64,000 bases of DNA from Eledone cirrhosa (taxonomy: Eukaryota): NCBI GenBank assembly GCA_964016885.1, contig OZ024743.1:59210001-59274000 (forward strand), written 5' to 3'. The notes beneath the pieces are model-generated. The model saw only the letters and a list, made by a program, of their open reading frames with translations, searched no databases and had not been told where the DNA came from. Below are positions 1 to 64,000 of the stretch, one piece after another. Position 1 is the stretch's first letter. Each line of letters opens with the position of its first letter. Made by a program: the position numbers and the translations under genes.

Positions 1-445
1 TTCTCTCGTCCCCTCTGCCATGTCAGTTAACACTTTCTCTCTACTGACCTGTTCCTCGCACTCCCACTCACTCAGTCCCTGTTTCTCCCCTTCTTTCTTC
101 CTCTCGTTCGCTGTGAAAACGGTTTTCCTTCTTTCTAACACCGGATTCACTAGCGAGAGGTCTGTTCTTGACTCGCGCATATATTCACACAGATTATGCT
201 GAAAGAATAACTATGTTGCTTGTGTTTATTTCCATCTTCGATTAGCTTCCCCTGTATTGTTTACTTGTCTCACTCGCTTTACGCTTTTCTATTGTCCTAA
301 TAACTTATTTTAGTTATTATCGCTCCAACGTGAGGTATATGATTTTTAATGCGATGAAATACCCATGATCGTTTGGTAAATCACTGATGAGGGACTCATT
401 TTATAACATGTTATCCATGTGCAACCAGCTGTATTCTTCTCACCC
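1..445 (+). repeat. Dispersed TA-flanked repeat (pLTR/retrozyme-like), homologous to 57780-58380
   Basis: Shared blocks gtttacttgtctcactcgctttacgc and tgaggtatatgatttttaatgcgatgaaata...aaatcactgaYgagg...ccatgtgcaacca in both loci. Confidence 0.7.
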
Positions 446-450
446 ATATT

Positions 451-600
<150 letters not shown>

Positions 601-699
601 GCATTTTTTCTTCTAGCTTTAATGTTATATCTAATTGTGTATGGTTGACGGTATATTTAATCGATTTCCACATGCTATTGAAATGTTAGGTAAATATTT

Positions 700-1227
700 T
701 ATAGCGGTTGAAGAGGACACCACACCAGAGGCACTAACACTTGCTTCCTGAAGCTCCCACACTTCAGTGAAGAAACAACAACAGCCATCCGCAGAGCTAT
801 CAGACTAGAGGGACTAGATATCCAACTGGCCCACTCAGGTCCTTCTATACGCGGACAGCTAACCAAAGACACTCCACCAGACATGACAACTTCTGCAGAC
901 TAGCCAACTGCCCCATCAACGACACAGACCTATGCCACCAGGCTTACGTCGTATACAGACTAGAGTGTGATAAATGCAACAACTTCTACGTAGTTAGCAC
1001 CACCAGACCACTCCACATAAGAATAAAAGAAAACCTCAATAGTAACGCTTCCTCATTTAAGAAACACCTAGTTAAATGCAAAAACACCGACAAAACCATA
1101 ACAGTTAGGATAGAAACTAAGGAAAGAAACATCGGCAATCTTAGAATTAAGGTAGCACTAATGATAGACAAAACACAACAACCAGTCAATAATAGACTAG
1201 AACTCAACACCCAATTTATAACTTGAT
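700..1227 (+). pseudogene. Penelope-like element 3' fragment: linker + GIY-YIG endonuclease (frameshifted)
   Basis: Manual translation FLKLPHFSEE...; CRLANCPINDTDLCHQAYVVYRLECDKCNNFYVVSTTRPLHIRIKE fits the PLE GIY-YIG pattern VVY-C-x2-C-Y(V/I)G-T-R-R-E. Confidence 0.8.
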
Positions 1228-1584
1228 AGAACTTCTAGCCCCATATATACACCAACTCCACACACACACACGCACACACGCACGCACACACACACTCACA
1301 CACGCTTACACCTCCACTTATTCTCTCTCACACATACACGCACAAAACCAATTCTAATACGAGATAATATCTATCACCCACATTTACGTATAGACATATC
1401 TTCCGACACTCACACACACACACTCACATACTTACACCTTCATGCATTCTCCCACACACTTAAACATACATGTACAAAAAAAACAAAACAAAAAAAAACC
1501 TTTTAAAGGGAGACTACTCTTTATCCACCTAATCTTAACTCTTTGACATTAGAGATAGAACAGATACTCTATACCATTTCCTGA

Positions 1585-1830
1585 CAGCATGACTTGGCAA
1601 GCTATTTAGAACACTGGATTAACAGATTTACTTCCCTCTGAAGAAGAGATATTATCTCGAAAATTAAGGACATTTAAATAAATCTAAGGTTAAAAGACTA
1701 ATTGTCAACAATATCTTTTGCATTTGCATTCTTTATTTTATGTCCATACCTGCATTGTTTTGGCTTTACTATACATATACAAACGTTTATACCTCATTAC
1801 ACAATGCTTCAAGTGAACTATAACCTCCTC
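1585..1830 (+). mobile_element. Penelope-like pseudo-LTR 3' end; second copy at 55878-56124
   Basis: Lies downstream of the GIY-YIG fragment, carries a hammerhead-like core, ends at (TA)n; near-identical solo copy at 55.9 kb. Confidence 0.7.
1633..1670 (+). ncRNA. Minimal hammerhead ribozyme motif
   Basis: cct-CTGAAGA-a-gagat/att/atctc-GAAA-att-a-agg; stem II 5 bp, palindromic AATT in place of stem III, stem I only 3 bp. Confidence 0.5.
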
Positions 1831-1831
1831 C

Positions 1832-2061
<230 letters not shown>

Positions 2062-2604
2062 AGCGGGGAATTCTGATCAATTTAATGACGGTGGCAAGGC
2101 AATTTTTGCGATCATGCTTCCTATATAGATGCTCAAAAGTAGCGATGCCACGTGATAGATAATTCCCTTTCGGATCCCGACATAAGGATTCGTTCATAAA
2201 AAAGACGGCATCCATATAGAACACACAGGCGGATACCAATCTGAGAAATTTAAGAATTTGAGCAGTTTAACCGAGAAGGACATTAGATTTTTGCAAATGT
2301 ATCGCGGGGACCAAAATATTTTGGTTTCGATGATCGAACACAACTACCAACTAAAATTACTGAATATTGATTATTAGTAAAAGATGATTACGAGCTACTT
2401 ATCAACAGGTGGCTCTACTAACAGTCAGTGTTTTCCTCTGCACACCGAGGAAAATTTTTATTCATATAAATAAATGAATAAAAAAATAAATATATATATA
2501 ATTGGTGTTGGATGCTTAAAGTGTCCGTATGCAGTAGGCCGTTTGAGCAGTCGATGGTCTCATAGAGCAGAATATTTAGGAAAATCTGCTTCGCAGAATC
2601 AAGG

Positions 2605-2696
2605 CGTATCTGAGGACCTTGAGATTTTCAGAGTCAGGCTCGATAATCACATCGATCGTGTATCGAAGTGATCGCCAGAGAAACGATTGTAATATG
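2605..2696 (+). ncRNA. Hammerhead ribozyme motif with long stem II (homolog at 41309-41399)
   Basis: cgtat-CTGAGGA-(~63 nt)-GAAAC-gatt-GTA-atatg; stem I cgtat/atatg. Confidence 0.5.
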
Positions 2697-2740
2697 TCCA
2701 ATAAATTCCATTCGTCGCAACACTGATTATCTTTTTATTG

Positions 2741-2837
<97 letters not shown>

Positions 2838-3049
2838 GATATACATATATATACATATATAGCGGGGAATTCTGATCAATTACTATATATATATAGTATT
2901 AAGTATACTATTTATGGTTATGTATATACTAAAACTTTTTATAGTTATATATATTTTAAACCCTAAACAGTGAAAGACAGTAATTTATTACTACCTTATT
3001 ATCAGTAAGATAAATAGCTCACTGTAATAACATCAGTTGTTCTACAGAG

Positions 3050-3397
3050 CAGTTATATAGAATTCACAGGAATCAAAGCTATGTTCAAAGCATTTATTAG
3101 CTTACAATTGTTTCACCCAAACCGAGGCTTGGTTTCTTCGGAGCATTTTTCAATATTTGTATACATACATAACCTCCTTTCCAACGCAAAAGACATACAG
3201 ATACATATGTATATATTGATGTACAGCGGGGTGACATATATTATATTATTGTGAATGGCAATTTAAATTCAAAAATTGAAATCATATTAAAACAGAATCA
3301 AAGCAAAATTTGAAGACTCCAAGCCTCGGTTTGGATGAAACAATTGCAAGCTAATAAATGCTTTGTACATAGCTTTGATTCCTGTGAATTCTATATC
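3050..3397. repeat. Inverted repeat (arms ~3050-3133 / ~3319-3397) with hammerhead-like cores
   Basis: tagaattcacaggaatcaaagctatg...aaccgaggcttgg is the reverse complement of ccaagcctcggtttgg...catagctttgattcctgtgaattcta; minus strand 3099-3145 reads gct-CCGAAGA-...-GAAAC-aatt-GTA-agc. Confidence 0.75.
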
Positions 3398-3405
3398 TAT
3401 ATATA

Positions 3406-3446
<41 letters not shown>

Positions 3447-3457
3447 CTATATCTATA

Positions 3458-3510
<53 letters not shown>

Positions 3511-3810
3511 CTATTTATATATGAATAGCAAATTAGAAATGCAAGGAAATAAGGAAATAAGGAAATAATAGACAAAAACATACCTATATTTTCTACAAAG
3601 ACCCGACTGCAGTTTCGCCGAATAAATTACCAGTAATCATGCACTATAGAAGAGCTCGATCACTGTAAGATTGATATTGCTTATCAAGAGACCCCCTCAG
3701 TTAGTGGACAGACTATTGATCCAATCGTAACAAGTGAATAATTCTCTTTCTCTGTATCTCCCTCTCGCTCTCTCTTTCTCTCTCTCTCTCTCTCTAGCTT
3801 TCTCTCTCTC

Positions 3811-3877
<67 letters not shown>

Positions 3878-3879
<2 letters not shown>

Positions 3880-4421
3880 AATTAGGATTGGTGCTCTGAA
3901 ATAGCGATGTATACATGAATGCATGTATAGTATAGATGGCAATATACCGTATGTTTAATTAAAATCATTTAGATACCATTCGCTATCAGTTTTAAAGTAG
4001 TGACTATGTAACTTACCTATTTTCGGCGAAATAAGGAAGATAGGCTGACAGTCTGTTTCACGCTGGTTGGCGTTCATCAGAATCACGCACCCCCCTGCTT
4101 CCGACGAAAATTAAAGGAGCTGGATTCTTATAGAATTCCAGTAATAATCAGGAGCTGATTATACAGCGCGATTGCCGGTCCAGAAAAAATTAGGATTTAG
4201 GATTGGTGCTCTGAAATAGCGATGTATACATGAATCTATGTCGAGTATACTTGGCCATATACCGTATGTTTAATTAAAAGCATTTAGAAGATCATTCGCT
4301 ATCAGTTTTAAAGTAGTGACTAAATCATTTACTTATTTTTGGCGAAAGATGGGAGAGAGGCTGACAGTCTGTTTCACGCTGTTTGGCGTTGATCAGAACC
4401 ACCCACTCCCCTGCTTCCGCC

Positions 4422-4423
<2 letters not shown>
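3878..4423 (-). mobile_element. Tandem ~316-bp unit (about 1.7 copies) with one hammerhead per unit; non-LTR retrozyme-like
   Basis: ttaggattggtgctctgaaatagcgatgtatacatgaat repeats at ~3882 and ~4197; flanked by (TA)n on both sides; homolog at 55183-55560. Confidence 0.75.
4043..4085 (-). ncRNA. Type I hammerhead ribozyme
   Basis: Minus strand gatt-CTGATGA-acgc/caacca/gcgt-GAAAC-agact-GTC-agcc; second copy at 4359-4402 has CTGATCA core and stem I ggtt/agcc. Confidence 0.7.
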
Positions 4424-4475
<52 letters not shown>

Positions 4476-5879
4476 TACACACATACACTCACACACTTAT
4501 GTATATATATGGATTATGGGAGATGCATGCGTTTATGATTTAGGAAAAAGAGGATCAGATTGAATATTCACACAATGCTTCTTTGCATAGCTCGTTTGAT
4601 TATTCAGCAACGTGATGCTTACAATAGTTCATATTTTAAACATATTGTTCTATGAGGGAAGTTCTGGATATATGAAACATAAGGAAAATAATGAAATATA
4701 CAACATATATTTATTTATTATCGCATCACTCAATCTAATGACAAATCTATGCTAAGATGTCATCATTGAAGAAATACAAGTTGATCAAAGTTCAGCGAAA
4801 GTGTTAATAAAATATATGTGGGTAAATAGATTCCTTCATAACGGAATCATTGAGACTGATTGAGAATTAATGTAGTGATGTGTAGAACATCCGGGAATTA
4901 GATACATGTTAAAGGATACGACCAATTGCTCTGAGGAGATATTCAGATATTTCAAGAGAATGAATAATTATAGGAACTGTATATTAGCTTACATCAATGT
5001 TAATTTCATGGTAATGCCAACAGATTACTGAATTGATATAGCTTCAGAAACTGTATTCTGCTAGATGTGTGATATTACGGTTTGTCTTTAAATATCTACA
5101 GATGTTACGTTACACTCCTGAATGATCTGCTTCAATAAGTGTTCGAGTGACCTGCGCCTATAACGGAAAACGTAATACGAATGATGATTTATTACGTATA
5201 TTAATATAACAATTTGTGTATGTTATTTGCTACTCTTATATATTTTCTGTGTGAGGTTTCCTGATCATAATTCAGAAATATTCTGCAACTGTCGCTTGAA
5301 TATATATTGCTTTTCGAACTCAGAAACAAATTAATAAAGTAAAAGACATGAATAAAAACATTGATAACAAAACAGCAAAAACAACGAATAGAAAAGAGAA
5401 AACACCAACAGACTGAAATGTGAATAATTTCTGTTGGTATTGAAGTAGACGCATTGAACGTTGCAGTAATTTAGCAGCCAGAAATTTAGAATTAATCATA
5501 TTTTCTATAACACATTAAGCACTTAATATAAATCTTGATTTCTGTGAAATTAGATCATTAATGATCCCTATTATATACATGCATTTGAAATATAGTTCCA
5601 TGGGAAATACTTTAGATATTAATTATTTAAGCTTTCTTCTAAGTTTCGTTGTGTCGAGCACTAATTAAGAACGATTCTATGAGGTTCCTTAGAGATCTGA
5701 CACCTAGCAAGCGCCTTCACTAATTAGATATTTTGTGCTAATTACATCTATTCAATCGTACATTACAAGAAATTCATTCAAATGAAACATATGGTCGCTT
5801 TTCTTCTCTATGATATGCAGAAACATGATTATATTGTATTTATGCAGTCGTGTTGTCTATATTATGTTATATTGTTGCC

Positions 5880-6130
5880 TGCGACTCATTGGTTGGGGTT
5901 TGGGATTCCAGATCGTAAGGTCATGTGTTCAATACCTGGCTGTATGTTGTGTCTATCAGCAAGACTATTCATATCATATTGCTCTATTCCACACAACTGC
6001 AAATTGAATTGTACTTGTCTTGTGAAAGCCTGTGTCACGCTGAGTCGTTTTGAGTACAACGTTCATCGTACATATGTCTGAATTTCACAGGAAGAATATT
6101 CTGTGGATCAAACAACTAAAATATTGATCT
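5880..6130 (+). mobile_element. Degenerate tRNA-derived SINE (family 2)
   Basis: A-box-like ttggttggggt, gatcgtaag, B-box-like gttcaatacctgg; similar to the reverse complement of 37500-37625. Confidence 0.5.
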
Positions 6131-6296
6131 TCATGATGGGTGGCAGTTCGACACGTTACATATAATGTTGGATCTTCTCTACATTAGATACGTTATTCTG
6201 AACATTAACTGATATTGCACTGATATTTTCATCATTAATATCTCCAGTGTATTCAGTCAACACACTGCCGATTGCCTTCGCCAAATTGGGATGAGA

Positions 6297-7023
6297 TCAT
6301 CCCAATGTATGATATAGCGGATATTGCTTGCTTTCCTCATTAGTAATTGTTTCATCATCTTCACATCGCCACACAGATGAGTGGTGCAAACGAACTACGA
6401 GTCTGAAATTTGTAGACATTGCACATCTGCATTTCCCTCCTATTTAATATTTTCGTTTTTCCTCCTTGATTTTGTTAACATGAAGTTCTAAATAGATTTC
6501 AATATATATTTATGCGGATTTCTAAACAAAGCCACAGTCTAAGATTTTCTCATAATTTTGAAAGTGTGGTAGGTCTAGTAATATAATTAACTTTTTCATG
6601 ATTAATCTGGTATTTGAAACACAAATTTCTTACAGTGCTACTGCTAACATGTAACCTATTACAACCTGTGCATGGTCGGGTTGTCGGCAACTAAACCGGG
6701 ACCACCACCAAGTTGTTGAGTGAGGAAGGTAATTTTGGATATTCTGCGGGATAAAAAAACAGGAGTGTCATCGGCAATCCAACAAATGTTTTGTTGGGGT
6801 TAGTGGAGTGAGATACTTCATTAAGACATGTCTCTATGATATAAAACCTACGACTTTCGTTTGCATCCAATAATGTAGACAAGTTCTACTCTTTTAGTAG
6901 TGGAATTGGCTTCGGGCAAAGACTTTACTCACTTAAAAAAAGCTTCATACACTGGCATCACTTTATATGTGACATGTTTTCCATTCCATGGAATGGCTCG
7001 CCTTAGGCAAGTTTCCATCATGT
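6297..7023 (-). CDS. Tentative last three exons of an unidentified host gene (7023-6933, 6743-6666, 6402-6297)
   Basis: Acceptors tttttag, ttttttatcccgcag, aatttcag; donors gtgagt, gttgta; compatible phases give MMETCLRRAIPWNGKHVTYKVMPVYEAFFKISKITFLTQQLGGGPGLVADNPTMHRLVVRLHHSSVWRCEDDETITNEESKQYPLYHTLG*; no homolog recognised. Confidence 0.3.
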
Positions 7024-7099
7024 CTAAAAATCCGTGTCCGTGCTGCTCATGCTTACGTACCAAGCGATGGTATTACTCGTAATCGAGTTGCAGACATTA

Positions 7100-7312
<213 letters not shown>

Positions 7313-7864
7313 TAGATTATGATGAGCCAGACTTAATCCAGTAGAAATAACCATGCATTGAGATAAAATGAACCCTATATGGATGTATTGTGTACCTTAC
7401 TTTTTATAAATATAATTCAGGCTTAACTTCTGTTGCGAAAAACTTTTATCTCTAGTAGTAAAACCAGGAAATATAAGATGGGTCAGATCTCGTTAATCAC
7501 AACGGAGCAAGCACATTATTATTTGTAGTGAACAATACACACTTACTTAACATATGGATAATGGTATTTTAACATAGATAACACCCAACAACCTCCTGCT
7601 CCCAATAAATCAGCATAGGAAATTAAGATGTCTATTTCTTGATAGTCTTAGTGATAAGGAAACATAGATAAACTTTCTCACGTTTACGTTCCTCTGAAGA
7701 TCGTTTGCTGAGGGCACCACAGAAATAGAGATTCTGATAAGTAAAATAGCACCAATTGTTTCATACAGCGTTTAAGCTACAGGAAATTATACGGTAACAG
7801 GAAAATGTTGGGATTTCTGTCTGTGAGGGTCAAGAACCAATATGTTAAGAAGCAGAAAGTTATA

Positions 7865-7924
<60 letters not shown>

Positions 7925-7925
<1 letters not shown>

Positions 7926-10900
7926 CTACATTTATTAACCACAAGGGTTTACATAAAGTAGACATTAAGGACAGTACAGGACAATACTGGGCGATACAAA
8001 ATGGTATTTCTGCGTGTAAAAAAATCAAAAACAGAGGATGTAACAAAAAAAAACAATGAAAAATTCCCAAATAGGGGGGAGACTTACGAGGGACATTTGT
8101 GGAGAAAGCCCATTAAAAGGCCACAGTGACCCTGACCACCAGGGCAAGTGTCCTCTCCCAGTTTTCCACCTTTAATTTACAGACACATACTCAGAGTAGG
8201 CTCATTCACTCGGGCCATACTTGCTTCTCTCACCCATCTTTCAACAAAATGCTGGGAAGAGAGCACTTCCCTCTCTACCTGATTTTCCATTTCAAATGAA
8301 ATTTGAAAAAGTTAATCAGGGCATCGCCGAAGAGGTAAGTGCTCGTCTTCAGCCCTTTCAAACGTGTCCAGCATACTATCTCTTTCGCCATGGCCACCAG
8401 ACAGATAAAAACTGCCTGCTCTTCCCGGCTAAAGGAAGAGAGCGGGGCAATCCTCACGATAGACTCAGCTGATAGCTGGATCCGTCCTACACGTGACAGC
8501 AGGTGTTCGACATAAACTCACAAGTCAGCAATGTTCGGATACTGGACGAGTGCGTGCAGGACGGTTTTGTCGCCCTGCGCGCATTTCGGACATGCCCGGC
8601 TGACGGCACCTCCATGCCTCTAGAGTTTATCCCGAACTGGCAAACCTCCTCGGTAGCACTGCCAGGCCAGGGATTTCTGGAATTTGTCCATAGGCCCCGG
8701 CCCGAAAGTTCTTCCGAAGAGATTGGCTAGTTGATTTTCGCCGACGCCTTGAGTTTCTCCAAGTACGTCGTCGCTTTTCCCCTGCACTAATCCTCTATAG
8801 AACGCCAAAGTGGAGTTTCCACCGATCACATTGCTCGATTGGTTGAGGGCTGTGAGTGCCTGCAGACATTCCAGTCTACAAGCACCCCTTCTCGGTCTTC
8901 ACTTGACCCAGGACTGCAGCTCCGCCAAGGAGACGAGCTGGGAAAAGACGCGTCTAGCAAACGGCGACCACATCTGATCACCGTCGAGGAAGAGGTGGAG
9001 ATGTCGTAGCCTGAGCTCGTGTCTGCGCATCATCAGCCACAGCATGCCCAGCCCTCCACGTAGCGGGTGTTGACCATCGGAGCGCGTCCCTTCCACAAAA
9101 AGCGAAAGAGCAAACGCTCCAGCGCAGTCAGGCGGGGCTTAGGACAAGGTACGACGCTCAGGCGGTAGTAGATGACGGGCGCTATGTACGCGTTAGCCAC
9201 CTCCGCTCGACCTTTCAGGGATAGCTACCCCTCCGCCTATTTCTGTGTGAGAGAAGCCACCCTGCTCGTCACCTCGTCCCAGTTTTTGTCCGTCTGGAGG
9301 TCTGGACCGAACCAGAGCCCTAGCAATTTAACCGGTCCGTCCGACCAGCGCCCGACGAAGCTGTTGGACGGCATGGACCTGCCTCTCAAGGTGCCGAGTT
9401 GCAGGCCCACTGACTTTTCCTGGTTGATCATTGCTCCTGTCACCTCTTCGTATTCTCTTAGTGTAGTGCCGATCGCCTCGATGTGTTTGGCATTCGACAC
9501 CAACGGTGACATCGTCCGCATATGCTGACACGGATCTTCCGGATCCTAGTTTGCGCGGGACCCCCCTCAACGTCTCCAGTTTGTGCAGTAATGGCTCGAG
9601 AGTCAATACGTACAAGAGGGACGAGAGGGGACATCCTTGGCGGACCGAGCGCATGATGTTGAACGATTCCGAAAGGTGACCGTTCACTTTCACCACAGAG
9701 CAGATGTCGCTGTGCATGGCAGCGATCCAGCCTCTGAAGACGGGCCCAAAGCCAGCCGCCCTCAAGACTGCTTCTAGGTAACGATGGTCGACGCTATCGA
9801 AAGCTTTCGACTGATCTAAATTGATCAAGGACCCACCCGTGCCAGGTTCCTTAGCTATCCTATCTACGATGGATTGCATGAGGTGGAGGTTGTCGTGGAT
9901 GGATCTGTCGGGAATGGCGCACGTCTGCGCCTCTCCCACCAGACCACCAACGACAAGCGCCAAGCTCTTTGCTAGAACCTTGGCCAAAATCTTGAACTCT
10001 GTGTTTGGCAGAGTTATGGGCCTGGAAATTATCTATGTTATCCCCCTTGTTCGGATCCTTTCTCAGCAGCGCCACAGCTCCTCGGCTCACAGAGCTGGGA
10101 ATTCTCCCATTCTGTTGCCAGTTGCAGTATACGTCCGCCAAGATGCCTCCGAAAAATCTCTGGCATCTGTACTTAAAGTTCATAAGGCAGACCATCCAAA
10201 CCAGGCGATTTACCCCTTGTGCAGCCAGTCATTGCCTCCCGTACTTCAGCGGCTGTTATCATCTTTTTGTAACACTTCGCCTCAGTGGCCGAGAGCCGCG
10301 GCAGTCCGTCGAGGTAGACACTAAAGTCCATCCCTCGATCCGTTCCGCCGCTGCCCCCGAACAGCTGTGCGAAGTGTCGCTGAAAAGTTCACACATTTGC
10401 CCGGGATCGAGTAGCATGCGCCCGTCGTGGTCCACCAAAGAGCGGATCGTGGCTCTGTTGCCACGTCGCGCTTCCGCCACTCGGGCCCATTGAACGGCTT
10501 TCGTCCCCTCGTGTCTCAGAGCACGCACCCTAGCTCTGACAACGCAGCCTTCGTGCTTTGCATTGAAGAATTGGTCAAGGGCCAATTTCGCCGCAAGTAC
10601 GTCGGTCGCGATGCCTTTGCTAAGCGCCTCGTCTAATTTTCTAACTAGTTCTCCCTCTGCTCTATTTTCCTCTATAGCTAAAGCCTTACTAAACCTAATG
10701 GACACTATTCTAATCGCACTTTTCAGAGCAAACCACCACTTGTTGTTGACGATGAGCTCCGTCAACGCCTGCTTAACTAGTTCGCTAATCCGGTCTATGT
10801 AGCCCTTGAGCGCGGGTAAGGACGCGTTTAGCTTCAAGTAGCTGGGTCGTCGTCTATGAAGCCTATCTAAGTCAAGCACACAGATCACGAATTTGTGGTC

Positions 10901-13390
10901 TGTGTAGCTGACTATCTTGAATTGTGGACATATCTATTTCTCTACAAAATACTCTATCTAAATATGATCTGGATGACCCGATGGGGCTTGTCCATGTCCA
11001 CATTGGCACATTCGGGAAGTCCAATCGGTAGCTGTCAGACAGTTCAAAACGCCTGAGCAGGTTGGTGAGGCTCTTTCACCCTACTCCTCTATCCACTAAT
11101 CCCACACAGTCCCAGGGTGCATCTAAGATCCCGTTCCAGTCGCCCACAAACACTAAAGAGCGGGACGTTCAAAGAAAGGTCTGCAGATGCCGGAAGAAAT
11201 CAGGCCGCGATGCTCCTGTCGGGGCATAGACGGTACCTAGCCTGAAAGCTTGCCCGTCTCCGCTGGTCACGTCCAGTACCACCAACTTACCGTCTGCGTC
11301 CAGGAAGATGGCCCGTATGGCGAAATCCAAACCTCTCCGAAAAAGCACAGCAACTCTTCCCCCCGATCCAGGACGGCTTGGTGATGCGTACACATCGTAG
11401 CCGCCGTAGATCGATGCGAAGGCCCGTGCTTCGGAGATTCTGGTCTCGCTGATGGCCACTACATCTATGTTTAGTGACCTGAGGTCGTTGAGCAGGTGGC
11501 CCTGCTTCCATGACGACCCCAAGCCACGCGAATTTATGCTGCCTATTCTGAGTGAGGTCATGTTGAAATGGAGTGGAAAAGATGGGAAAGACCACTTACC
11601 TTACTTCTCGTAGAGGAAGGATGGTTTCTCCATCCTTTTTACTGCTTGTGGTCTCCTCCGGAAGGATGTCCATATAAATCCTCCTTGAGTGTGCTTGTCG
11701 GAAATCTCCGATGTCTCTGGGGAATTTTTGTTTTAGTGCCGTGTACGTTTTCTGTGTGATGCGTGTGATTTGTATGTGTGGAGGTGGTGTGAACTTTTGG
11801 GGTGTTGTGTAGTCTTTTTCTGTGATGCTGGTGTTGTGTTGGATGTAGTGTAATAGTTGGTTGTTGTTCAAATTTAATGCTGTGTAGTGTGTATCCTTTT
11901 GGTTGTTTTGTTTTGCTTGCGTTTGTTGTGGGTTTGTTTCTGTTTCGCTTTTTGGTGACTTTTGTGGTGTTGGGGTTAATGATGGTGATGGGGTTGGTGA
12001 TGCTGGTGTGCATGGTAGCATAGCTGTCCTAAATTTTTTGTTTGATAGTTTATTTGTTTCCTTCTGTATTTGGTTTTTGGAGGGGAAGGAAGAGGAGTTT
12101 TTTTTGGCTTCCTTTTCTTTTTTCTTTTTTCCTGATACCGTTTCCCACTCTCCATCGTCACAATCTGTTCCAGTTGCGATAGGTCGGGAGTGGAAAATCC
12201 TCCACATGCGTTGGTTTTGGTTGTGGCGTGGTGGATGTTGTAGGCGCTGGTACTAGTTCTGGCGCGTTGGGTCGTGGTGCTGTTGGATTTGTTAGTGTTG
12301 CTGGGCTTGTTGCTATTACAGTTGTTTCTGCTACAGTTGTCGCTGCCATTTCTGCTGCTGGTAGTGTTGATCGTTGAGTCAATGGGGTGGGTAAGAGAGG
12401 TGGCCTCAACGTTTTAGCCTGAGGGCAGAAAGCCCATAGGTGGGTTCCTTCACCACACACGACACACCTAGGCCATCTACCCTCGACGATTACGGTGAGG
12501 TGGCTGCCGTCACTGAGGTCTATTACCTCTGGGATCTCCTGAATGTGTTTTTGGTCCGCTTGGATCAGGAGCTCTATCCCATATCCGGACCAGTTCTTCT
12601 GCTTTTCTTTTACTATTTCTATTAAATTGCTGTTGACCTCGACAGCGGCGATCTTTACGAGTCTCTGGCCACATAGCTTGGGACGAGTGTGGAGTCGTTG
12701 CTTCTTAATGGGGCCATAGAGTGCTCTCTGGCCTCCTGTGGTGTTCCAAAGAACACGTCCACCCTTCCATATTTCTGCCCACGTCTGATGTGTGGTTTTT
12801 GTGCCCACACATGTCCGAAAGCATTTTGGATTTGGGACTCGGATGCCCGTTCCACTCGGCGCGATTTTATGTTAATCGTCCGATAAGACCCGGTGCATAG
12901 GCGCCGATGCTCCATTTTATTTAGTGGGGTGGGGCTGACCCTGTACCCTTCTTTCATTACCATTCTCTTGGCTTCATCTAATTCTTCCTGAGTTACCTGG
13001 ATTGTTTCGCATGTTTGGCTGCTCCGGCAAATGGCACGATGTTATTCTCATTGTTGTTGTTGCTGTTGTTGTTATCGTTATTTTTGTTATTGTTATTTTT
13101 AGTTTCAGTTGTGGTGGTGGTGGCGTCAGTGGTGTTCGGTGTGGAAGAGTTCATTCTGGGTGAATCCATTTCGATGTCACGAGATAATTTACTTTTTTCT
13201 TTTGTTTCTGTTGTCGCTGTGGTGGTGGTGGGGTAGAGGCTTCAACACATGCAGTCATTGGTAATGGCGGGAAATGAATGTCTGCATGAGACAAATTTAA
13301 ATTATTGCTACTGCTTATATTTTTAGTGTTGCCAAACGTAGTAATATTTACAATAGTGTGTCGGTGTGAGGTGTTAGTTTATGAGGAAGG
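7925..13390 (-). mobile_element. Tx1-like non-LTR retrotransposon copy 1 (degenerate, 5' truncated)
   Basis: ORF1 fragments 11596-13390 with CVVCGEGTHLWAFC knuckle; ORF2 fragments with APE (GSINSRGLG, ISET, YAP) and RT (LDQSKAFD, QGCPLS, YADD); 3' end abuts (TAA)n at 7873-7924. Confidence 0.95.
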
Positions 13391-15671
13391 TGTGACTGTG
13401 TGTCGTCCTGAAAAATCAGCTAATGGTTCAAACCTTCCCATCACTTCGGAGCTGGAGACCTCCCATAACCGGAATACTCCTACTGCTGGCCCTCCATGCT
13501 CACCACCAAGAAATCCAAAGAAAAAGACCACCTGATAACAAATGACCTATTTCCCATTGAGCAGAAAGGGTGTAAAATAGGCTCATATGGCTGTAAGGAT
13601 CAGCTTCTGGTTAACAAAATGATACTGGAAGATTGTCATAATAGACACAAAAATCTATCGATTGCTTGGATAGATTATAAAAAAGCATTTGATAGTTTGC
13701 CACACAGTTGGATTGAAAAATGTTTAGAGATTTTCAAAGTATCCCCCGTTGTCAGGAGGTTTTTGTCATTCAGTATGAAGACATGGAAAATGACACTACT
13801 TTTGAATAGTGAAAAAGAATCACTGGAAGCTGGAGAAGTTAATATTAATTGTGGAATTTTTCAGGGTGACTCTTTATCACCGCTCTTATTCTGCATCGCA
13901 CTTATACCATTAAGTAAAATGCTCAATGAAACAAAACATGGATATAAAGTCTATGACAAAACCATTAATCACCTGTTCTACATGGATGACCTGAAACTAT
14001 TTGCAAAAAATGATGAACAATTGCAAGGGCTATTATCCACTGTGAAGCAGTTCAGTGATGACATTAAATGGAGTTTGGACTAGATAAATGCGCCAAAGCA
14101 ACGTTCACCAGAGGAAAGCTGCTGAAGAGTTCAGACATTAATCTTGATCGGGGGAACGTGATAAGAGAACTTGATCAAGAAAAAACTTACAAATATCTAG
14201 GTGTTTGTGAAGGAGACGGAATCAAGCACTCGACAATGAGGGAAAGGATAAGGAAGGAATGTTACCGCAGAGTAAGAGCAATCTTAAGAACGGAATTAAA
14301 TGCAAGGAATAGGATCGATGCCATAAACACGCTTGCCATACCAGTAGTAACCTACAGTTACAATGTCATCAACTGGTCAAGCAGAGAGATCCGTAGGCTC
14401 GATACAAAAATTCGAAAATTCTTAACCATGCACAGAATGCATCACCCTAAGGCAGATATAGATAGAATATATCTCCCTAGGAAAGAAGGAGGACGTGGGT
14501 TATCCAGTTAGACATTGCGTTGAAAACTGCAACAATTGGATTATCTACATATCTAAGGGAATCACATGATTGGATGATCAAACTCGTTTTGAAACACGAA
14601 AGCATCAAAAGATCATATTCCATTACAAAAGATGCACAAAGATAGAGTAATGGACTACAAATTTCAGAAGTCCCATTTACTGCTGAAATGGAAAACACAG
14701 AAAAAGCAAAGCAGGTAAAAGCAACTGCAAAGAAAGAACTGCTACAGAAACTGGCTAAGAAATGGCAAGAAAAGCCTCTGTATGGAAAATACCCAGAGCG
14801 AGCTAACAATCCTGATGTTGACAAAACTTTAACCCACCAGTGGTTGGCATCCTCTGGACTGAAATCGGAGACTGAAGGAGTGATTATATCGGCACAAGAT
14901 CAGTGTCTGCCAACAAAAAATTACCAAGCCAACATAATAAAAAATGGGTGCAGCCCATTATGCCGTGTATGCAAAAAACAACCAGAGACCATTGACCATA
15001 TAATTCCAATGTGCAGTCCTATAGCTCCAACCGAATACCTAAACAAGCATGACAGAGCTGCACAATACATACATTGGATAATGTGTAAGCAATTTGACCT
15101 GCCCCATCAAAAGAATTGGTGGGAGCATCAACCACCTCCCATACTTGAAAAAGATCACATCTCAAACTTGTGGAACTTTAGCATCTAAACAGACCGAAAA
15201 ATAGATGCAAACAGACCTGATATAATATTGAAGGACTTTCAAAAGAGGGTATGCCTGCTAATTGATATGTCTGTTCCAATAGACAAGAATGTATCTATAA
15301 AAACATTTGAAAAATTGAGCAAGTATAAGGACCTGGAGATAGAAATTGGAAAAATGTGGAAATTGAGAACTAAAACAATACCAGTGGTTGTAGGCGCTCT
15401 GGGAATGATACCTAAAGGGTCTAATGACTACTTATCGCAAATCCCAGGAAACCTGCGGATAGGAGAAATACAAAAGATAGTACTAATGGGAACTGCGCAT
15501 ATACTAAGGAAGATTCTGTCAATATAAGTACATCACAAGTCTAAACACTAAAGATGCATGTGTGAATATGTATGTTCTTTCTTGAACATGGCGGACCTTG
15601 TTGTCTCTTGAGGTCACTGGTTGTGACTTGGTGATAACTCGTATGAACATAAAGCAAGATAAATGCAACTG
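13391..15671 (+). mobile_element. R4/Dong-like RLE LINE family A, copy 1 (5' part deleted, frameshifted)
   Basis: ORFs 13496-15527: EQKGC, IDYKKAFDSLPH, FQGDSLSP, YMDD, CRVC-ETIDH-C, KHD, RPDI...IDMSVP, K-x2-KY; 3' UTR followed by (TAA)n; 13391-13525 assigned only tentatively. Confidence 0.92.
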
Positions 15672-15706
15672 TAATAATAATAATAATATTAACAATAATA
15701 ATAATA

Positions 15707-15881
15707 ATTGTTTCTACTTTTGGAACAAGGCCAGTAATTATCCAATACATTACTGGTACTTTATTTTATCTACCCCATAAAGTTAACCTTGACGGGATTT
15801 GAACTCAGACCGTAGATGGATGTAACTATGCTAGAAAGCATGGCGTCCATCCCTCTATCGATACTGCCAATTCACCGCCCT
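15707..15881 (-). mobile_element. ATT-tailed tRNA-derived SINE (family 1)
   Basis: Minus strand ggcggtgaattggcagtatcgatagag...gagttcaaatccc...gataaaataaagtaccag...gtagaaacaattatt. Confidence 0.85.
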
Positions 15882-15887
15882 CATATG

Positions 15888-15924
<37 letters not shown>

Positions 15925-15951
15925 TAATAAAAATAATAATAATAATAATAA

Positions 15952-16300
15952 TTGATTGTGTATGTGGCCTGCCCGTTCGACACGAGAGTGCAAGAGAAGG
16001 AGAGGGAGAAAATTAACCGATACCAGGACCTAAAGTGAGAGGTGAAAAGGATTTGGAACTGCCATGAAGTCAAAGTGATCCCGATTGTCATAGGCGCACT
16101 GGGGACTATCTAAAAAGTTTCCAGGGATGGTTAAAGAAAATCGGCCCCTTCACGCTTTTTGGAACGCTTCAAAAGGCATGCTTGCTTGGAACAGCAAGAA
16201 CCCTCCGATACGTCCTGAATATCTGAGGCTGCAGGTAGTGGCTTGATATTCAATCCAACGGACTTTCCAGTTAACCAACATCAATGACTGAGATTCAAGG
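15952..16300 (+). mobile_element. R4/Dong-like family B, 5'-truncated 3' end
   Basis: Matches 20102-20436; (TAA)n on both sides. Confidence 0.9.
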
Positions 16301-16332
16301 AATAACAACAATAATAATAATAATAATAATAA

Positions 16333-19300
16333 TCACCGCCGCCACCACTCCATCATTGCTACCACCGCTACAACACCATCACTACAGTAATAGATCACAT
16401 CACCACCACCACTGCCTCGGTATCGACATCACCACCACCACTGTCTCAGTATCGCTACCGCCGCTATTCTCTCCCATTGCTTCCTGCTAGTTGCTGCCAC
16501 CACATTATAGAATGCCTACTAAAAAAGAGGAAGGCATCAAAATATATAGATAGACTCAAAAGAAAAAAGAAAAAACAAACATCAAAACCAAAGCAGCACA
16601 GCAACAACAGCAAAAAACGAGAAAAACAAACAGAGAAAAACAAAAACAAAAAAAAACAAAACAAAAAAAAAAAACGTAAAGAAGATAAGAATGAAGAGAA
16701 AAACAAGCGGACGGACAGAGAAGAGAAGGGAAAAACTAAGTCAGACATTCGAACACTACATTACAATGAAACTTATGCTTATTCATCTTTGGGTTTTTTT
16801 CTGCCTATGTGTTTGTTTGTTTATGTGTGTTCGACTACAGCGTGGTGATGATGCCACACAAGAGCCAAGTGGAGCGGCGCAACCACCGGAGACGGTGAAT
16901 CCACAGATGGCTATGTGACCATACATTCGCCAATCCTCGATAAGAGTGTTTAAATATCGAACCTAAACAGTTCGAATAAAGGTGAAATGGAGACTGGAAC
17001 GTCATGTGACAGACTCTCACCCAACAGGTGCTCCCTGGCTCAGCAGCAGGAACCTGACTGTCAACCAAATACTGCTGGTGTTGGAGGAAGAAGAAGAAGG
17101 AAAGGGGCCAGAACCAACTGGACGAAAGAATTGAATAGAACTATTATGCAATGTTACCTGAAAAGTAACCCCAAGGAGAGGGGCTATAGGAGCCAGATGC
17201 ATAACATCTGGAACGAGATTGGTCTATTTGAATTAGATGTACAAAAATTGGCCGGGCAGGCTCGGGTAATAAGAACTAATGGGTGGATAAGCGAGCTGGA
17301 ACTGGAGGAACTGAGCAGAGAGAATAGCTTGGAGATGGAGGGTGTAGTATGACAGACAAACGAGCCAGTGGGAAATGAAGGTGAAGAGGTCGAGAGAACG
17401 GAGGAACCACCCGAAGCAGACAATGATCTGAATACTGAGATAAATAATACCTGGAACAGAGATACGGCCACTGAGGAGATGAATGCTGACAGGCTAGGAC
17501 AAGATTCGGTTGACATCCTAAATTTAGTGGTAGATGAATTGAACAATGATAGTGGGAGACCTATGAACCTAAGATTTGTAGACAGGAAAAAGTTAAAAGA
17601 AACAACAGCTAAGGTAAACAAAGTCATCCGATACCTTGAGGCGAGGAGCCTTCACCAGTGCAACAATATCCTCAAAGCAACAGCAAATACGGTGAGGAAA
17701 CTACTTGGTATAAAAGCGAGAGGAAACAACAGACAAGAAAGAGCAGAGCCTTGGTGGAAGAAACGACTGAATGGTCAAATCAAGGAAATGAGAAATGACA
17801 TAGGAAAGCTTGAGTCACTACTGAATGGGACACTAAAAAACATAGGCACTAAAAATAGACTGGAAATAAAGTACAAAACTAGGAGGAAAAAGCTAAATAT
17901 TATCATAGAGGAACTGAAGCAACGCATTGTAGGAAAAAGTGCAAAAATCAGGCGATACAAGAACAGAGTCAGTCAGTATAGACAGAACCGCATGTTCGAG
18001 AACAACGAGAAGATGCTGTTTGAACAGCTTGAAGGGAAACAAAGAGGCAACGACTTGATCCCTGAGGCGGAACAAACTAAAACATTCTGGAGAGGAATAT
18101 GGGAGCAGTATGTTGAAAATAATGACCAGGCAGTGTGGATTAAGACAGTACAGAAGGAGATCAGTGAACAGGCAGGCCAACAAACTGATTTGAGTATCAC
18201 AGTTGCAACTCTTAAGGGGCAGGCCAAAAAACTAACCAACTGGAAATCACCAGGCCCAGATGGTGTGCAGGGGTATTGGATTAAAAATATAACATCCCTC
18301 CACCCGAAACTGACAACCATGTTCAATGACTGCTTGATGTCAGGTGAGGTACCAGAGTGGTTGACAAAAGGTACCACCGTTCTGATAATGAAAGACCGAA
18401 TCAAGGGTAATGATGTTACCAAATATAGACCTATCACATGTCTGTCCGTAATGTGGAAACTGTTGACAAGCATTATGTCTGAGGAAATCTACCATCGCCT
18501 CCACACAAACAACTTGTTACCGGACGAACAGAAAGGATGCCGAAAGAAGTCACGTGGTACAAAGGACCAGCTACTTATTGATAAGATGGTAATGAGGAAT
18601 TGCAAGAGGACACACTGGTCTTGCCATGGGATGGATAGACTACAAAAAGGCATTTGACATGGTGCCTCATTCTTGGATCACCAAACGCCTGGAGATCTTC
18701 AAGGTGGCAGATAACACCAGACAGTTGTTGGGCAAAAGTATGAAGTCCTGGGAAACAGTGTTAACATCATCTGGAGAATCATTGGGAAGCGTGAATATCA
18801 AGAGAGGTAACTTCCAGGGAGATAGTCTGTCCCCTCTGTTGTTTGTTCTTGCCCTGATGCCACTGACCAGTGTACTGCGAAAAGTGAGAGCAGGATACAG
18901 GTTGGGAAAGGGAGAGCTTACCATCAATCACCTCCTCTCCATGGACGATCTTAAGCTCTTCGGGAAGAGTGAGAAGGAGTTGGATGTGCTTGTTGACACT
19001 GTCCGTATTTTCAGCAATGATATATGTATGCAATTTGGTATTAGTAAGTGTGAAGTCATTGTGATGAGGAGGGGTAAGTTGAGCAGAAGTAACGGAATCC
19101 AGGTACCAATAGGTGAGATGATAAAGGAAATTGACTCTGAAGAAGGATACAAGTATTTGGGCGTTCTGGAGGCTGATGACATCAAGTACAAAAAAAATGA
19201 AAGAATTGATAAGAACTGAATACATTCGGAGAGAAAGGAGCGTATTAAAATCACATCTGAACGGTAGGAATGCCATAAGTGCAGTAAATTCCCGAGCTGT

Positions 19301-20437
19301 GTCTATTATTAGGTACAGTGCGGGAATTCTGAGTTGGAATGTTGCTGAACAAAAAGAAATGGATAGGAAGACTAGGAAGCTATTGACTATCTACAACATC
19401 TTCCACAAGAGGAGTGATGTCGATAGACTCTACTTAAGGAGATCTGAGGGTGGAAGAGGTCTTATCAGCATAGAGGACTGTGTTCAGATGGAGAAAAACA
19501 ACCTACATAGATACGTGACTGATAGTAAGGAGCCAATGCTCAGAACTGTACTGAAGGAGGGGACAATAGGCCAGGGTATGTCCAAGGAGGAAATAACATC
19601 AAGGAGAAAGAGCAGCCTTCAGGAAACATCCCTTCATAGTACCTTCTTTGAGAAAACTGAATTTAGAGATCCACAGACATGGAATTGGTTGAAAAGAGGA
19701 GACCTTAAAAATGCTACAGAAGGAATGTTAATGGTTGCGCAGGAGCAGGCCCTCAATACGAAATGGTTGAAACACCATATTTACAAGGAGGAGGCTAGCC
19801 CACTGTGCAGGATCTGTGGAGAGAGAGGAGACGGTGGCTCACATTGTATCCGAGTGTAAACACCTAGCCCAGACTCACTATAAGGGCTGGAGACATGATG
19901 TGATGGGCAGGGTGATCCACTGGCACCTATGCAAAGTAAACAATTTACCACATTCTGAGAAGTGGTATGAGCATAAGCCAGAGTCGGTGATAGAAAACGA
20001 TCAGGTGAAGATGCTGTGGGATTTTAGGATACAGACGGACAAGAACCTGGAACACAATATACCTGATCTGGTGGTTGTAGAAAAAGAAAAAAGATCGTGC
20101 CTGATTGTGGATGTGGCCTGCCCATTCGACACGAGAGTGCAAGATAAGGAGAGGGAGAAAATTAACCGATACCAGGACTTAATGTGGGAGGTAGAAAGGA
20201 TTTGGAACTGCCATGAAGGGAATGTGATCCCGATTGTCATAGGCGCACTAGGGACTATCTCAAAAAGTTTCCAGAGATGGTTAAAGAAAATTGGCCCCTT
20301 CACACTTTTTGGAACGCTTCAAAAGGCATGCTTGCTGGGAACAGCAAGAACCCTCCGATACGTCCTGTAGGTAGTGGCTTGATATTCATTTCAACAAACT
20401 TTCCAGTTAACTAACATCAATGACTGAGACTCAAAGA
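16333..20437 (+). mobile_element. R4/Dong-like RLE LINE family B, near full-length copy 1 (disrupted ORF 16987-20370)
   Basis: N-terminal WTKELN..IMQCY..RGYR domain, WKSPGPDG, YRPITCL, QGDSLSP, MDD, CRICG-ETVAHIVSEC, RHD, PDLVV-DVACP; (TAA)n tail 20438-20502. Confidence 0.95.
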
Positions 20438-20448
20438 GTAATAACAAC

Positions 20449-20503
<55 letters not shown>

Positions 20504-20746
20504 TTTTCTTTATTAACCACAAGGGTTCACATAAAGTAGACATTAAGGACAGTACAGGACAATACAGGACGGTACAAATGGGTATTTCTGCGTGTAAAAA
20601 AAACAGAGGTTGAAATAAAATAACAAAGAAAAATTCCCCAATAGGGGGGAGACTTCCAAGGGACATTTGTGGAGAAAGCCCATTAAAAGACCACAGTGGC
20701 CCTGACCACCAAGGCAAGTGCCCTCTCCCAGTTTTCCACCTTTAAT

Positions 20747-23700
20747 TTACAGACACATACTCAGAGAAGGCCCATTCATTCGGGCCATACTTGCTTCTCT
20801 CACCCATCTTTCAACAAAATGCTGGGAAGAGAGCACTTCCCTCTCTACCCTGATTTTCCTTTTCAAATGAAATTTGAAAAAGTTAATCAGGGCATCACCG
20901 AAGAGGTAAGTGCTCGTCTTCAGCCCTTTCAAACGTGTCCACCATACTATCTCTTTCGCCATGGCCACCATACAGATAAAAACTGCCTGCCCTTCCAGGC
21001 TAAAGGAAGGGGGCGGGGCAATCCTCACGATGGACTCAGCTGATAGCTGGATCCGTCCTACACGTGACAGCAGGTGTTCGACATAAACCCACAAGTCAGC
21101 AATGCTCGGACACTGGACGAGTGCGTGCAGGACGGTTTCGCCGCCCTGCGCGCATCTCGGACATGCCCGGCTGACGGCACCTCCATGCCTGTAGAGTTTA
21201 TCCCGAACTGGCAAAGCTCCTCGGTAGCACTGCCAGGCCAGGGATTTCTGGAAGTTGTCCATAGGCCCCGGCCCGAAAGTCCTTCCGAAGAGATTGGCTA
21301 GTTGATTTTCGTCGACGCCTAGAGTTTCTCCAAGTACGTCGTCGCTCTTCCCCTCCACTAATCCTCTATAGAACGCCAAGGTGGAGTTTCCACCGATCAC
21401 ATTGCCCGATTGGTCGAGGGCTGTGAGCGCCTGAAGACATTCCAGTCTCCAAGCGCTCCCTCTCGGTCTTCGCTTGACCCAGGACTGCAGCTCCGTCAAG
21501 GAGACGAGCTGGGGAAAAACGTGTCTTGCAAACGGCGACCACACCTGATCACCGTCGAGGAAGAGGTGGAGATGTCGTAGCCTGAGCGCGTGTCTGCGCA
21601 TCATCAGCCACGGCATGCCCAGCCCTCCACGTAGCGGGTGTTGACAGCAGATGGACCGCCTGACCATCGGAGCGCGTCCCTTCCACAAGAAGCGAAAGAG
21701 CAAACGTTCCAGCGCAGTCAGGCGGGGCTTAGGACAAGGTACGACGGTCAGGCGGTAGTAGATGACGGATGCGATGTACGCATTCGCCACCTCCGCTCGA
21801 CCTTTCAGGGATAGCTTCCTCTCGGCCCATTTCTGGGTGAGAGAAACCACCCTGCTCGTCACCTCGTCCCAGTTTTTGTCCGTCTGGAGGTCTGGACCGA
21901 ACCAGACCCCTAGCAATTTAACCGGTCCGTCCGACCAGCGCACGACGGCGCTGTTGGACGGCATGGACCTGCCTCTACAGGTGCCGAGCTGCAGGCCCAC
22001 TGACTTTTCCTGGTTGATCATTGCTCCTGTCACCGCTTCGTATTCTCTTAGTGTAGTGCCGATCGCCTCGATGTGTTTGGCGTTCGACACCACTACGGTG
22101 ACATCGTCGGCATATGCTGACACGGATCTTCCGCATCCTAGTTCGCGCGGGACCCCCCTCAACGTCTCCAGTTTGTGCAGTAATGGCTCGAGAGTCAATA
22201 CGTACAATAGGGACGAGAGGGGACATCCTTGGCGGACCGAGCGCATGATGTTGAACGGTTCCGAAAGGTGACCGTTCACTCTCACTACAGAGCAGATGTC
22301 GCTGTGCATGGCAGCGATCCAGCCTCTGAAGACGGGCCCAAAGCCAGCCGCCCTCAGGACTGCCGTTAGGTAACGATGGTCGACCCTATCGAAGGCTTTC
22401 GACTGATCTAAATTGATCAAAGACCCACCCGTGCCAGGTTCCCTAGCTACCCTCTCTACGATGTATCGCATGAGGTGGAGGTTGTCGTGGATGGATCTGT
22501 CGGGAATGCCGCATGTCTGTGCCTCTCCCACCAGACCACCAATGACAAGCGCCAACCTATTTGCTAGCACCTTGGCCAAAATCTTGAACTCTGTGTTTAG
22601 CAGAGTTATGGGCCTAAAATTATCTATGTTATCCCCCTTGTTCGGATCCTTTCTCAGCAGCGCCACCGCTCCTCGGCTCACAGAGCTGGGAATTCTCCCG
22701 TTCTGTTGCCAGTTGCAGTAGACGTCCGCCAACAGGCCTACGAACAAGTTTGGCATTTGTACGTAAAGTTCATAGGGCAGACCATCCAAACCAGGCGATT
22801 TACCCCTTGTGCAACTAGTCATTGCATCCCGTACTTCAGCGGTTGTTATCGGCTTTTCGCAACACTCCGCCTCAGTGGCCGAAAGCCGCGGCAGTCCGTC
22901 GAGGTAGACACTAAAGTCCATCCCTCGATCCGGCCCGCCACTGCCCCCGAACAGTTGAGCGAAGTGTCGCTGAAAAGCTTCACACATTTGCCCGGGATCG
23001 AGTAGCATGCGCCCGTCGTGGTCCACCAAAGACCGGATCGTGGCTTTGTTGCCACGACGCGCCTCCGCCACTCGGGCCCATTGAACGGCTTTCGTCCCCT
23101 CGTGTCTGAGAGCACGCAACCTAGCTCTGACAACGCAGCCTTCGTGCTTTGCATTGAAGAATTGGTCAAGGGCCAATTTCGCCGCAAGTACGTCGGTCGC
23201 GATGCCTTTGCTAAGCGCCTCATCTAATTTTCTAACTAATTCTCCCTCTGCTCTATTTTTCTCTATTGCTAAAGTCTTACTAAACCTAATGGACTCTATT
23301 CTAATTGCTCTTTTCAGAGCAAACCACCACTTGTTGTTGACGATGGCCCCCGTCAACGCCCGCTTAACTAGTTCGCTAATCCGGTCTCTGTAGGCCTTGC
23401 GCGCTGGTAAGGACGCGTTTAGCTTCCAGTAGCCGGGTCCTTGTCTATGAAGCCTATCTAAGTCAAGCACACAGATCACGAATTTGTGGTCCGTGTAGCT
23501 GACTATCTTGAATTGTGGACAGCCTATGCTAGACCTATCTATTTCCCTACAAAATACTCTATCTAGATATGATCTGGATGATCCTATGCGATTTGTCCAA
23601 GTCCACATTGGTACATTCGGGAAATCCATTCGGTACCTGTCAGACAGTTCAAAACGTCTGAGCAGGTTGGTGAGACTCTTGCACCCTCCTTCCCTATCCA

Positions 23701-24166
23701 CTAATCCCACACAATCCCAGCGTGCATCTAAGATCCCGTTCCAGTCGCCCACTAACACTAAAGAGCGGGACGTTCCAAGAAAGGTCTCCAGACGCCGGAA
23801 GAAATCAGGCCGCCCTGCTCCTGTCGGGGCATAGACGGCCACTAACCTGAAAGCTTGCCCGTCTCCGCTGGTCACGTCCAGCACCACCAACTTACCTTCT
23901 GGGTCCAGGAAGATGGCCCGTATGGCAAGATCCAAACCTCTCCGAAAAAGCACAGCAACTCTTCCCCCCGATCCCGGACGGCTGGGAGATGCGTACACAT
24001 CGTAGCCGCCGAAGATCGGTGCGAAAGCCTGTGCTTCGGAGATTCTGGTCTCGCTGATGGCCACTACATCTATGTTTAGTGTCCTGAGGTCGTTGAGCAG
24101 GTGGCCCTGCTTCCATGACGACCCCAAGCCACGCGCATTTATGCTGCGTATTCTGAGTGAGGTCAT
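20747..24166 (-). CDS. Tx1-like ORF2p: APE endonuclease + reverse transcriptase + C-terminal CCHC (1139 aa, intact)
   Basis: SINARGLG, ISET, YAP, GDWN, WTW, YLDRVF, TDH; PGYWKLN; KSPGLDGLP, RPITLLN, LDQSKAFDRVDH, QGCPLS, YADD, GGLG, CPRC-ETVLHALVQC. Confidence 0.96.
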   Translation of the reverse strand: MTSLRIRSINARGLGSSWKQGHLLNDLRTLNIDVVAISETRISEAQAFAPIFGGYDVYASPSRPGSGGRVAVLFRRGLDLAIRAIFLDPEGKLVVLDVTSGDGQAFRLVAVYAPTGAGRPDFFRRLETFLGTSRSLVLVGDWNGILDARWDCVGLVDREGGCKSLTNLLRRFELSDRYRMDFPNVPMWTWTNRIGSSRSYLDRVFCREIDRSSIGCPQFKIVSYTDHKFVICVLDLDRLHRQGPGYWKLNASLPARKAYRDRISELVKRALTGAIVNNKWWFALKRAIRIESIRFSKTLAIEKNRAEGELVRKLDEALSKGIATDVLAAKLALDQFFNAKHEGCVVRARLRALRHEGTKAVQWARVAEARRGNKATIRSLVDHDGRMLLDPGQMCEAFQRHFAQLFGGSGGPDRGMDFSVYLDGLPRLSATEAECCEKPITTAEVRDAMTSCTRGKSPGLDGLPYELYVQMPNLFVGLLADVYCNWQQNGRIPSSVSRGAVALLRKDPNKGDNIDNFRPITLLNTEFKILAKVLANRLALVIGGLVGEAQTCGIPDRSIHDNLHLMRYIVERVAREPGTGGSLINLDQSKAFDRVDHRYLTAVLRAAGFGPVFRGWIAAMHSDICSVVRVNGHLSEPFNIMRSVRQGCPLSSLLYVLTLEPLLHKLETLRGVPRELGCGRSVSAYADDVTVVVSNAKHIEAIGTTLREYEAVTGAMINQEKSVGLQLGTCRGRSMPSNSAVVRWSDGPVKLLGVWFGPDLQTDKNWDEVTSRVVSLTQKWAERKLSLKGRAEVANAYIASVIYYRLTVVPCPKPRLTALERLLFRFLWKGRAPMVRRSICCQHPLRGGLGMPWLMMRRHALRLRHLHLFLDGDQVWSPFARHVFPQLVSLTELQSWVKRRPRGSAWRLECLQALTALDQSGNVIGGNSTLAFYRGLVEGKSDDVLGETLGVDENQLANLFGRTFGPGPMDNFQKSLAWQCYRGALPVRDKLYRHGGAVSRACPRCAQGGETVLHALVQCPSIADLWVYVEHLLSRVGRIQLSAESIVRIAPPPSFSLEGQAVFICMVAMAKEIVWWTRLKGLKTSTYLFGDALINFFKFHLKRKIRVEREVLSSQHFVERWVREASMARMNGPSLSMCL

Positions 24167-24200
24167 GTTGAAAAGGAGTGGAAAAGATGGGAAATACCAC

Positions 24201-26186
24201 TTACCTTACTTCTCGTAGGGGAAGGACGGCTTTTCCATCCTTTTCACTGCTTGTGGCCTCCTCAGGAAGGATGTCCTTATAAATCCTCCTGGAGAGTGCT
24301 TGTCGGAAGTCTCCGATGTCTTTGGGGAATTTTTGTTTTAGTGTCATGTACGTTTTCTGTGTGATGCGAGTGATTTGTATGTGTGGAGGTGGTGTGAATT
24401 TTGGGGTTGTTGTGTAGTCTTTTTCTGTGATGCTGGTGTTGTGTTGGATGTAGTGTAATAATTGCTTGTTGTTCAAATTTAATGCTGTGTAGTGTGTATC
24501 GTTTTGGTTGTTTTGTTTTGTTTGCGTTTGTTGTGGGTTTGTTTCTGTTTCGCTTTTTGGTGACTTTTGTGGTGTAGGTGATGTTGGTGCTGGGGATAAT
24601 GATGGTGATGGTGTTGTTGTTTGGGTTGATGGGGTTGGTAATGCTGGTGTGGATGGTGGCATATCTGTCCTAACTTTTTTGTTTCTTAGTTTATTTGTTT
24701 CCCTCTGTAATTTGTTTTTGGAGGGGGAAGGAAGAGAATTTTTTCTTTTTTGGTTTCTTTTTTTTTTTTCCGGATATCGTTTCCCACTCCTCGTCGTCAC
24801 AATATGTCTCCAGTTGTGATAGGCCGGGGAGTGGAAAATCCTCCACAGCCGTTAGTTTTGGTTGTGGTGTGGTGGATGGTGTAGGCGCTGGTGCTAGTTC
24901 TGAAGCGTTGGGTGGTGGTGGTGTTGGTTTTGCAGGTGGTGGTAGTGGTGTTGGTTTTGCTACTGTTGCTGGGGTTGTTGCTGTTATAGTTGCTTCTGTT
25001 GTTGCTGCTACAGTTGTTGCTGCCATTTCTGCTACTGGTGGTGTTGATGGTTGTGTCACTCTGGGTGGGTAGGAGAGGTGGCCTCAACCTTTTAGCCTGA
25101 GGGCAGAAAGCCCTTAGGTGGGTTCCTTCACCACAAACGACACACCTAGGTCTTCTGCCCTCGACAATTACCGTGAGGTGGCTGCCGTCAGTGAGGTCTA
25201 TTACCTCTGGGATCTCCTCAATGCTTTTTTGGTCCGCTTGGATCAGGAGCTCCATCCCAGATCCGGACCAGTTTTCCTGCTTTTCTTTTGCTACTGCTAT
25301 TATTTTCGTGTTGGCTTCGATGCCGGCGAGGACAGCCGCTATTAGCCAGGGAATTTCGATGGCCGGTGGAACGTGGGTCACCCTGATCTTTACGAGTCTC
25401 TGGCCACAATAGCTTGGGACGAGTGTGAGGTCGTCACTTTTTAATGGGGCCATGGAGTGTTCTCTAGCCTCCTCTGGTGTTTCAAAGAACACATCCACGG
25501 TTCCATACTTTTGCCCACGTCTGATGTGGGTTTTTCTTGCCCACACATGTCCCAAAGCTTTTTGGATTTGGGACTCGGATGCCCGTTCCACTCGGCGCGA
25601 TTTTACATTTATTGTTCTATACGACACGGTGCATAGGCGCCGATGCTCCATTTTATTAGGTGGGGGTGTGGCTGACCCTGTACCCATCTTTCTTTACCAT
25701 TTGTTTGGCATTTTCTAAATCTTCTTGAGTTACGGTAAATGCTTCGAATTGTTTTGCTACTCTGGCGAAACTGAGGGGGGGGGGGGGGGTTATAATGTCA
25801 TTGTTGTTGTTGTTGCTATCGTTAATATTAATTTTAGTTTCAGTTGTTGTGGTGACGTCAGTCGTCTTTGGTGGGGAAGAGTCCATTTTGCTTGATTTCA
25901 TTTCGACATCACGAGTTAATTTATTTTTTTCTTCTTTTGTTTCTGTTGTCGCGGTGGTGGTGGTGGTGGTTGTCGCGGTGGTGGTGGCGGTGGAGGCTTT
26001 AACACCTGCAGTCATTGGTAATGGCGGGAAATGAATGTCTGCCTGAGACAAATTTAAAATATTGCTACTGCTTATATTTTTTTTTGTGTTGGCAAACGTA
26101 GTAACATTTACAATGGTGGTGTCGGTGTGAGGTGTTATTTTGTGAGGAAGGCTTTCAGCTGCTTCGTGCAGAGGTGAAGTAGCCAT
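24201..26186 (-). pseudogene. Tx1-like ORF1p (RRM-like region, CCHC knuckle, T/P-rich tail) split by three frameshifts
   Basis: ORFs 25656-26186, 24797-25687, 24691-25059 and 24201-24800 join when compared with copy 1; CVVCGEGTHLRAFC = CX2CX4HX4C. Confidence 0.85.
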
Positions 26187-26679
26187 TTTTTTTCAAAGAA
26201 ATTTTTTTGATAATAATACAAGTTAAAATTTTGGGCACAAGGCCCCAATCTTTTTAGGTGTCCTTTTCGGAAAACAATGTATGTGTGCTTATAAACAGTT
26301 AACAATAAAATTTTCCATAAATGGCAATTTTTAAACAAACGGAAATAACAAACCTTTGCGGAGCTCACGATAATACGATTTCCTACGTAGGTCGCCAATA
26401 ATAATAATAATAATGGTAAGAAAATGCACATGGTGGATATATATCGTTATGGAATCGCTCCCGTAAGTTTTTCATTTTTACTTATTTAAAACAACTGTGA
26501 TAGAATAATTCTTATTACAAATGACCTATAAGATTACATTTTTATACGCTTAGTAAGCCACAACGCATCGCTTTACGGCATAGGGCCCCACTATTTAATA
26601 TTTAATTTTGGCTCAGAAATGTTATAGTCGAAAAAGAGGAAAATGGCAAAATGGCAAAGTGGACAGACAGGCAAATAAT

Positions 26680-29600
26680 TTCACCACCAACACCGCCACC
26701 GCCACCATCACAACTACCACGCCAAAATGTCTAGTCAAGTTACCTCAACTTCTATTTCTAGTTCAACTACAACACCATCACTACAGTACTACGATCACAT
26801 CACCACCACCACTGCCTCATTATCGCTACCGCCGCTATTCTCTCCCACTACCTCCTGCTAAGACATGCATCGTAGTGTCCCCACTAAAAGAGGAAGGCAT
26901 CAAAAGATATAAATAGACTGATTTGATGACCCGGTCAAAAAATCAAAAAACCCAAAATCAAAATCAAGACAGCACAGCAACAACGAAAAACGCAAAGAAA
27001 AGAAAAATGAAAAGAAAAACAAACAGACAGACAAAGAAGGAAAAAAAACAAACTAAGTCAGACGTTCAAACATTACATTACAATGAAACTTATGCTTATT
27101 CTTTTTTGTTTTTTTTTATCTATTTGTTTGTTTGTTTATTTATGTTCGTCTAGAGCGTGATAGTGCCACACTAAAATCACCGGGGGTGATGAAATCACCG
27201 GAGCTGATGAAATCACCGGTGGTTATGTAACCATAGATTCACCAATCCTCGATAAGAGTGCTTAAATGTCGAACTTAAACAGTTCGAATAGCGGTGAAGT
27301 GGAGACTGGAATGTCATGTGACAGACTCTCACCCAGCAGGTTCTCCCTGGCTCTCAACAAAATACTGCTGGTGTCGGAGGAAGAATAAGAAGGAAGGGGA
27401 ACTGCACCAACTTGTCGAAATAATTGAATAGAATTGTTATGCAATGTTACCTGAAGAGTAACCTCAAGGAGAAAGGCTATAGGAAACGGATGCATAACAT
27501 CTGCAACGGGATTGGTCTATTTAAATTAGATGAACAAAAATTGGCCGGGCAGGCTCGGGTAATAAGAACTAATGGGTGGATAAGCGAGCTGGAACTGGAG
27601 AAATTGAGCAGAGAGATTAGGTTGGAAATGGAGGGTGTAGTATGCCAGACAAACGAGCCAGTGGGAAATGAAGATGAACAGGTTGAGAGAACGGAGGAAC
27701 CATCCGAAGCAGACAATGATCTGAAAGCTGAAATAAATAATACCTGGAACAAAGATACGGCCATTGAGGAGATGAATGCTGACGGGCTAGGACAAGATTT
27801 GTTTGATATCCTAAACTTAGTGGTAGATGAATTGAACAATGATAGTGGGAAACCTATGAACCTAAGATTTGTAGACAGGATAAAGTTAAAAGAAACAACA
27901 GCTAAGGTAAACAAAGTCATACGATACCTTGAGGCGAGGAGCCTTCACCAGTGCAACAATATCCTCAAAGCAACAGCAAATGCGGTGAGGAAATTACTTA
28001 GCATAAAAGCGAGAGGAAACAACACACAAGAAAGATCAGAACCTTGGGGGAAGAAACGACTGAATGATCAAATCAGGGAAATGAGAAATTACATTGGAAA
28101 GCTTGAGTCCCTACTGAATGGGACACTAAAAAACATAGACACTAAAATTAGACTGTCGAGGAAAAAGCTAAATATTATCATAGAGGAACTGAAGCAACGT
28201 ATTATAGCAAATAGTGCAAAAATTAGGCGGTACGAGAACAGAGTCAGTCAGTATATACAGAACCGCATGTTTGACAACAAACAGAAGATGCTGTTTGGAC
28301 AGCTTGAAGGGAAAGAAAGTGGCAACGACTTGATCCACGAGGCGGAACAAACTAAGACATTCTGGAGAGGAATATGGGAGCAGGATATTAAATATAATGA
28401 CCAGGTAGTGTGGATTGAGACTGTACAAAAGCAGATAAGTGAACAGGCACACCAACAAACTGATTTGAGTATCACAGTTGAAACCCTTAAAGGGTAGGCC
28501 AAAAAACTAACCAACTAGAAATTACCCGGCCCAGATGGTGTGCAGGGGTATTGGTTAAAAATATAACATCCCTCCACCCGAAACTGACAACCATGTTCAA
28601 TGACTGCTTGATGTCAGGTGAGGTACCAGAGTGGTTGTCAAAAGGTATCACAGTTCAGGTAATGAAAGACCGAATCAAGGGTAATGATGTTACCAACTAT
28701 AGACCTATCACATGTCTGTCCGTAATGTGGAAACTGTTGACAAGCATTATGTCTGGGGAAATCTACCATCACCTCCACACAAACAACTTGTTACCGGACG
28801 AACAGAAAGAATGCCGAAAGAAGTCCCGTGGTACAAATGACCAGTTACTTAAGATGGTAATGAGGAATTGCAAGTGGAGACACACTGGTCTTGCCATGGG
28901 ATGGATAGACTACAAAAAGGCATTTGACATGGTGCCCCATTCTAGGATCACCAAAAGCCTAGAGATCTTCAAGGTGGCAGATAATATCAGACAGTTGTTG
29001 AGCAAAAGTATGAAGTCCTGGAAAACCGAGTTAACGTCAGCTGGAGAATCCTTCTGAGGCGTGAAGATCAAGAGAGTTATCTTCCAGGGAGATAGTCTTT
29101 CCCCTCTGTTGTTTGTCCTTGCCCTGATGCCACTGACCATTATACTGCGAAAAGTAAGCGCAGGATACGAGTTGGGAAAGGGAGAGCTTACCATCAATCA
29201 CCTCCTCTTCATGGACGCTCTTAAGATCTTCGGGAAGAGTGAGAAGGAGATGGATGTGCTTGTTGATACTGTCCGTATTTTCGGCAATGATATATGTATG
29301 CATTTTGGTATTAGTAAGTGTGGAGTCCTTGTGATGACGAGGGGTAAATTGAGCAGAAGCAATGGAATGCAGGTACCAACATATGAGATGATAATGCAAA
29401 TTGACACTGAAGAAGGATACTAGTAATTGGCGTTTTATGCAGGCTGATGATATCAACAAGAAAAAAATGAAGGAATTGATAAGATCTGAATACATTCGGA
29501 GAGTAAGGAGCGTATTAAAGTCACATCTGAACAGTAGGAATGTCATAAGTGCAGTCCGAGCTGTGTTTATTGTTAGATACATTGCGGGAATTCTGAGATG

Positions 29601-30600
29601 GAACGTTGCTGAACAAAAAGAAATGGATAGGAAGACTAGGAAGCTATTGACTATCTAATACATGTTCCATAAGAGGAGTGATGTCGATAGACTCTACTTA
29701 AGGAGATCTGAAGGTGGAAGGGGTCTTACCAGCATAGAGGACTGTGTTCAGATGGAGAAAAACAACCTACACAAATACGTGACTGATAGTAAGAGCCAAT
29801 GCTCAGAATTGTACTGAGGGAGAGGAAAATAGACCAGGGGATGTCCAAGGAGGAAATAACAACGAGGAGAAAGAACAGCCTTCATGAAAAATCCCTTCAT
29901 AGTACTTTCTTTGAGAAAACTGAAATCGAGATCTACAGACATGGAACTGGTTGAAAAGAGCAGACCGTAAAAATGCTACAGAAGGAATGCTAATGGCTGC
30001 GCAAGAGTAGACCCGCAAAACGAAGTGGTTGAAACACCATATTTACAAGGAGGAGGCTAGCCTACTGTGCAGGATCTGTGGAGAGAGAGAGGAGACTGTG
30101 GCTCACATTGTATCCGAGTGTAAACACCTAGCGCAGACTCACTATAAGGGCTGGAGACATGATGTGATGGGTAGGGTGATCCCTGGCACCTATGCAAAGT
30201 AAACAATTTACCACATTCTGAGAAGTGGTATGCGCATAAGCCAGAGTCGGTGATAGAAAACGATCAGGTGAAGATGCTGTGTGATTTTAGGATACAGACG
30301 GACAAGAAACTGGAATACAATAGACCTGACTTGGTGGTTTTGGACAAGGAAAAAAGATCGTGTCTGATTGTGGATGTGGGCTGCCCATTAGACACGAGAG
30401 TGCAAGAGAAGGAGAGGGAGAAAATTAAACGATACCAGGACTTAAGGTGGGAGGTAAAAAGGATTTTGAACTGCCATGAAGGTAAAGTGGTCCAGATTGT
30501 CATAGGCGCACTAGGTACTATCTCAAAAAGTTTCCAGTGATGGTATAAGCACATTGGCCCCGCCCCGCTTTAACTAACATCAATGACTGAGACTCAAAGA
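26680..30600 (+). mobile_element. R4/Dong-like family B copy 2 (more decayed)
   Basis: Colinear with 16333-20437 including leader; ORFs 27424-30540; deletion near 30560; (TAA)n tail 30601-30620. Confidence 0.93.
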
Positions 30601-30620
30601 ATAATAATAATAATAATAAT

Positions 30621-33378
30621 AAAATTGAAAAGAAAATACAGTATAAAATCAACAAGTGACGTAGACATGCTGATAGAAATAATCAAGCAAAAAGTTTCAG
30701 CCAAAGCTGCTCGTATACGGCGCTGTGAAAAACGATCTAGATTCCATAATGACAATAATATGTTCAAAAACAACCAAAGAAACTTCTACAGAAACATTGG
30801 AAAGTCAACAATAACTGCTAAATCAAGGAGGAAGTACAAGAATTCTGGGAAAAGATCTGGGCCGAAGAAAAAGTTCATAATATACATGCCCCATGGATAG
30901 ACAGACAAATGAATGGTACAGCTCACCTTGAGGAACAAATATGGGAAAATATAACAGTTGAAGAGTTGCGTTTGGCTCTTAGAAAAACCAGCAAATGGAA
31001 ATCCCCAGGAAAAGACAAAATACAAATTTTTGGATAAATGCCCTCACAGAGTCTCATGTGCTGTTAGCCCAACTTTACAATGAAATAGTTAAAGAGTCAG
31101 AAAAGATACCATCATAGCTAGTTAACGGCATTACATTCCTGCTTCCGAAGAATGATGAAACAAACAATCCCATAAATTACAGACCGATAACTTGCTTGAC
31201 CACAATGTATAACATTTTAACATCAGTCCTAACTGAATATACATATGACCACCTGATAACAAATGACCTATTTCCCAATGAGCAGAAAGGGTGTAAATGT
31301 GGCTCATATGGCTGTAAGGATCAGCTTTTGGTTAACAAAATGATTCTGGAAGATTGTTATAATGGACACAAAAATCTATCAATTGCTCGGATAGATTATA
31401 AAAAAGCATTCGATAGTTTGCCACAGAGTTGGATTGAAAAATGTTTTTGAGATTTTCAAAATATCTCCCGTTATCAGGAGGTTCTTGTCGTTCAGTATGA
31501 AGACATGGAAAACGACACTACTTTTGAATAGTGAAAAAGAATCACTGGAAGCTGGAGAAGTTAATATTAATTGTGGAATTTTTCAGGTTGACTCTTTGTC
31601 ACCGCTTTTATTCTGCATCTCACTTATACCATTAAGTAAAATGCTCAATGAAACAAAACATGGATATAAAGTCTATGACAAAACCATTAATCACTTGTTC
31701 TACATGGATGGCCTGAAAACTTTTGCAAAAAATGATGAACAATTGTAGGGGTTATTATCCACTGTGGAGCAGTTCAGTGATGACATTAAAATGGAGTTTG
31801 GGCTACATAAATGCGGCAAAGCAACGTTCGCCAGAGGAAAGCTGCTGAAAAGTTCAGACATTAATCTTGATCGGGGGAATATGATAAGAGAAATTGATCG
31901 AGAGGAAACTTACAAATATCTAGGTGTTTGTGAAGGAGACGGAATCCAGCACTCGACAATGAGAGAAAGGATAAGGAAGGAATGTTACCGCAGAGTAAGA
32001 GCAATCTTAAGAACGGAATTGAATGCAAGAAATAGGATCGATGCCATAAACACGCTTAAACCTACATTTACAATGTCATCAACTGGTCAAGCACAGAGAT
32101 CCGTAGGCTCGATACAAAAATTAGAAAATTCGTAACCATGCACAGAATGCATCACCATAAGGCAGATACAGATATAATATATCTCCCTAGGAAAGAAGGA
32201 GGACGTGGGTTAATCCGGTTAGATATTGCGTTGAAAACTGCAATTGGATTATCTACATAGCTAAGGGAATCACATGATTGGATGATCAAACTCGTTTTGA
32301 AACATGAAAGCATCAAAAGATCATACTCCATTACAAAAGATGCACAAGGATACAGTAATGGACTACATATTTCACAAGTCCCATTTACTGCTGAAATGGA
32401 AAACACAGAAAAGGCAAAGCAGGTAAAAGTAACTGCAAAGAAAGAACTGGTACAGAAACTGGCTAAGAAATGGCAAGAAAAGCCTCTGTATGGAAAATAC
32501 CCAGGAAGAGCTAACAATCCTGATGTTGACAAAACTTTAACCCATCAGTGGTTGGCATCCGCTGGACTGAAATCGGAGACTGAAGGACTTATTATATCAG
32601 CACAAGATCAGTGTCTGCCAACAAAAAATTACCAAGCCAACATAATAAAAAATGGATGCAACCCATTATGCCGTGTATCTAAAAAACAACCAGAGACCAT
32701 TTGTCATATAATTTCAATGTGCATTCCTATAGCTCCAACCGAATACCTAAACAGGCATGACAGAGCTGCACAATACATACATTGGATAATGTGTAAGCAA
32801 TTTGACCTGCCCCATCAAAAGAATTGGTGGGAACATCAACCACCTTCCATACTTGAAAAAGATCACATCTCAATCTTGTGGAACTTTAACATCCAAACAG
32901 ACCGAAAAGTAGATGCAAATAAACCTGATATAATACTGAAGGACTTTAAAAAGAGGGTATGCCTACTAATTGATATGTCCGTTCCAATAGACAATAATGT
33001 ATCTATAAAAACATTTGAAAAATTGAGCAACTATAACGACCTGGAGATAGAAATTGGAAAGATATGGAAATTGAGAACTAAAACAATACCAGTGGTTGTA
33101 GGCGCTCTAGGAATGATACCTAGAGGCTCTAATGATTACTTATTGCAAATCTCAGGAAACCCGCGTATAGGAGAAATTCAAAAGATTGTACTAATGGGAA
33201 CTGCACATATACTAAGGAAGATTCTGTCAATATAAGTACATCACATGTCTAAACACCTAAAGATGCATGTGTGTGTATGTATGTTCCTTCTTGAACATGG
33301 CGGACCTTGTTGTCTCTTGAGGTCACTGGTTGTGACTTGGTAATAACTCGTATGAACATAAAGCAAGATAAATGCAAC
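30621..33378 (+). mobile_element. R4/Dong-like family A copy 2 (5' truncated)
   Basis: Colinear with 13526-15671 from ~31247; RT and RLE motifs in ORFs 31196-33235; short TAA tail. Confidence 0.93.
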
Positions 33379-33595
33379 TATAATAATAATAGTGATGATA
33401 ATATTTATACTTTTATATATAATCTATATACAAAACAACATAAGGGTAATATATTGTATTACCCAGTTACCAGTAAGAAAATTAGCTCAATGTAAAATAT
33501 CAGATATACTACAGAGCAGAATTCTTTTCAGAATACTTTTCATTGTGATATTCTTTTTTTCTTATTCTTCAATATATTATAACGGATACTAATAA

Positions 33596-35280
33596 CACCG
33601 TATAACATATTTTTTGTTCCCCGGTTCTAACTGTCATATCATGGTTTGTTATATCCCATTATTATAAAAAAATACTATTTATTTAATCAGAAGTTTGGGT
33701 TTGTGGTCAGGAGTTTGATATTTCGAAATTTTCATATTTTTCTTAAATTTATCATTTCAATTTAATTAAATCAACAGAGTATATATTTATTTTATTACAC
33801 AAGCTTATCAAAAGCAAACGAGTAAAAACAAATAACACTTATGACTGGATTTCCTGGATTTGCGGTTGTAGTCCAGGTCGCATTACCGTACTAGCCCCCA
33901 GATATAGTCACTCATCATTTTTTCATTGTGCCTCCGCTCTATCTCTTTCACATCTTGGTGGAATCGTTCGCCTTGTTCTTCTGAGTAAGTGCCCATATTA
34001 TCCTTGATTTTTTCCAGGTGAGCGTCCAGCATATGGAGTTTAAGCGACATCCTGCATCTCATGGCGCCAAAAGCCTTTATCAGATCCTGCACCAGTTGCT
34101 GGTAGTTTTCAGCTCTGTAGTTGCCCAGGAAGCCCTTAACAACTGCCTTGAAACAGTTCCATGCTGTTCTATCAATCCTATTGAGCTTATTGGAGAACTC
34201 GATAGACTCAAAAACCTTCTTTATCTGAGGTCCAACAGAAATTCCACCTTTGATTTTGGCCTCAAATAACTTGGGGAAGAACTCAAGAAGGTACTTAAAA
34301 GCGGCTGAGTCTTGGTTGAGAGCCTTCACAAACTGCTTCATCAACCCCAACTTAATGTGCAGTTGCGGCATGAGCACAATCCTGGGATCAACCAGTGGCT
34401 CCCACATGAAGTTCAGGGTTCCAACTACAAATTCTGTTCGCTGCTCCCAGTTCATTCTTTTGTAGTGGTCAGAGGTGGCTCTGCTGTCCCAAAGAAAGAG
34501 GAAACATTGGAATTTGATAAAGCTTCCTTGGAGTCCAAGCAGGAAATCCACCATCTTGAAGTCACCAATGATTTCCCAATTTTTACTGGTTGTATTGCAG
34601 AGTTTCCAAGAGGACTTTCACACTGTAGTAATCTTCCTTCAGGCAGACTGAATGAGCTAGGAGCAGTGTCGGGAACTTGTTTCCATTGTGGAGGAGGACA
34701 GCCTTCAAACTTGTGGTGGAGCTGTCTATAAATAGCCGCCATTCCTTGGGCACAAACGGCACCCCAATAACGTCAAACAGTCTAGGCACGTCATGGTAGA
34801 AGCAGAGGCCATCCCTAAGAGTGTAAAAGCCTGAGAAAGGTTCGTGTCGACTTCCCTGACTTGTCCAAGTCTTCTTGACCAAGTTCCACTGCTTCATCCT
34901 GGAGACGAATGCTTAAAACACAACTTACCCTTTATTCAGGGTGTGAAAATCCAGTATCAATAAATCTCTTTAATCCACATTTTAACAATTTTATACTTTA
35001 TTGCACTTTCATAATTTTCTTTAGTTATTACTCTTTATTTTATAATTTTAATTAAACTTGAAACATATATAAAAAAAATCATTTAACATCAGCAAATTAA
35101 ACTTACATACAACGTAAAATCCAGCATACAAATAATTCTAGTGAATAGCTTAGAATGTTTACAAGCCCAAACTTTTAACTGTTTAATAGCACTTTTTTTA
35201 AATTTATTTCGGACCTAAGAAACACAAAAAAAAGTGATTACAAGCCAGGAACAGAAAAAAGAATTTGTTGTTACACGGTG
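33596..35280 (-). mobile_element. Chapaev3-like (CMC) DNA transposon, internally deleted
   Basis: TIRs caccgtataaca / tgttacacggtg; TAA on both sides (33593-33595, 35281-35283); family assignment from recalled transposase motifs. Confidence 0.85.
33883..34897 (-). pseudogene. Chapaev3-like DDE transposase C-terminal part (disrupted)
   Basis: WRLFIDSS..SLKAVLLHNGN, LHIKLGLMKQFVKAL, VGPQIK, MSLKLH, EEQGERFHQD. Confidence 0.85.
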
Positions 35281-35442
35281 TAATCATAATTAGTCTTCTC
35301 AAATAAAATGTATCTTAATGAATGTTCTAATGATTAGAAATTTATTTGTCTTAACATGCTCCGATAGTCCAGGCATCTGTCTTGAAGAAACGGTCGTTAG
35401 CTATTAAATGCATTAAACAAAATTTGATTGTTTCTATGTTGC

Positions 35443-35573
<131 letters not shown>

Positions 35574-35819
35574 GAGCAACGATGTTTGCTCGACACTACG
35601 GCTTAATACGGGATGTTTGTTTACAAACACACCGAGCATTATAATAAATGTTCCGTGAATCCATATGTACATATATATATATATGTGTGCATGTATGTAT
35701 ATATATATATATACATACTACTGTACGTCTGTATACATATATATGTGTACGTGTACATACTTATATTTAAGTAACAGCCGTACTAAGAGTGGGAAATGAA
35801 ATTTCGTTTCATTTTTTCC

Positions 35820-35883
<64 letters not shown>

Positions 35884-36724
35884 TCCGAAGAGATTGTTTT
35901 GGTAAAAACAGGAGCAAGCAGGAGAAAGCTCTCAACAATCGCAGTTTTTAGTTACGATAGAGATTTTTATAAAATTACAAAATAAGATGCTGAGGTTATA
36001 TAAATCGTTTAATAATTATAATTGTTTCCACGGATTTCCATGCAATCGAGAAGTTCTTCCTGCATTTGTTGTTATGAGAACGATATCCGAATTGTTTAAT
36101 ATGCCGCCGATAGGAAAAACACATGTCCTATTGCTTGTGTGCCAAGCAGCCACATGTCAAACTCCACCACCTATAACAAAAGGCAGAAACGCTTGAGCCA
36201 GGAGTTGCGAACCATTGATCGTATCACCATTGGAAAGCTAGAAATTGTCTTCTACGTTTCCACTGGTTCGTTTGCAAACACACCCAGACGCCCAACTAAA
36301 GTTGAGATAACGCAATACACAACGTTTCCAAGGCTAAACTATTATTTGATATACAATAAGTCTCCTGTATATACGACTCAAAGTTTTAATATAATGTGGC
36401 ATTACTTTCGCTTGGTTTGTATATTTCAGCTTTATCCTTTTTTGTTATGTGTTTATATGTATGTGTTTCTTTCCTGTGTTTTGTCTTTGTTCGTGTTTCT
36501 CAATACATACATGTTAATACGACATTAGAAAGTGAAAGTAGCCGATCGTCTGTTCGAAAGAAAATGTATATTCCATTGCTTTTTCAATTGATTAAATTAT
36601 TTGCCATTAGCAAATTATGGCAGAACATACCAATAATCCGTTGATATCTCACTAAGTTGTTTAGACAAGATATATAATATTAAATTGTACTCATATAATA
36701 TACTACTATTATTTAATAGTATAT

Positions 36725-36915
36725 GGGGCGATGGATTTGCATTATCGGTAGAGTGTCAGACGCCATGCTGTCCAACATAAAGTTATGGCCATTTACAGTC
36801 TGAGTTCAAATCCAGCCGATTTTAACTCTGCCTTTCATTCTTATGGGGTCGATAAAATAAAGCACCAGCAATGTACTGGGAACATTTTCCAAAAGTAGAA
36901 ACAATTATTTTATTA
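36725..36915 (+). mobile_element. SINE family 1, followed by a degenerate second SINE (~36926-37130)
   Basis: tatcggtagag...gagttcaaatcc...gcctttcattcttatggggtcgataaaataaagcaccag...gtagaaacaattatt. Confidence 0.8.
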
Positions 36916-37359
36916 GTATATATTAGGGCGGTAGATCAACAATATCAGTAGAGCGTTGGACAATATCATTTGCTGTGCAGCGTTAAGGCCCTTTACTTTC
37001 CGAGTTTGAATCTTTCCGAGGTTAGCTTATAGGGTCGATATATTAAAGAAACAATAACGACATAACGTCGATTCAATCGACTTTCACCTTCCCTTTAAAT
37101 CGCTGGCATTGTACCAAAAGTTATTTGTATATATTTGTGTGGATATTCTATCTCATTTAAAAACAGATGGAATACATCTCCCCCTCTTTTTTTACATATC
37201 AAAGTTAGCTTGGCGCAAGTAATTGTAATTGAAAAGTGATACATACGGGTATAAAATTTAAAACTTCTAAAGTAAAAGCCCAGCCGAGCGCACAAATACA
37301 TTCCCGGACCTCAAAACCTACAATATACAAATTCCAATACTCAACCCCATTAATCCAAC

Positions 37360-37625
37360 GTCTGTCTCAAGCCAGGAGGCGCATCAGGCCGGTACTTATC
37401 CTGTTTTCGGGACGTGAAGTAACTGAGAGCACACGCCTCACCCTTGGAGAGGACGCCAGTCCCTCGTAGGGTTAAACCCCCAGTCGTTGCTTGTACAATC
37501 TTTCATTTATGTATATTGTAGCAATGTGAAACGAAAGGTTTTGGTCAATAACACCTCACACAACCCAGCCCAGGAATCGAACACACAAAATTATGATCGT
37601 AAGTCCAATAAACATCCCACTATCC
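37360..37625 (-). mobile_element. tRNA-derived SINE family 2
   Basis: Minus-strand B box gttcgattcctgg; head similar to 5880-6000. Confidence 0.55.
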
Positions 37626-39033
37626 TCCACAATCATATACCTACCGATTTATATCCCTTTCCAATTTCATAGAACATTGTTAATGGTACAGAATCACAGC
37701 CACCCTAGGTATCCATAATTATATCCACATATATAAACAAACTATTCATTATTAATTTAAAACATATGTGTGAACATTGGAAGACGGAAAATATTTCGAA
37801 GCGTTTCAGATGGACGGTACCAGTAATTCAAAGAATACGTCATGTCACCAAATGAGTCCCACCGAAACTTCTAAGAGTTACATTAATCGCACATGTGTCT
37901 GTGAAATACCTAGCCATTTTGCAGTTAATGTCTCAGTAAGGCGGTTCCATTAAACAAATAACTGAAACACACACTGCTGAAAGCGACATAGGTGTCAATA
38001 GTTTTCCCAGACAACTACTATTTATTTTCATGTTCGACGTTTCAGTCTTTAGGGAAGCTGAAAACACGTTTCTTAGACGGAAATTTACATTTCTTCCAAT
38101 GACTTTCGTGTCACCGATATCCTTTCTGTCTGTAAATAAATTGTTTTTGTTTTAGTAAATATGCACAAAGCCATGCAGTCTCCAACAGAGAGGACACACA
38201 CCTATATACATAATATATACATACATACACAAACACGCAGACACATATATACATACATGCATATATACATAAATATATATACACACATATACATATAAAG
38301 AAAAAGGAAAAAAAGAGAGATGGAGAGAGAGAGAGAGAGAGTGTGAGAGTGGGGGGAGGTCTAACACAGATAAAATAGAAATAGTTTTTATTAGATTCAT
38401 GATTGAATGAAAATAAGGAAAACGAAAAGAGAAAAGGAAAGTTGAACGTGTGGGACAACATGATTTATCAGCAGTAGAGGAAACTCAAAGATGGGGTCCT
38501 GAGGATGGGAGCAGAAGAAACACGTATGAGGATCACGGATAGAAGAGAATAAAATATCATGGCATGTCAATGCGTGTGTCGTATGTAATTCTACTTTGTG
38601 TGTATTTGAATGTGTGTTGTTTGTATAGAGCATAAATTGTGCGCGATAGTGTCTTGACAGATGCCGCAGTCAAGACATTGGGGTCACGAAAGAGGCGACT
38701 GAAAAGATTTAAGGAAAATTAAGGAATAAGGAGGCCATTATCATGTACCGAATAATACCAGGGATAAATAATAGGTTAGAAATGTTAGAAACGTTGCAGT
38801 TTGTTTGCTGTAGCAATACCGCATATGTGTTTTGCAAGCACATAAACCAGTTAATGAAGAACATGTCGATAGTTCGTTTTGTACTGCCCTTGGCCTGTTT
38901 CAGCTCCGTCCGCATCTGAAAAGAGAGTGATGACGATGAAAGATCATGCTAAAATACGATGGTTCAATTCCTGCCAAGACTGGAATTGAACCATCAGCAC
39001 AGTTGAGGTATGTCATGCATCGATTTATGTATT

Positions 39034-39090
39034 TTATCTGATGAGGACGTACTGAAAAAACAGCACAGTACCTCCGAAATATATATAATA
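39034..39090 (+). ncRNA. Type I hammerhead ribozyme
   Basis: tat-CTGATGA-ggacgtactg/11 nt/cagtacctcc-GAAA-tatata-TA-ata; stem II 9 of 10 bp, palindromic stem III. Confidence 0.7.
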
Positions 39091-39169
39091 TAACATATAT
39101 TTTGATTATGTGAATGTATCCATTTATTAATATTTTGAATTATATATACACATATATATATATATATAG

Positions 39170-39478
39170 TGAAAAAGTGAAGAATACCACAAGAACTCGT
39201 TCAAAGACTGGAACAAGAGACACTCCACCAGACTGGTGGACCTAATATAGGGACTCAAAGAGAGTGGTACGAAGATTGATCTCAGCTGGAGTATTGTCTA
39301 GCGCGCGAATGCGTACTCGGCTGGCGAGGTGATGTGCAGTTTGTGCCTCTCCTAGGCTATGGATATAGTAAAACTAAAGGGCGACGCGGTCAACCTCAAA
39401 TCTGAAATCATCATGGCCTGCAGACACCAACGTAAAAGCACGCTCTCCGCTTTAGTGATACCGGATGGGTCTATCTAA
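39170..39478 (+). pseudogene. Penelope-like GIY-YIG C-terminal fragment
   Basis: NSFKDWNKRHSTRLVDLI...LSWSIV..A.AY...CSLCLS...VNLKSEIIMACRH; homologous to 62670-62900. Confidence 0.8.
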
Positions 39479-41308
39479 GGCCCTACCGGTACGACAATGC
39501 TAAGTGCGGCGCATGCTGCGGACCACGATATTCCACAGTATACCTATGAATGCAAGGCGGAACAAGCTGATATCAACGACAGATCCAACGATACCTACCT
39601 CGTAACGTACCTTGGATAACACCGTCCCACCAACTTGAGGACGCCGACTCAATATAAATCTGATTATGTTTACAACTTTATATGTGGTTTTGAATTTGAA
39701 CTTGAAATTTTGATTTTTGATTTTTAATTTTCGATTCTTGATGTTTAATTTGCAACTTTGATGTTGGACTTCATGCTGGTCTTAAGGTTAACGGTGCAGT
39801 TAATTCTAACATTGCCTGCCGTTGCTATATACATACCTACAACACAAGCCGCTGGTATATTCCACTTATGCATCCATTCCATGTACATTTCATATATACT
39901 GTTATGAAACACATATTCTATACATTCCCGATATATTCCATGTATGCATCCATTCCATGGACATTTCATATATACTATTATGAAAAGGATATTCTCCACA
40001 TTCCCAATATATATAACTTGGTTGTGTATGCACACACGGTCCCCTGTGACCACCAGTCATGAAACCTGTCTCGTGTGCATGGTTGATGTGCAGATTCTTA
40101 CCCAGTCCTTTGGATCGTCAATCCTTCTGTATCTTATATAACCCTATGCATTACAGTCACATTTTATGCAACTTTATGCACATCCCAATAATGTCCGGGT
40201 GGCGTGAACAGATACCCGCGTTGATTCTTTGCCATGTATACATTCCTTTTCCCAGTATTTTAATTTATCTTATTTTATTTTATTTTATTTTATTTTATTT
40301 TATGTACGTACACGCATTTATATATGTGCCACCCACGCTATCTGTGATTAGTGTATGGCTACTACGTAGCTATTGCATTTATGCATATTATGCATGCACT
40401 TTCAGGCTTATATCACCCCATAAATGGGTTGGGTCCAAGCCTCAAGAATGTTGTCTCATATAATATTTTATGCGCCATGTGCACAGTTGCGTTTGTGTGT
40501 GTGGATATGTAGGTATTCATCAAGTATGTGTTTTCTTTTAGATGTATAAGCATTCCCATGCACGCACATATGCATACATGCATGTGTATGCATGTCTGGG
40601 TGTATGTATTTTTATGAACATGTATGTGTAGGTGTATGCATATGTGTAGATCTGCCATTTCTTCCTCTGTATATATGTGCAGCGTCTTAAGAATTTATGC
40701 TCTCCTGAGTACAATGTGTATGTGTAGATATGAGTATATTTATCAAAAATACCTTTGAAATGACTTTTTTGAAAGGCTCTTTCAAGCATTCTTTTAAAAA
40801 CGTACTTTTTATAGGGCTTTTTTGTTGAAATGTATGTTTTTTAACGTATTTTCAGGGTTTGTTTTTCTGAAACGTTCTTTTAAATGTTTTTCGTTTTTTT
40901 AAAAATACTTTCTAAGTATTCGCTGCACATTCAATATTTACTGTAATTGTCGCATATAATACAGTTGCGGGTGTGTATGTGATCACTGTGCGTGTATAAG
41001 TGCCCATATGTATCACGCCTGCGTGAAACATGGACATGTGTGCGGGCAGCCACAGGTTGGGAAGGCTGCGACAGGGCGCGAGCGGTTCAATCATAGAACT
41101 CCTTACCTCCTATAGTAGTAATTCCGATATAAGAAACTTTGATTGACAGGTGGTAAATGAAAGGAACCAAATATACGGTGTGGCCAAAAATACCGATACG
41201 TATACAATTCTTGACCACTCATCTAAAGACAACATCAGGATTGAAGCTGCCGAGGGAAAACCGCGGTTGCAACTGGACATTTGGAAACTCTGCTTCGTAG
41301 AATCGAGA

Positions 41309-41399
41309 CGTATCTGAGGATCTTGCGATTTCAGAGTCAGGTTCGATCATTGCATCGATTGTGCCTCGAGCTGGTCGCCAGAGAAACGATTGTAATATG
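41309..41399 (+). ncRNA. Hammerhead ribozyme motif with extended stem II
   Basis: cgtat-CTGAGGA-tcttgcgat...gtcgccaga-GAAAC-gatt-GTA-atatg. Confidence 0.6.
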
Positions 41400-41682
41400 T
41401 CTGATAAACTTTATTCGTCGCACCACTGATTCTCCGTTTCTTATGTGATATTATACTCTACTCTATAAGAGCATTGAGTGCTCAAACGGTCTACCGCTTA
41501 CGGACGCATTAAGCATCCCACACCAATTACATATATATATATATATATGTAGATAAATCTACCAAGAGTTTACGGTAGTGTCCAATCCGTATGAAGAACT
41601 CAATGTAATCCGGATATCATGGAAAGAAGAGATGCAATGAAAAATCACTTTCGGTGAAAGATAAACGGAATACAGAGTCAAG

Positions 41683-42110
41683 ATAAAATATTAAAAAAAT
41701 AATGAATAAAACAATGAAACAGTTCCTTATATTAAACAAAAAAAGTTCATTATTTAACGATCTTTTCTAGGATATATATGTGTTAGAATTGGCATGCATA
41801 TTCAACAGATCTATGTACAAAATTATACAAAATTATACAAACTATCAAAATTAAATATACATACCAAACACATATATATGCCGTCTTCAGAAATAATCAT
41901 TATGATTATTTCTGAAGACGGCATATATATGTATTTGGTATGTATATTTAATTTTGATAGTTTGTATAATTTTGTATAATTTTGTACATAGATCTGTTGA
42001 ATATGCATGCCAATTCTAACACATATATATCCTAGAAAAGATCGTTAAATAATGAACTTTTTTTGTTTAATATAAGGAACTGTTTCATTGTTTTATTCAT
42101 TATTTTTTTA

Positions 42111-42119
<9 letters not shown>
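41683..42119. repeat. Near-perfect 437-bp palindrome centred at 41901
   Basis: Mirror ORFs 41794-41979(+) and 41823-42008(-); one mismatch seen. Confidence 0.95.
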
Positions 42120-42173
<54 letters not shown>

Positions 42174-42314
42174 ATATGTGTGTGTGTGTGTGCGTGTGTG
42201 TGTATATATTATATATATATACATATATATATATATAACGAAGGAAAAGTGGTAAGAAACCAGGTGGACCATAACGCACCAAAGTACTCAATACTTGAGG
42301 TAGTAGAGTGGGTA

Positions 42315-42406
42315 ATAGGAACCAGTAAGACCCCGACAGCTGAGCTCAAGCCGTTTCGACGTCGAAACGGCTTGAGCTCAGCTGTCGGGGTCTTACTGGT
42401 TCCTAT
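42315..42406. repeat. Perfect 92-bp palindrome centred on gacgtc
   Basis: ataggaaccagtaagaccccgacagctgagctcaagccgtttcgac|gtcgaaacggcttgagctcagctgtcggggtcttactggttcctat. Confidence 0.97.
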
Positions 42407-43799
42407 ATATATATATATATGAATATCCATGAATATGTATATACATGAATATTCATAGCTACCATGGTAACATGGCAATTATAAATTGAATTGACTTGAC
42501 TTAGCCCACCCACTTCATTTAGATACAGTATAATGTGTAAACGATAAAGGCAGGCTTAATTCATTACGATTTTCTTTTACATATTTCAGCCAAATCCAAA
42601 TCGTAATTTCGAAGTTGAAACCTTTGAAATTAGGAAATTACATAAATCTAAGGAAATTGTAAATAGTATAGAAATTATAGTATTGTCTTTTTAGGAAATG
42701 TACTACTATTGTGAAGATAAATCTAATTATAATTAAATTTACTATGCAGGTATATATAATAGATTTTTCTATAATAATGTAAGTGTCTATTGTTTATACA
42801 TGAATACGTTCAACAAAACTTTCTTTAGTCTTGAATTACTGAATATTTATATTTTCTTTCAGAAACCTCCATATAAATTCTGCGTTAGATTTCTTTTCTT
42901 TTCCTCTGTTTTCTAAGTAATAAATGCCTGTAAAGGAGTGATTTTAGTACACATATAAATATAAACGTTTTCTCTTTCTAAAGAATAATGTTGGCAACGT
43001 TTATGACAAAAAAAGAAACGTTTGATGCAGGGAAAATGTTAGCATTTATGTTAGAAATAAAATATCATGACAAATTTGGTATTCAAATTTTATGTAAAAA
43101 TAGCAGAGATTTTATCACATCGCAGATGTGTCGATATTTTTACTTGGTATCTCAGTTTATGTGAGACAACTAACGTTATATGTTAGAGAGTGCAAGATAT
43201 CACAACTGGTGTGTTTATACAGATGATCATTTATATAGAGATACATTTAGCCATCCAGTAATCGTTAAATTAATGATTGTCTTAATATTATTGTTCGGGA
43301 AATATACTTATACTTTGTGAGGTGGGTAACTTCAGACCGTCTCTAAAGAATTATGTTGTAACAGTTTTGCGGCAATCTTAGCGTAGGCTTACTTTTGCTA
43401 AGTCAGTGAGGGACTGATAGTACTAGTGCCATTTACCCTTTTCAGGACATACATATCTGGCTGGATATGTGGAGCAAAGCATTCTCAAATCGAAGAATTC
43501 ACTAAAATGCTTGCAACATAGCTGCAATTCACAGAATTGTCACACTATGTATCACGCTGTATCTCTGACAATTACATTGAAGTTACGAATGCTCACGCAA
43601 TTACATGTTCATTTCAGGATGAGAGTGTTCCGTTAATCAAACAACTAGATGATTCAACTTCGTCAGCTACGAAGCTCCAATAATCAATCGAAAATGCTCC
43701 TGCGCAGTCTTATACTCAGAATTACAAATATTGGTATTAAATAACTGTGTATCACAAGTGTTTGAAATATCACATTGGCCTGGTAATTACGAGTCAATA

Positions 43800-46532
43800 A
43801 GCATGAGATCAGTAGCATATTTTTTGCTCTCATTCAAGATAGAATAAAGCTTCTTACTTCTCTCATGCTTTTTAACAAGTTTCAGCATACAGTCGTTAGT
43901 TGTCAGCATACAGTCGTTAGTCCAGTCCAATGATGGTGGTCTTGTAAGCAAGTTCAAATTGGATCAGGAAACGGCCACCCTAAGTTCTAGGAAGGTAAAA
44001 ACGATCCACATCTGCTTTTGGGTGGTGCATCCTATTACAGCTTATGGACTTTGGTGTCAATTCTTTTGATTTCAATCATATTCCAGTTCAACACACCAAA
44101 GCTATAAGTGACAACTGGGACTGCCAAGGAATTTATGGCTAGCACATTGTTACGAGCGTTTAGTTCTGATCTCAGAACTGCACGTACTCTCCTGTAACAT
44201 TATTTCCGTATCTTCTCTTTCATACTTGCATGCTGTATGCCAGATCACTCAATAATCCCTAATTATTTATAGGCTTGTTCCTGCTCAAGTTCCTTCATGT
44301 TTGTCTCAGCATCCAATTCAACTGAGTCTGAGTTGACAAGCTTCCCCTTCTTGAAAGTGGCTTTTGCACACTTGTCAAGTCCAAACTCCATCCTGATGTC
44401 ATCGCTAAACGTTTTTACTATCCGCAAAAGGACTTCCATTTCGTCATTATCTTTGCAATGTAGTTTCAAATCATCCATATAAAATAGGTGGCTTTAATTT
44501 TTTGTTGTCAATTCTATAACCGTACCCTGTTCTATTAAGCTCGGATGTAAGGGGTATTAAAGCTATGCAGAAAAGAAAGGGTGAATGTGAGTCACGCTGG
44601 AATATACCGCAGTTGATGTTTATATTCCTAGAGCACAGTACCGCAGTGGAATGAAACAATTGGAGATTTGTGTTCCATAATGACATATTGTGCTTCAGGA
44701 GATTTGAGATCACAGGTGACATTTTGAAGATGTCCAGTGATTTCAGAATCCATGAGTGTGGTATGCTGTCAAAGGCATTTTTATAATCGATCCATGCAGA
44801 ACTGAGATTTCAGTGTTTATCATGACAGCTCTCAAGGATCATACGATTAATCAAAAGTTGATCTTTGCAACCATATGAACTTCGTCGGCACCCTTTTTGT
44901 TCAATGGGGAAAAGATTGTTCCCCTCCAAAAACACGTATGCTTTTTCCATGAGAATAGAGGTTAATAGTTTATAAGTGGTGGACAAGCATGTTATGGGCC
45001 GATAGTTTTTTTATCTTTGGTTTCATTGTTCTTTGGTAGAAGGTAGGTAATGCCACTTGCTATCCAATCAGGTGCATTTTTTGGATCTTTCATAATTCCA
45101 CTAAACAGCTTGATTTCCAACAAGAGATTTCCAACAGGAGATTTCCATTTATAAGATTTATTGAGTGTGGTCCTTAAATCCGCTATAGAGATGTCTTCCC
45201 ACGCCTGTTCTTCTAAATTTGTGTAGATTTTTCCAGGCGACTAATCCAATCGACATTAGTATTATATGTCTTCTCATCACTCCAGATCTTTCTCCAGAAG
45301 TTTTCAACTTTTTCTATGGACGGGGAGGGTTGTCTTAAAAAATTATATTTTTCTTCCCTACTTCTCTATAAAATGACTTGGCATTGGATGAGAACAACTT
45401 ATTTTGCCTGTAGAAGTTGTTTCGCTTCTTGAATCTACGAATTCGTTGGGCTTTTACTTGGACTTTTTGTTTCAGAGATTCTTTTGTTGAAACTATTGCT
45501 TCTCTAGAAGACACTCCATATTTTCTCTTTAGCTTTCTTACCTTCTTGGATCTTATATCATTTCCAGCAGTTAACTCACTGAATAAAGATATTTCTCCTC
45601 TCATTACTTCAATCTCCTTTTCGATTCTACTCCACCAAATTGGTTTACCACGAAGGTTCGACTTTTTCTGTTTCTTTGGTGGTAAACAGCTTGTTTCAAT
45701 TACTCTAGCAGATGCATAAATGATTTCATTTAGCTCAGTAAGATCAGGTTCTAGTTCATCTATGATTTCTTTTGTCACAGAATTACCAATAATATTTGTT
45801 TTCTATTGTGGATTGTATTTGTTAGTTTTTGAAGTGGTTCTCTAACATTTATTCTAGAATGTCTTACCACTGCAGCTCATTCAGTATTTTTTGTTTTAAT
45901 TCCTTCACAGTCTCCCTGTATTCTTCAGCAGATGTTTGTTTTCATTTACTGTTTCTAAGTCCCTCTCCTGGCTATTTTCGGCGGGTTAAATAGGGCTTCT
46001 CATTTCTACAAACCTATTTGTGATTTTGTCAGGTGGAGGTCTTTCAGTAAAGACTTGTGACTGGTTACTATCTCCAGGAGATTCTTCAGTTCTTTCATTA
46101 TTTATATTGATGTCATTCTCCACAGCCTGCTTATTTCCATCCATATCTCGACTGCTAACTTGATTCCGAGTTTTCCAGATTTTGTAGGAGTTTAAAGTGT
46201 GTCTGTCTTGTGATGGCTTCTCTAATGCATAGTAATATACATATTATGTCTTTATAATCTTCTCGGGTCCATTTCATCCTTTTAGGTTTTTCTTTTTGAG
46301 GTGGTTTGGGTCGTGGATCTGGAGGGCTCGAATTGGCGCAATCTCCGATCAAGTGACCATCTGGGTCCATAATTTGAGAAGAGTTTGTGCCAGAGGAGGA
46401 CTTTTCGATCTCAGGTTGGCACCTTCCTGAGGGACGCGCTTCCTGATTAACCATAGGAAAAGCTATTTGGTATTGTGTATTAATTTTTATTTGTTCATCT
46501 CGCAGTATATGTTTGCGTTACGCATGGTATTG
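43800..46532 (-). mobile_element. R4/Dong-like family C, decayed, lacking the 3' RLE region
   Basis: ORFs 46155-46454 (KWTREDY), 45335-45778 (KAQRIRRF), 44471-44722 (GIFQRDSHSP), 44263-44478 (MDDLKL, FGLDKCAK). Confidence 0.88.
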
Positions 46533-46535
46533 GAC

Positions 46536-46922
46536 GTATCGGTAGAGGGTCGGACGCCCTGCTTTGATGCAAAGAGTTACGGCCTTTCCCATTATGAGTT
46601 CAAATCCCACCGAGGTTAACTTTGCCTTTCATCCTTACGTGGTCGATAAAATAAAGTACCAGTAATACACTGGATAATTGCTGGCCTTGTGCCAAAGGTA
46701 GAAACAATTATTATTATTATTGTTATTGGTGGATTGGCAGTATCGGTAGAGTGTCGGACGCCATGCTTTGCAGCATAGAGTTAGGGCCCTTTATGGTCTG
46801 AGTTTAAATCCCGCCGAGGTTAACTTTGCCTTTCATCCTTACGGGGTCGATTACCAGTAATACACTGGGATAATTACTGGCCTTGTACCTAAAGTAGAAA
46901 CAATTATTATTATTGTTATTAT
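46536..46922 (+). mobile_element. Two tandem family-1 SINEs (46536-46727, 46728-46922), each with an ATT tail
   Basis: A/B boxes; central gcctttcatccttacggggtcga core resembling the Meta-domain SINE core (recalled); tail gtagaaacaattattatt. Confidence 0.88.
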
Positions 46923-46923
46923 T

Positions 46924-49900
46924 GAATGCTATTGTTGACGGAGGCTCGGCTCTGTAAGGTATTGTAAATTTTGAACGCTATAACAATTGTAAATTGTTTA
47001 AAACTTTAACGAACTTGTAGACAAAAACACCCTCCTCCTCGTGAGAGGAGTCTTTCTGCCCGTTATTTGGCCCTTCGGGGTTAAATAACTTCTTATTGGG
47101 ATTTTGTGCCCAAAATTTATTTTAAACAAAAAAAACAACATGGCTACGAAAAAGAATTTTCATAGGTTACTCCCACTCATTCCGTCTTCTTCTTCCTCAA
47201 TCATCACTACAGCAGAGAGAAGATTGTCTCTCTCCCTCCCTTCTTTAAATGTGTCTCTCTCCCTCCCATCTCTTACGCAAGCGACGACAGAAAAGAAAAG
47301 TCTCGTGCAAAGCGTGCAAGATTTCTCCACGACGACGACGACAACGGCGAAACAGGTGTGCGGGAAATACGAAAACCCATTTAATTCGTCTGACGTCAGG
47401 AATAATAGCAGTAGCAGCCGTAATAACAACAGCAACAGTGACAATGAAAACAACAGTAGCAGCCGCAACAGCATCACCAGCAGCATAAACAACAACAGCA
47501 TTAGCAGCAGCAACAATAACAACAACCACAGCAACGGCGGCGGAGGCAGTAGTCGTAGTACCTGCAGCAACAACAAAAGTAACAGCAGCTCTGACGACAA
47601 CAACAACAGCAGCAAAGAAAAACCAATCTCATTTGCAGGTATTGCGAAGAACCTGGAAACAATCCTGATAACAAATGAGGAATTAGAGGAAGCGAAGAAG
47701 ATGGTGACAAAGACTGGACACCGAGCAATCTGCAAAGCAGCGGAAACATTTTTTCGAAACGCAACAGCACTGTACGGTCACGTACCGTACAGTAAGTACA
47801 AAATCCCGTAGGGTTGAAAGAGCCACAGAGGCTCATATACAAAAAAGGCTTGGGGTCTGTGTGGCAGCGGAATGGCCCCTTCTTGGCTGGCCGCCTCTGT
47901 CCATGTCGGAATCGAGGACAAAACAACTGTACTGCAAGTACAGAAAAAAGTAAGAGAAGATTGGGTCGGCACCTCCATTGAGATGCTAATCCAAACCAAC
48001 CAGGAGTGCATTGAAGCTATCCCGGATGTGATAGACTTCGATAACGGCACTCAACTGCCCATAAGTGTTGAGGGCGCCGAAATGCTTTCGCTGTGGATCG
48101 AAGACTCACCTCAGGGCCTTCTGCAACGAGAAGACCCTGAGAAAGGAGAAAACCCCCCCTCCTTCCGAAACCGGCTCGACGGCTACCAGCAACAGGACAA
48201 GCGGCAACCAGGAACGATAGGTCCGTGGCACCCATACCCACGCCACGGAAATCAAAAACAGCAGCAGCAGTGGAAATATTAACAACAACAACAGCAATAC
48301 CAAATGCAGCTGCAACAGAGACACCAGTGCAAACATCACCAACAACAACAAGTGAAAGAGTGGAGCTGGTACCCCTCCCCGACCTCACAGAATCAGACAT
48401 GGAGTGTGAGGTGGGAGAGGGATGGCAAAAGGTCGTAAGAAGGCACAAACGCAGAAGCAGCGCATCGTCGCCTTTGAAAAGGGAGGAAAGAAATTAGAAA
48501 AGGGTAAAGTCTACTGCAAAGAGACTCACAGCAGCAACACCACCAACACCATCACCACCCACACTAGCACCACCATCACCACCGGCGACAACCCCACCGC
48601 CAACAACACCTTCAACACCACCACCACAAGCACAAACATCGCAAACACAACAACAAAATACACACACCCAGCAACAACGACAAGAAAATAGCAGTACCAC
48701 ACCCCCACCCCCAAAAAAACAAATGCACGGCAATAAATACACACAACAAGAAACTAATGACTTACATAATTGAACACACAGACATTTCACAACACGACTA
48801 CATAATACCAGCACCAATCAAAACGCCAACTAACATAAGACTGCTAAAAATAGCACAGAAACAATACACAAACAATAAAACGAAATTCCCCAACGCAGTT
48901 GGTGATTTCAGGGACCTAGAAGGAACTATCAATCGAAGAGTATATTCGGACATACTCATAGAAGAGCCGACGAACAGCCGAAGGGACGATTCAACGGTCC
49001 CTTCACCAGACGATCAAGTGAAAAGGGATGTAAAAACCATCCCTCCTCTACGAAAAGTACGGTAAGTGGTATTTCCCATCTTTTCCACTCTATTTTAAAC
49101 ATGACCTCACTCAGAATAGGCAGCATAAATGCGCGTGGCTTGGGGTCGTCATGGAAGCAGGGTCACCTGCTCAACGACCTCAGGTCACTAAACATAGATG
49201 TAGTGGCCATCAGCGAGACCAGAATCTCCGAATCACGGGCCTTCGCACCGATCATCGGCGGCTACGATGTGTACGCATCTCCCAGCAGTCCTGGATCGGG
49301 GGGAGGATTTGCTGTGCTTTTTCGGAGAGGTTTGGTTCTCGCCATACGGGCCATCTTCCTGGACCCAGAGGGTAAGCTGGTGGTGCTGGACGTGACCAGC
49401 GGAGACGGGCAAGCTTTCAGGCTAGTGGCCGTCTATGCCACGATAGGAGCAGGGCGGCCTGATTTCAGCCGGCGTCTGGAGACCTTTCTTGGAGACCTCT
49501 CTAGTGTTAGTGGGCGACTGGAACGGGATCTTAGATGCACGCTGGGACTGTGTGGGATTAGCGGATAGGGGTGAAGGGTGCAAGAACCTCAACAACTTGC
49601 TCAGGCGTTTTGAACTGTCTGACAAGTACCGATTGGATTTCCCGAATGTGCCAATGTGGACTTGGACAAATCGCGTAGGGTCATCCAGATCATATCTAGA
49701 TAGAGTATTTTGTAGGGAAATAGATAGGTCTAGCATAAGCTGTTCACAATTCAAGATAGTCAGCTACACAGACCGTGACCTGTGTGCTTGTCTTAGATAG
49801 GCTTCATAGATGAGGACCCGGCTACTGGAAGCTAAACGCGTCCTTACCAGCGCGCAAGGCCTACAGAGACCGGATTAGCGAACTAGTTAAGCGGGCGTTG

Positions 49901-52741
49901 ACGGGGGCCATCGTCAACAACAAGTGGTGGTTTGCTCTGAAAAGAGCGATTAGAATAGAATCCATTAGGTTTAGTAAGGCTTTAGCAATAGAGAAAAATA
50001 GAGCAGAGGGAGAACTAGTTAGAAAATTAGACGAGGCGCTTAGCAAAGGCATTGCGACCGACTTGCTTTCGGCGAAATTGGCCCTTGACCAATTCTTCAA
50101 TGCAAAGCACAAAGGCTGCGTTGTCAGAGCAAGGGTCCATGCTCTCAGACACGAGGGGACGAAAGCCGTTCAATGGGCCCGAGTAGCGGAGGGGCGTCGT
50201 GGAAACAAAGCCACGATCCGGTCTTTGGTGGACCACGACGGGCGCATGCTACTCGATCCCGGGCAAATGTGTGAAGCTTTTCAGCGACACTTCGCTCAGT
50301 TGTTCGAGGGCAGCGGTGGGCCGGGTCGAGGGATGGACTTTAGTGTCTACCTCGACGGACTGCCGCGGCTCTCGGCCACTGAGGCGAAGTGTTGCGAAAA
50401 GGCGATAACAGCCGCTGAAGTAAGGGAGGCAATGACTGGCTGCACAAGGGGTAAATCGCCTGGTTTGGATGGTCTGCCCTATGAACTTTACATACATATG
50501 CCAGACTTGTTCGGAGGCCTCTTGGCGGACGTCTACTGGCAACAGAACGGGAGAATTCCCAGTTCTGTGAGCCGAGGAGCGGTGGCACTGCTGAGAAAGG
50601 ATACGAACAAGGGGGATAACATAGATAATTTCCGGCCCATAACTCTGCTAAACACAGAGTTCAAGATTTTGGCCAAGGTGCTAGCAAAGAGGTTGGCGCT
50701 TGTCGTTGGTGGTCTGGTGGGAGAGGCGCAGACATGCGCCATTCCCGACACATCCATCCACGACAACCTCCACCTCATGCGATACATCGTAGAGAGGGTA
50801 GCTAGGGAACCTGGCACGGGTGGGTCCTTGATCAATTTAGATCAGTCGAAAGCTTTCGATATGGTCGACCATCGTTACCTAGCGGCAGTCCTGAGGGCGG
50901 CTGGCTTTGGGCCCGTCTTCAGAGGCTGGATCGCTGCCATGCACAGCGACATCTGCTCTGTGGTGAGAGTGAACGGTCACCTGTCGGAACCGTTCAACAT
51001 CATGCGCTCGGTCCGCCAAGGATGTCCCCTCTCGTCCCTCTTGTACGTATTGACTCTCGAGCCATTACTGCACAAACTGGAGACATTGAGGTGCGTCCCG
51101 CGCGAAATAGGATGCGGAAGATCCGTGTCAGCATATGCGGACGATGTCACCGTAGTGGTGTCGAACGCCAAACACATCGAGGCGATCGGCACTACACTAA
51201 GAGAATACGAAGCGGTGACAGGAGCAATGATCAGCCAGGAAAAGTCAGTGGGCCTGCAGCTCGGCACCTGGAGAGGTAGGTCCATGCCGTCCAACAGCGT
51301 CGTCGGACGCTGGACGGACGGACCGGTTAAATTGCTAGGGGTCTGGTTCGGTCCGGACATCCAGACGGACAAAAACTGGGACGAGGTGACGAGCAGGGTG
51401 GCTTCTCTCACCCAGAAATGGGCCGAGAGGAAGCTATCCCTGAAAGGTCGAGCGGAGGTGGCTAGCGCGTACATCGCGTCTGTAATCTGCTACCGCCTGA
51501 CCGTCGTACATTGTCCTAAGCCTCGCCTGACTGCGCTGGAGCGTTTGCTCTTTCGGAAGGGACGCGCTCCGATGGTCAGGCGGTCCATCTGTTGTGAACA
51601 CCCGCTACGTGGAGGGCTGGGTATGCCGTGGCTGATGATGCGCAGGCACGCGCTCAGGCTACGACATCTCCACCTCTTCCTCGACGGTGATCAGGTGTGG
51701 TCGCCGTTTACTAGACACGTATTTCCCCAGCTCGTTTCCTTGACAGAGCTGCAGTCCTGGGTGAAGCGAAGACCGAGAGGAAGTGGCTGGAGACTGGAAT
51801 GTCTTCAGGCGCTCACAGCTCTTGACCAATCGGGCAATGTGATCGGTGGAAACTTCACCTCGGCGTTCTATAGAGGATTAGTGGAGAGGAAGAGCGACGA
51901 CATACTTGGGGAAACTCTAGGCGTCGACGAAAATCAACTAGCCAATCTCTTCGGAAGAACTTTCGGGCCAGGGCCTATGGACAACTTCCAGAAATCTCTG
52001 GCCTGGCAGTGCTACCGAGGAGCCTTGCCAGTTCGGGATAAACTCTACAGGCATGGAGGTGCCGTCAGCCGGGCATGTCCGAGATGCGCGCAGGGCGACG
52101 AAACCGTCCTGCACGCACTCGTCCAGTGTCCGAAAATTGCTGACTTGTGGGTTTATGTCGAACACCTGCTGTCGCGTTTAGGACGGATCCGGCTATCATC
52201 TGAGTCCATCGTGAGGATTGCCCCGCCCTCCTCCTTTAGCCGGGAAGGGCAGGCAGTTTTTATCTGTCTGGTGGCCATGGCGAAAGAGATAGTATGGTGG
52301 ACACGTTTGAAAGGGCTGAAGACGTGCACTTACCTCTTCGGTGATGCTCTGATTGACTTTTTCAAATTTCATTTGAAAAGGAAAATCAGAGTAGCGAGGG
52401 AAGTGCTTCTCTTCCCAGCATTTTGTTGAAAGATGGGTGAGAGAAGAGAGAATGGCCCGAGTGAATGGGCCTACTCTGAGTATATATCTGTAAATTAAAG
52501 GTGCAAAACTGGGAGAGGGCACTTGCCTTGGTGGTCAGGGTCATTGTGGCCTTTTTCTGGGCTTTCTCCACAAATGTCCCTCCGAAGTCTCCCCCCCATT
52601 GGGGAATTTTTCGTTGTTATTTTTTGTTACATCTTCTGTTTTTGTTTTTTACACGCAGAAATGCCCATTTGTACCGTCCTGTATTGTCCTGCACTGTCCT
52701 TAATGTCTACTTTATGTAAACCCTTGTGGTTAATAAAGTAA

Positions 52742-52743
<2 letters not shown>
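46924..52743 (+). mobile_element. Tx1-like copy 3, full length, with divergent 5' UTR/ORF1
   Basis: ORF1 fragments 47140-49065 with CFRCGSKTHLRAFC; ORF2 49101-52493 in pieces; ATT repeats at both ends. Confidence 0.95.
49101..52493 (+). pseudogene. Tx1-like ORF2 (APE-RT) with frameshifts; longest open piece 49898-52429 (843 aa)
   Basis: Nearly identical in protein sequence to 20747-24166. Confidence 0.93.
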
Positions 52744-52814
<71 letters not shown>

Positions 52815-52818
<4 letters not shown>

Positions 52819-52934
52819 GGAAATAATGAAACGAAATTTCATTTCTCACTCTTAGTACGGCTGTTAAGTACTTATATTTAAGTAACAGCCGTACTAAGAG
52901 TGAGAAATGAAATTTCGTTTCATTTTTTCCGTTT
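52815..52934. repeat. Hairpin with 52-bp arms and 16-nt loop, in (TA)n
   Basis: Arms 52815-52866 / 52883-52934; loop plus right arm also present alone at ~35758-35823. Confidence 0.9.
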
Positions 52935-52957
52935 ATATATATATACATATATGTATA

Positions 52958-52989
<32 letters not shown>

Positions 52990-53004
52990 CAATAATAATA
53001 ATAA

Positions 53005-53388
53005 TTGTTTCTACTTTAGGGACAAGGCCAGCAATTATCCCAGTGTATTACTGGTACTTTATTTTATCGACTCCGTAAGGATGAAAGGCAAAGTTAACCT
53101 CGGCGGGATTTGAACTCAGATGATAAAGGGCCGTAACTCTGTGCATCAAAGCATGGCGTCCGACTCTCTACCGATACGTCCAATACCATGCGTAACGCAA
53201 ACATGTACTGCGAGATGAACAAATAAAAATTAATACACAATACCAAATCGCTTTTCCTATGGTTAATCAGGAAGCGCGTCCTTCAGGAAGGTGCCAACCT
53301 GAGATCGAAAAGTCCTCCTCTGGCACAAACTCTTCTCCAATTATGGACCTGGATGGTCACTTGATCGGGGATTGCTCCAATTCGAGCC
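53005..53388. mobile_element. SINE family 1 (minus, 53005-53176) fused to the 5' end of Dong family C (plus, 53177-53388)
   Basis: Reverse-complement homolog of 46325-46710; both encode MVNQEARPSGRCQPEIEKSS. Confidence 0.9.
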
Positions 53389-53413
53389 ATCAATCATCTG
53401 ATGGAAGGTATAC

Positions 53414-53452
53414 GGTGCTGACGATAGCTAATAAGCTTGAAACTAGTACATC
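53414..53452 (+). ncRNA. Minimal type I hammerhead ribozyme
   Basis: ggtg-CTGACGA-t-agct/aata/agct-t-GAAAC-ta-GTA-catc; palindromic ACTAGT stem III; downstream sequence shared with 35575-35670. Confidence 0.7.
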
Positions 53453-54539
53453 ATTCCTTTGTCTGTGTTGAACAAAAAGGGCAACGATGTTTGCTAAACA
53501 CTGTACGTCTTAATTCGGGATGTTTGTTTACAAGCACACCGAGCATTATAATAAATGTTCGGTGAATCCATACGTACATATATATATATATGTGTTCATG
53601 TATGCATATATATATGTATGTACGTATATATACTTATATATACATATATTAAAAAGTGGGTTTTTTTTACAAAATGAAAAAAAACGTGATGTTCTACACG
53701 AGTCAATATATTGTATTTTGTACTGACATTTGAGAAGTAATTCGTGATAGACATGTAATGTGCATCCTTGAAGTTGCCACTACCTTAATAATACTGTCTA
53801 AACAGTTTCATGGCACTCTAATCTTATGTATAAAGCTAATCCAAGTTGTAATATGTACCACGTATAGGCCAGCAGACCCCTCAAATCGCGAGGATAAATT
53901 AGAAGTTAGCCGCCAAAATTTAAAGGGATTGCTACCCATCTGCATCAAACCTATGTATATTTTATTCCTTCTGGAGAACTTATCAAATGTCAAATGACCT
54001 GAACTCACACTTTACTCAAGTTGTTCACGGAACAAGTGTTACTCCAAGCAACCAGACAGAGGACTTTTTGTATCGTTACAAATATTGTTCAGCTCATCCT
54101 CAATGTAAAAGTGACATCAACGATTTTCTCGGCTCATAGCAATGTAACGTAATATGGTCCCTGTAAGAGTGTGAATACACAACTTACAAAAATAATTATT
54201 CCGCCTTACGTTTTACAAAACTAACGCTAGTTCTTTCACAAAAAGATTCTGAAACACTAATGGAATGACAGTCTATGCAGGAAATTGATATGAAACGAAT
54301 GCATTTCACGACAACAATGCAAGTCATATACATGAAACTGTTTCGAGAGCGGAAGGCCATTAAACACAAAATATGATTTCTAGAGATAGAAAACTCCTTA
54401 TGAAACGAAGAAATAAGATCTAAAAATTGGAGACCCGTCGCTCTGACTTGAGATATCAAAGTTGTCAGAAAGAAACTAATTCTGTTCCTAGATAAAAATA
54501 GCTGGATAATTAACACCTAGAGCAGGTTCCATCTACGAC

Positions 54540-55100
54540 AAAGCTGCATCACACAGCTTTTACAGCATAATGGCCATGAATAGCAGCTAAACCACTCAAT
54601 CATTGATGACATATATCGATCTGGAAAAAACATTCCATATAGTTTATCATGAACGGTCAAACAAAATCTTCACTGAGAACACAATGATGCTTGCCTTCTA
54701 AGCACCCTACTCTACTCTAGTGAAATATGGTCCACATACTTCGTCAAAGAGAGTATAATAAACAATTTCCGTCTCCGTTGCCTCAAACGCATTCTTGGAA
54801 TGCATTGGAAGGAGAGACTCCGTATTACTGTAGTGATTGAGCGAGCAAGCTTGCCAAATGTCTTCGCCTTTCTTACCCAACACACCCTTCGCTGGTCTGC
54901 ACTGTACAACGAATTATGAGTGAGATCTAGGTATCTAGACTGTCCCGGCTGAAATTTAAAGTTGAATTCAAACAAGACGATTAGGAGAAATGAGCAACGC
55001 GCAATTCAGGGTCTGTAAAGCAAATAGAAACCACCTATATCTGTTCTTCGTGCAGTAGGAAGTGCACTTCAACGGCGACCTACACAGCTACAGCAGGAAA
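54540..55100 (+). pseudogene. RTE-clade LINE 3' fragment, highly decayed
   Basis: Manual translation LLSTLLYSSEIWST...FRLRCLKRILGMHW...RASLP...LRW and terminal YICSSCSRKC. Confidence 0.75.
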
Positions 55101-55139
55101 TACAACACCCGCTAGTTATTAAATCTCTCTATATATATG

Positions 55140-55177
<38 letters not shown>

Positions 55178-55182
55178 TATAT

Positions 55183-55560
55183 TAGAATTGGCGCTCTGAA
55201 ATAGCGATATAAATATGAACGTATATATAGTGTATTTTGCAATACACTGTATGCTTAATTAAAAGCAGTTCGAAGATGATACGCTATTGTTTTAGAGTAG
55301 TGACAGTCTCACTTACTTTAAATTTTCAGCAAACAGGGGAGATAAAGCTGACAGAGCTATGTTTCGTACTGATTGGTACTTATCAAAGCCAAGTAGACCA
55401 CCTGTTTGCTAAAAATCGTGAATGTTTGATTCTTATAGAATTTCTAGTAATAATCAGGAACTGATTATACAGAGCGGTTGCCGGTCAAGCAGAAATTGAA
55501 AATAGAATTGGAGCTCTGAAATAGAGATATATAGGCATACAGTTTATTGCAAAATACACT
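55183..55560 (-). mobile_element. Older copy of the ~316-bp hammerhead tandem unit (about 1.2 units)
   Basis: gctctgaaatag repeats at ~55192 and ~55513; minus strand TTGATAA-gtac/caatca/gtac-GAAAC...GTC. Confidence 0.7.
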
Positions 55561-55569
55561 ATATATACA

Positions 55570-55744
<175 letters not shown>

Positions 55745-55804
55745 CAATATCGGTTTCAACACACGTTTTCAGATAAAGAATCTTGCTAAACAAATTCAGA
55801 AACG

Positions 55805-55865
<61 letters not shown>

Positions 55866-55877
55866 CATATATATATG

Positions 55878-56122
55878 TCAGCATGGCTTGGCAAGATATT
55901 TAGAACGCTGGTTTGAGACCTTTATTTCCCTCTGAAGAAGAAATATTATCTCGAAAATTAAGGACATTTAAATAAATCTAAGGTAAAGGACGAATTGTTA
56001 ACAATATCTTTTACAATTGCATCCTTTTTTCTATGTCCATAGCTGCATTGTTTTGGCTTTATTACACATATTCAAACGTTTATACCTCATTACACAATGC
56101 TTCAAGTGAACTATAACCTCCT

Positions 56123-56124
<2 letters not shown>
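55878..56124 (+). mobile_element. Solo Penelope-like pLTR piece with hammerhead motif (55927-55964)
   Basis: Near-identical to 1585-1830; flanked by (TA)n. Confidence 0.75.
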
Positions 56125-56194
<70 letters not shown>

Positions 56195-56227
56195 TAATAT
56201 CTATATATATATATTAATATATATATA

Positions 56228-56291
<64 letters not shown>

Positions 56292-56333
56292 TATTAATAT
56301 CTATATATATATATATATATTAATATATATATA

Positions 56334-56421
<88 letters not shown>

Positions 56422-56433
56422 TATATATATATA

Positions 56434-56469
<36 letters not shown>

Positions 56470-56515
56470 TATATATATATATTAATATATATATATATAT
56501 TAATATATATATATA

Positions 56516-56593
<78 letters not shown>

Positions 56594-56689
56594 TATATGT
56601 ATATATATATATTAATATATATATATATATTAATATAAATATATATATATTTTAATATATATATATATATATATGTTAATATATATATA

Positions 56690-56752
<63 letters not shown>
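56125..56752. repeat. Long interrupted (TA)n tract
   Basis: Direct reading, punctuated by ttaa. Confidence 0.97.
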
Positions 56753-56755
<3 letters not shown>

Positions 56756-56757
56756 TT

Positions 56758-57413
56758 ATATTTATTAAAATAACAGATTAAAGTTTAAGCAAAGAATCGC
56801 CGATTTCAGCCTTAACGGGATCTTCTGAAACTAAAAAAGTCAATCTGTGAACGCAGAAGTAAATATTTCAAAAAACTTTGCAGCCGAAGAAAGACAGGAA
56901 GACGATACTTTGGTTCGTTGAAACGCTCCCCGGCAAAGAACGGAAAAAAACGAAGATAATACGTCATTATTTGGTGCAAGAAAACAATTACACGCGAAGA
57001 CAAAACCACGTTTATAATATAAATGAAGTCGTAAACTAATATTCAATTAGGTGGTTGATGAAGACGTTCTCTAGCAATGAAAGGAAAAAAAACGAAGATA
57101 ATACGTCACTATTTGGATTAATGAGAACATTTACTTCGTTTTTTCCGTTCATTGCCAGAAAACGTCTCCATGAACCAACGTATCGTCTTCCTGTCTTCCT
57201 TTCGTTGCAACTCTTTTTGAAATATTTACTTCTGCGTTCACAGACTGACTTTTGTAGTTTCAGAAGATCCCGTTAAGGGTGAAAGCAGCGATTCTTTGCT
57301 TAAAATTTAATCTGTTATTTTAATAAATACTTGCTCTACCGTTCTTATATATCTGATATATATTTATCCTTATTTAGCACTCTTTGGATTCTCGTCTTCA
57401 AATTTATTATTGT

Positions 57414-57420
<7 letters not shown>
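56758..57420. repeat. Inverted repeat element (arms ~56758-56955 / ~57135-57329); third copy inverted at 58665-58872
   Basis: Mirror ORFs 56812-57009(-) and 57055-57276(+) ending LLLRSQ.DF.SFRRSR. Confidence 0.85.
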
Positions 57421-57501
<81 letters not shown>

Positions 57502-57702
57502 GTGGGATTTTTTTTACAAAATGAAAAATAACCTAGGTGTCCTACACGAATGAATGTACTAAGAAAAAAAGATGAAATCGAAAATGCAAATGGAGTCTTA
57601 TTTAAAAAAAAAAGTATATATTTATTTGGTTCCTTTACCGGTTTCGAAGTTCTGCTTTTCAAAAGAAGAGTTGAGATGGAGGGGTCTGTGGTTTTTCTCA
57701 CA

Positions 57703-57757
<55 letters not shown>

Positions 57758-57779
57758 ATATATAAATATATATATATAC

Positions 57780-58484
<705 letters not shown>

Positions 58485-59258
58485 AGAATAGGAATTATTG
58501 TATTCCACAGTTCCCAGTAATATTAGCTCAAAGAAGAACAGAGAATTTTTAACTGAGCTCAAATAAAAATATATTACACAGAGATAATAATTCTTAAGAC
58601 GTAATAATTATTTACACACATCTCACTGAGTAACACACTTCTCTCTGTATAATATATATATAAATATAGTAATAATAATAAATTTGAAGACTAAAATCCA
58701 AAGAGGGCTCGATAAGGATAAATATATATCTCAGATATATAAGAACCGTCGACCAAATATTTATTCAAATAACAGATTAATGTTTAAGCAAAAAATCGCT
58801 GCTTTCACCCATAACGGGATCTACTGCAACTAAAAAAGTCAATCTGTGAACGCAGAAGTAAACATTTCAAAAAACATATATATATATATATATATGTGTG
58901 TGATAAAGAACACAAGAGCGTCTACAACATCAACAGATTTTTATTGGTTTACAATGTTTCTTCCTTACGTAACCGTAGGTTTCGTCAGAGCTATAAAAGG
59001 GGTTTGATTGGTGTTATGGACTCTACCAACCAAACATTCAAGAACAAAGAGTAAAGAGAGTAAAGAGTAAAAGCAGGGGACGATAAGTCTAATTTTGATG
59101 CGGGAGGGTGGGGTTTGGGTCCTTGTTTACTAGCTGTGGTCATATTCATTCCCGGAAGTCGAGTGGTTAGTTGAGCCATAGATGGGGTGGCGTGGATAGT
59201 AGGGTGCAGAGGGTGTGCAGAGGCTACACACACGCAAAAGGCATACAATATATATATA

Positions 59259-59432
59259 ATTGTTTCTACTTTAGGCGCAAAGCCAGCAATTACCCAGTGC
59301 ATTACTGGTACTTTATTTTATCGACCCCGCAAGGATGAAAGGCAAAGTCAACCTCGGCGGGATTTGAACTCACATCGTAAAGGACGTAACTATGCTAGAA
59401 AGCATGGCATCCGACCCTCTACTGATACTGCC
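59259..59432 (-). mobile_element. SINE family 1 inserted in the left arm
   Basis: Present in the left arm only. Confidence 0.88.
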
Positions 59433-61189
59433 AGAGTAATAATAATAATCTATAATTAATAATGTATAATAAGGCATGGGGAAGATTACACTATAATAAG
59501 GTATAAAAGTAAGAACAAGGTAAAATATAAAGGAGGATAAAAGTGAAAATAAGAATAAAGATAAAAAATATATATAAAAAAATATATAGAGAATATATAA
59601 AGAAATATAAGCAAGTATTAGGAGGGGAAAACACAATCTAAAAAAGCCGATTTTTTCAAACAAAAATATTATAAATATAGGGGGAGAAAACGGGATAGAG
59701 AAATATAATCAAATGTGATTTTTTGAGAGAATATAAGATGATAATAGTTATTTCAAATTTATACATCCTAATAATAAACAATCTGTATATCAGAGTTACA
59801 CATCCTTCAATTCACCTGCAGGTTCAAGCCACGTGGCATAGTCCATTGTTCATCCGTGCGGTCATGTGCGTTTGTTTTTGACACCACAGCAGATGCACAA
59901 GTTCGGACACACATACACATAAAGAAACTGCTGACCTAAACGTACCTGTCATGCCTGTCTGAATTCCTAAGAGAATTCTCGGTCAGTTACTATCTTGACC
60001 GATTACCCTCACAATTACTACGTAGCGGTTCTTGCACGTGACTGCTGGACCCGGATGAAACGAAGACGAAGAATTTCATTGCGTACCGTTTTGCACCACA
60101 GATGCGATCTCACTCTGCCTCGTTAATGTTCAATCGACACCAAAGTTCTACGTTCGGGGCAATAGAATTGAATCCAACCACCGACAACATAGTTGGATGA
60201 CCGATAATCACACCAAACCGGAGTACTGTGATCCTTGTGATTTCGAGATATACAACCACTGACACTGTTACGAAGACCAGAAAACCATACTCCATAATAT
60301 TGAACCAAGTGATTGATTTGCGCGACCAAAATAACACCACACACATATTGAACTAGGAATATTGGATCCTCCGTCAATGTCTGGGTGAGCAAAAATAGAT
60401 TTCTATCTGCATTGGAATTTACGAACTTGTGCATCTGCTGTGGTGTCAAAAACAAACGCACATGACCGCACGGATGAACAATGGATTATGCCACGTGGCT
60501 TGAACCTGCAGGTGAATTGAAGGATGTGTAACTCTGATGTACAGATTGTTTATTATTAGGATGTATAAATTTGACATAACTATTATCATCTTATATTCTC
60601 TCAAATAATCACATTTGATTATATTTCTCTATCCCGTTTTCTCCCCCTATATTTATAATATTTTTGTTTGAAAAGATCGGTTTTTTTTACATTGTGTTTT
60701 CCCCTCCTAATACTTGCTTATATTTCTTTATATATTCTCTACATATTTTTTTATATATATTTTTTATCTTTATTCTTATTTTCAGTTTTATCCTCCTTTA
60801 TATTTTACCTTATTCTTACTTTTATACCTTATTATAGTGTAATCTTTCCCATGCCTTATTATACATTATTAATTATAGATTATTATTATTACTCTTTTTC
60901 CATTTCTAATTACCTCCCCCATTTTATATATATTGTATGCCTTTTGTGTGTGTGTAGCCTCTGCACACCCTCTACACCCTACTATCGACGCCAACCCATC
61001 TATGGCTCAACTAACCACTCGACTCCCGGGAATGAATATGACCACAGCTAGTAAACAAGGACCCAAACCCCACCCTCCCGCACCAAAATTAGACTTATCG
61101 TCCCCTGCTTTTGCTCATTACTCTCTTTACTCTTTGTTCTTGAATGTTTGGTTGGTAGAGTCCATAACACCAATCAAACCCCTTTTATA

Positions 61190-61234
61190 GCTCTGACGAA
61201 TCCTACGGTTACGTAAGGAAGAAACATTGTAAGC
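61190..61234 (+). ncRNA. Type I hammerhead ribozyme (mirror copy 58947-58991 on minus)
   Basis: gct-CTGACGA-a-tcctacg/gtta/cgtaagga-a-GAAAC-att-GTA-agc. Confidence 0.65.
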
Positions 61235-61376
61235 CAATAAAAATATTTTGATGTTGTAGACGCTCTTGTGTTCTTTATCATATATACGGCTCTGCCCTAA
61301 AGCATAAAGCTAATTATTATGCTGCCAATACCTTAATGGGACACGGGTATACAATACCTAACTCCTATTAACCTAA

Positions 61377-61439
<63 letters not shown>

Positions 61440-61679
61440 AGAACGGAAAAACAATGATGCATCTGAATTCAATTTATTGTGTTACAATTGTTTCGTCGGC
61501 GGACAGCTCGAGACGCGATCATTGTGTGGATCTTTCTGATTCTTGGCCCGCAGGTTCGACGGACACGTCTAATCATTTCGGAGCATATTCTTCCACTAGG
61601 GTATCTGACCCTGTGGGCCAGTACTTTCAAAAACCTCATCCTCTTCGTGCGTCCAATGATTGTCTTCTTGTTGGCTACG

Positions 61680-62378
<699 letters not shown>

Positions 62379-62379
62379 A

Positions 62380-62950
62380 CAACCCAACGCAGGAAGTTAA
62401 TGAGTGGCGGAGGAGAGACCACCGTGTCGGAAGAACATCACCCAGAGAATCAGGAGAGGGCTGTGGCAGATCAAGTGCCAGGCATCCGAAACGAACAATA
62501 TAACGATAGAACCTGCAACCGCAGAGCAGGCACACAGTGCCCATTGCAGGGAAGATGCCTAAAGAAGGGCCTGGTATATAAATATGTGGTTAGCACGCAC
62601 AATATAAAGTGCACCTACACCGGCGTAACATCCACGATCTTCAAATTGTGGATGTATAACCTCACGAATTATTTCAGGAACTGGAGCAAGAGGCACTCTA
62701 CTAGGCTGGTGGACCTAGTGTGGGACTTGAAAGACAAAAGCACCCCGTATGCCCTTAATTGGAGTATCGTTCGGCACGCGAGTGCTTATTTAGCTGGAAA
62801 TGGAAAGTGAAGCCTATGCCTATCCGAAGCCATGGAGATATTCAGACTGAAGGATGATGCGGTCAACCTGAAATCAGAAATAATCATGACGTGCAGACAC
62901 CAGAGAAGGTGAACACTCTCCGCATGGAATCCACCGGGCAGCCCAAGCTA
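62380..62950 (+). pseudogene. Penelope-like GIY-YIG endonuclease fragment
   Basis: CNRRAGTQCPLQGRCL..GLVYK...YTGVT..FK..STRL...W.LK...WSIV..A.AY, then LCLSE and NLKSEIIMTCRH. Confidence 0.85.
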
Positions 62951-63783
62951 AAAGCAGGTGGCGCAGTGCACGCCGACCAAAGCGGCGAAACGAGTCAAGA
63001 GATGAGACACCATACACCGTTGACCATATATACCCCGTGGGGTAAGCCGAAGTAACCGAGGATGCCCACCCGACTCTGTACGTCACCCTAGGCAAGAACA
63101 TCACCTGAGCCGGAACAGGTTGACCCGGATTCCATTGATATTCAGTCAAATGCCTTACACCAATAGGACACTATACCTCAACCACAGTGACATACTCCAG
63201 TATGGCCGGTCCACGCACCACATTGCCGGTGTATCTTTTCAATAGAGAGTGCACCCCCCCCCCACGTATTCCTTTTTGTAACACCTAACGCATTTTCCGT
63301 ATGCAGATCCACGTGTGTTTATCATACTTATCTTGTGTACTACCTCATATACATACACGTTCCTTCTGTTTTTTATATATATTCTGTACGCATTTTCTGT
63401 GTACGGTCTGAGAATACTATGTACTGTAAGACTATGAACGCCCATTATGTGGCCTTGCGTGAAGATTCCATACGTGGATTGATCCATGGTCGCAACGTAA
63501 CATCTCTGTAGACACACATCTGGGCGCACCCTTTCATGTATAGAACACTGTGTATCTCTATGTGCCGTTATATGTATATTTTTTATATTTTTAATATATA
63601 TCATATTTTTAATATATCTTATATTTTATATTTTTTTAATATATATGTATATGCGTGTATGTAAGTATATGTGTGTATGTATGCATTTGTTATGTGTACA
63701 TGTTTATAACAAGATGCATCCTTTCATGTACGGCCCATTGTGTATCTTTGTATGATGAGTGTGTATATTCTGCGTATATATAT

Positions 63784-63845
<62 letters not shown>

Positions 63846-64000
63846 GTATATATATATATAATATATATATGTATATATATATTAAGACAGGGGGGAAGAA
63901 AAAAATGGCTTCACTTGTGCTTTCAACAAATTTTTTTTTTCACAAAATCCCAAAATAATTTTTTTCCGGATTAGGTTTTTTTATAAATTAAGTTGTTGGT

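Follow-up and report, generated by a model that had tools for sequence, protein, structure and literature searches.

Two LINE families of the silkworm Bombyx mori, TRAS and SART, lie in opposite orientations in the telomeric repeat (TTAGG)n/(CCTAA)n and form mixed arrays there, as described in two reports (PMC7265360, PMC10088271). This pair has already established the principle that two LINE families can share one repeat on opposite strands (PMC7265360). The Dong element of B. mori, which belongs to the R4 clade, encodes RT and RLE in a single ORF and has (TAA)n immediately upstream on the sense strand, as shown by the primer design and by a cleavage product with 7 upstream TAA units (PMC3774820). 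Microsatellites are also targeted by Tx1-clade families, with Kibi in (TC)n, Koshi in (TTC)n and crocodilian Tx1 in (TTCC/TTTC)n, and in crocodilians SINEU shares the target preference of Tx1-Mar, often more weakly (PMC4494074). Octopus genomes contain abundant, recently active Dong-R4 and L1-Tx1 LINEs as well as TE hotspots, and in the accessible sections of the two reports we found no analysis of their target, polarity or nesting (PMC13282606, PMC8967140). The literature searched, available to us in part, yielded no description of Dong-R4 or L1-Tx1 targets in cephalopods and no report of an (ATT)n target for Tx1, the full tabulation of known Tx1 targets lying outside that search.

We analysed a window of 64,000 nucleotides from Eledone cirrhosa, 59 Mb into the 379-Mb contig OZ024743.1. 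Dong-type RLE and Tx1-type APE families here share one microsatellite in opposite orientations, and it is likely that they nick its opposite strands and that their insertions leave usable tract on both sides. The Dong/Tx1 system works like TRAS/SART without being a member of it. In both systems two LINE families occupy one repeat in opposite orientation, but TRAS and SART are telomeric and are both APE elements of the R1 clade, whereas Dong and Tx1 occupy an interstitial trinucleotide repeat and their RLE and APE nucleases are unrelated. This would carry the principle beyond telomeres to dispersed microsatellites, extend it to a pair of unrelated nucleases, and provide a clean comparative case of APE and RLE domains reading opposite strands of one repeat. 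The Dong-type elements resemble Bombyx Dong in their single RT-RLE ORF and in the (TAA)n upstream of the sense strand, and differ in that three coexisting families are interleaved with an opposite-strand partner. Like Kibi, Koshi and crocodilian Tx1, the Tx1-type elements are two-ORF APE LINEs confined to a simple repeat.

The train at 7872–33400 of the window comprises eight elements and eight TAA tracts. At its left end (TA)n passes into (ATA)17 (7861–7924, with (TA)6 and then (ATA)17 at 7872–7924), which holds the 3′ tail of a first Tx1-type LINE, Tx1#1 (7925–13408, minus strand). The ORFs of this copy are broken, about 245 nt are missing from its 5′ end, and it is 91% identical to Tx1#2 further downstream. 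It is followed by the RLE LINE DongA#1 (13410–15671, plus strand), without its 5′ part and one internal stretch, which meets a SINE (15709–15887, minus strand) tail to tail at a TAA tract (15672–15708). A second TAA tract (15888–15952), a 5′-truncated DongB copy reduced to a 348-nt 3′ fragment (15953–16300, plus strand) and a third tract (16301–16333) lead to DongB#1 (16334–20438, plus strand), which is almost full length, with RT and C-terminal RLE motifs in a frameshifted single ORF. Across the tract at 20439–20502, DongB#1 stands tail to tail with Tx1#2 (20503–26396, minus strand), a full-length young Tx1-type LINE of 5,894 nt consisting of a 5′ UTR, a frameshifted ORF1 with a CCHC knuckle, ORF2, a 3′ AACC-CTTGT-GGTT stem-loop, AATAAA and an ATT tail. 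Its ORF2 (20747–24205, minus strand) is open over 1,152 codons from stop to stop and contains APE, RT and zf-RVT. An (AAT)6 tract (26397–26414) separates Tx1#2 head to head from the near full-length DongB#2 (26415–30599, plus strand), after which come (AAT)7 (30600–30620), the 5′-truncated DongA#2 (30621–33379, plus strand) and the TAA tract that ends the train (33380–33400).

This map reproduces the element order and the per-element polarity claimed in an earlier note on this DNA. A piece of about 265 bp that the note had set before the last DongB keeps its place in that order, but is not a separate piece: it is the 5′ UTR of the DongB family, the first ~265 nt of DongB#2, which continues into DongB in genomic matches and where 30 DongB 5′ ends align. 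The chaining of elements through tracts holds at six of the seven internal junctions, the exception being that between Tx1#1 and DongA#1 (13408/13410). Each of the two elements is truncated at this point, for which a later deletion is the simplest explanation.

Local inverted duplications occur in the window (41683–42119, 46322–46727/52985–53391 and 58901–61280) and could suggest that the whole array arose by segmental duplication or through misassembly. We regard this as extremely improbable. Copies within the train diverge by 6–12% and have different truncation points, and Tx1 subfamilies differ in their 5′ UTRs. Trains of at least 20 kb were present at 5 of 10 other loci walked, a set taken from the best rather than random search matches and biased toward long trains because it was seeded on full-length DongB. 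Element orders at these loci differ, which argues against segmental duplication, as the earlier note had maintained on the basis of order and truncation points. Trains sit mid-contig, on many large contigs.

On sequence grounds, three Dong-type RLE LINE families, DongA, DongB and DongC, coexist, with about 45–50% identity between their RTs. The window Dong pieces match RVT_1, and a genomic DongB copy (L256) has an open stretch of 906 codons. Across 56 sequences, the Dong C-terminus has invariant C/H, RHD, PD, D and K columns, corresponding to a CCHC knuckle and RLE, and its profile is nearer to R2 than to L1. The model of the C-terminal ORF of DongA#2 (32261–33235; pLDDT 82.7) matches R2 proteins (E 6e-10, TMq 0.57), so that its predicted fold resembles the zinc-knuckle/RLE region of R2. 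The L256 ORF, which may miss the very start, showed no C2H2 or CCHC pattern in its first 400 residues; absence of N-terminal zinc fingers separates R4 from R2 and NeSL. The sense strand is inserted in (TAA)n, as expected for the R4/Dong clade. Assignment to this clade is based on ORF layout, domains and target, as the 120 homologues listed include no named reference element. Bombyx Dong carries a 5′ HDV-like ribozyme, whereas here there was no Rfam match to one and our own descriptor, run without a positive control, matched 0 of 30 DongB 5′ regions.

ORF2 of the Tx1-type elements contains PF03372, PF00078 and PF13966 (APE, RT and zf-RVT), and its best solved relative is L1 ORF2p (E 6.5e-54, compared with 1e-20 for R2). 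The ORF1 region has a C-X2-C-X4-H-X4-C knuckle; CCHC zinc knuckles are common in ORF1 of Tx1. There are several subfamilies, one of them very young, with an open ORF2 and copies that are ~100% identical at the 3′ end, which makes it a candidate (ATT)n-specific integrase. (ATT)n preceded 30/30 full-length 5′ ends and followed 30/30 3′ ends, exceeding the criterion of Kojima for target specificity (more than 20% of flanks). Domains, likeness to L1 and target are the basis for the Tx1 clade assignment, since homologue and atlas matches bear no clade names.

We then scored orientation genome-wide, on copies that were the best search matches rather than a random draw, counting tracts of at least 4 units. 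At 210 of 211 5′-facing junctions the reading was TAA for Dong-type RLE LINEs and ATT for Tx1-type APE LINEs and SINEs (Dong 107/108, Tx1 66/66, SINE 37/37; two-sided binomial p about 1e-61 against 50:50, with junctions within a train not fully independent). The 3′-facing ends were similarly concordant (Dong 131/135, Tx1 69/69, SINE 43/43), and the five discordant Dong ends, all in targeted loci, fell mainly in inverted segments. These counts bear out the proposal that RLE and APE enzymes use one (TAA)n/(ATT)n target on opposite strands. The first five long tracts in the pattern-scan listing of C1 were all element-flanked and concordant. In 29 Tx1 copies from outside the window, the neighbour beyond the 3′ tract was a Dong tail to tail (7), a Tx1 (8) or SINE (4) in the same direction, or unrecognised (10), and none pointed the wrong way. 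At Tx1 5′ ends, 21/29 neighbours were Dong (16) or Tx1 (5). DongB 5′ ends had TAA upstream in 26/29 cases.

Since TAA or ATT ends each of the three element types, the tracts could be no more than their own 3′ tails, with elements inserting without specificity and piling up wherever insertions are tolerated. The SINE, with its rare 5′ tracts (3/28), mostly fits this explanation. For the LINEs it is largely refuted, and overall we consider it very improbable, given that full-length 5′ ends are preceded by correctly oriented tracts. Truncated copies also had a correctly oriented upstream tract of at least 9 nt (14/17 DongA and 13/15 DongB, or 27/32 for Dong; 4/5 Tx1), and none of these 17 DongA, 15 DongB and 5 Tx1 copies had one in the wrong direction; L096, L116, L192 and L014 were truncated copies without a tract. 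That copies with many different breakpoints still begin after a tract suggests that targeting, and not just tail formation, is at work. Furthermore, in the maps inspected neighbouring elements almost never break into each other internally.

Almost every full-length Tx1 is flanked by 6–27 units on both sides, with medians of 12 and 11 units across 17 copies. From these long tracts we infer that each insertion itself renews its landing pad. In the mechanism that we propose, each enzyme would nick a different strand of the tract. The Dong RLE would nick the T-rich strand, which would then prime on the (UAA)n end of its RNA, while the Tx1 APE would nick the A-rich strand, which would prime on the (AUU)n end, both by target-primed reverse transcription. 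Target duplication, tail synthesis and slippage would rebuild tract length on both sides, and the usable tract left there would allow new elements to land beside old ones. Founder tracts are supplied by microsatellites that stand bare, by (TA)n/(TAA)n compounds, by the ATT tails of a CR1-like LINE and by TAA runs within a MITE-like repeat. Such a cycle would explain in concrete terms how TE hotspots and long TAA microsatellites arise in the large genomes of cephalopods.

Under an alternative that accepts both targeting and polarity, trains subdivide long pre-existing microsatellites in tolerant regions, where replication slippage re-grows the tracts and the elements add nothing to them. As controls we examined 80 stretches placed at regular intervals (800 kb in total), in which Dong and Tx1 cover ~6% of bases. 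They adjoined 11/26 tracts of at least 8 units, 7/35 of 4–7 units and 1/109 of 3 units; perfect tracts reached 10 units in 6/91 cases in the first 400 kb. The slippage explanation gains from the 12/26 long control tracts that are bare, from the abundance of long tracts (171,718 overlapping matches to at least 11 AAT units in a pattern scan) and from the little tail that SINE insertions add. LINE neighbours were more frequent at Tx1 5′ ends (21/29) than at control tract sides (15/52, p 1.5e-6), but the enrichment is modest (p=0.012) against the 50% expected from control tracts of at least 12 units. We nevertheless find this alternative rather unlikely. The long tracts on both sides persist even in the ~100% identical Tx1 subfamily, which has had little time for slippage, and trains with 6–10 tracts would require very long founders. 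Moreover, DongB tails have a fixed AGTAATAACAAT-type start in many copies, and these elements therefore encode part of the tract themselves. Renewal by insertion could be taken further, in a tentative reading to which we give slightly less than even odds: RLE and APE lineages may have converged on one interstitial microsatellite as mutual niche builders, with insertions making long (TAA)n pads, LINEs as the main source of the genome's long TAA tracts, self-extending trains holding several percent of the genome, a tRNA-type SINE riding the Tx1 enzyme via a CUUGU stem-loop and an internal SINE landing pad in the DongC 5′ UTR.

The SINE is a non-coding element of ~180 nt whose head has A/B-box-like motifs (identified by eye), features of a tRNA-derived SINE, although ARAGORN detected no tRNA in it; it may resemble the Octopus OK and Nin-DC SINEs. 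It had been proposed as a third, unrelated tract-targeting type, which we could not uphold, as a 5′-side tract of at least 4 units was present in only 3/28 copies. Short direct repeats of at least 8 nt, mostly beginning with ATTAT, flanked 22/28. A CTTGT stem-loop is common to the SINE and every Tx1 subfamily observed: the GGC-CTTGT-GCC loop of the SINE has a similar spacing from the tail as the Tx1 loop, in which the third pair is A-T in 43/84 and G-C in 20/84 Tx1-type ends. Tail similarity is short (shuffle p 0.001–0.11 for six Tx1 ends, uncorrected), with no SINE–Tx1 homology beyond ~30 nt.

Entry at ATTAT with short duplications, together with the common stem-loop, suggests that the SINE is a Tx1 passenger, and on balance we favour the view that it borrows the Tx1 machinery via the shared 3′ CUUGU stem-loop. 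This would explain both its Tx1-like polarity and its relaxed ATTAT specificity, and the shared stem-loop marks Tx1 as a candidate LINE partner of a very abundant SINE. A SINE with a weaker target preference than its Tx1 partner has a precedent in SINEU-1/-2 with Tx1-Mar (PMC4494074); in contrast to that pair, the SINE head here is tRNA-like, a short 3′ stem-loop is in common and we infer the partnership. It is also possible, if somewhat less so, that another ATT-tailed LINE of RTE or CR1 type moves the SINE, which would then occur in trains merely as tracts contain ATTAT. The SINE is far less tract-bound than Tx1, an ATT-tailed CR1-like LINE is present in the genome (L006, L037) and RTE-BovB is reported to be greatly expanded in cephalopods (PMC10294476). 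However, the CR1-like 3′ end has no CTTGT stem-loop by eye, in a comparison that covered Tx1-type and CR1-like ends.

A second cluster lies at 43.8–53.4 kb, where the earlier note had seen the same polarity in flipped form. The polarity of the individual elements is maintained there, although the flip is not uniform. DongC (43801–46528, minus strand), the third Dong-type family, lacks its 3′ end and abuts a SINE head without a tract. Two SINEs in tandem (46529–46923, plus strand), each followed by an ATT tract, precede a full-length Tx1-type LINE of subfamily b (46924–52743, plus strand), which differs in its 5′ UTR and ORF1 start and has ATT tracts on both sides. Polarity reverses in the next segment (52744–53005), made up of (ATT)15, (TA)14, a palindromic MITE-like element (52816–52934), (TA)n and (TAA)n, the switch occurring across (TA)n and the palindrome at 52788–52967. 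Beyond it, a SINE with 207 nt of the DongC 5′ region (53006–53391, minus strand) belongs to an inverted local duplicate, in which 46322–46727 is repeated at 52985–53391 with 94% identity. Among 30 DongC matches, the tract-less DongC/SINE junction occurred solely in the two copies of the window.

Self-comparison of the window and reading of its junctions recovered the element order claimed in the earlier note: eight elements and eight TAA tracts are chained over 25.5 kb (window 7872-33400). The window itself spans G000:C4:59,210,001-59,274,000 in an assembly of 3.0 Gb. One item in that order, a separate piece of '~265 bp', dissolved on inspection. It is the 5' UTR of DongB (one of the three Dong-type RLE LINE families DongA, DongB and DongC), its sequence continues into DongB, and it has about 1,000 candidate matches genome-wide. 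The junction between Tx1#1, a Tx1-type APE LINE copy, and DongA#1 (13408/13410) is the sole internal one without a tract, and both elements are cut there. Copies within the train diverge from one another by 6-12% and differ in their truncation points. In the second cluster (window 43.8-53.4 kb), which had been described as flipped with the same polarity, each element does keep its polarity, but the flip is not uniform: the two sides of a (TA)n-MITE-(TA)n block have opposite orientations. A local inverted duplicate is also present inside this cluster.

Because the 3' tail is the element's own, targeting was judged on the 5' side. (ATT)n stood directly before all 30 of the best-matching full-length Tx1 5' ends, and (TAA)n before 26/29 DongB 5' ends outside the window. 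Copies truncated at the 5' end, which were located via their 3' ends and have many and varied breakpoints, started right after a correctly oriented tract in 14/17 (DongA), 13/15 (DongB) and 4/5 (Tx1) cases. The strand polarity proposed from the window, with Dong reading in one direction and Tx1 and the SINE in the other, was upheld beyond it when copy flanks were scored. With junctions de-duplicated and the window's own loci left out, 210/211 5'-facing and 243/247 3'-facing element ends at tracts of at least 4 units were concordant across all targeted loci; the discordant ends were mostly inverted Dong segments. Among the pairs sharing a single tract were 50 Dong-Dong and 17 Tx1-Tx1 pairs arranged tail to head, along with Dong and Tx1 placed head to head (32) or tail to tail (29). 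Co-occupation of tracts by Dong and Tx1 is real and genome-wide. We also considered (TA)n as the true target, since several tails enter it, yet rejected this for the LINEs as their 5' junctions are nearly all ATT/TAA.

Ten loci, seeded on full-length DongB copies and so biased to long trains, were walked over 20-40 kb. Trains of at least 20 kb were found at five of them, with a different element order in each. As controls we took 80 evenly spaced 10-kb stretches, of whose bases Dong and Tx1 make up ~6%; matches in one stretch (L244), a tandem array resembling only the low-complexity Tx1 linker, were set aside. Dong or Tx1 flanked 11/26 control tracts of at least 8 units, 7/35 of 4-7 units and 1/109 of three units, and 12 long control tracts were bare. 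In a pattern scan of contig C1, the first five long tracts were all element-flanked and concordant. The same kind of scan showed six long AAT tracts, 0.6-5.3 kb apart, at G000:C1:2,791,145-2,807,209; judged by spacing, this cluster (2.791-2.807 Mb) looks like another, unselected train.

Other repeats also supply tracts. At two loci (L006, L037), the ATT tail of a LINE that we take to be CR1/L2-like from its C-terminal protein sequence is used as a landing site by Tx1 and Dong. A MITE-like repeat whose inverted ends contain (TAA)n runs (L211 2091-4935, L352 5452-5546, L096, L300) likewise receives Dong and Tx1 insertions.

The two LINE types have a common target, occupy it with opposite polarity and recur in trains. 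LINEs insert by target-primed reverse transcription, and on this basis the RLE of Dong would nick the T-rich strand of the tract and the APE of Tx1 the A-rich strand. Repeats at the RNA 3' end would then anneal to the freed primer, and duplication, tail synthesis and slippage could leave a tract on either side of the insertion. At full-length Tx1 copies, the 17/20 with both ends pairable had a median tract length of 12 units on the 5' side and 11 on the 3' side, which is the upper tail of the background. Best-match identity was ~100% for the youngest Tx1 subfamily and 97-98% for DongA and DongB, with neighbour-sampled Dong copies at 93-97%. As its copies are more alike (~100% vs 93-98%), the youngest Tx1 subfamily mostly inserted beside Dong copies already present. 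LINE neighbours lay at its 5' side in 21/29 cases, against 15/52 LINE-flanked control tract sides (p 1.5e-6); compared with the 50% share for control tracts of at least 12 units, the excess is modest (p 0.012). Tract lengths and neighbour enrichment fit renewal of the landing site by insertion, short of proof. Public reads aligned to window 32900-34300 in search of an empty allele (three runs from a single sample, plus a RAD-seq run) were dominated by genome-wide repeats and contained no flank-bridging record.

Some Dong 5' junctions have unusual structures. Inverted 5' segments adjoin the tract in copies at L088, L090 and L202, resembling L1-type twin priming though Dong is an RLE element. 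At L068, L078, L081, L085 and L182, the TAA tract is separated from the DongB 5' end by (GAA)n runs or by several GGGAAG units in a row, which hints at stuttering when the 5' end was joined.

The labels 'Dong-type' and 'Tx1-type' are used here in a broad sense (R4 or Hero; Tx1 or other L1 lineages). ORF2 of the train copy Tx1#2 (window 20747-24205) is open, has APE, RT and zf-RVT domains and is closer to L1 ORF2p than to R2, and a CCHC knuckle is present in the ORF1 region. Among named homologues, one from Argonauta hians comes closest to Tx1 ORF2 (71% identity), which makes an octopod the probable host. Many unnamed proteins from ENA assemblies (P0003-P0081) share ~50% identity with the Tx1 RT region. 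Dong-type elements have a single ORF, and the RHD and PD..D..K residues of its C-terminal part are invariant in 56 sequences. A model of this part (pLDDT 82.7) had R2 proteins as its top seven fold matches (E 6e-10 to 1e-5). Profile and fold searches gave matches; solved structures queried with the DongA C-terminus as one sequence gave none. RT identity among DongA, DongB and DongC is ~45-50%.

At least three Tx1 subfamilies have ORF2 in common and unrelated 5' UTRs and ORF1 starts (window 26200-26396 (-), window 46924-47130 (+) and L025). Each carries a TTGGG...CCCAA hairpin just upstream of ORF1, and that of subfamily a has a CTTGT loop identical to the 3'-end loop. The Tx1b 5' UTR folded better than its shuffles (z -2.7) and the Tx1a 5' UTR did not (z +1.2). 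That the Tx1a 5' UTR might be a stand-alone SINE taken up by the element was not supported in a weak test, a single exact lengthened-tail pattern that had 0 matches. Rfam scans of the window and both 5' UTR regions returned no ribozyme except a chance-level hammerhead (E 0.84) outside the train. An HDV descriptor matched 0/30 DongB, 0/30 Tx1 and 1/30 DongC regions. Whereas passages of PMC3774820 describe an HDV-like ribozyme in Bombyx Dong, none was detected here with the Rfam scans and this descriptor, of which the latter lacked a positive control.

The SINE, a tRNA-like element of ~180 nt, had been counted as a further tract-targeting type, and here the data point elsewhere. Among 28 best-matching copies, a 5' tract of at least 4 units was found in only 3, while 22 had direct repeats of at least 8 nt, typically 10-20 nt, starting with ATTAT; a few of these repeats are of low complexity. 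The SINE is therefore not microsatellite-specific, although inside tracts its polarity is the same as that of Tx1. In the DongC 5' UTR (L152-L180), 11/26 de-duplicated copies contain an antisense SINE with its tail at one internal TAATAGTAATAAT motif and with differing 5' truncations; this motif is a hot spot struck repeatedly. The SINE 3' end, GGC-CTTGT-GCC, matches the terminal stem-loop of all Tx1 subfamilies seen (AACC-CTTGT-GGTT, AGCC-CTTGT-GGCC and GGCC-CTTGT-GGCC), with an exchange between A-T and G-C at the third pair. Compared with shuffles, its tail aligned to six Tx1 ends with p 0.001-0.11 and to Dong ends with p 0.67-0.86. A common LINE-SINE 3' stem-loop is given as a hallmark of stringent pairs in a passage of PMC3747384, and we lean slightly towards a SINE-Tx1 partnership.

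Opposite-orientation use of one repeat by Dong-type and Tx1-type elements resembles that of TRAS and SART at silkworm telomeres (passages of PMC7265360, PMC10088271). Besides such opposite-strand sharing, Dong in TAA repeats (PMC3774820) and Tx1 families in other microsatellites, namely TC, TTC, TTCC and TTTC repeats (PMC4494074), were known before. Octopus surveys record abundance or activity of both Dong-R4 and L1-Tx1, in passages that give no target analysis (PMC13282606, PMC8967140, PMC10294476). We found no literature report of (ATT)n-specific Tx1 or of Dong/Tx1 co-targeting or interleaving on TAA, Repbase, Kojima and Fujiwara 2004 and the Tx1-target list of PMC4494074 being outside the scope; (ATT)n Tx1 interleaved with Dong may be unreported.

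The window holds further repeats. Near-perfect palindromes lie at 41683-42119 (437 nt, 99%) and 42315-42406 (92 nt, 100%), and a palindromic MITE-like element of ~120 nt is inserted in (TA)n at 52816-52934 and 35758-35850. A 244-codon ORF at 33883-34617 (-), in a repeated element right of the train, is presumably DNA-transposon-protein-like (no Pfam match), and ORF fragments at 771-1226 (+) and 62334-62810 (+) we take by motif to be Penelope GIY-YIG-like (no Pfam match at E 0.01). One arm of an inverted duplication (58901-59905 / 60422-61280, 96-97%) contains a SINE (59261-59428) where the other has ~30 different bases; this position in the SINE-less arm, which has a (TA)n run on one side and a short TAA tract on the other, is possibly an empty SINE site.
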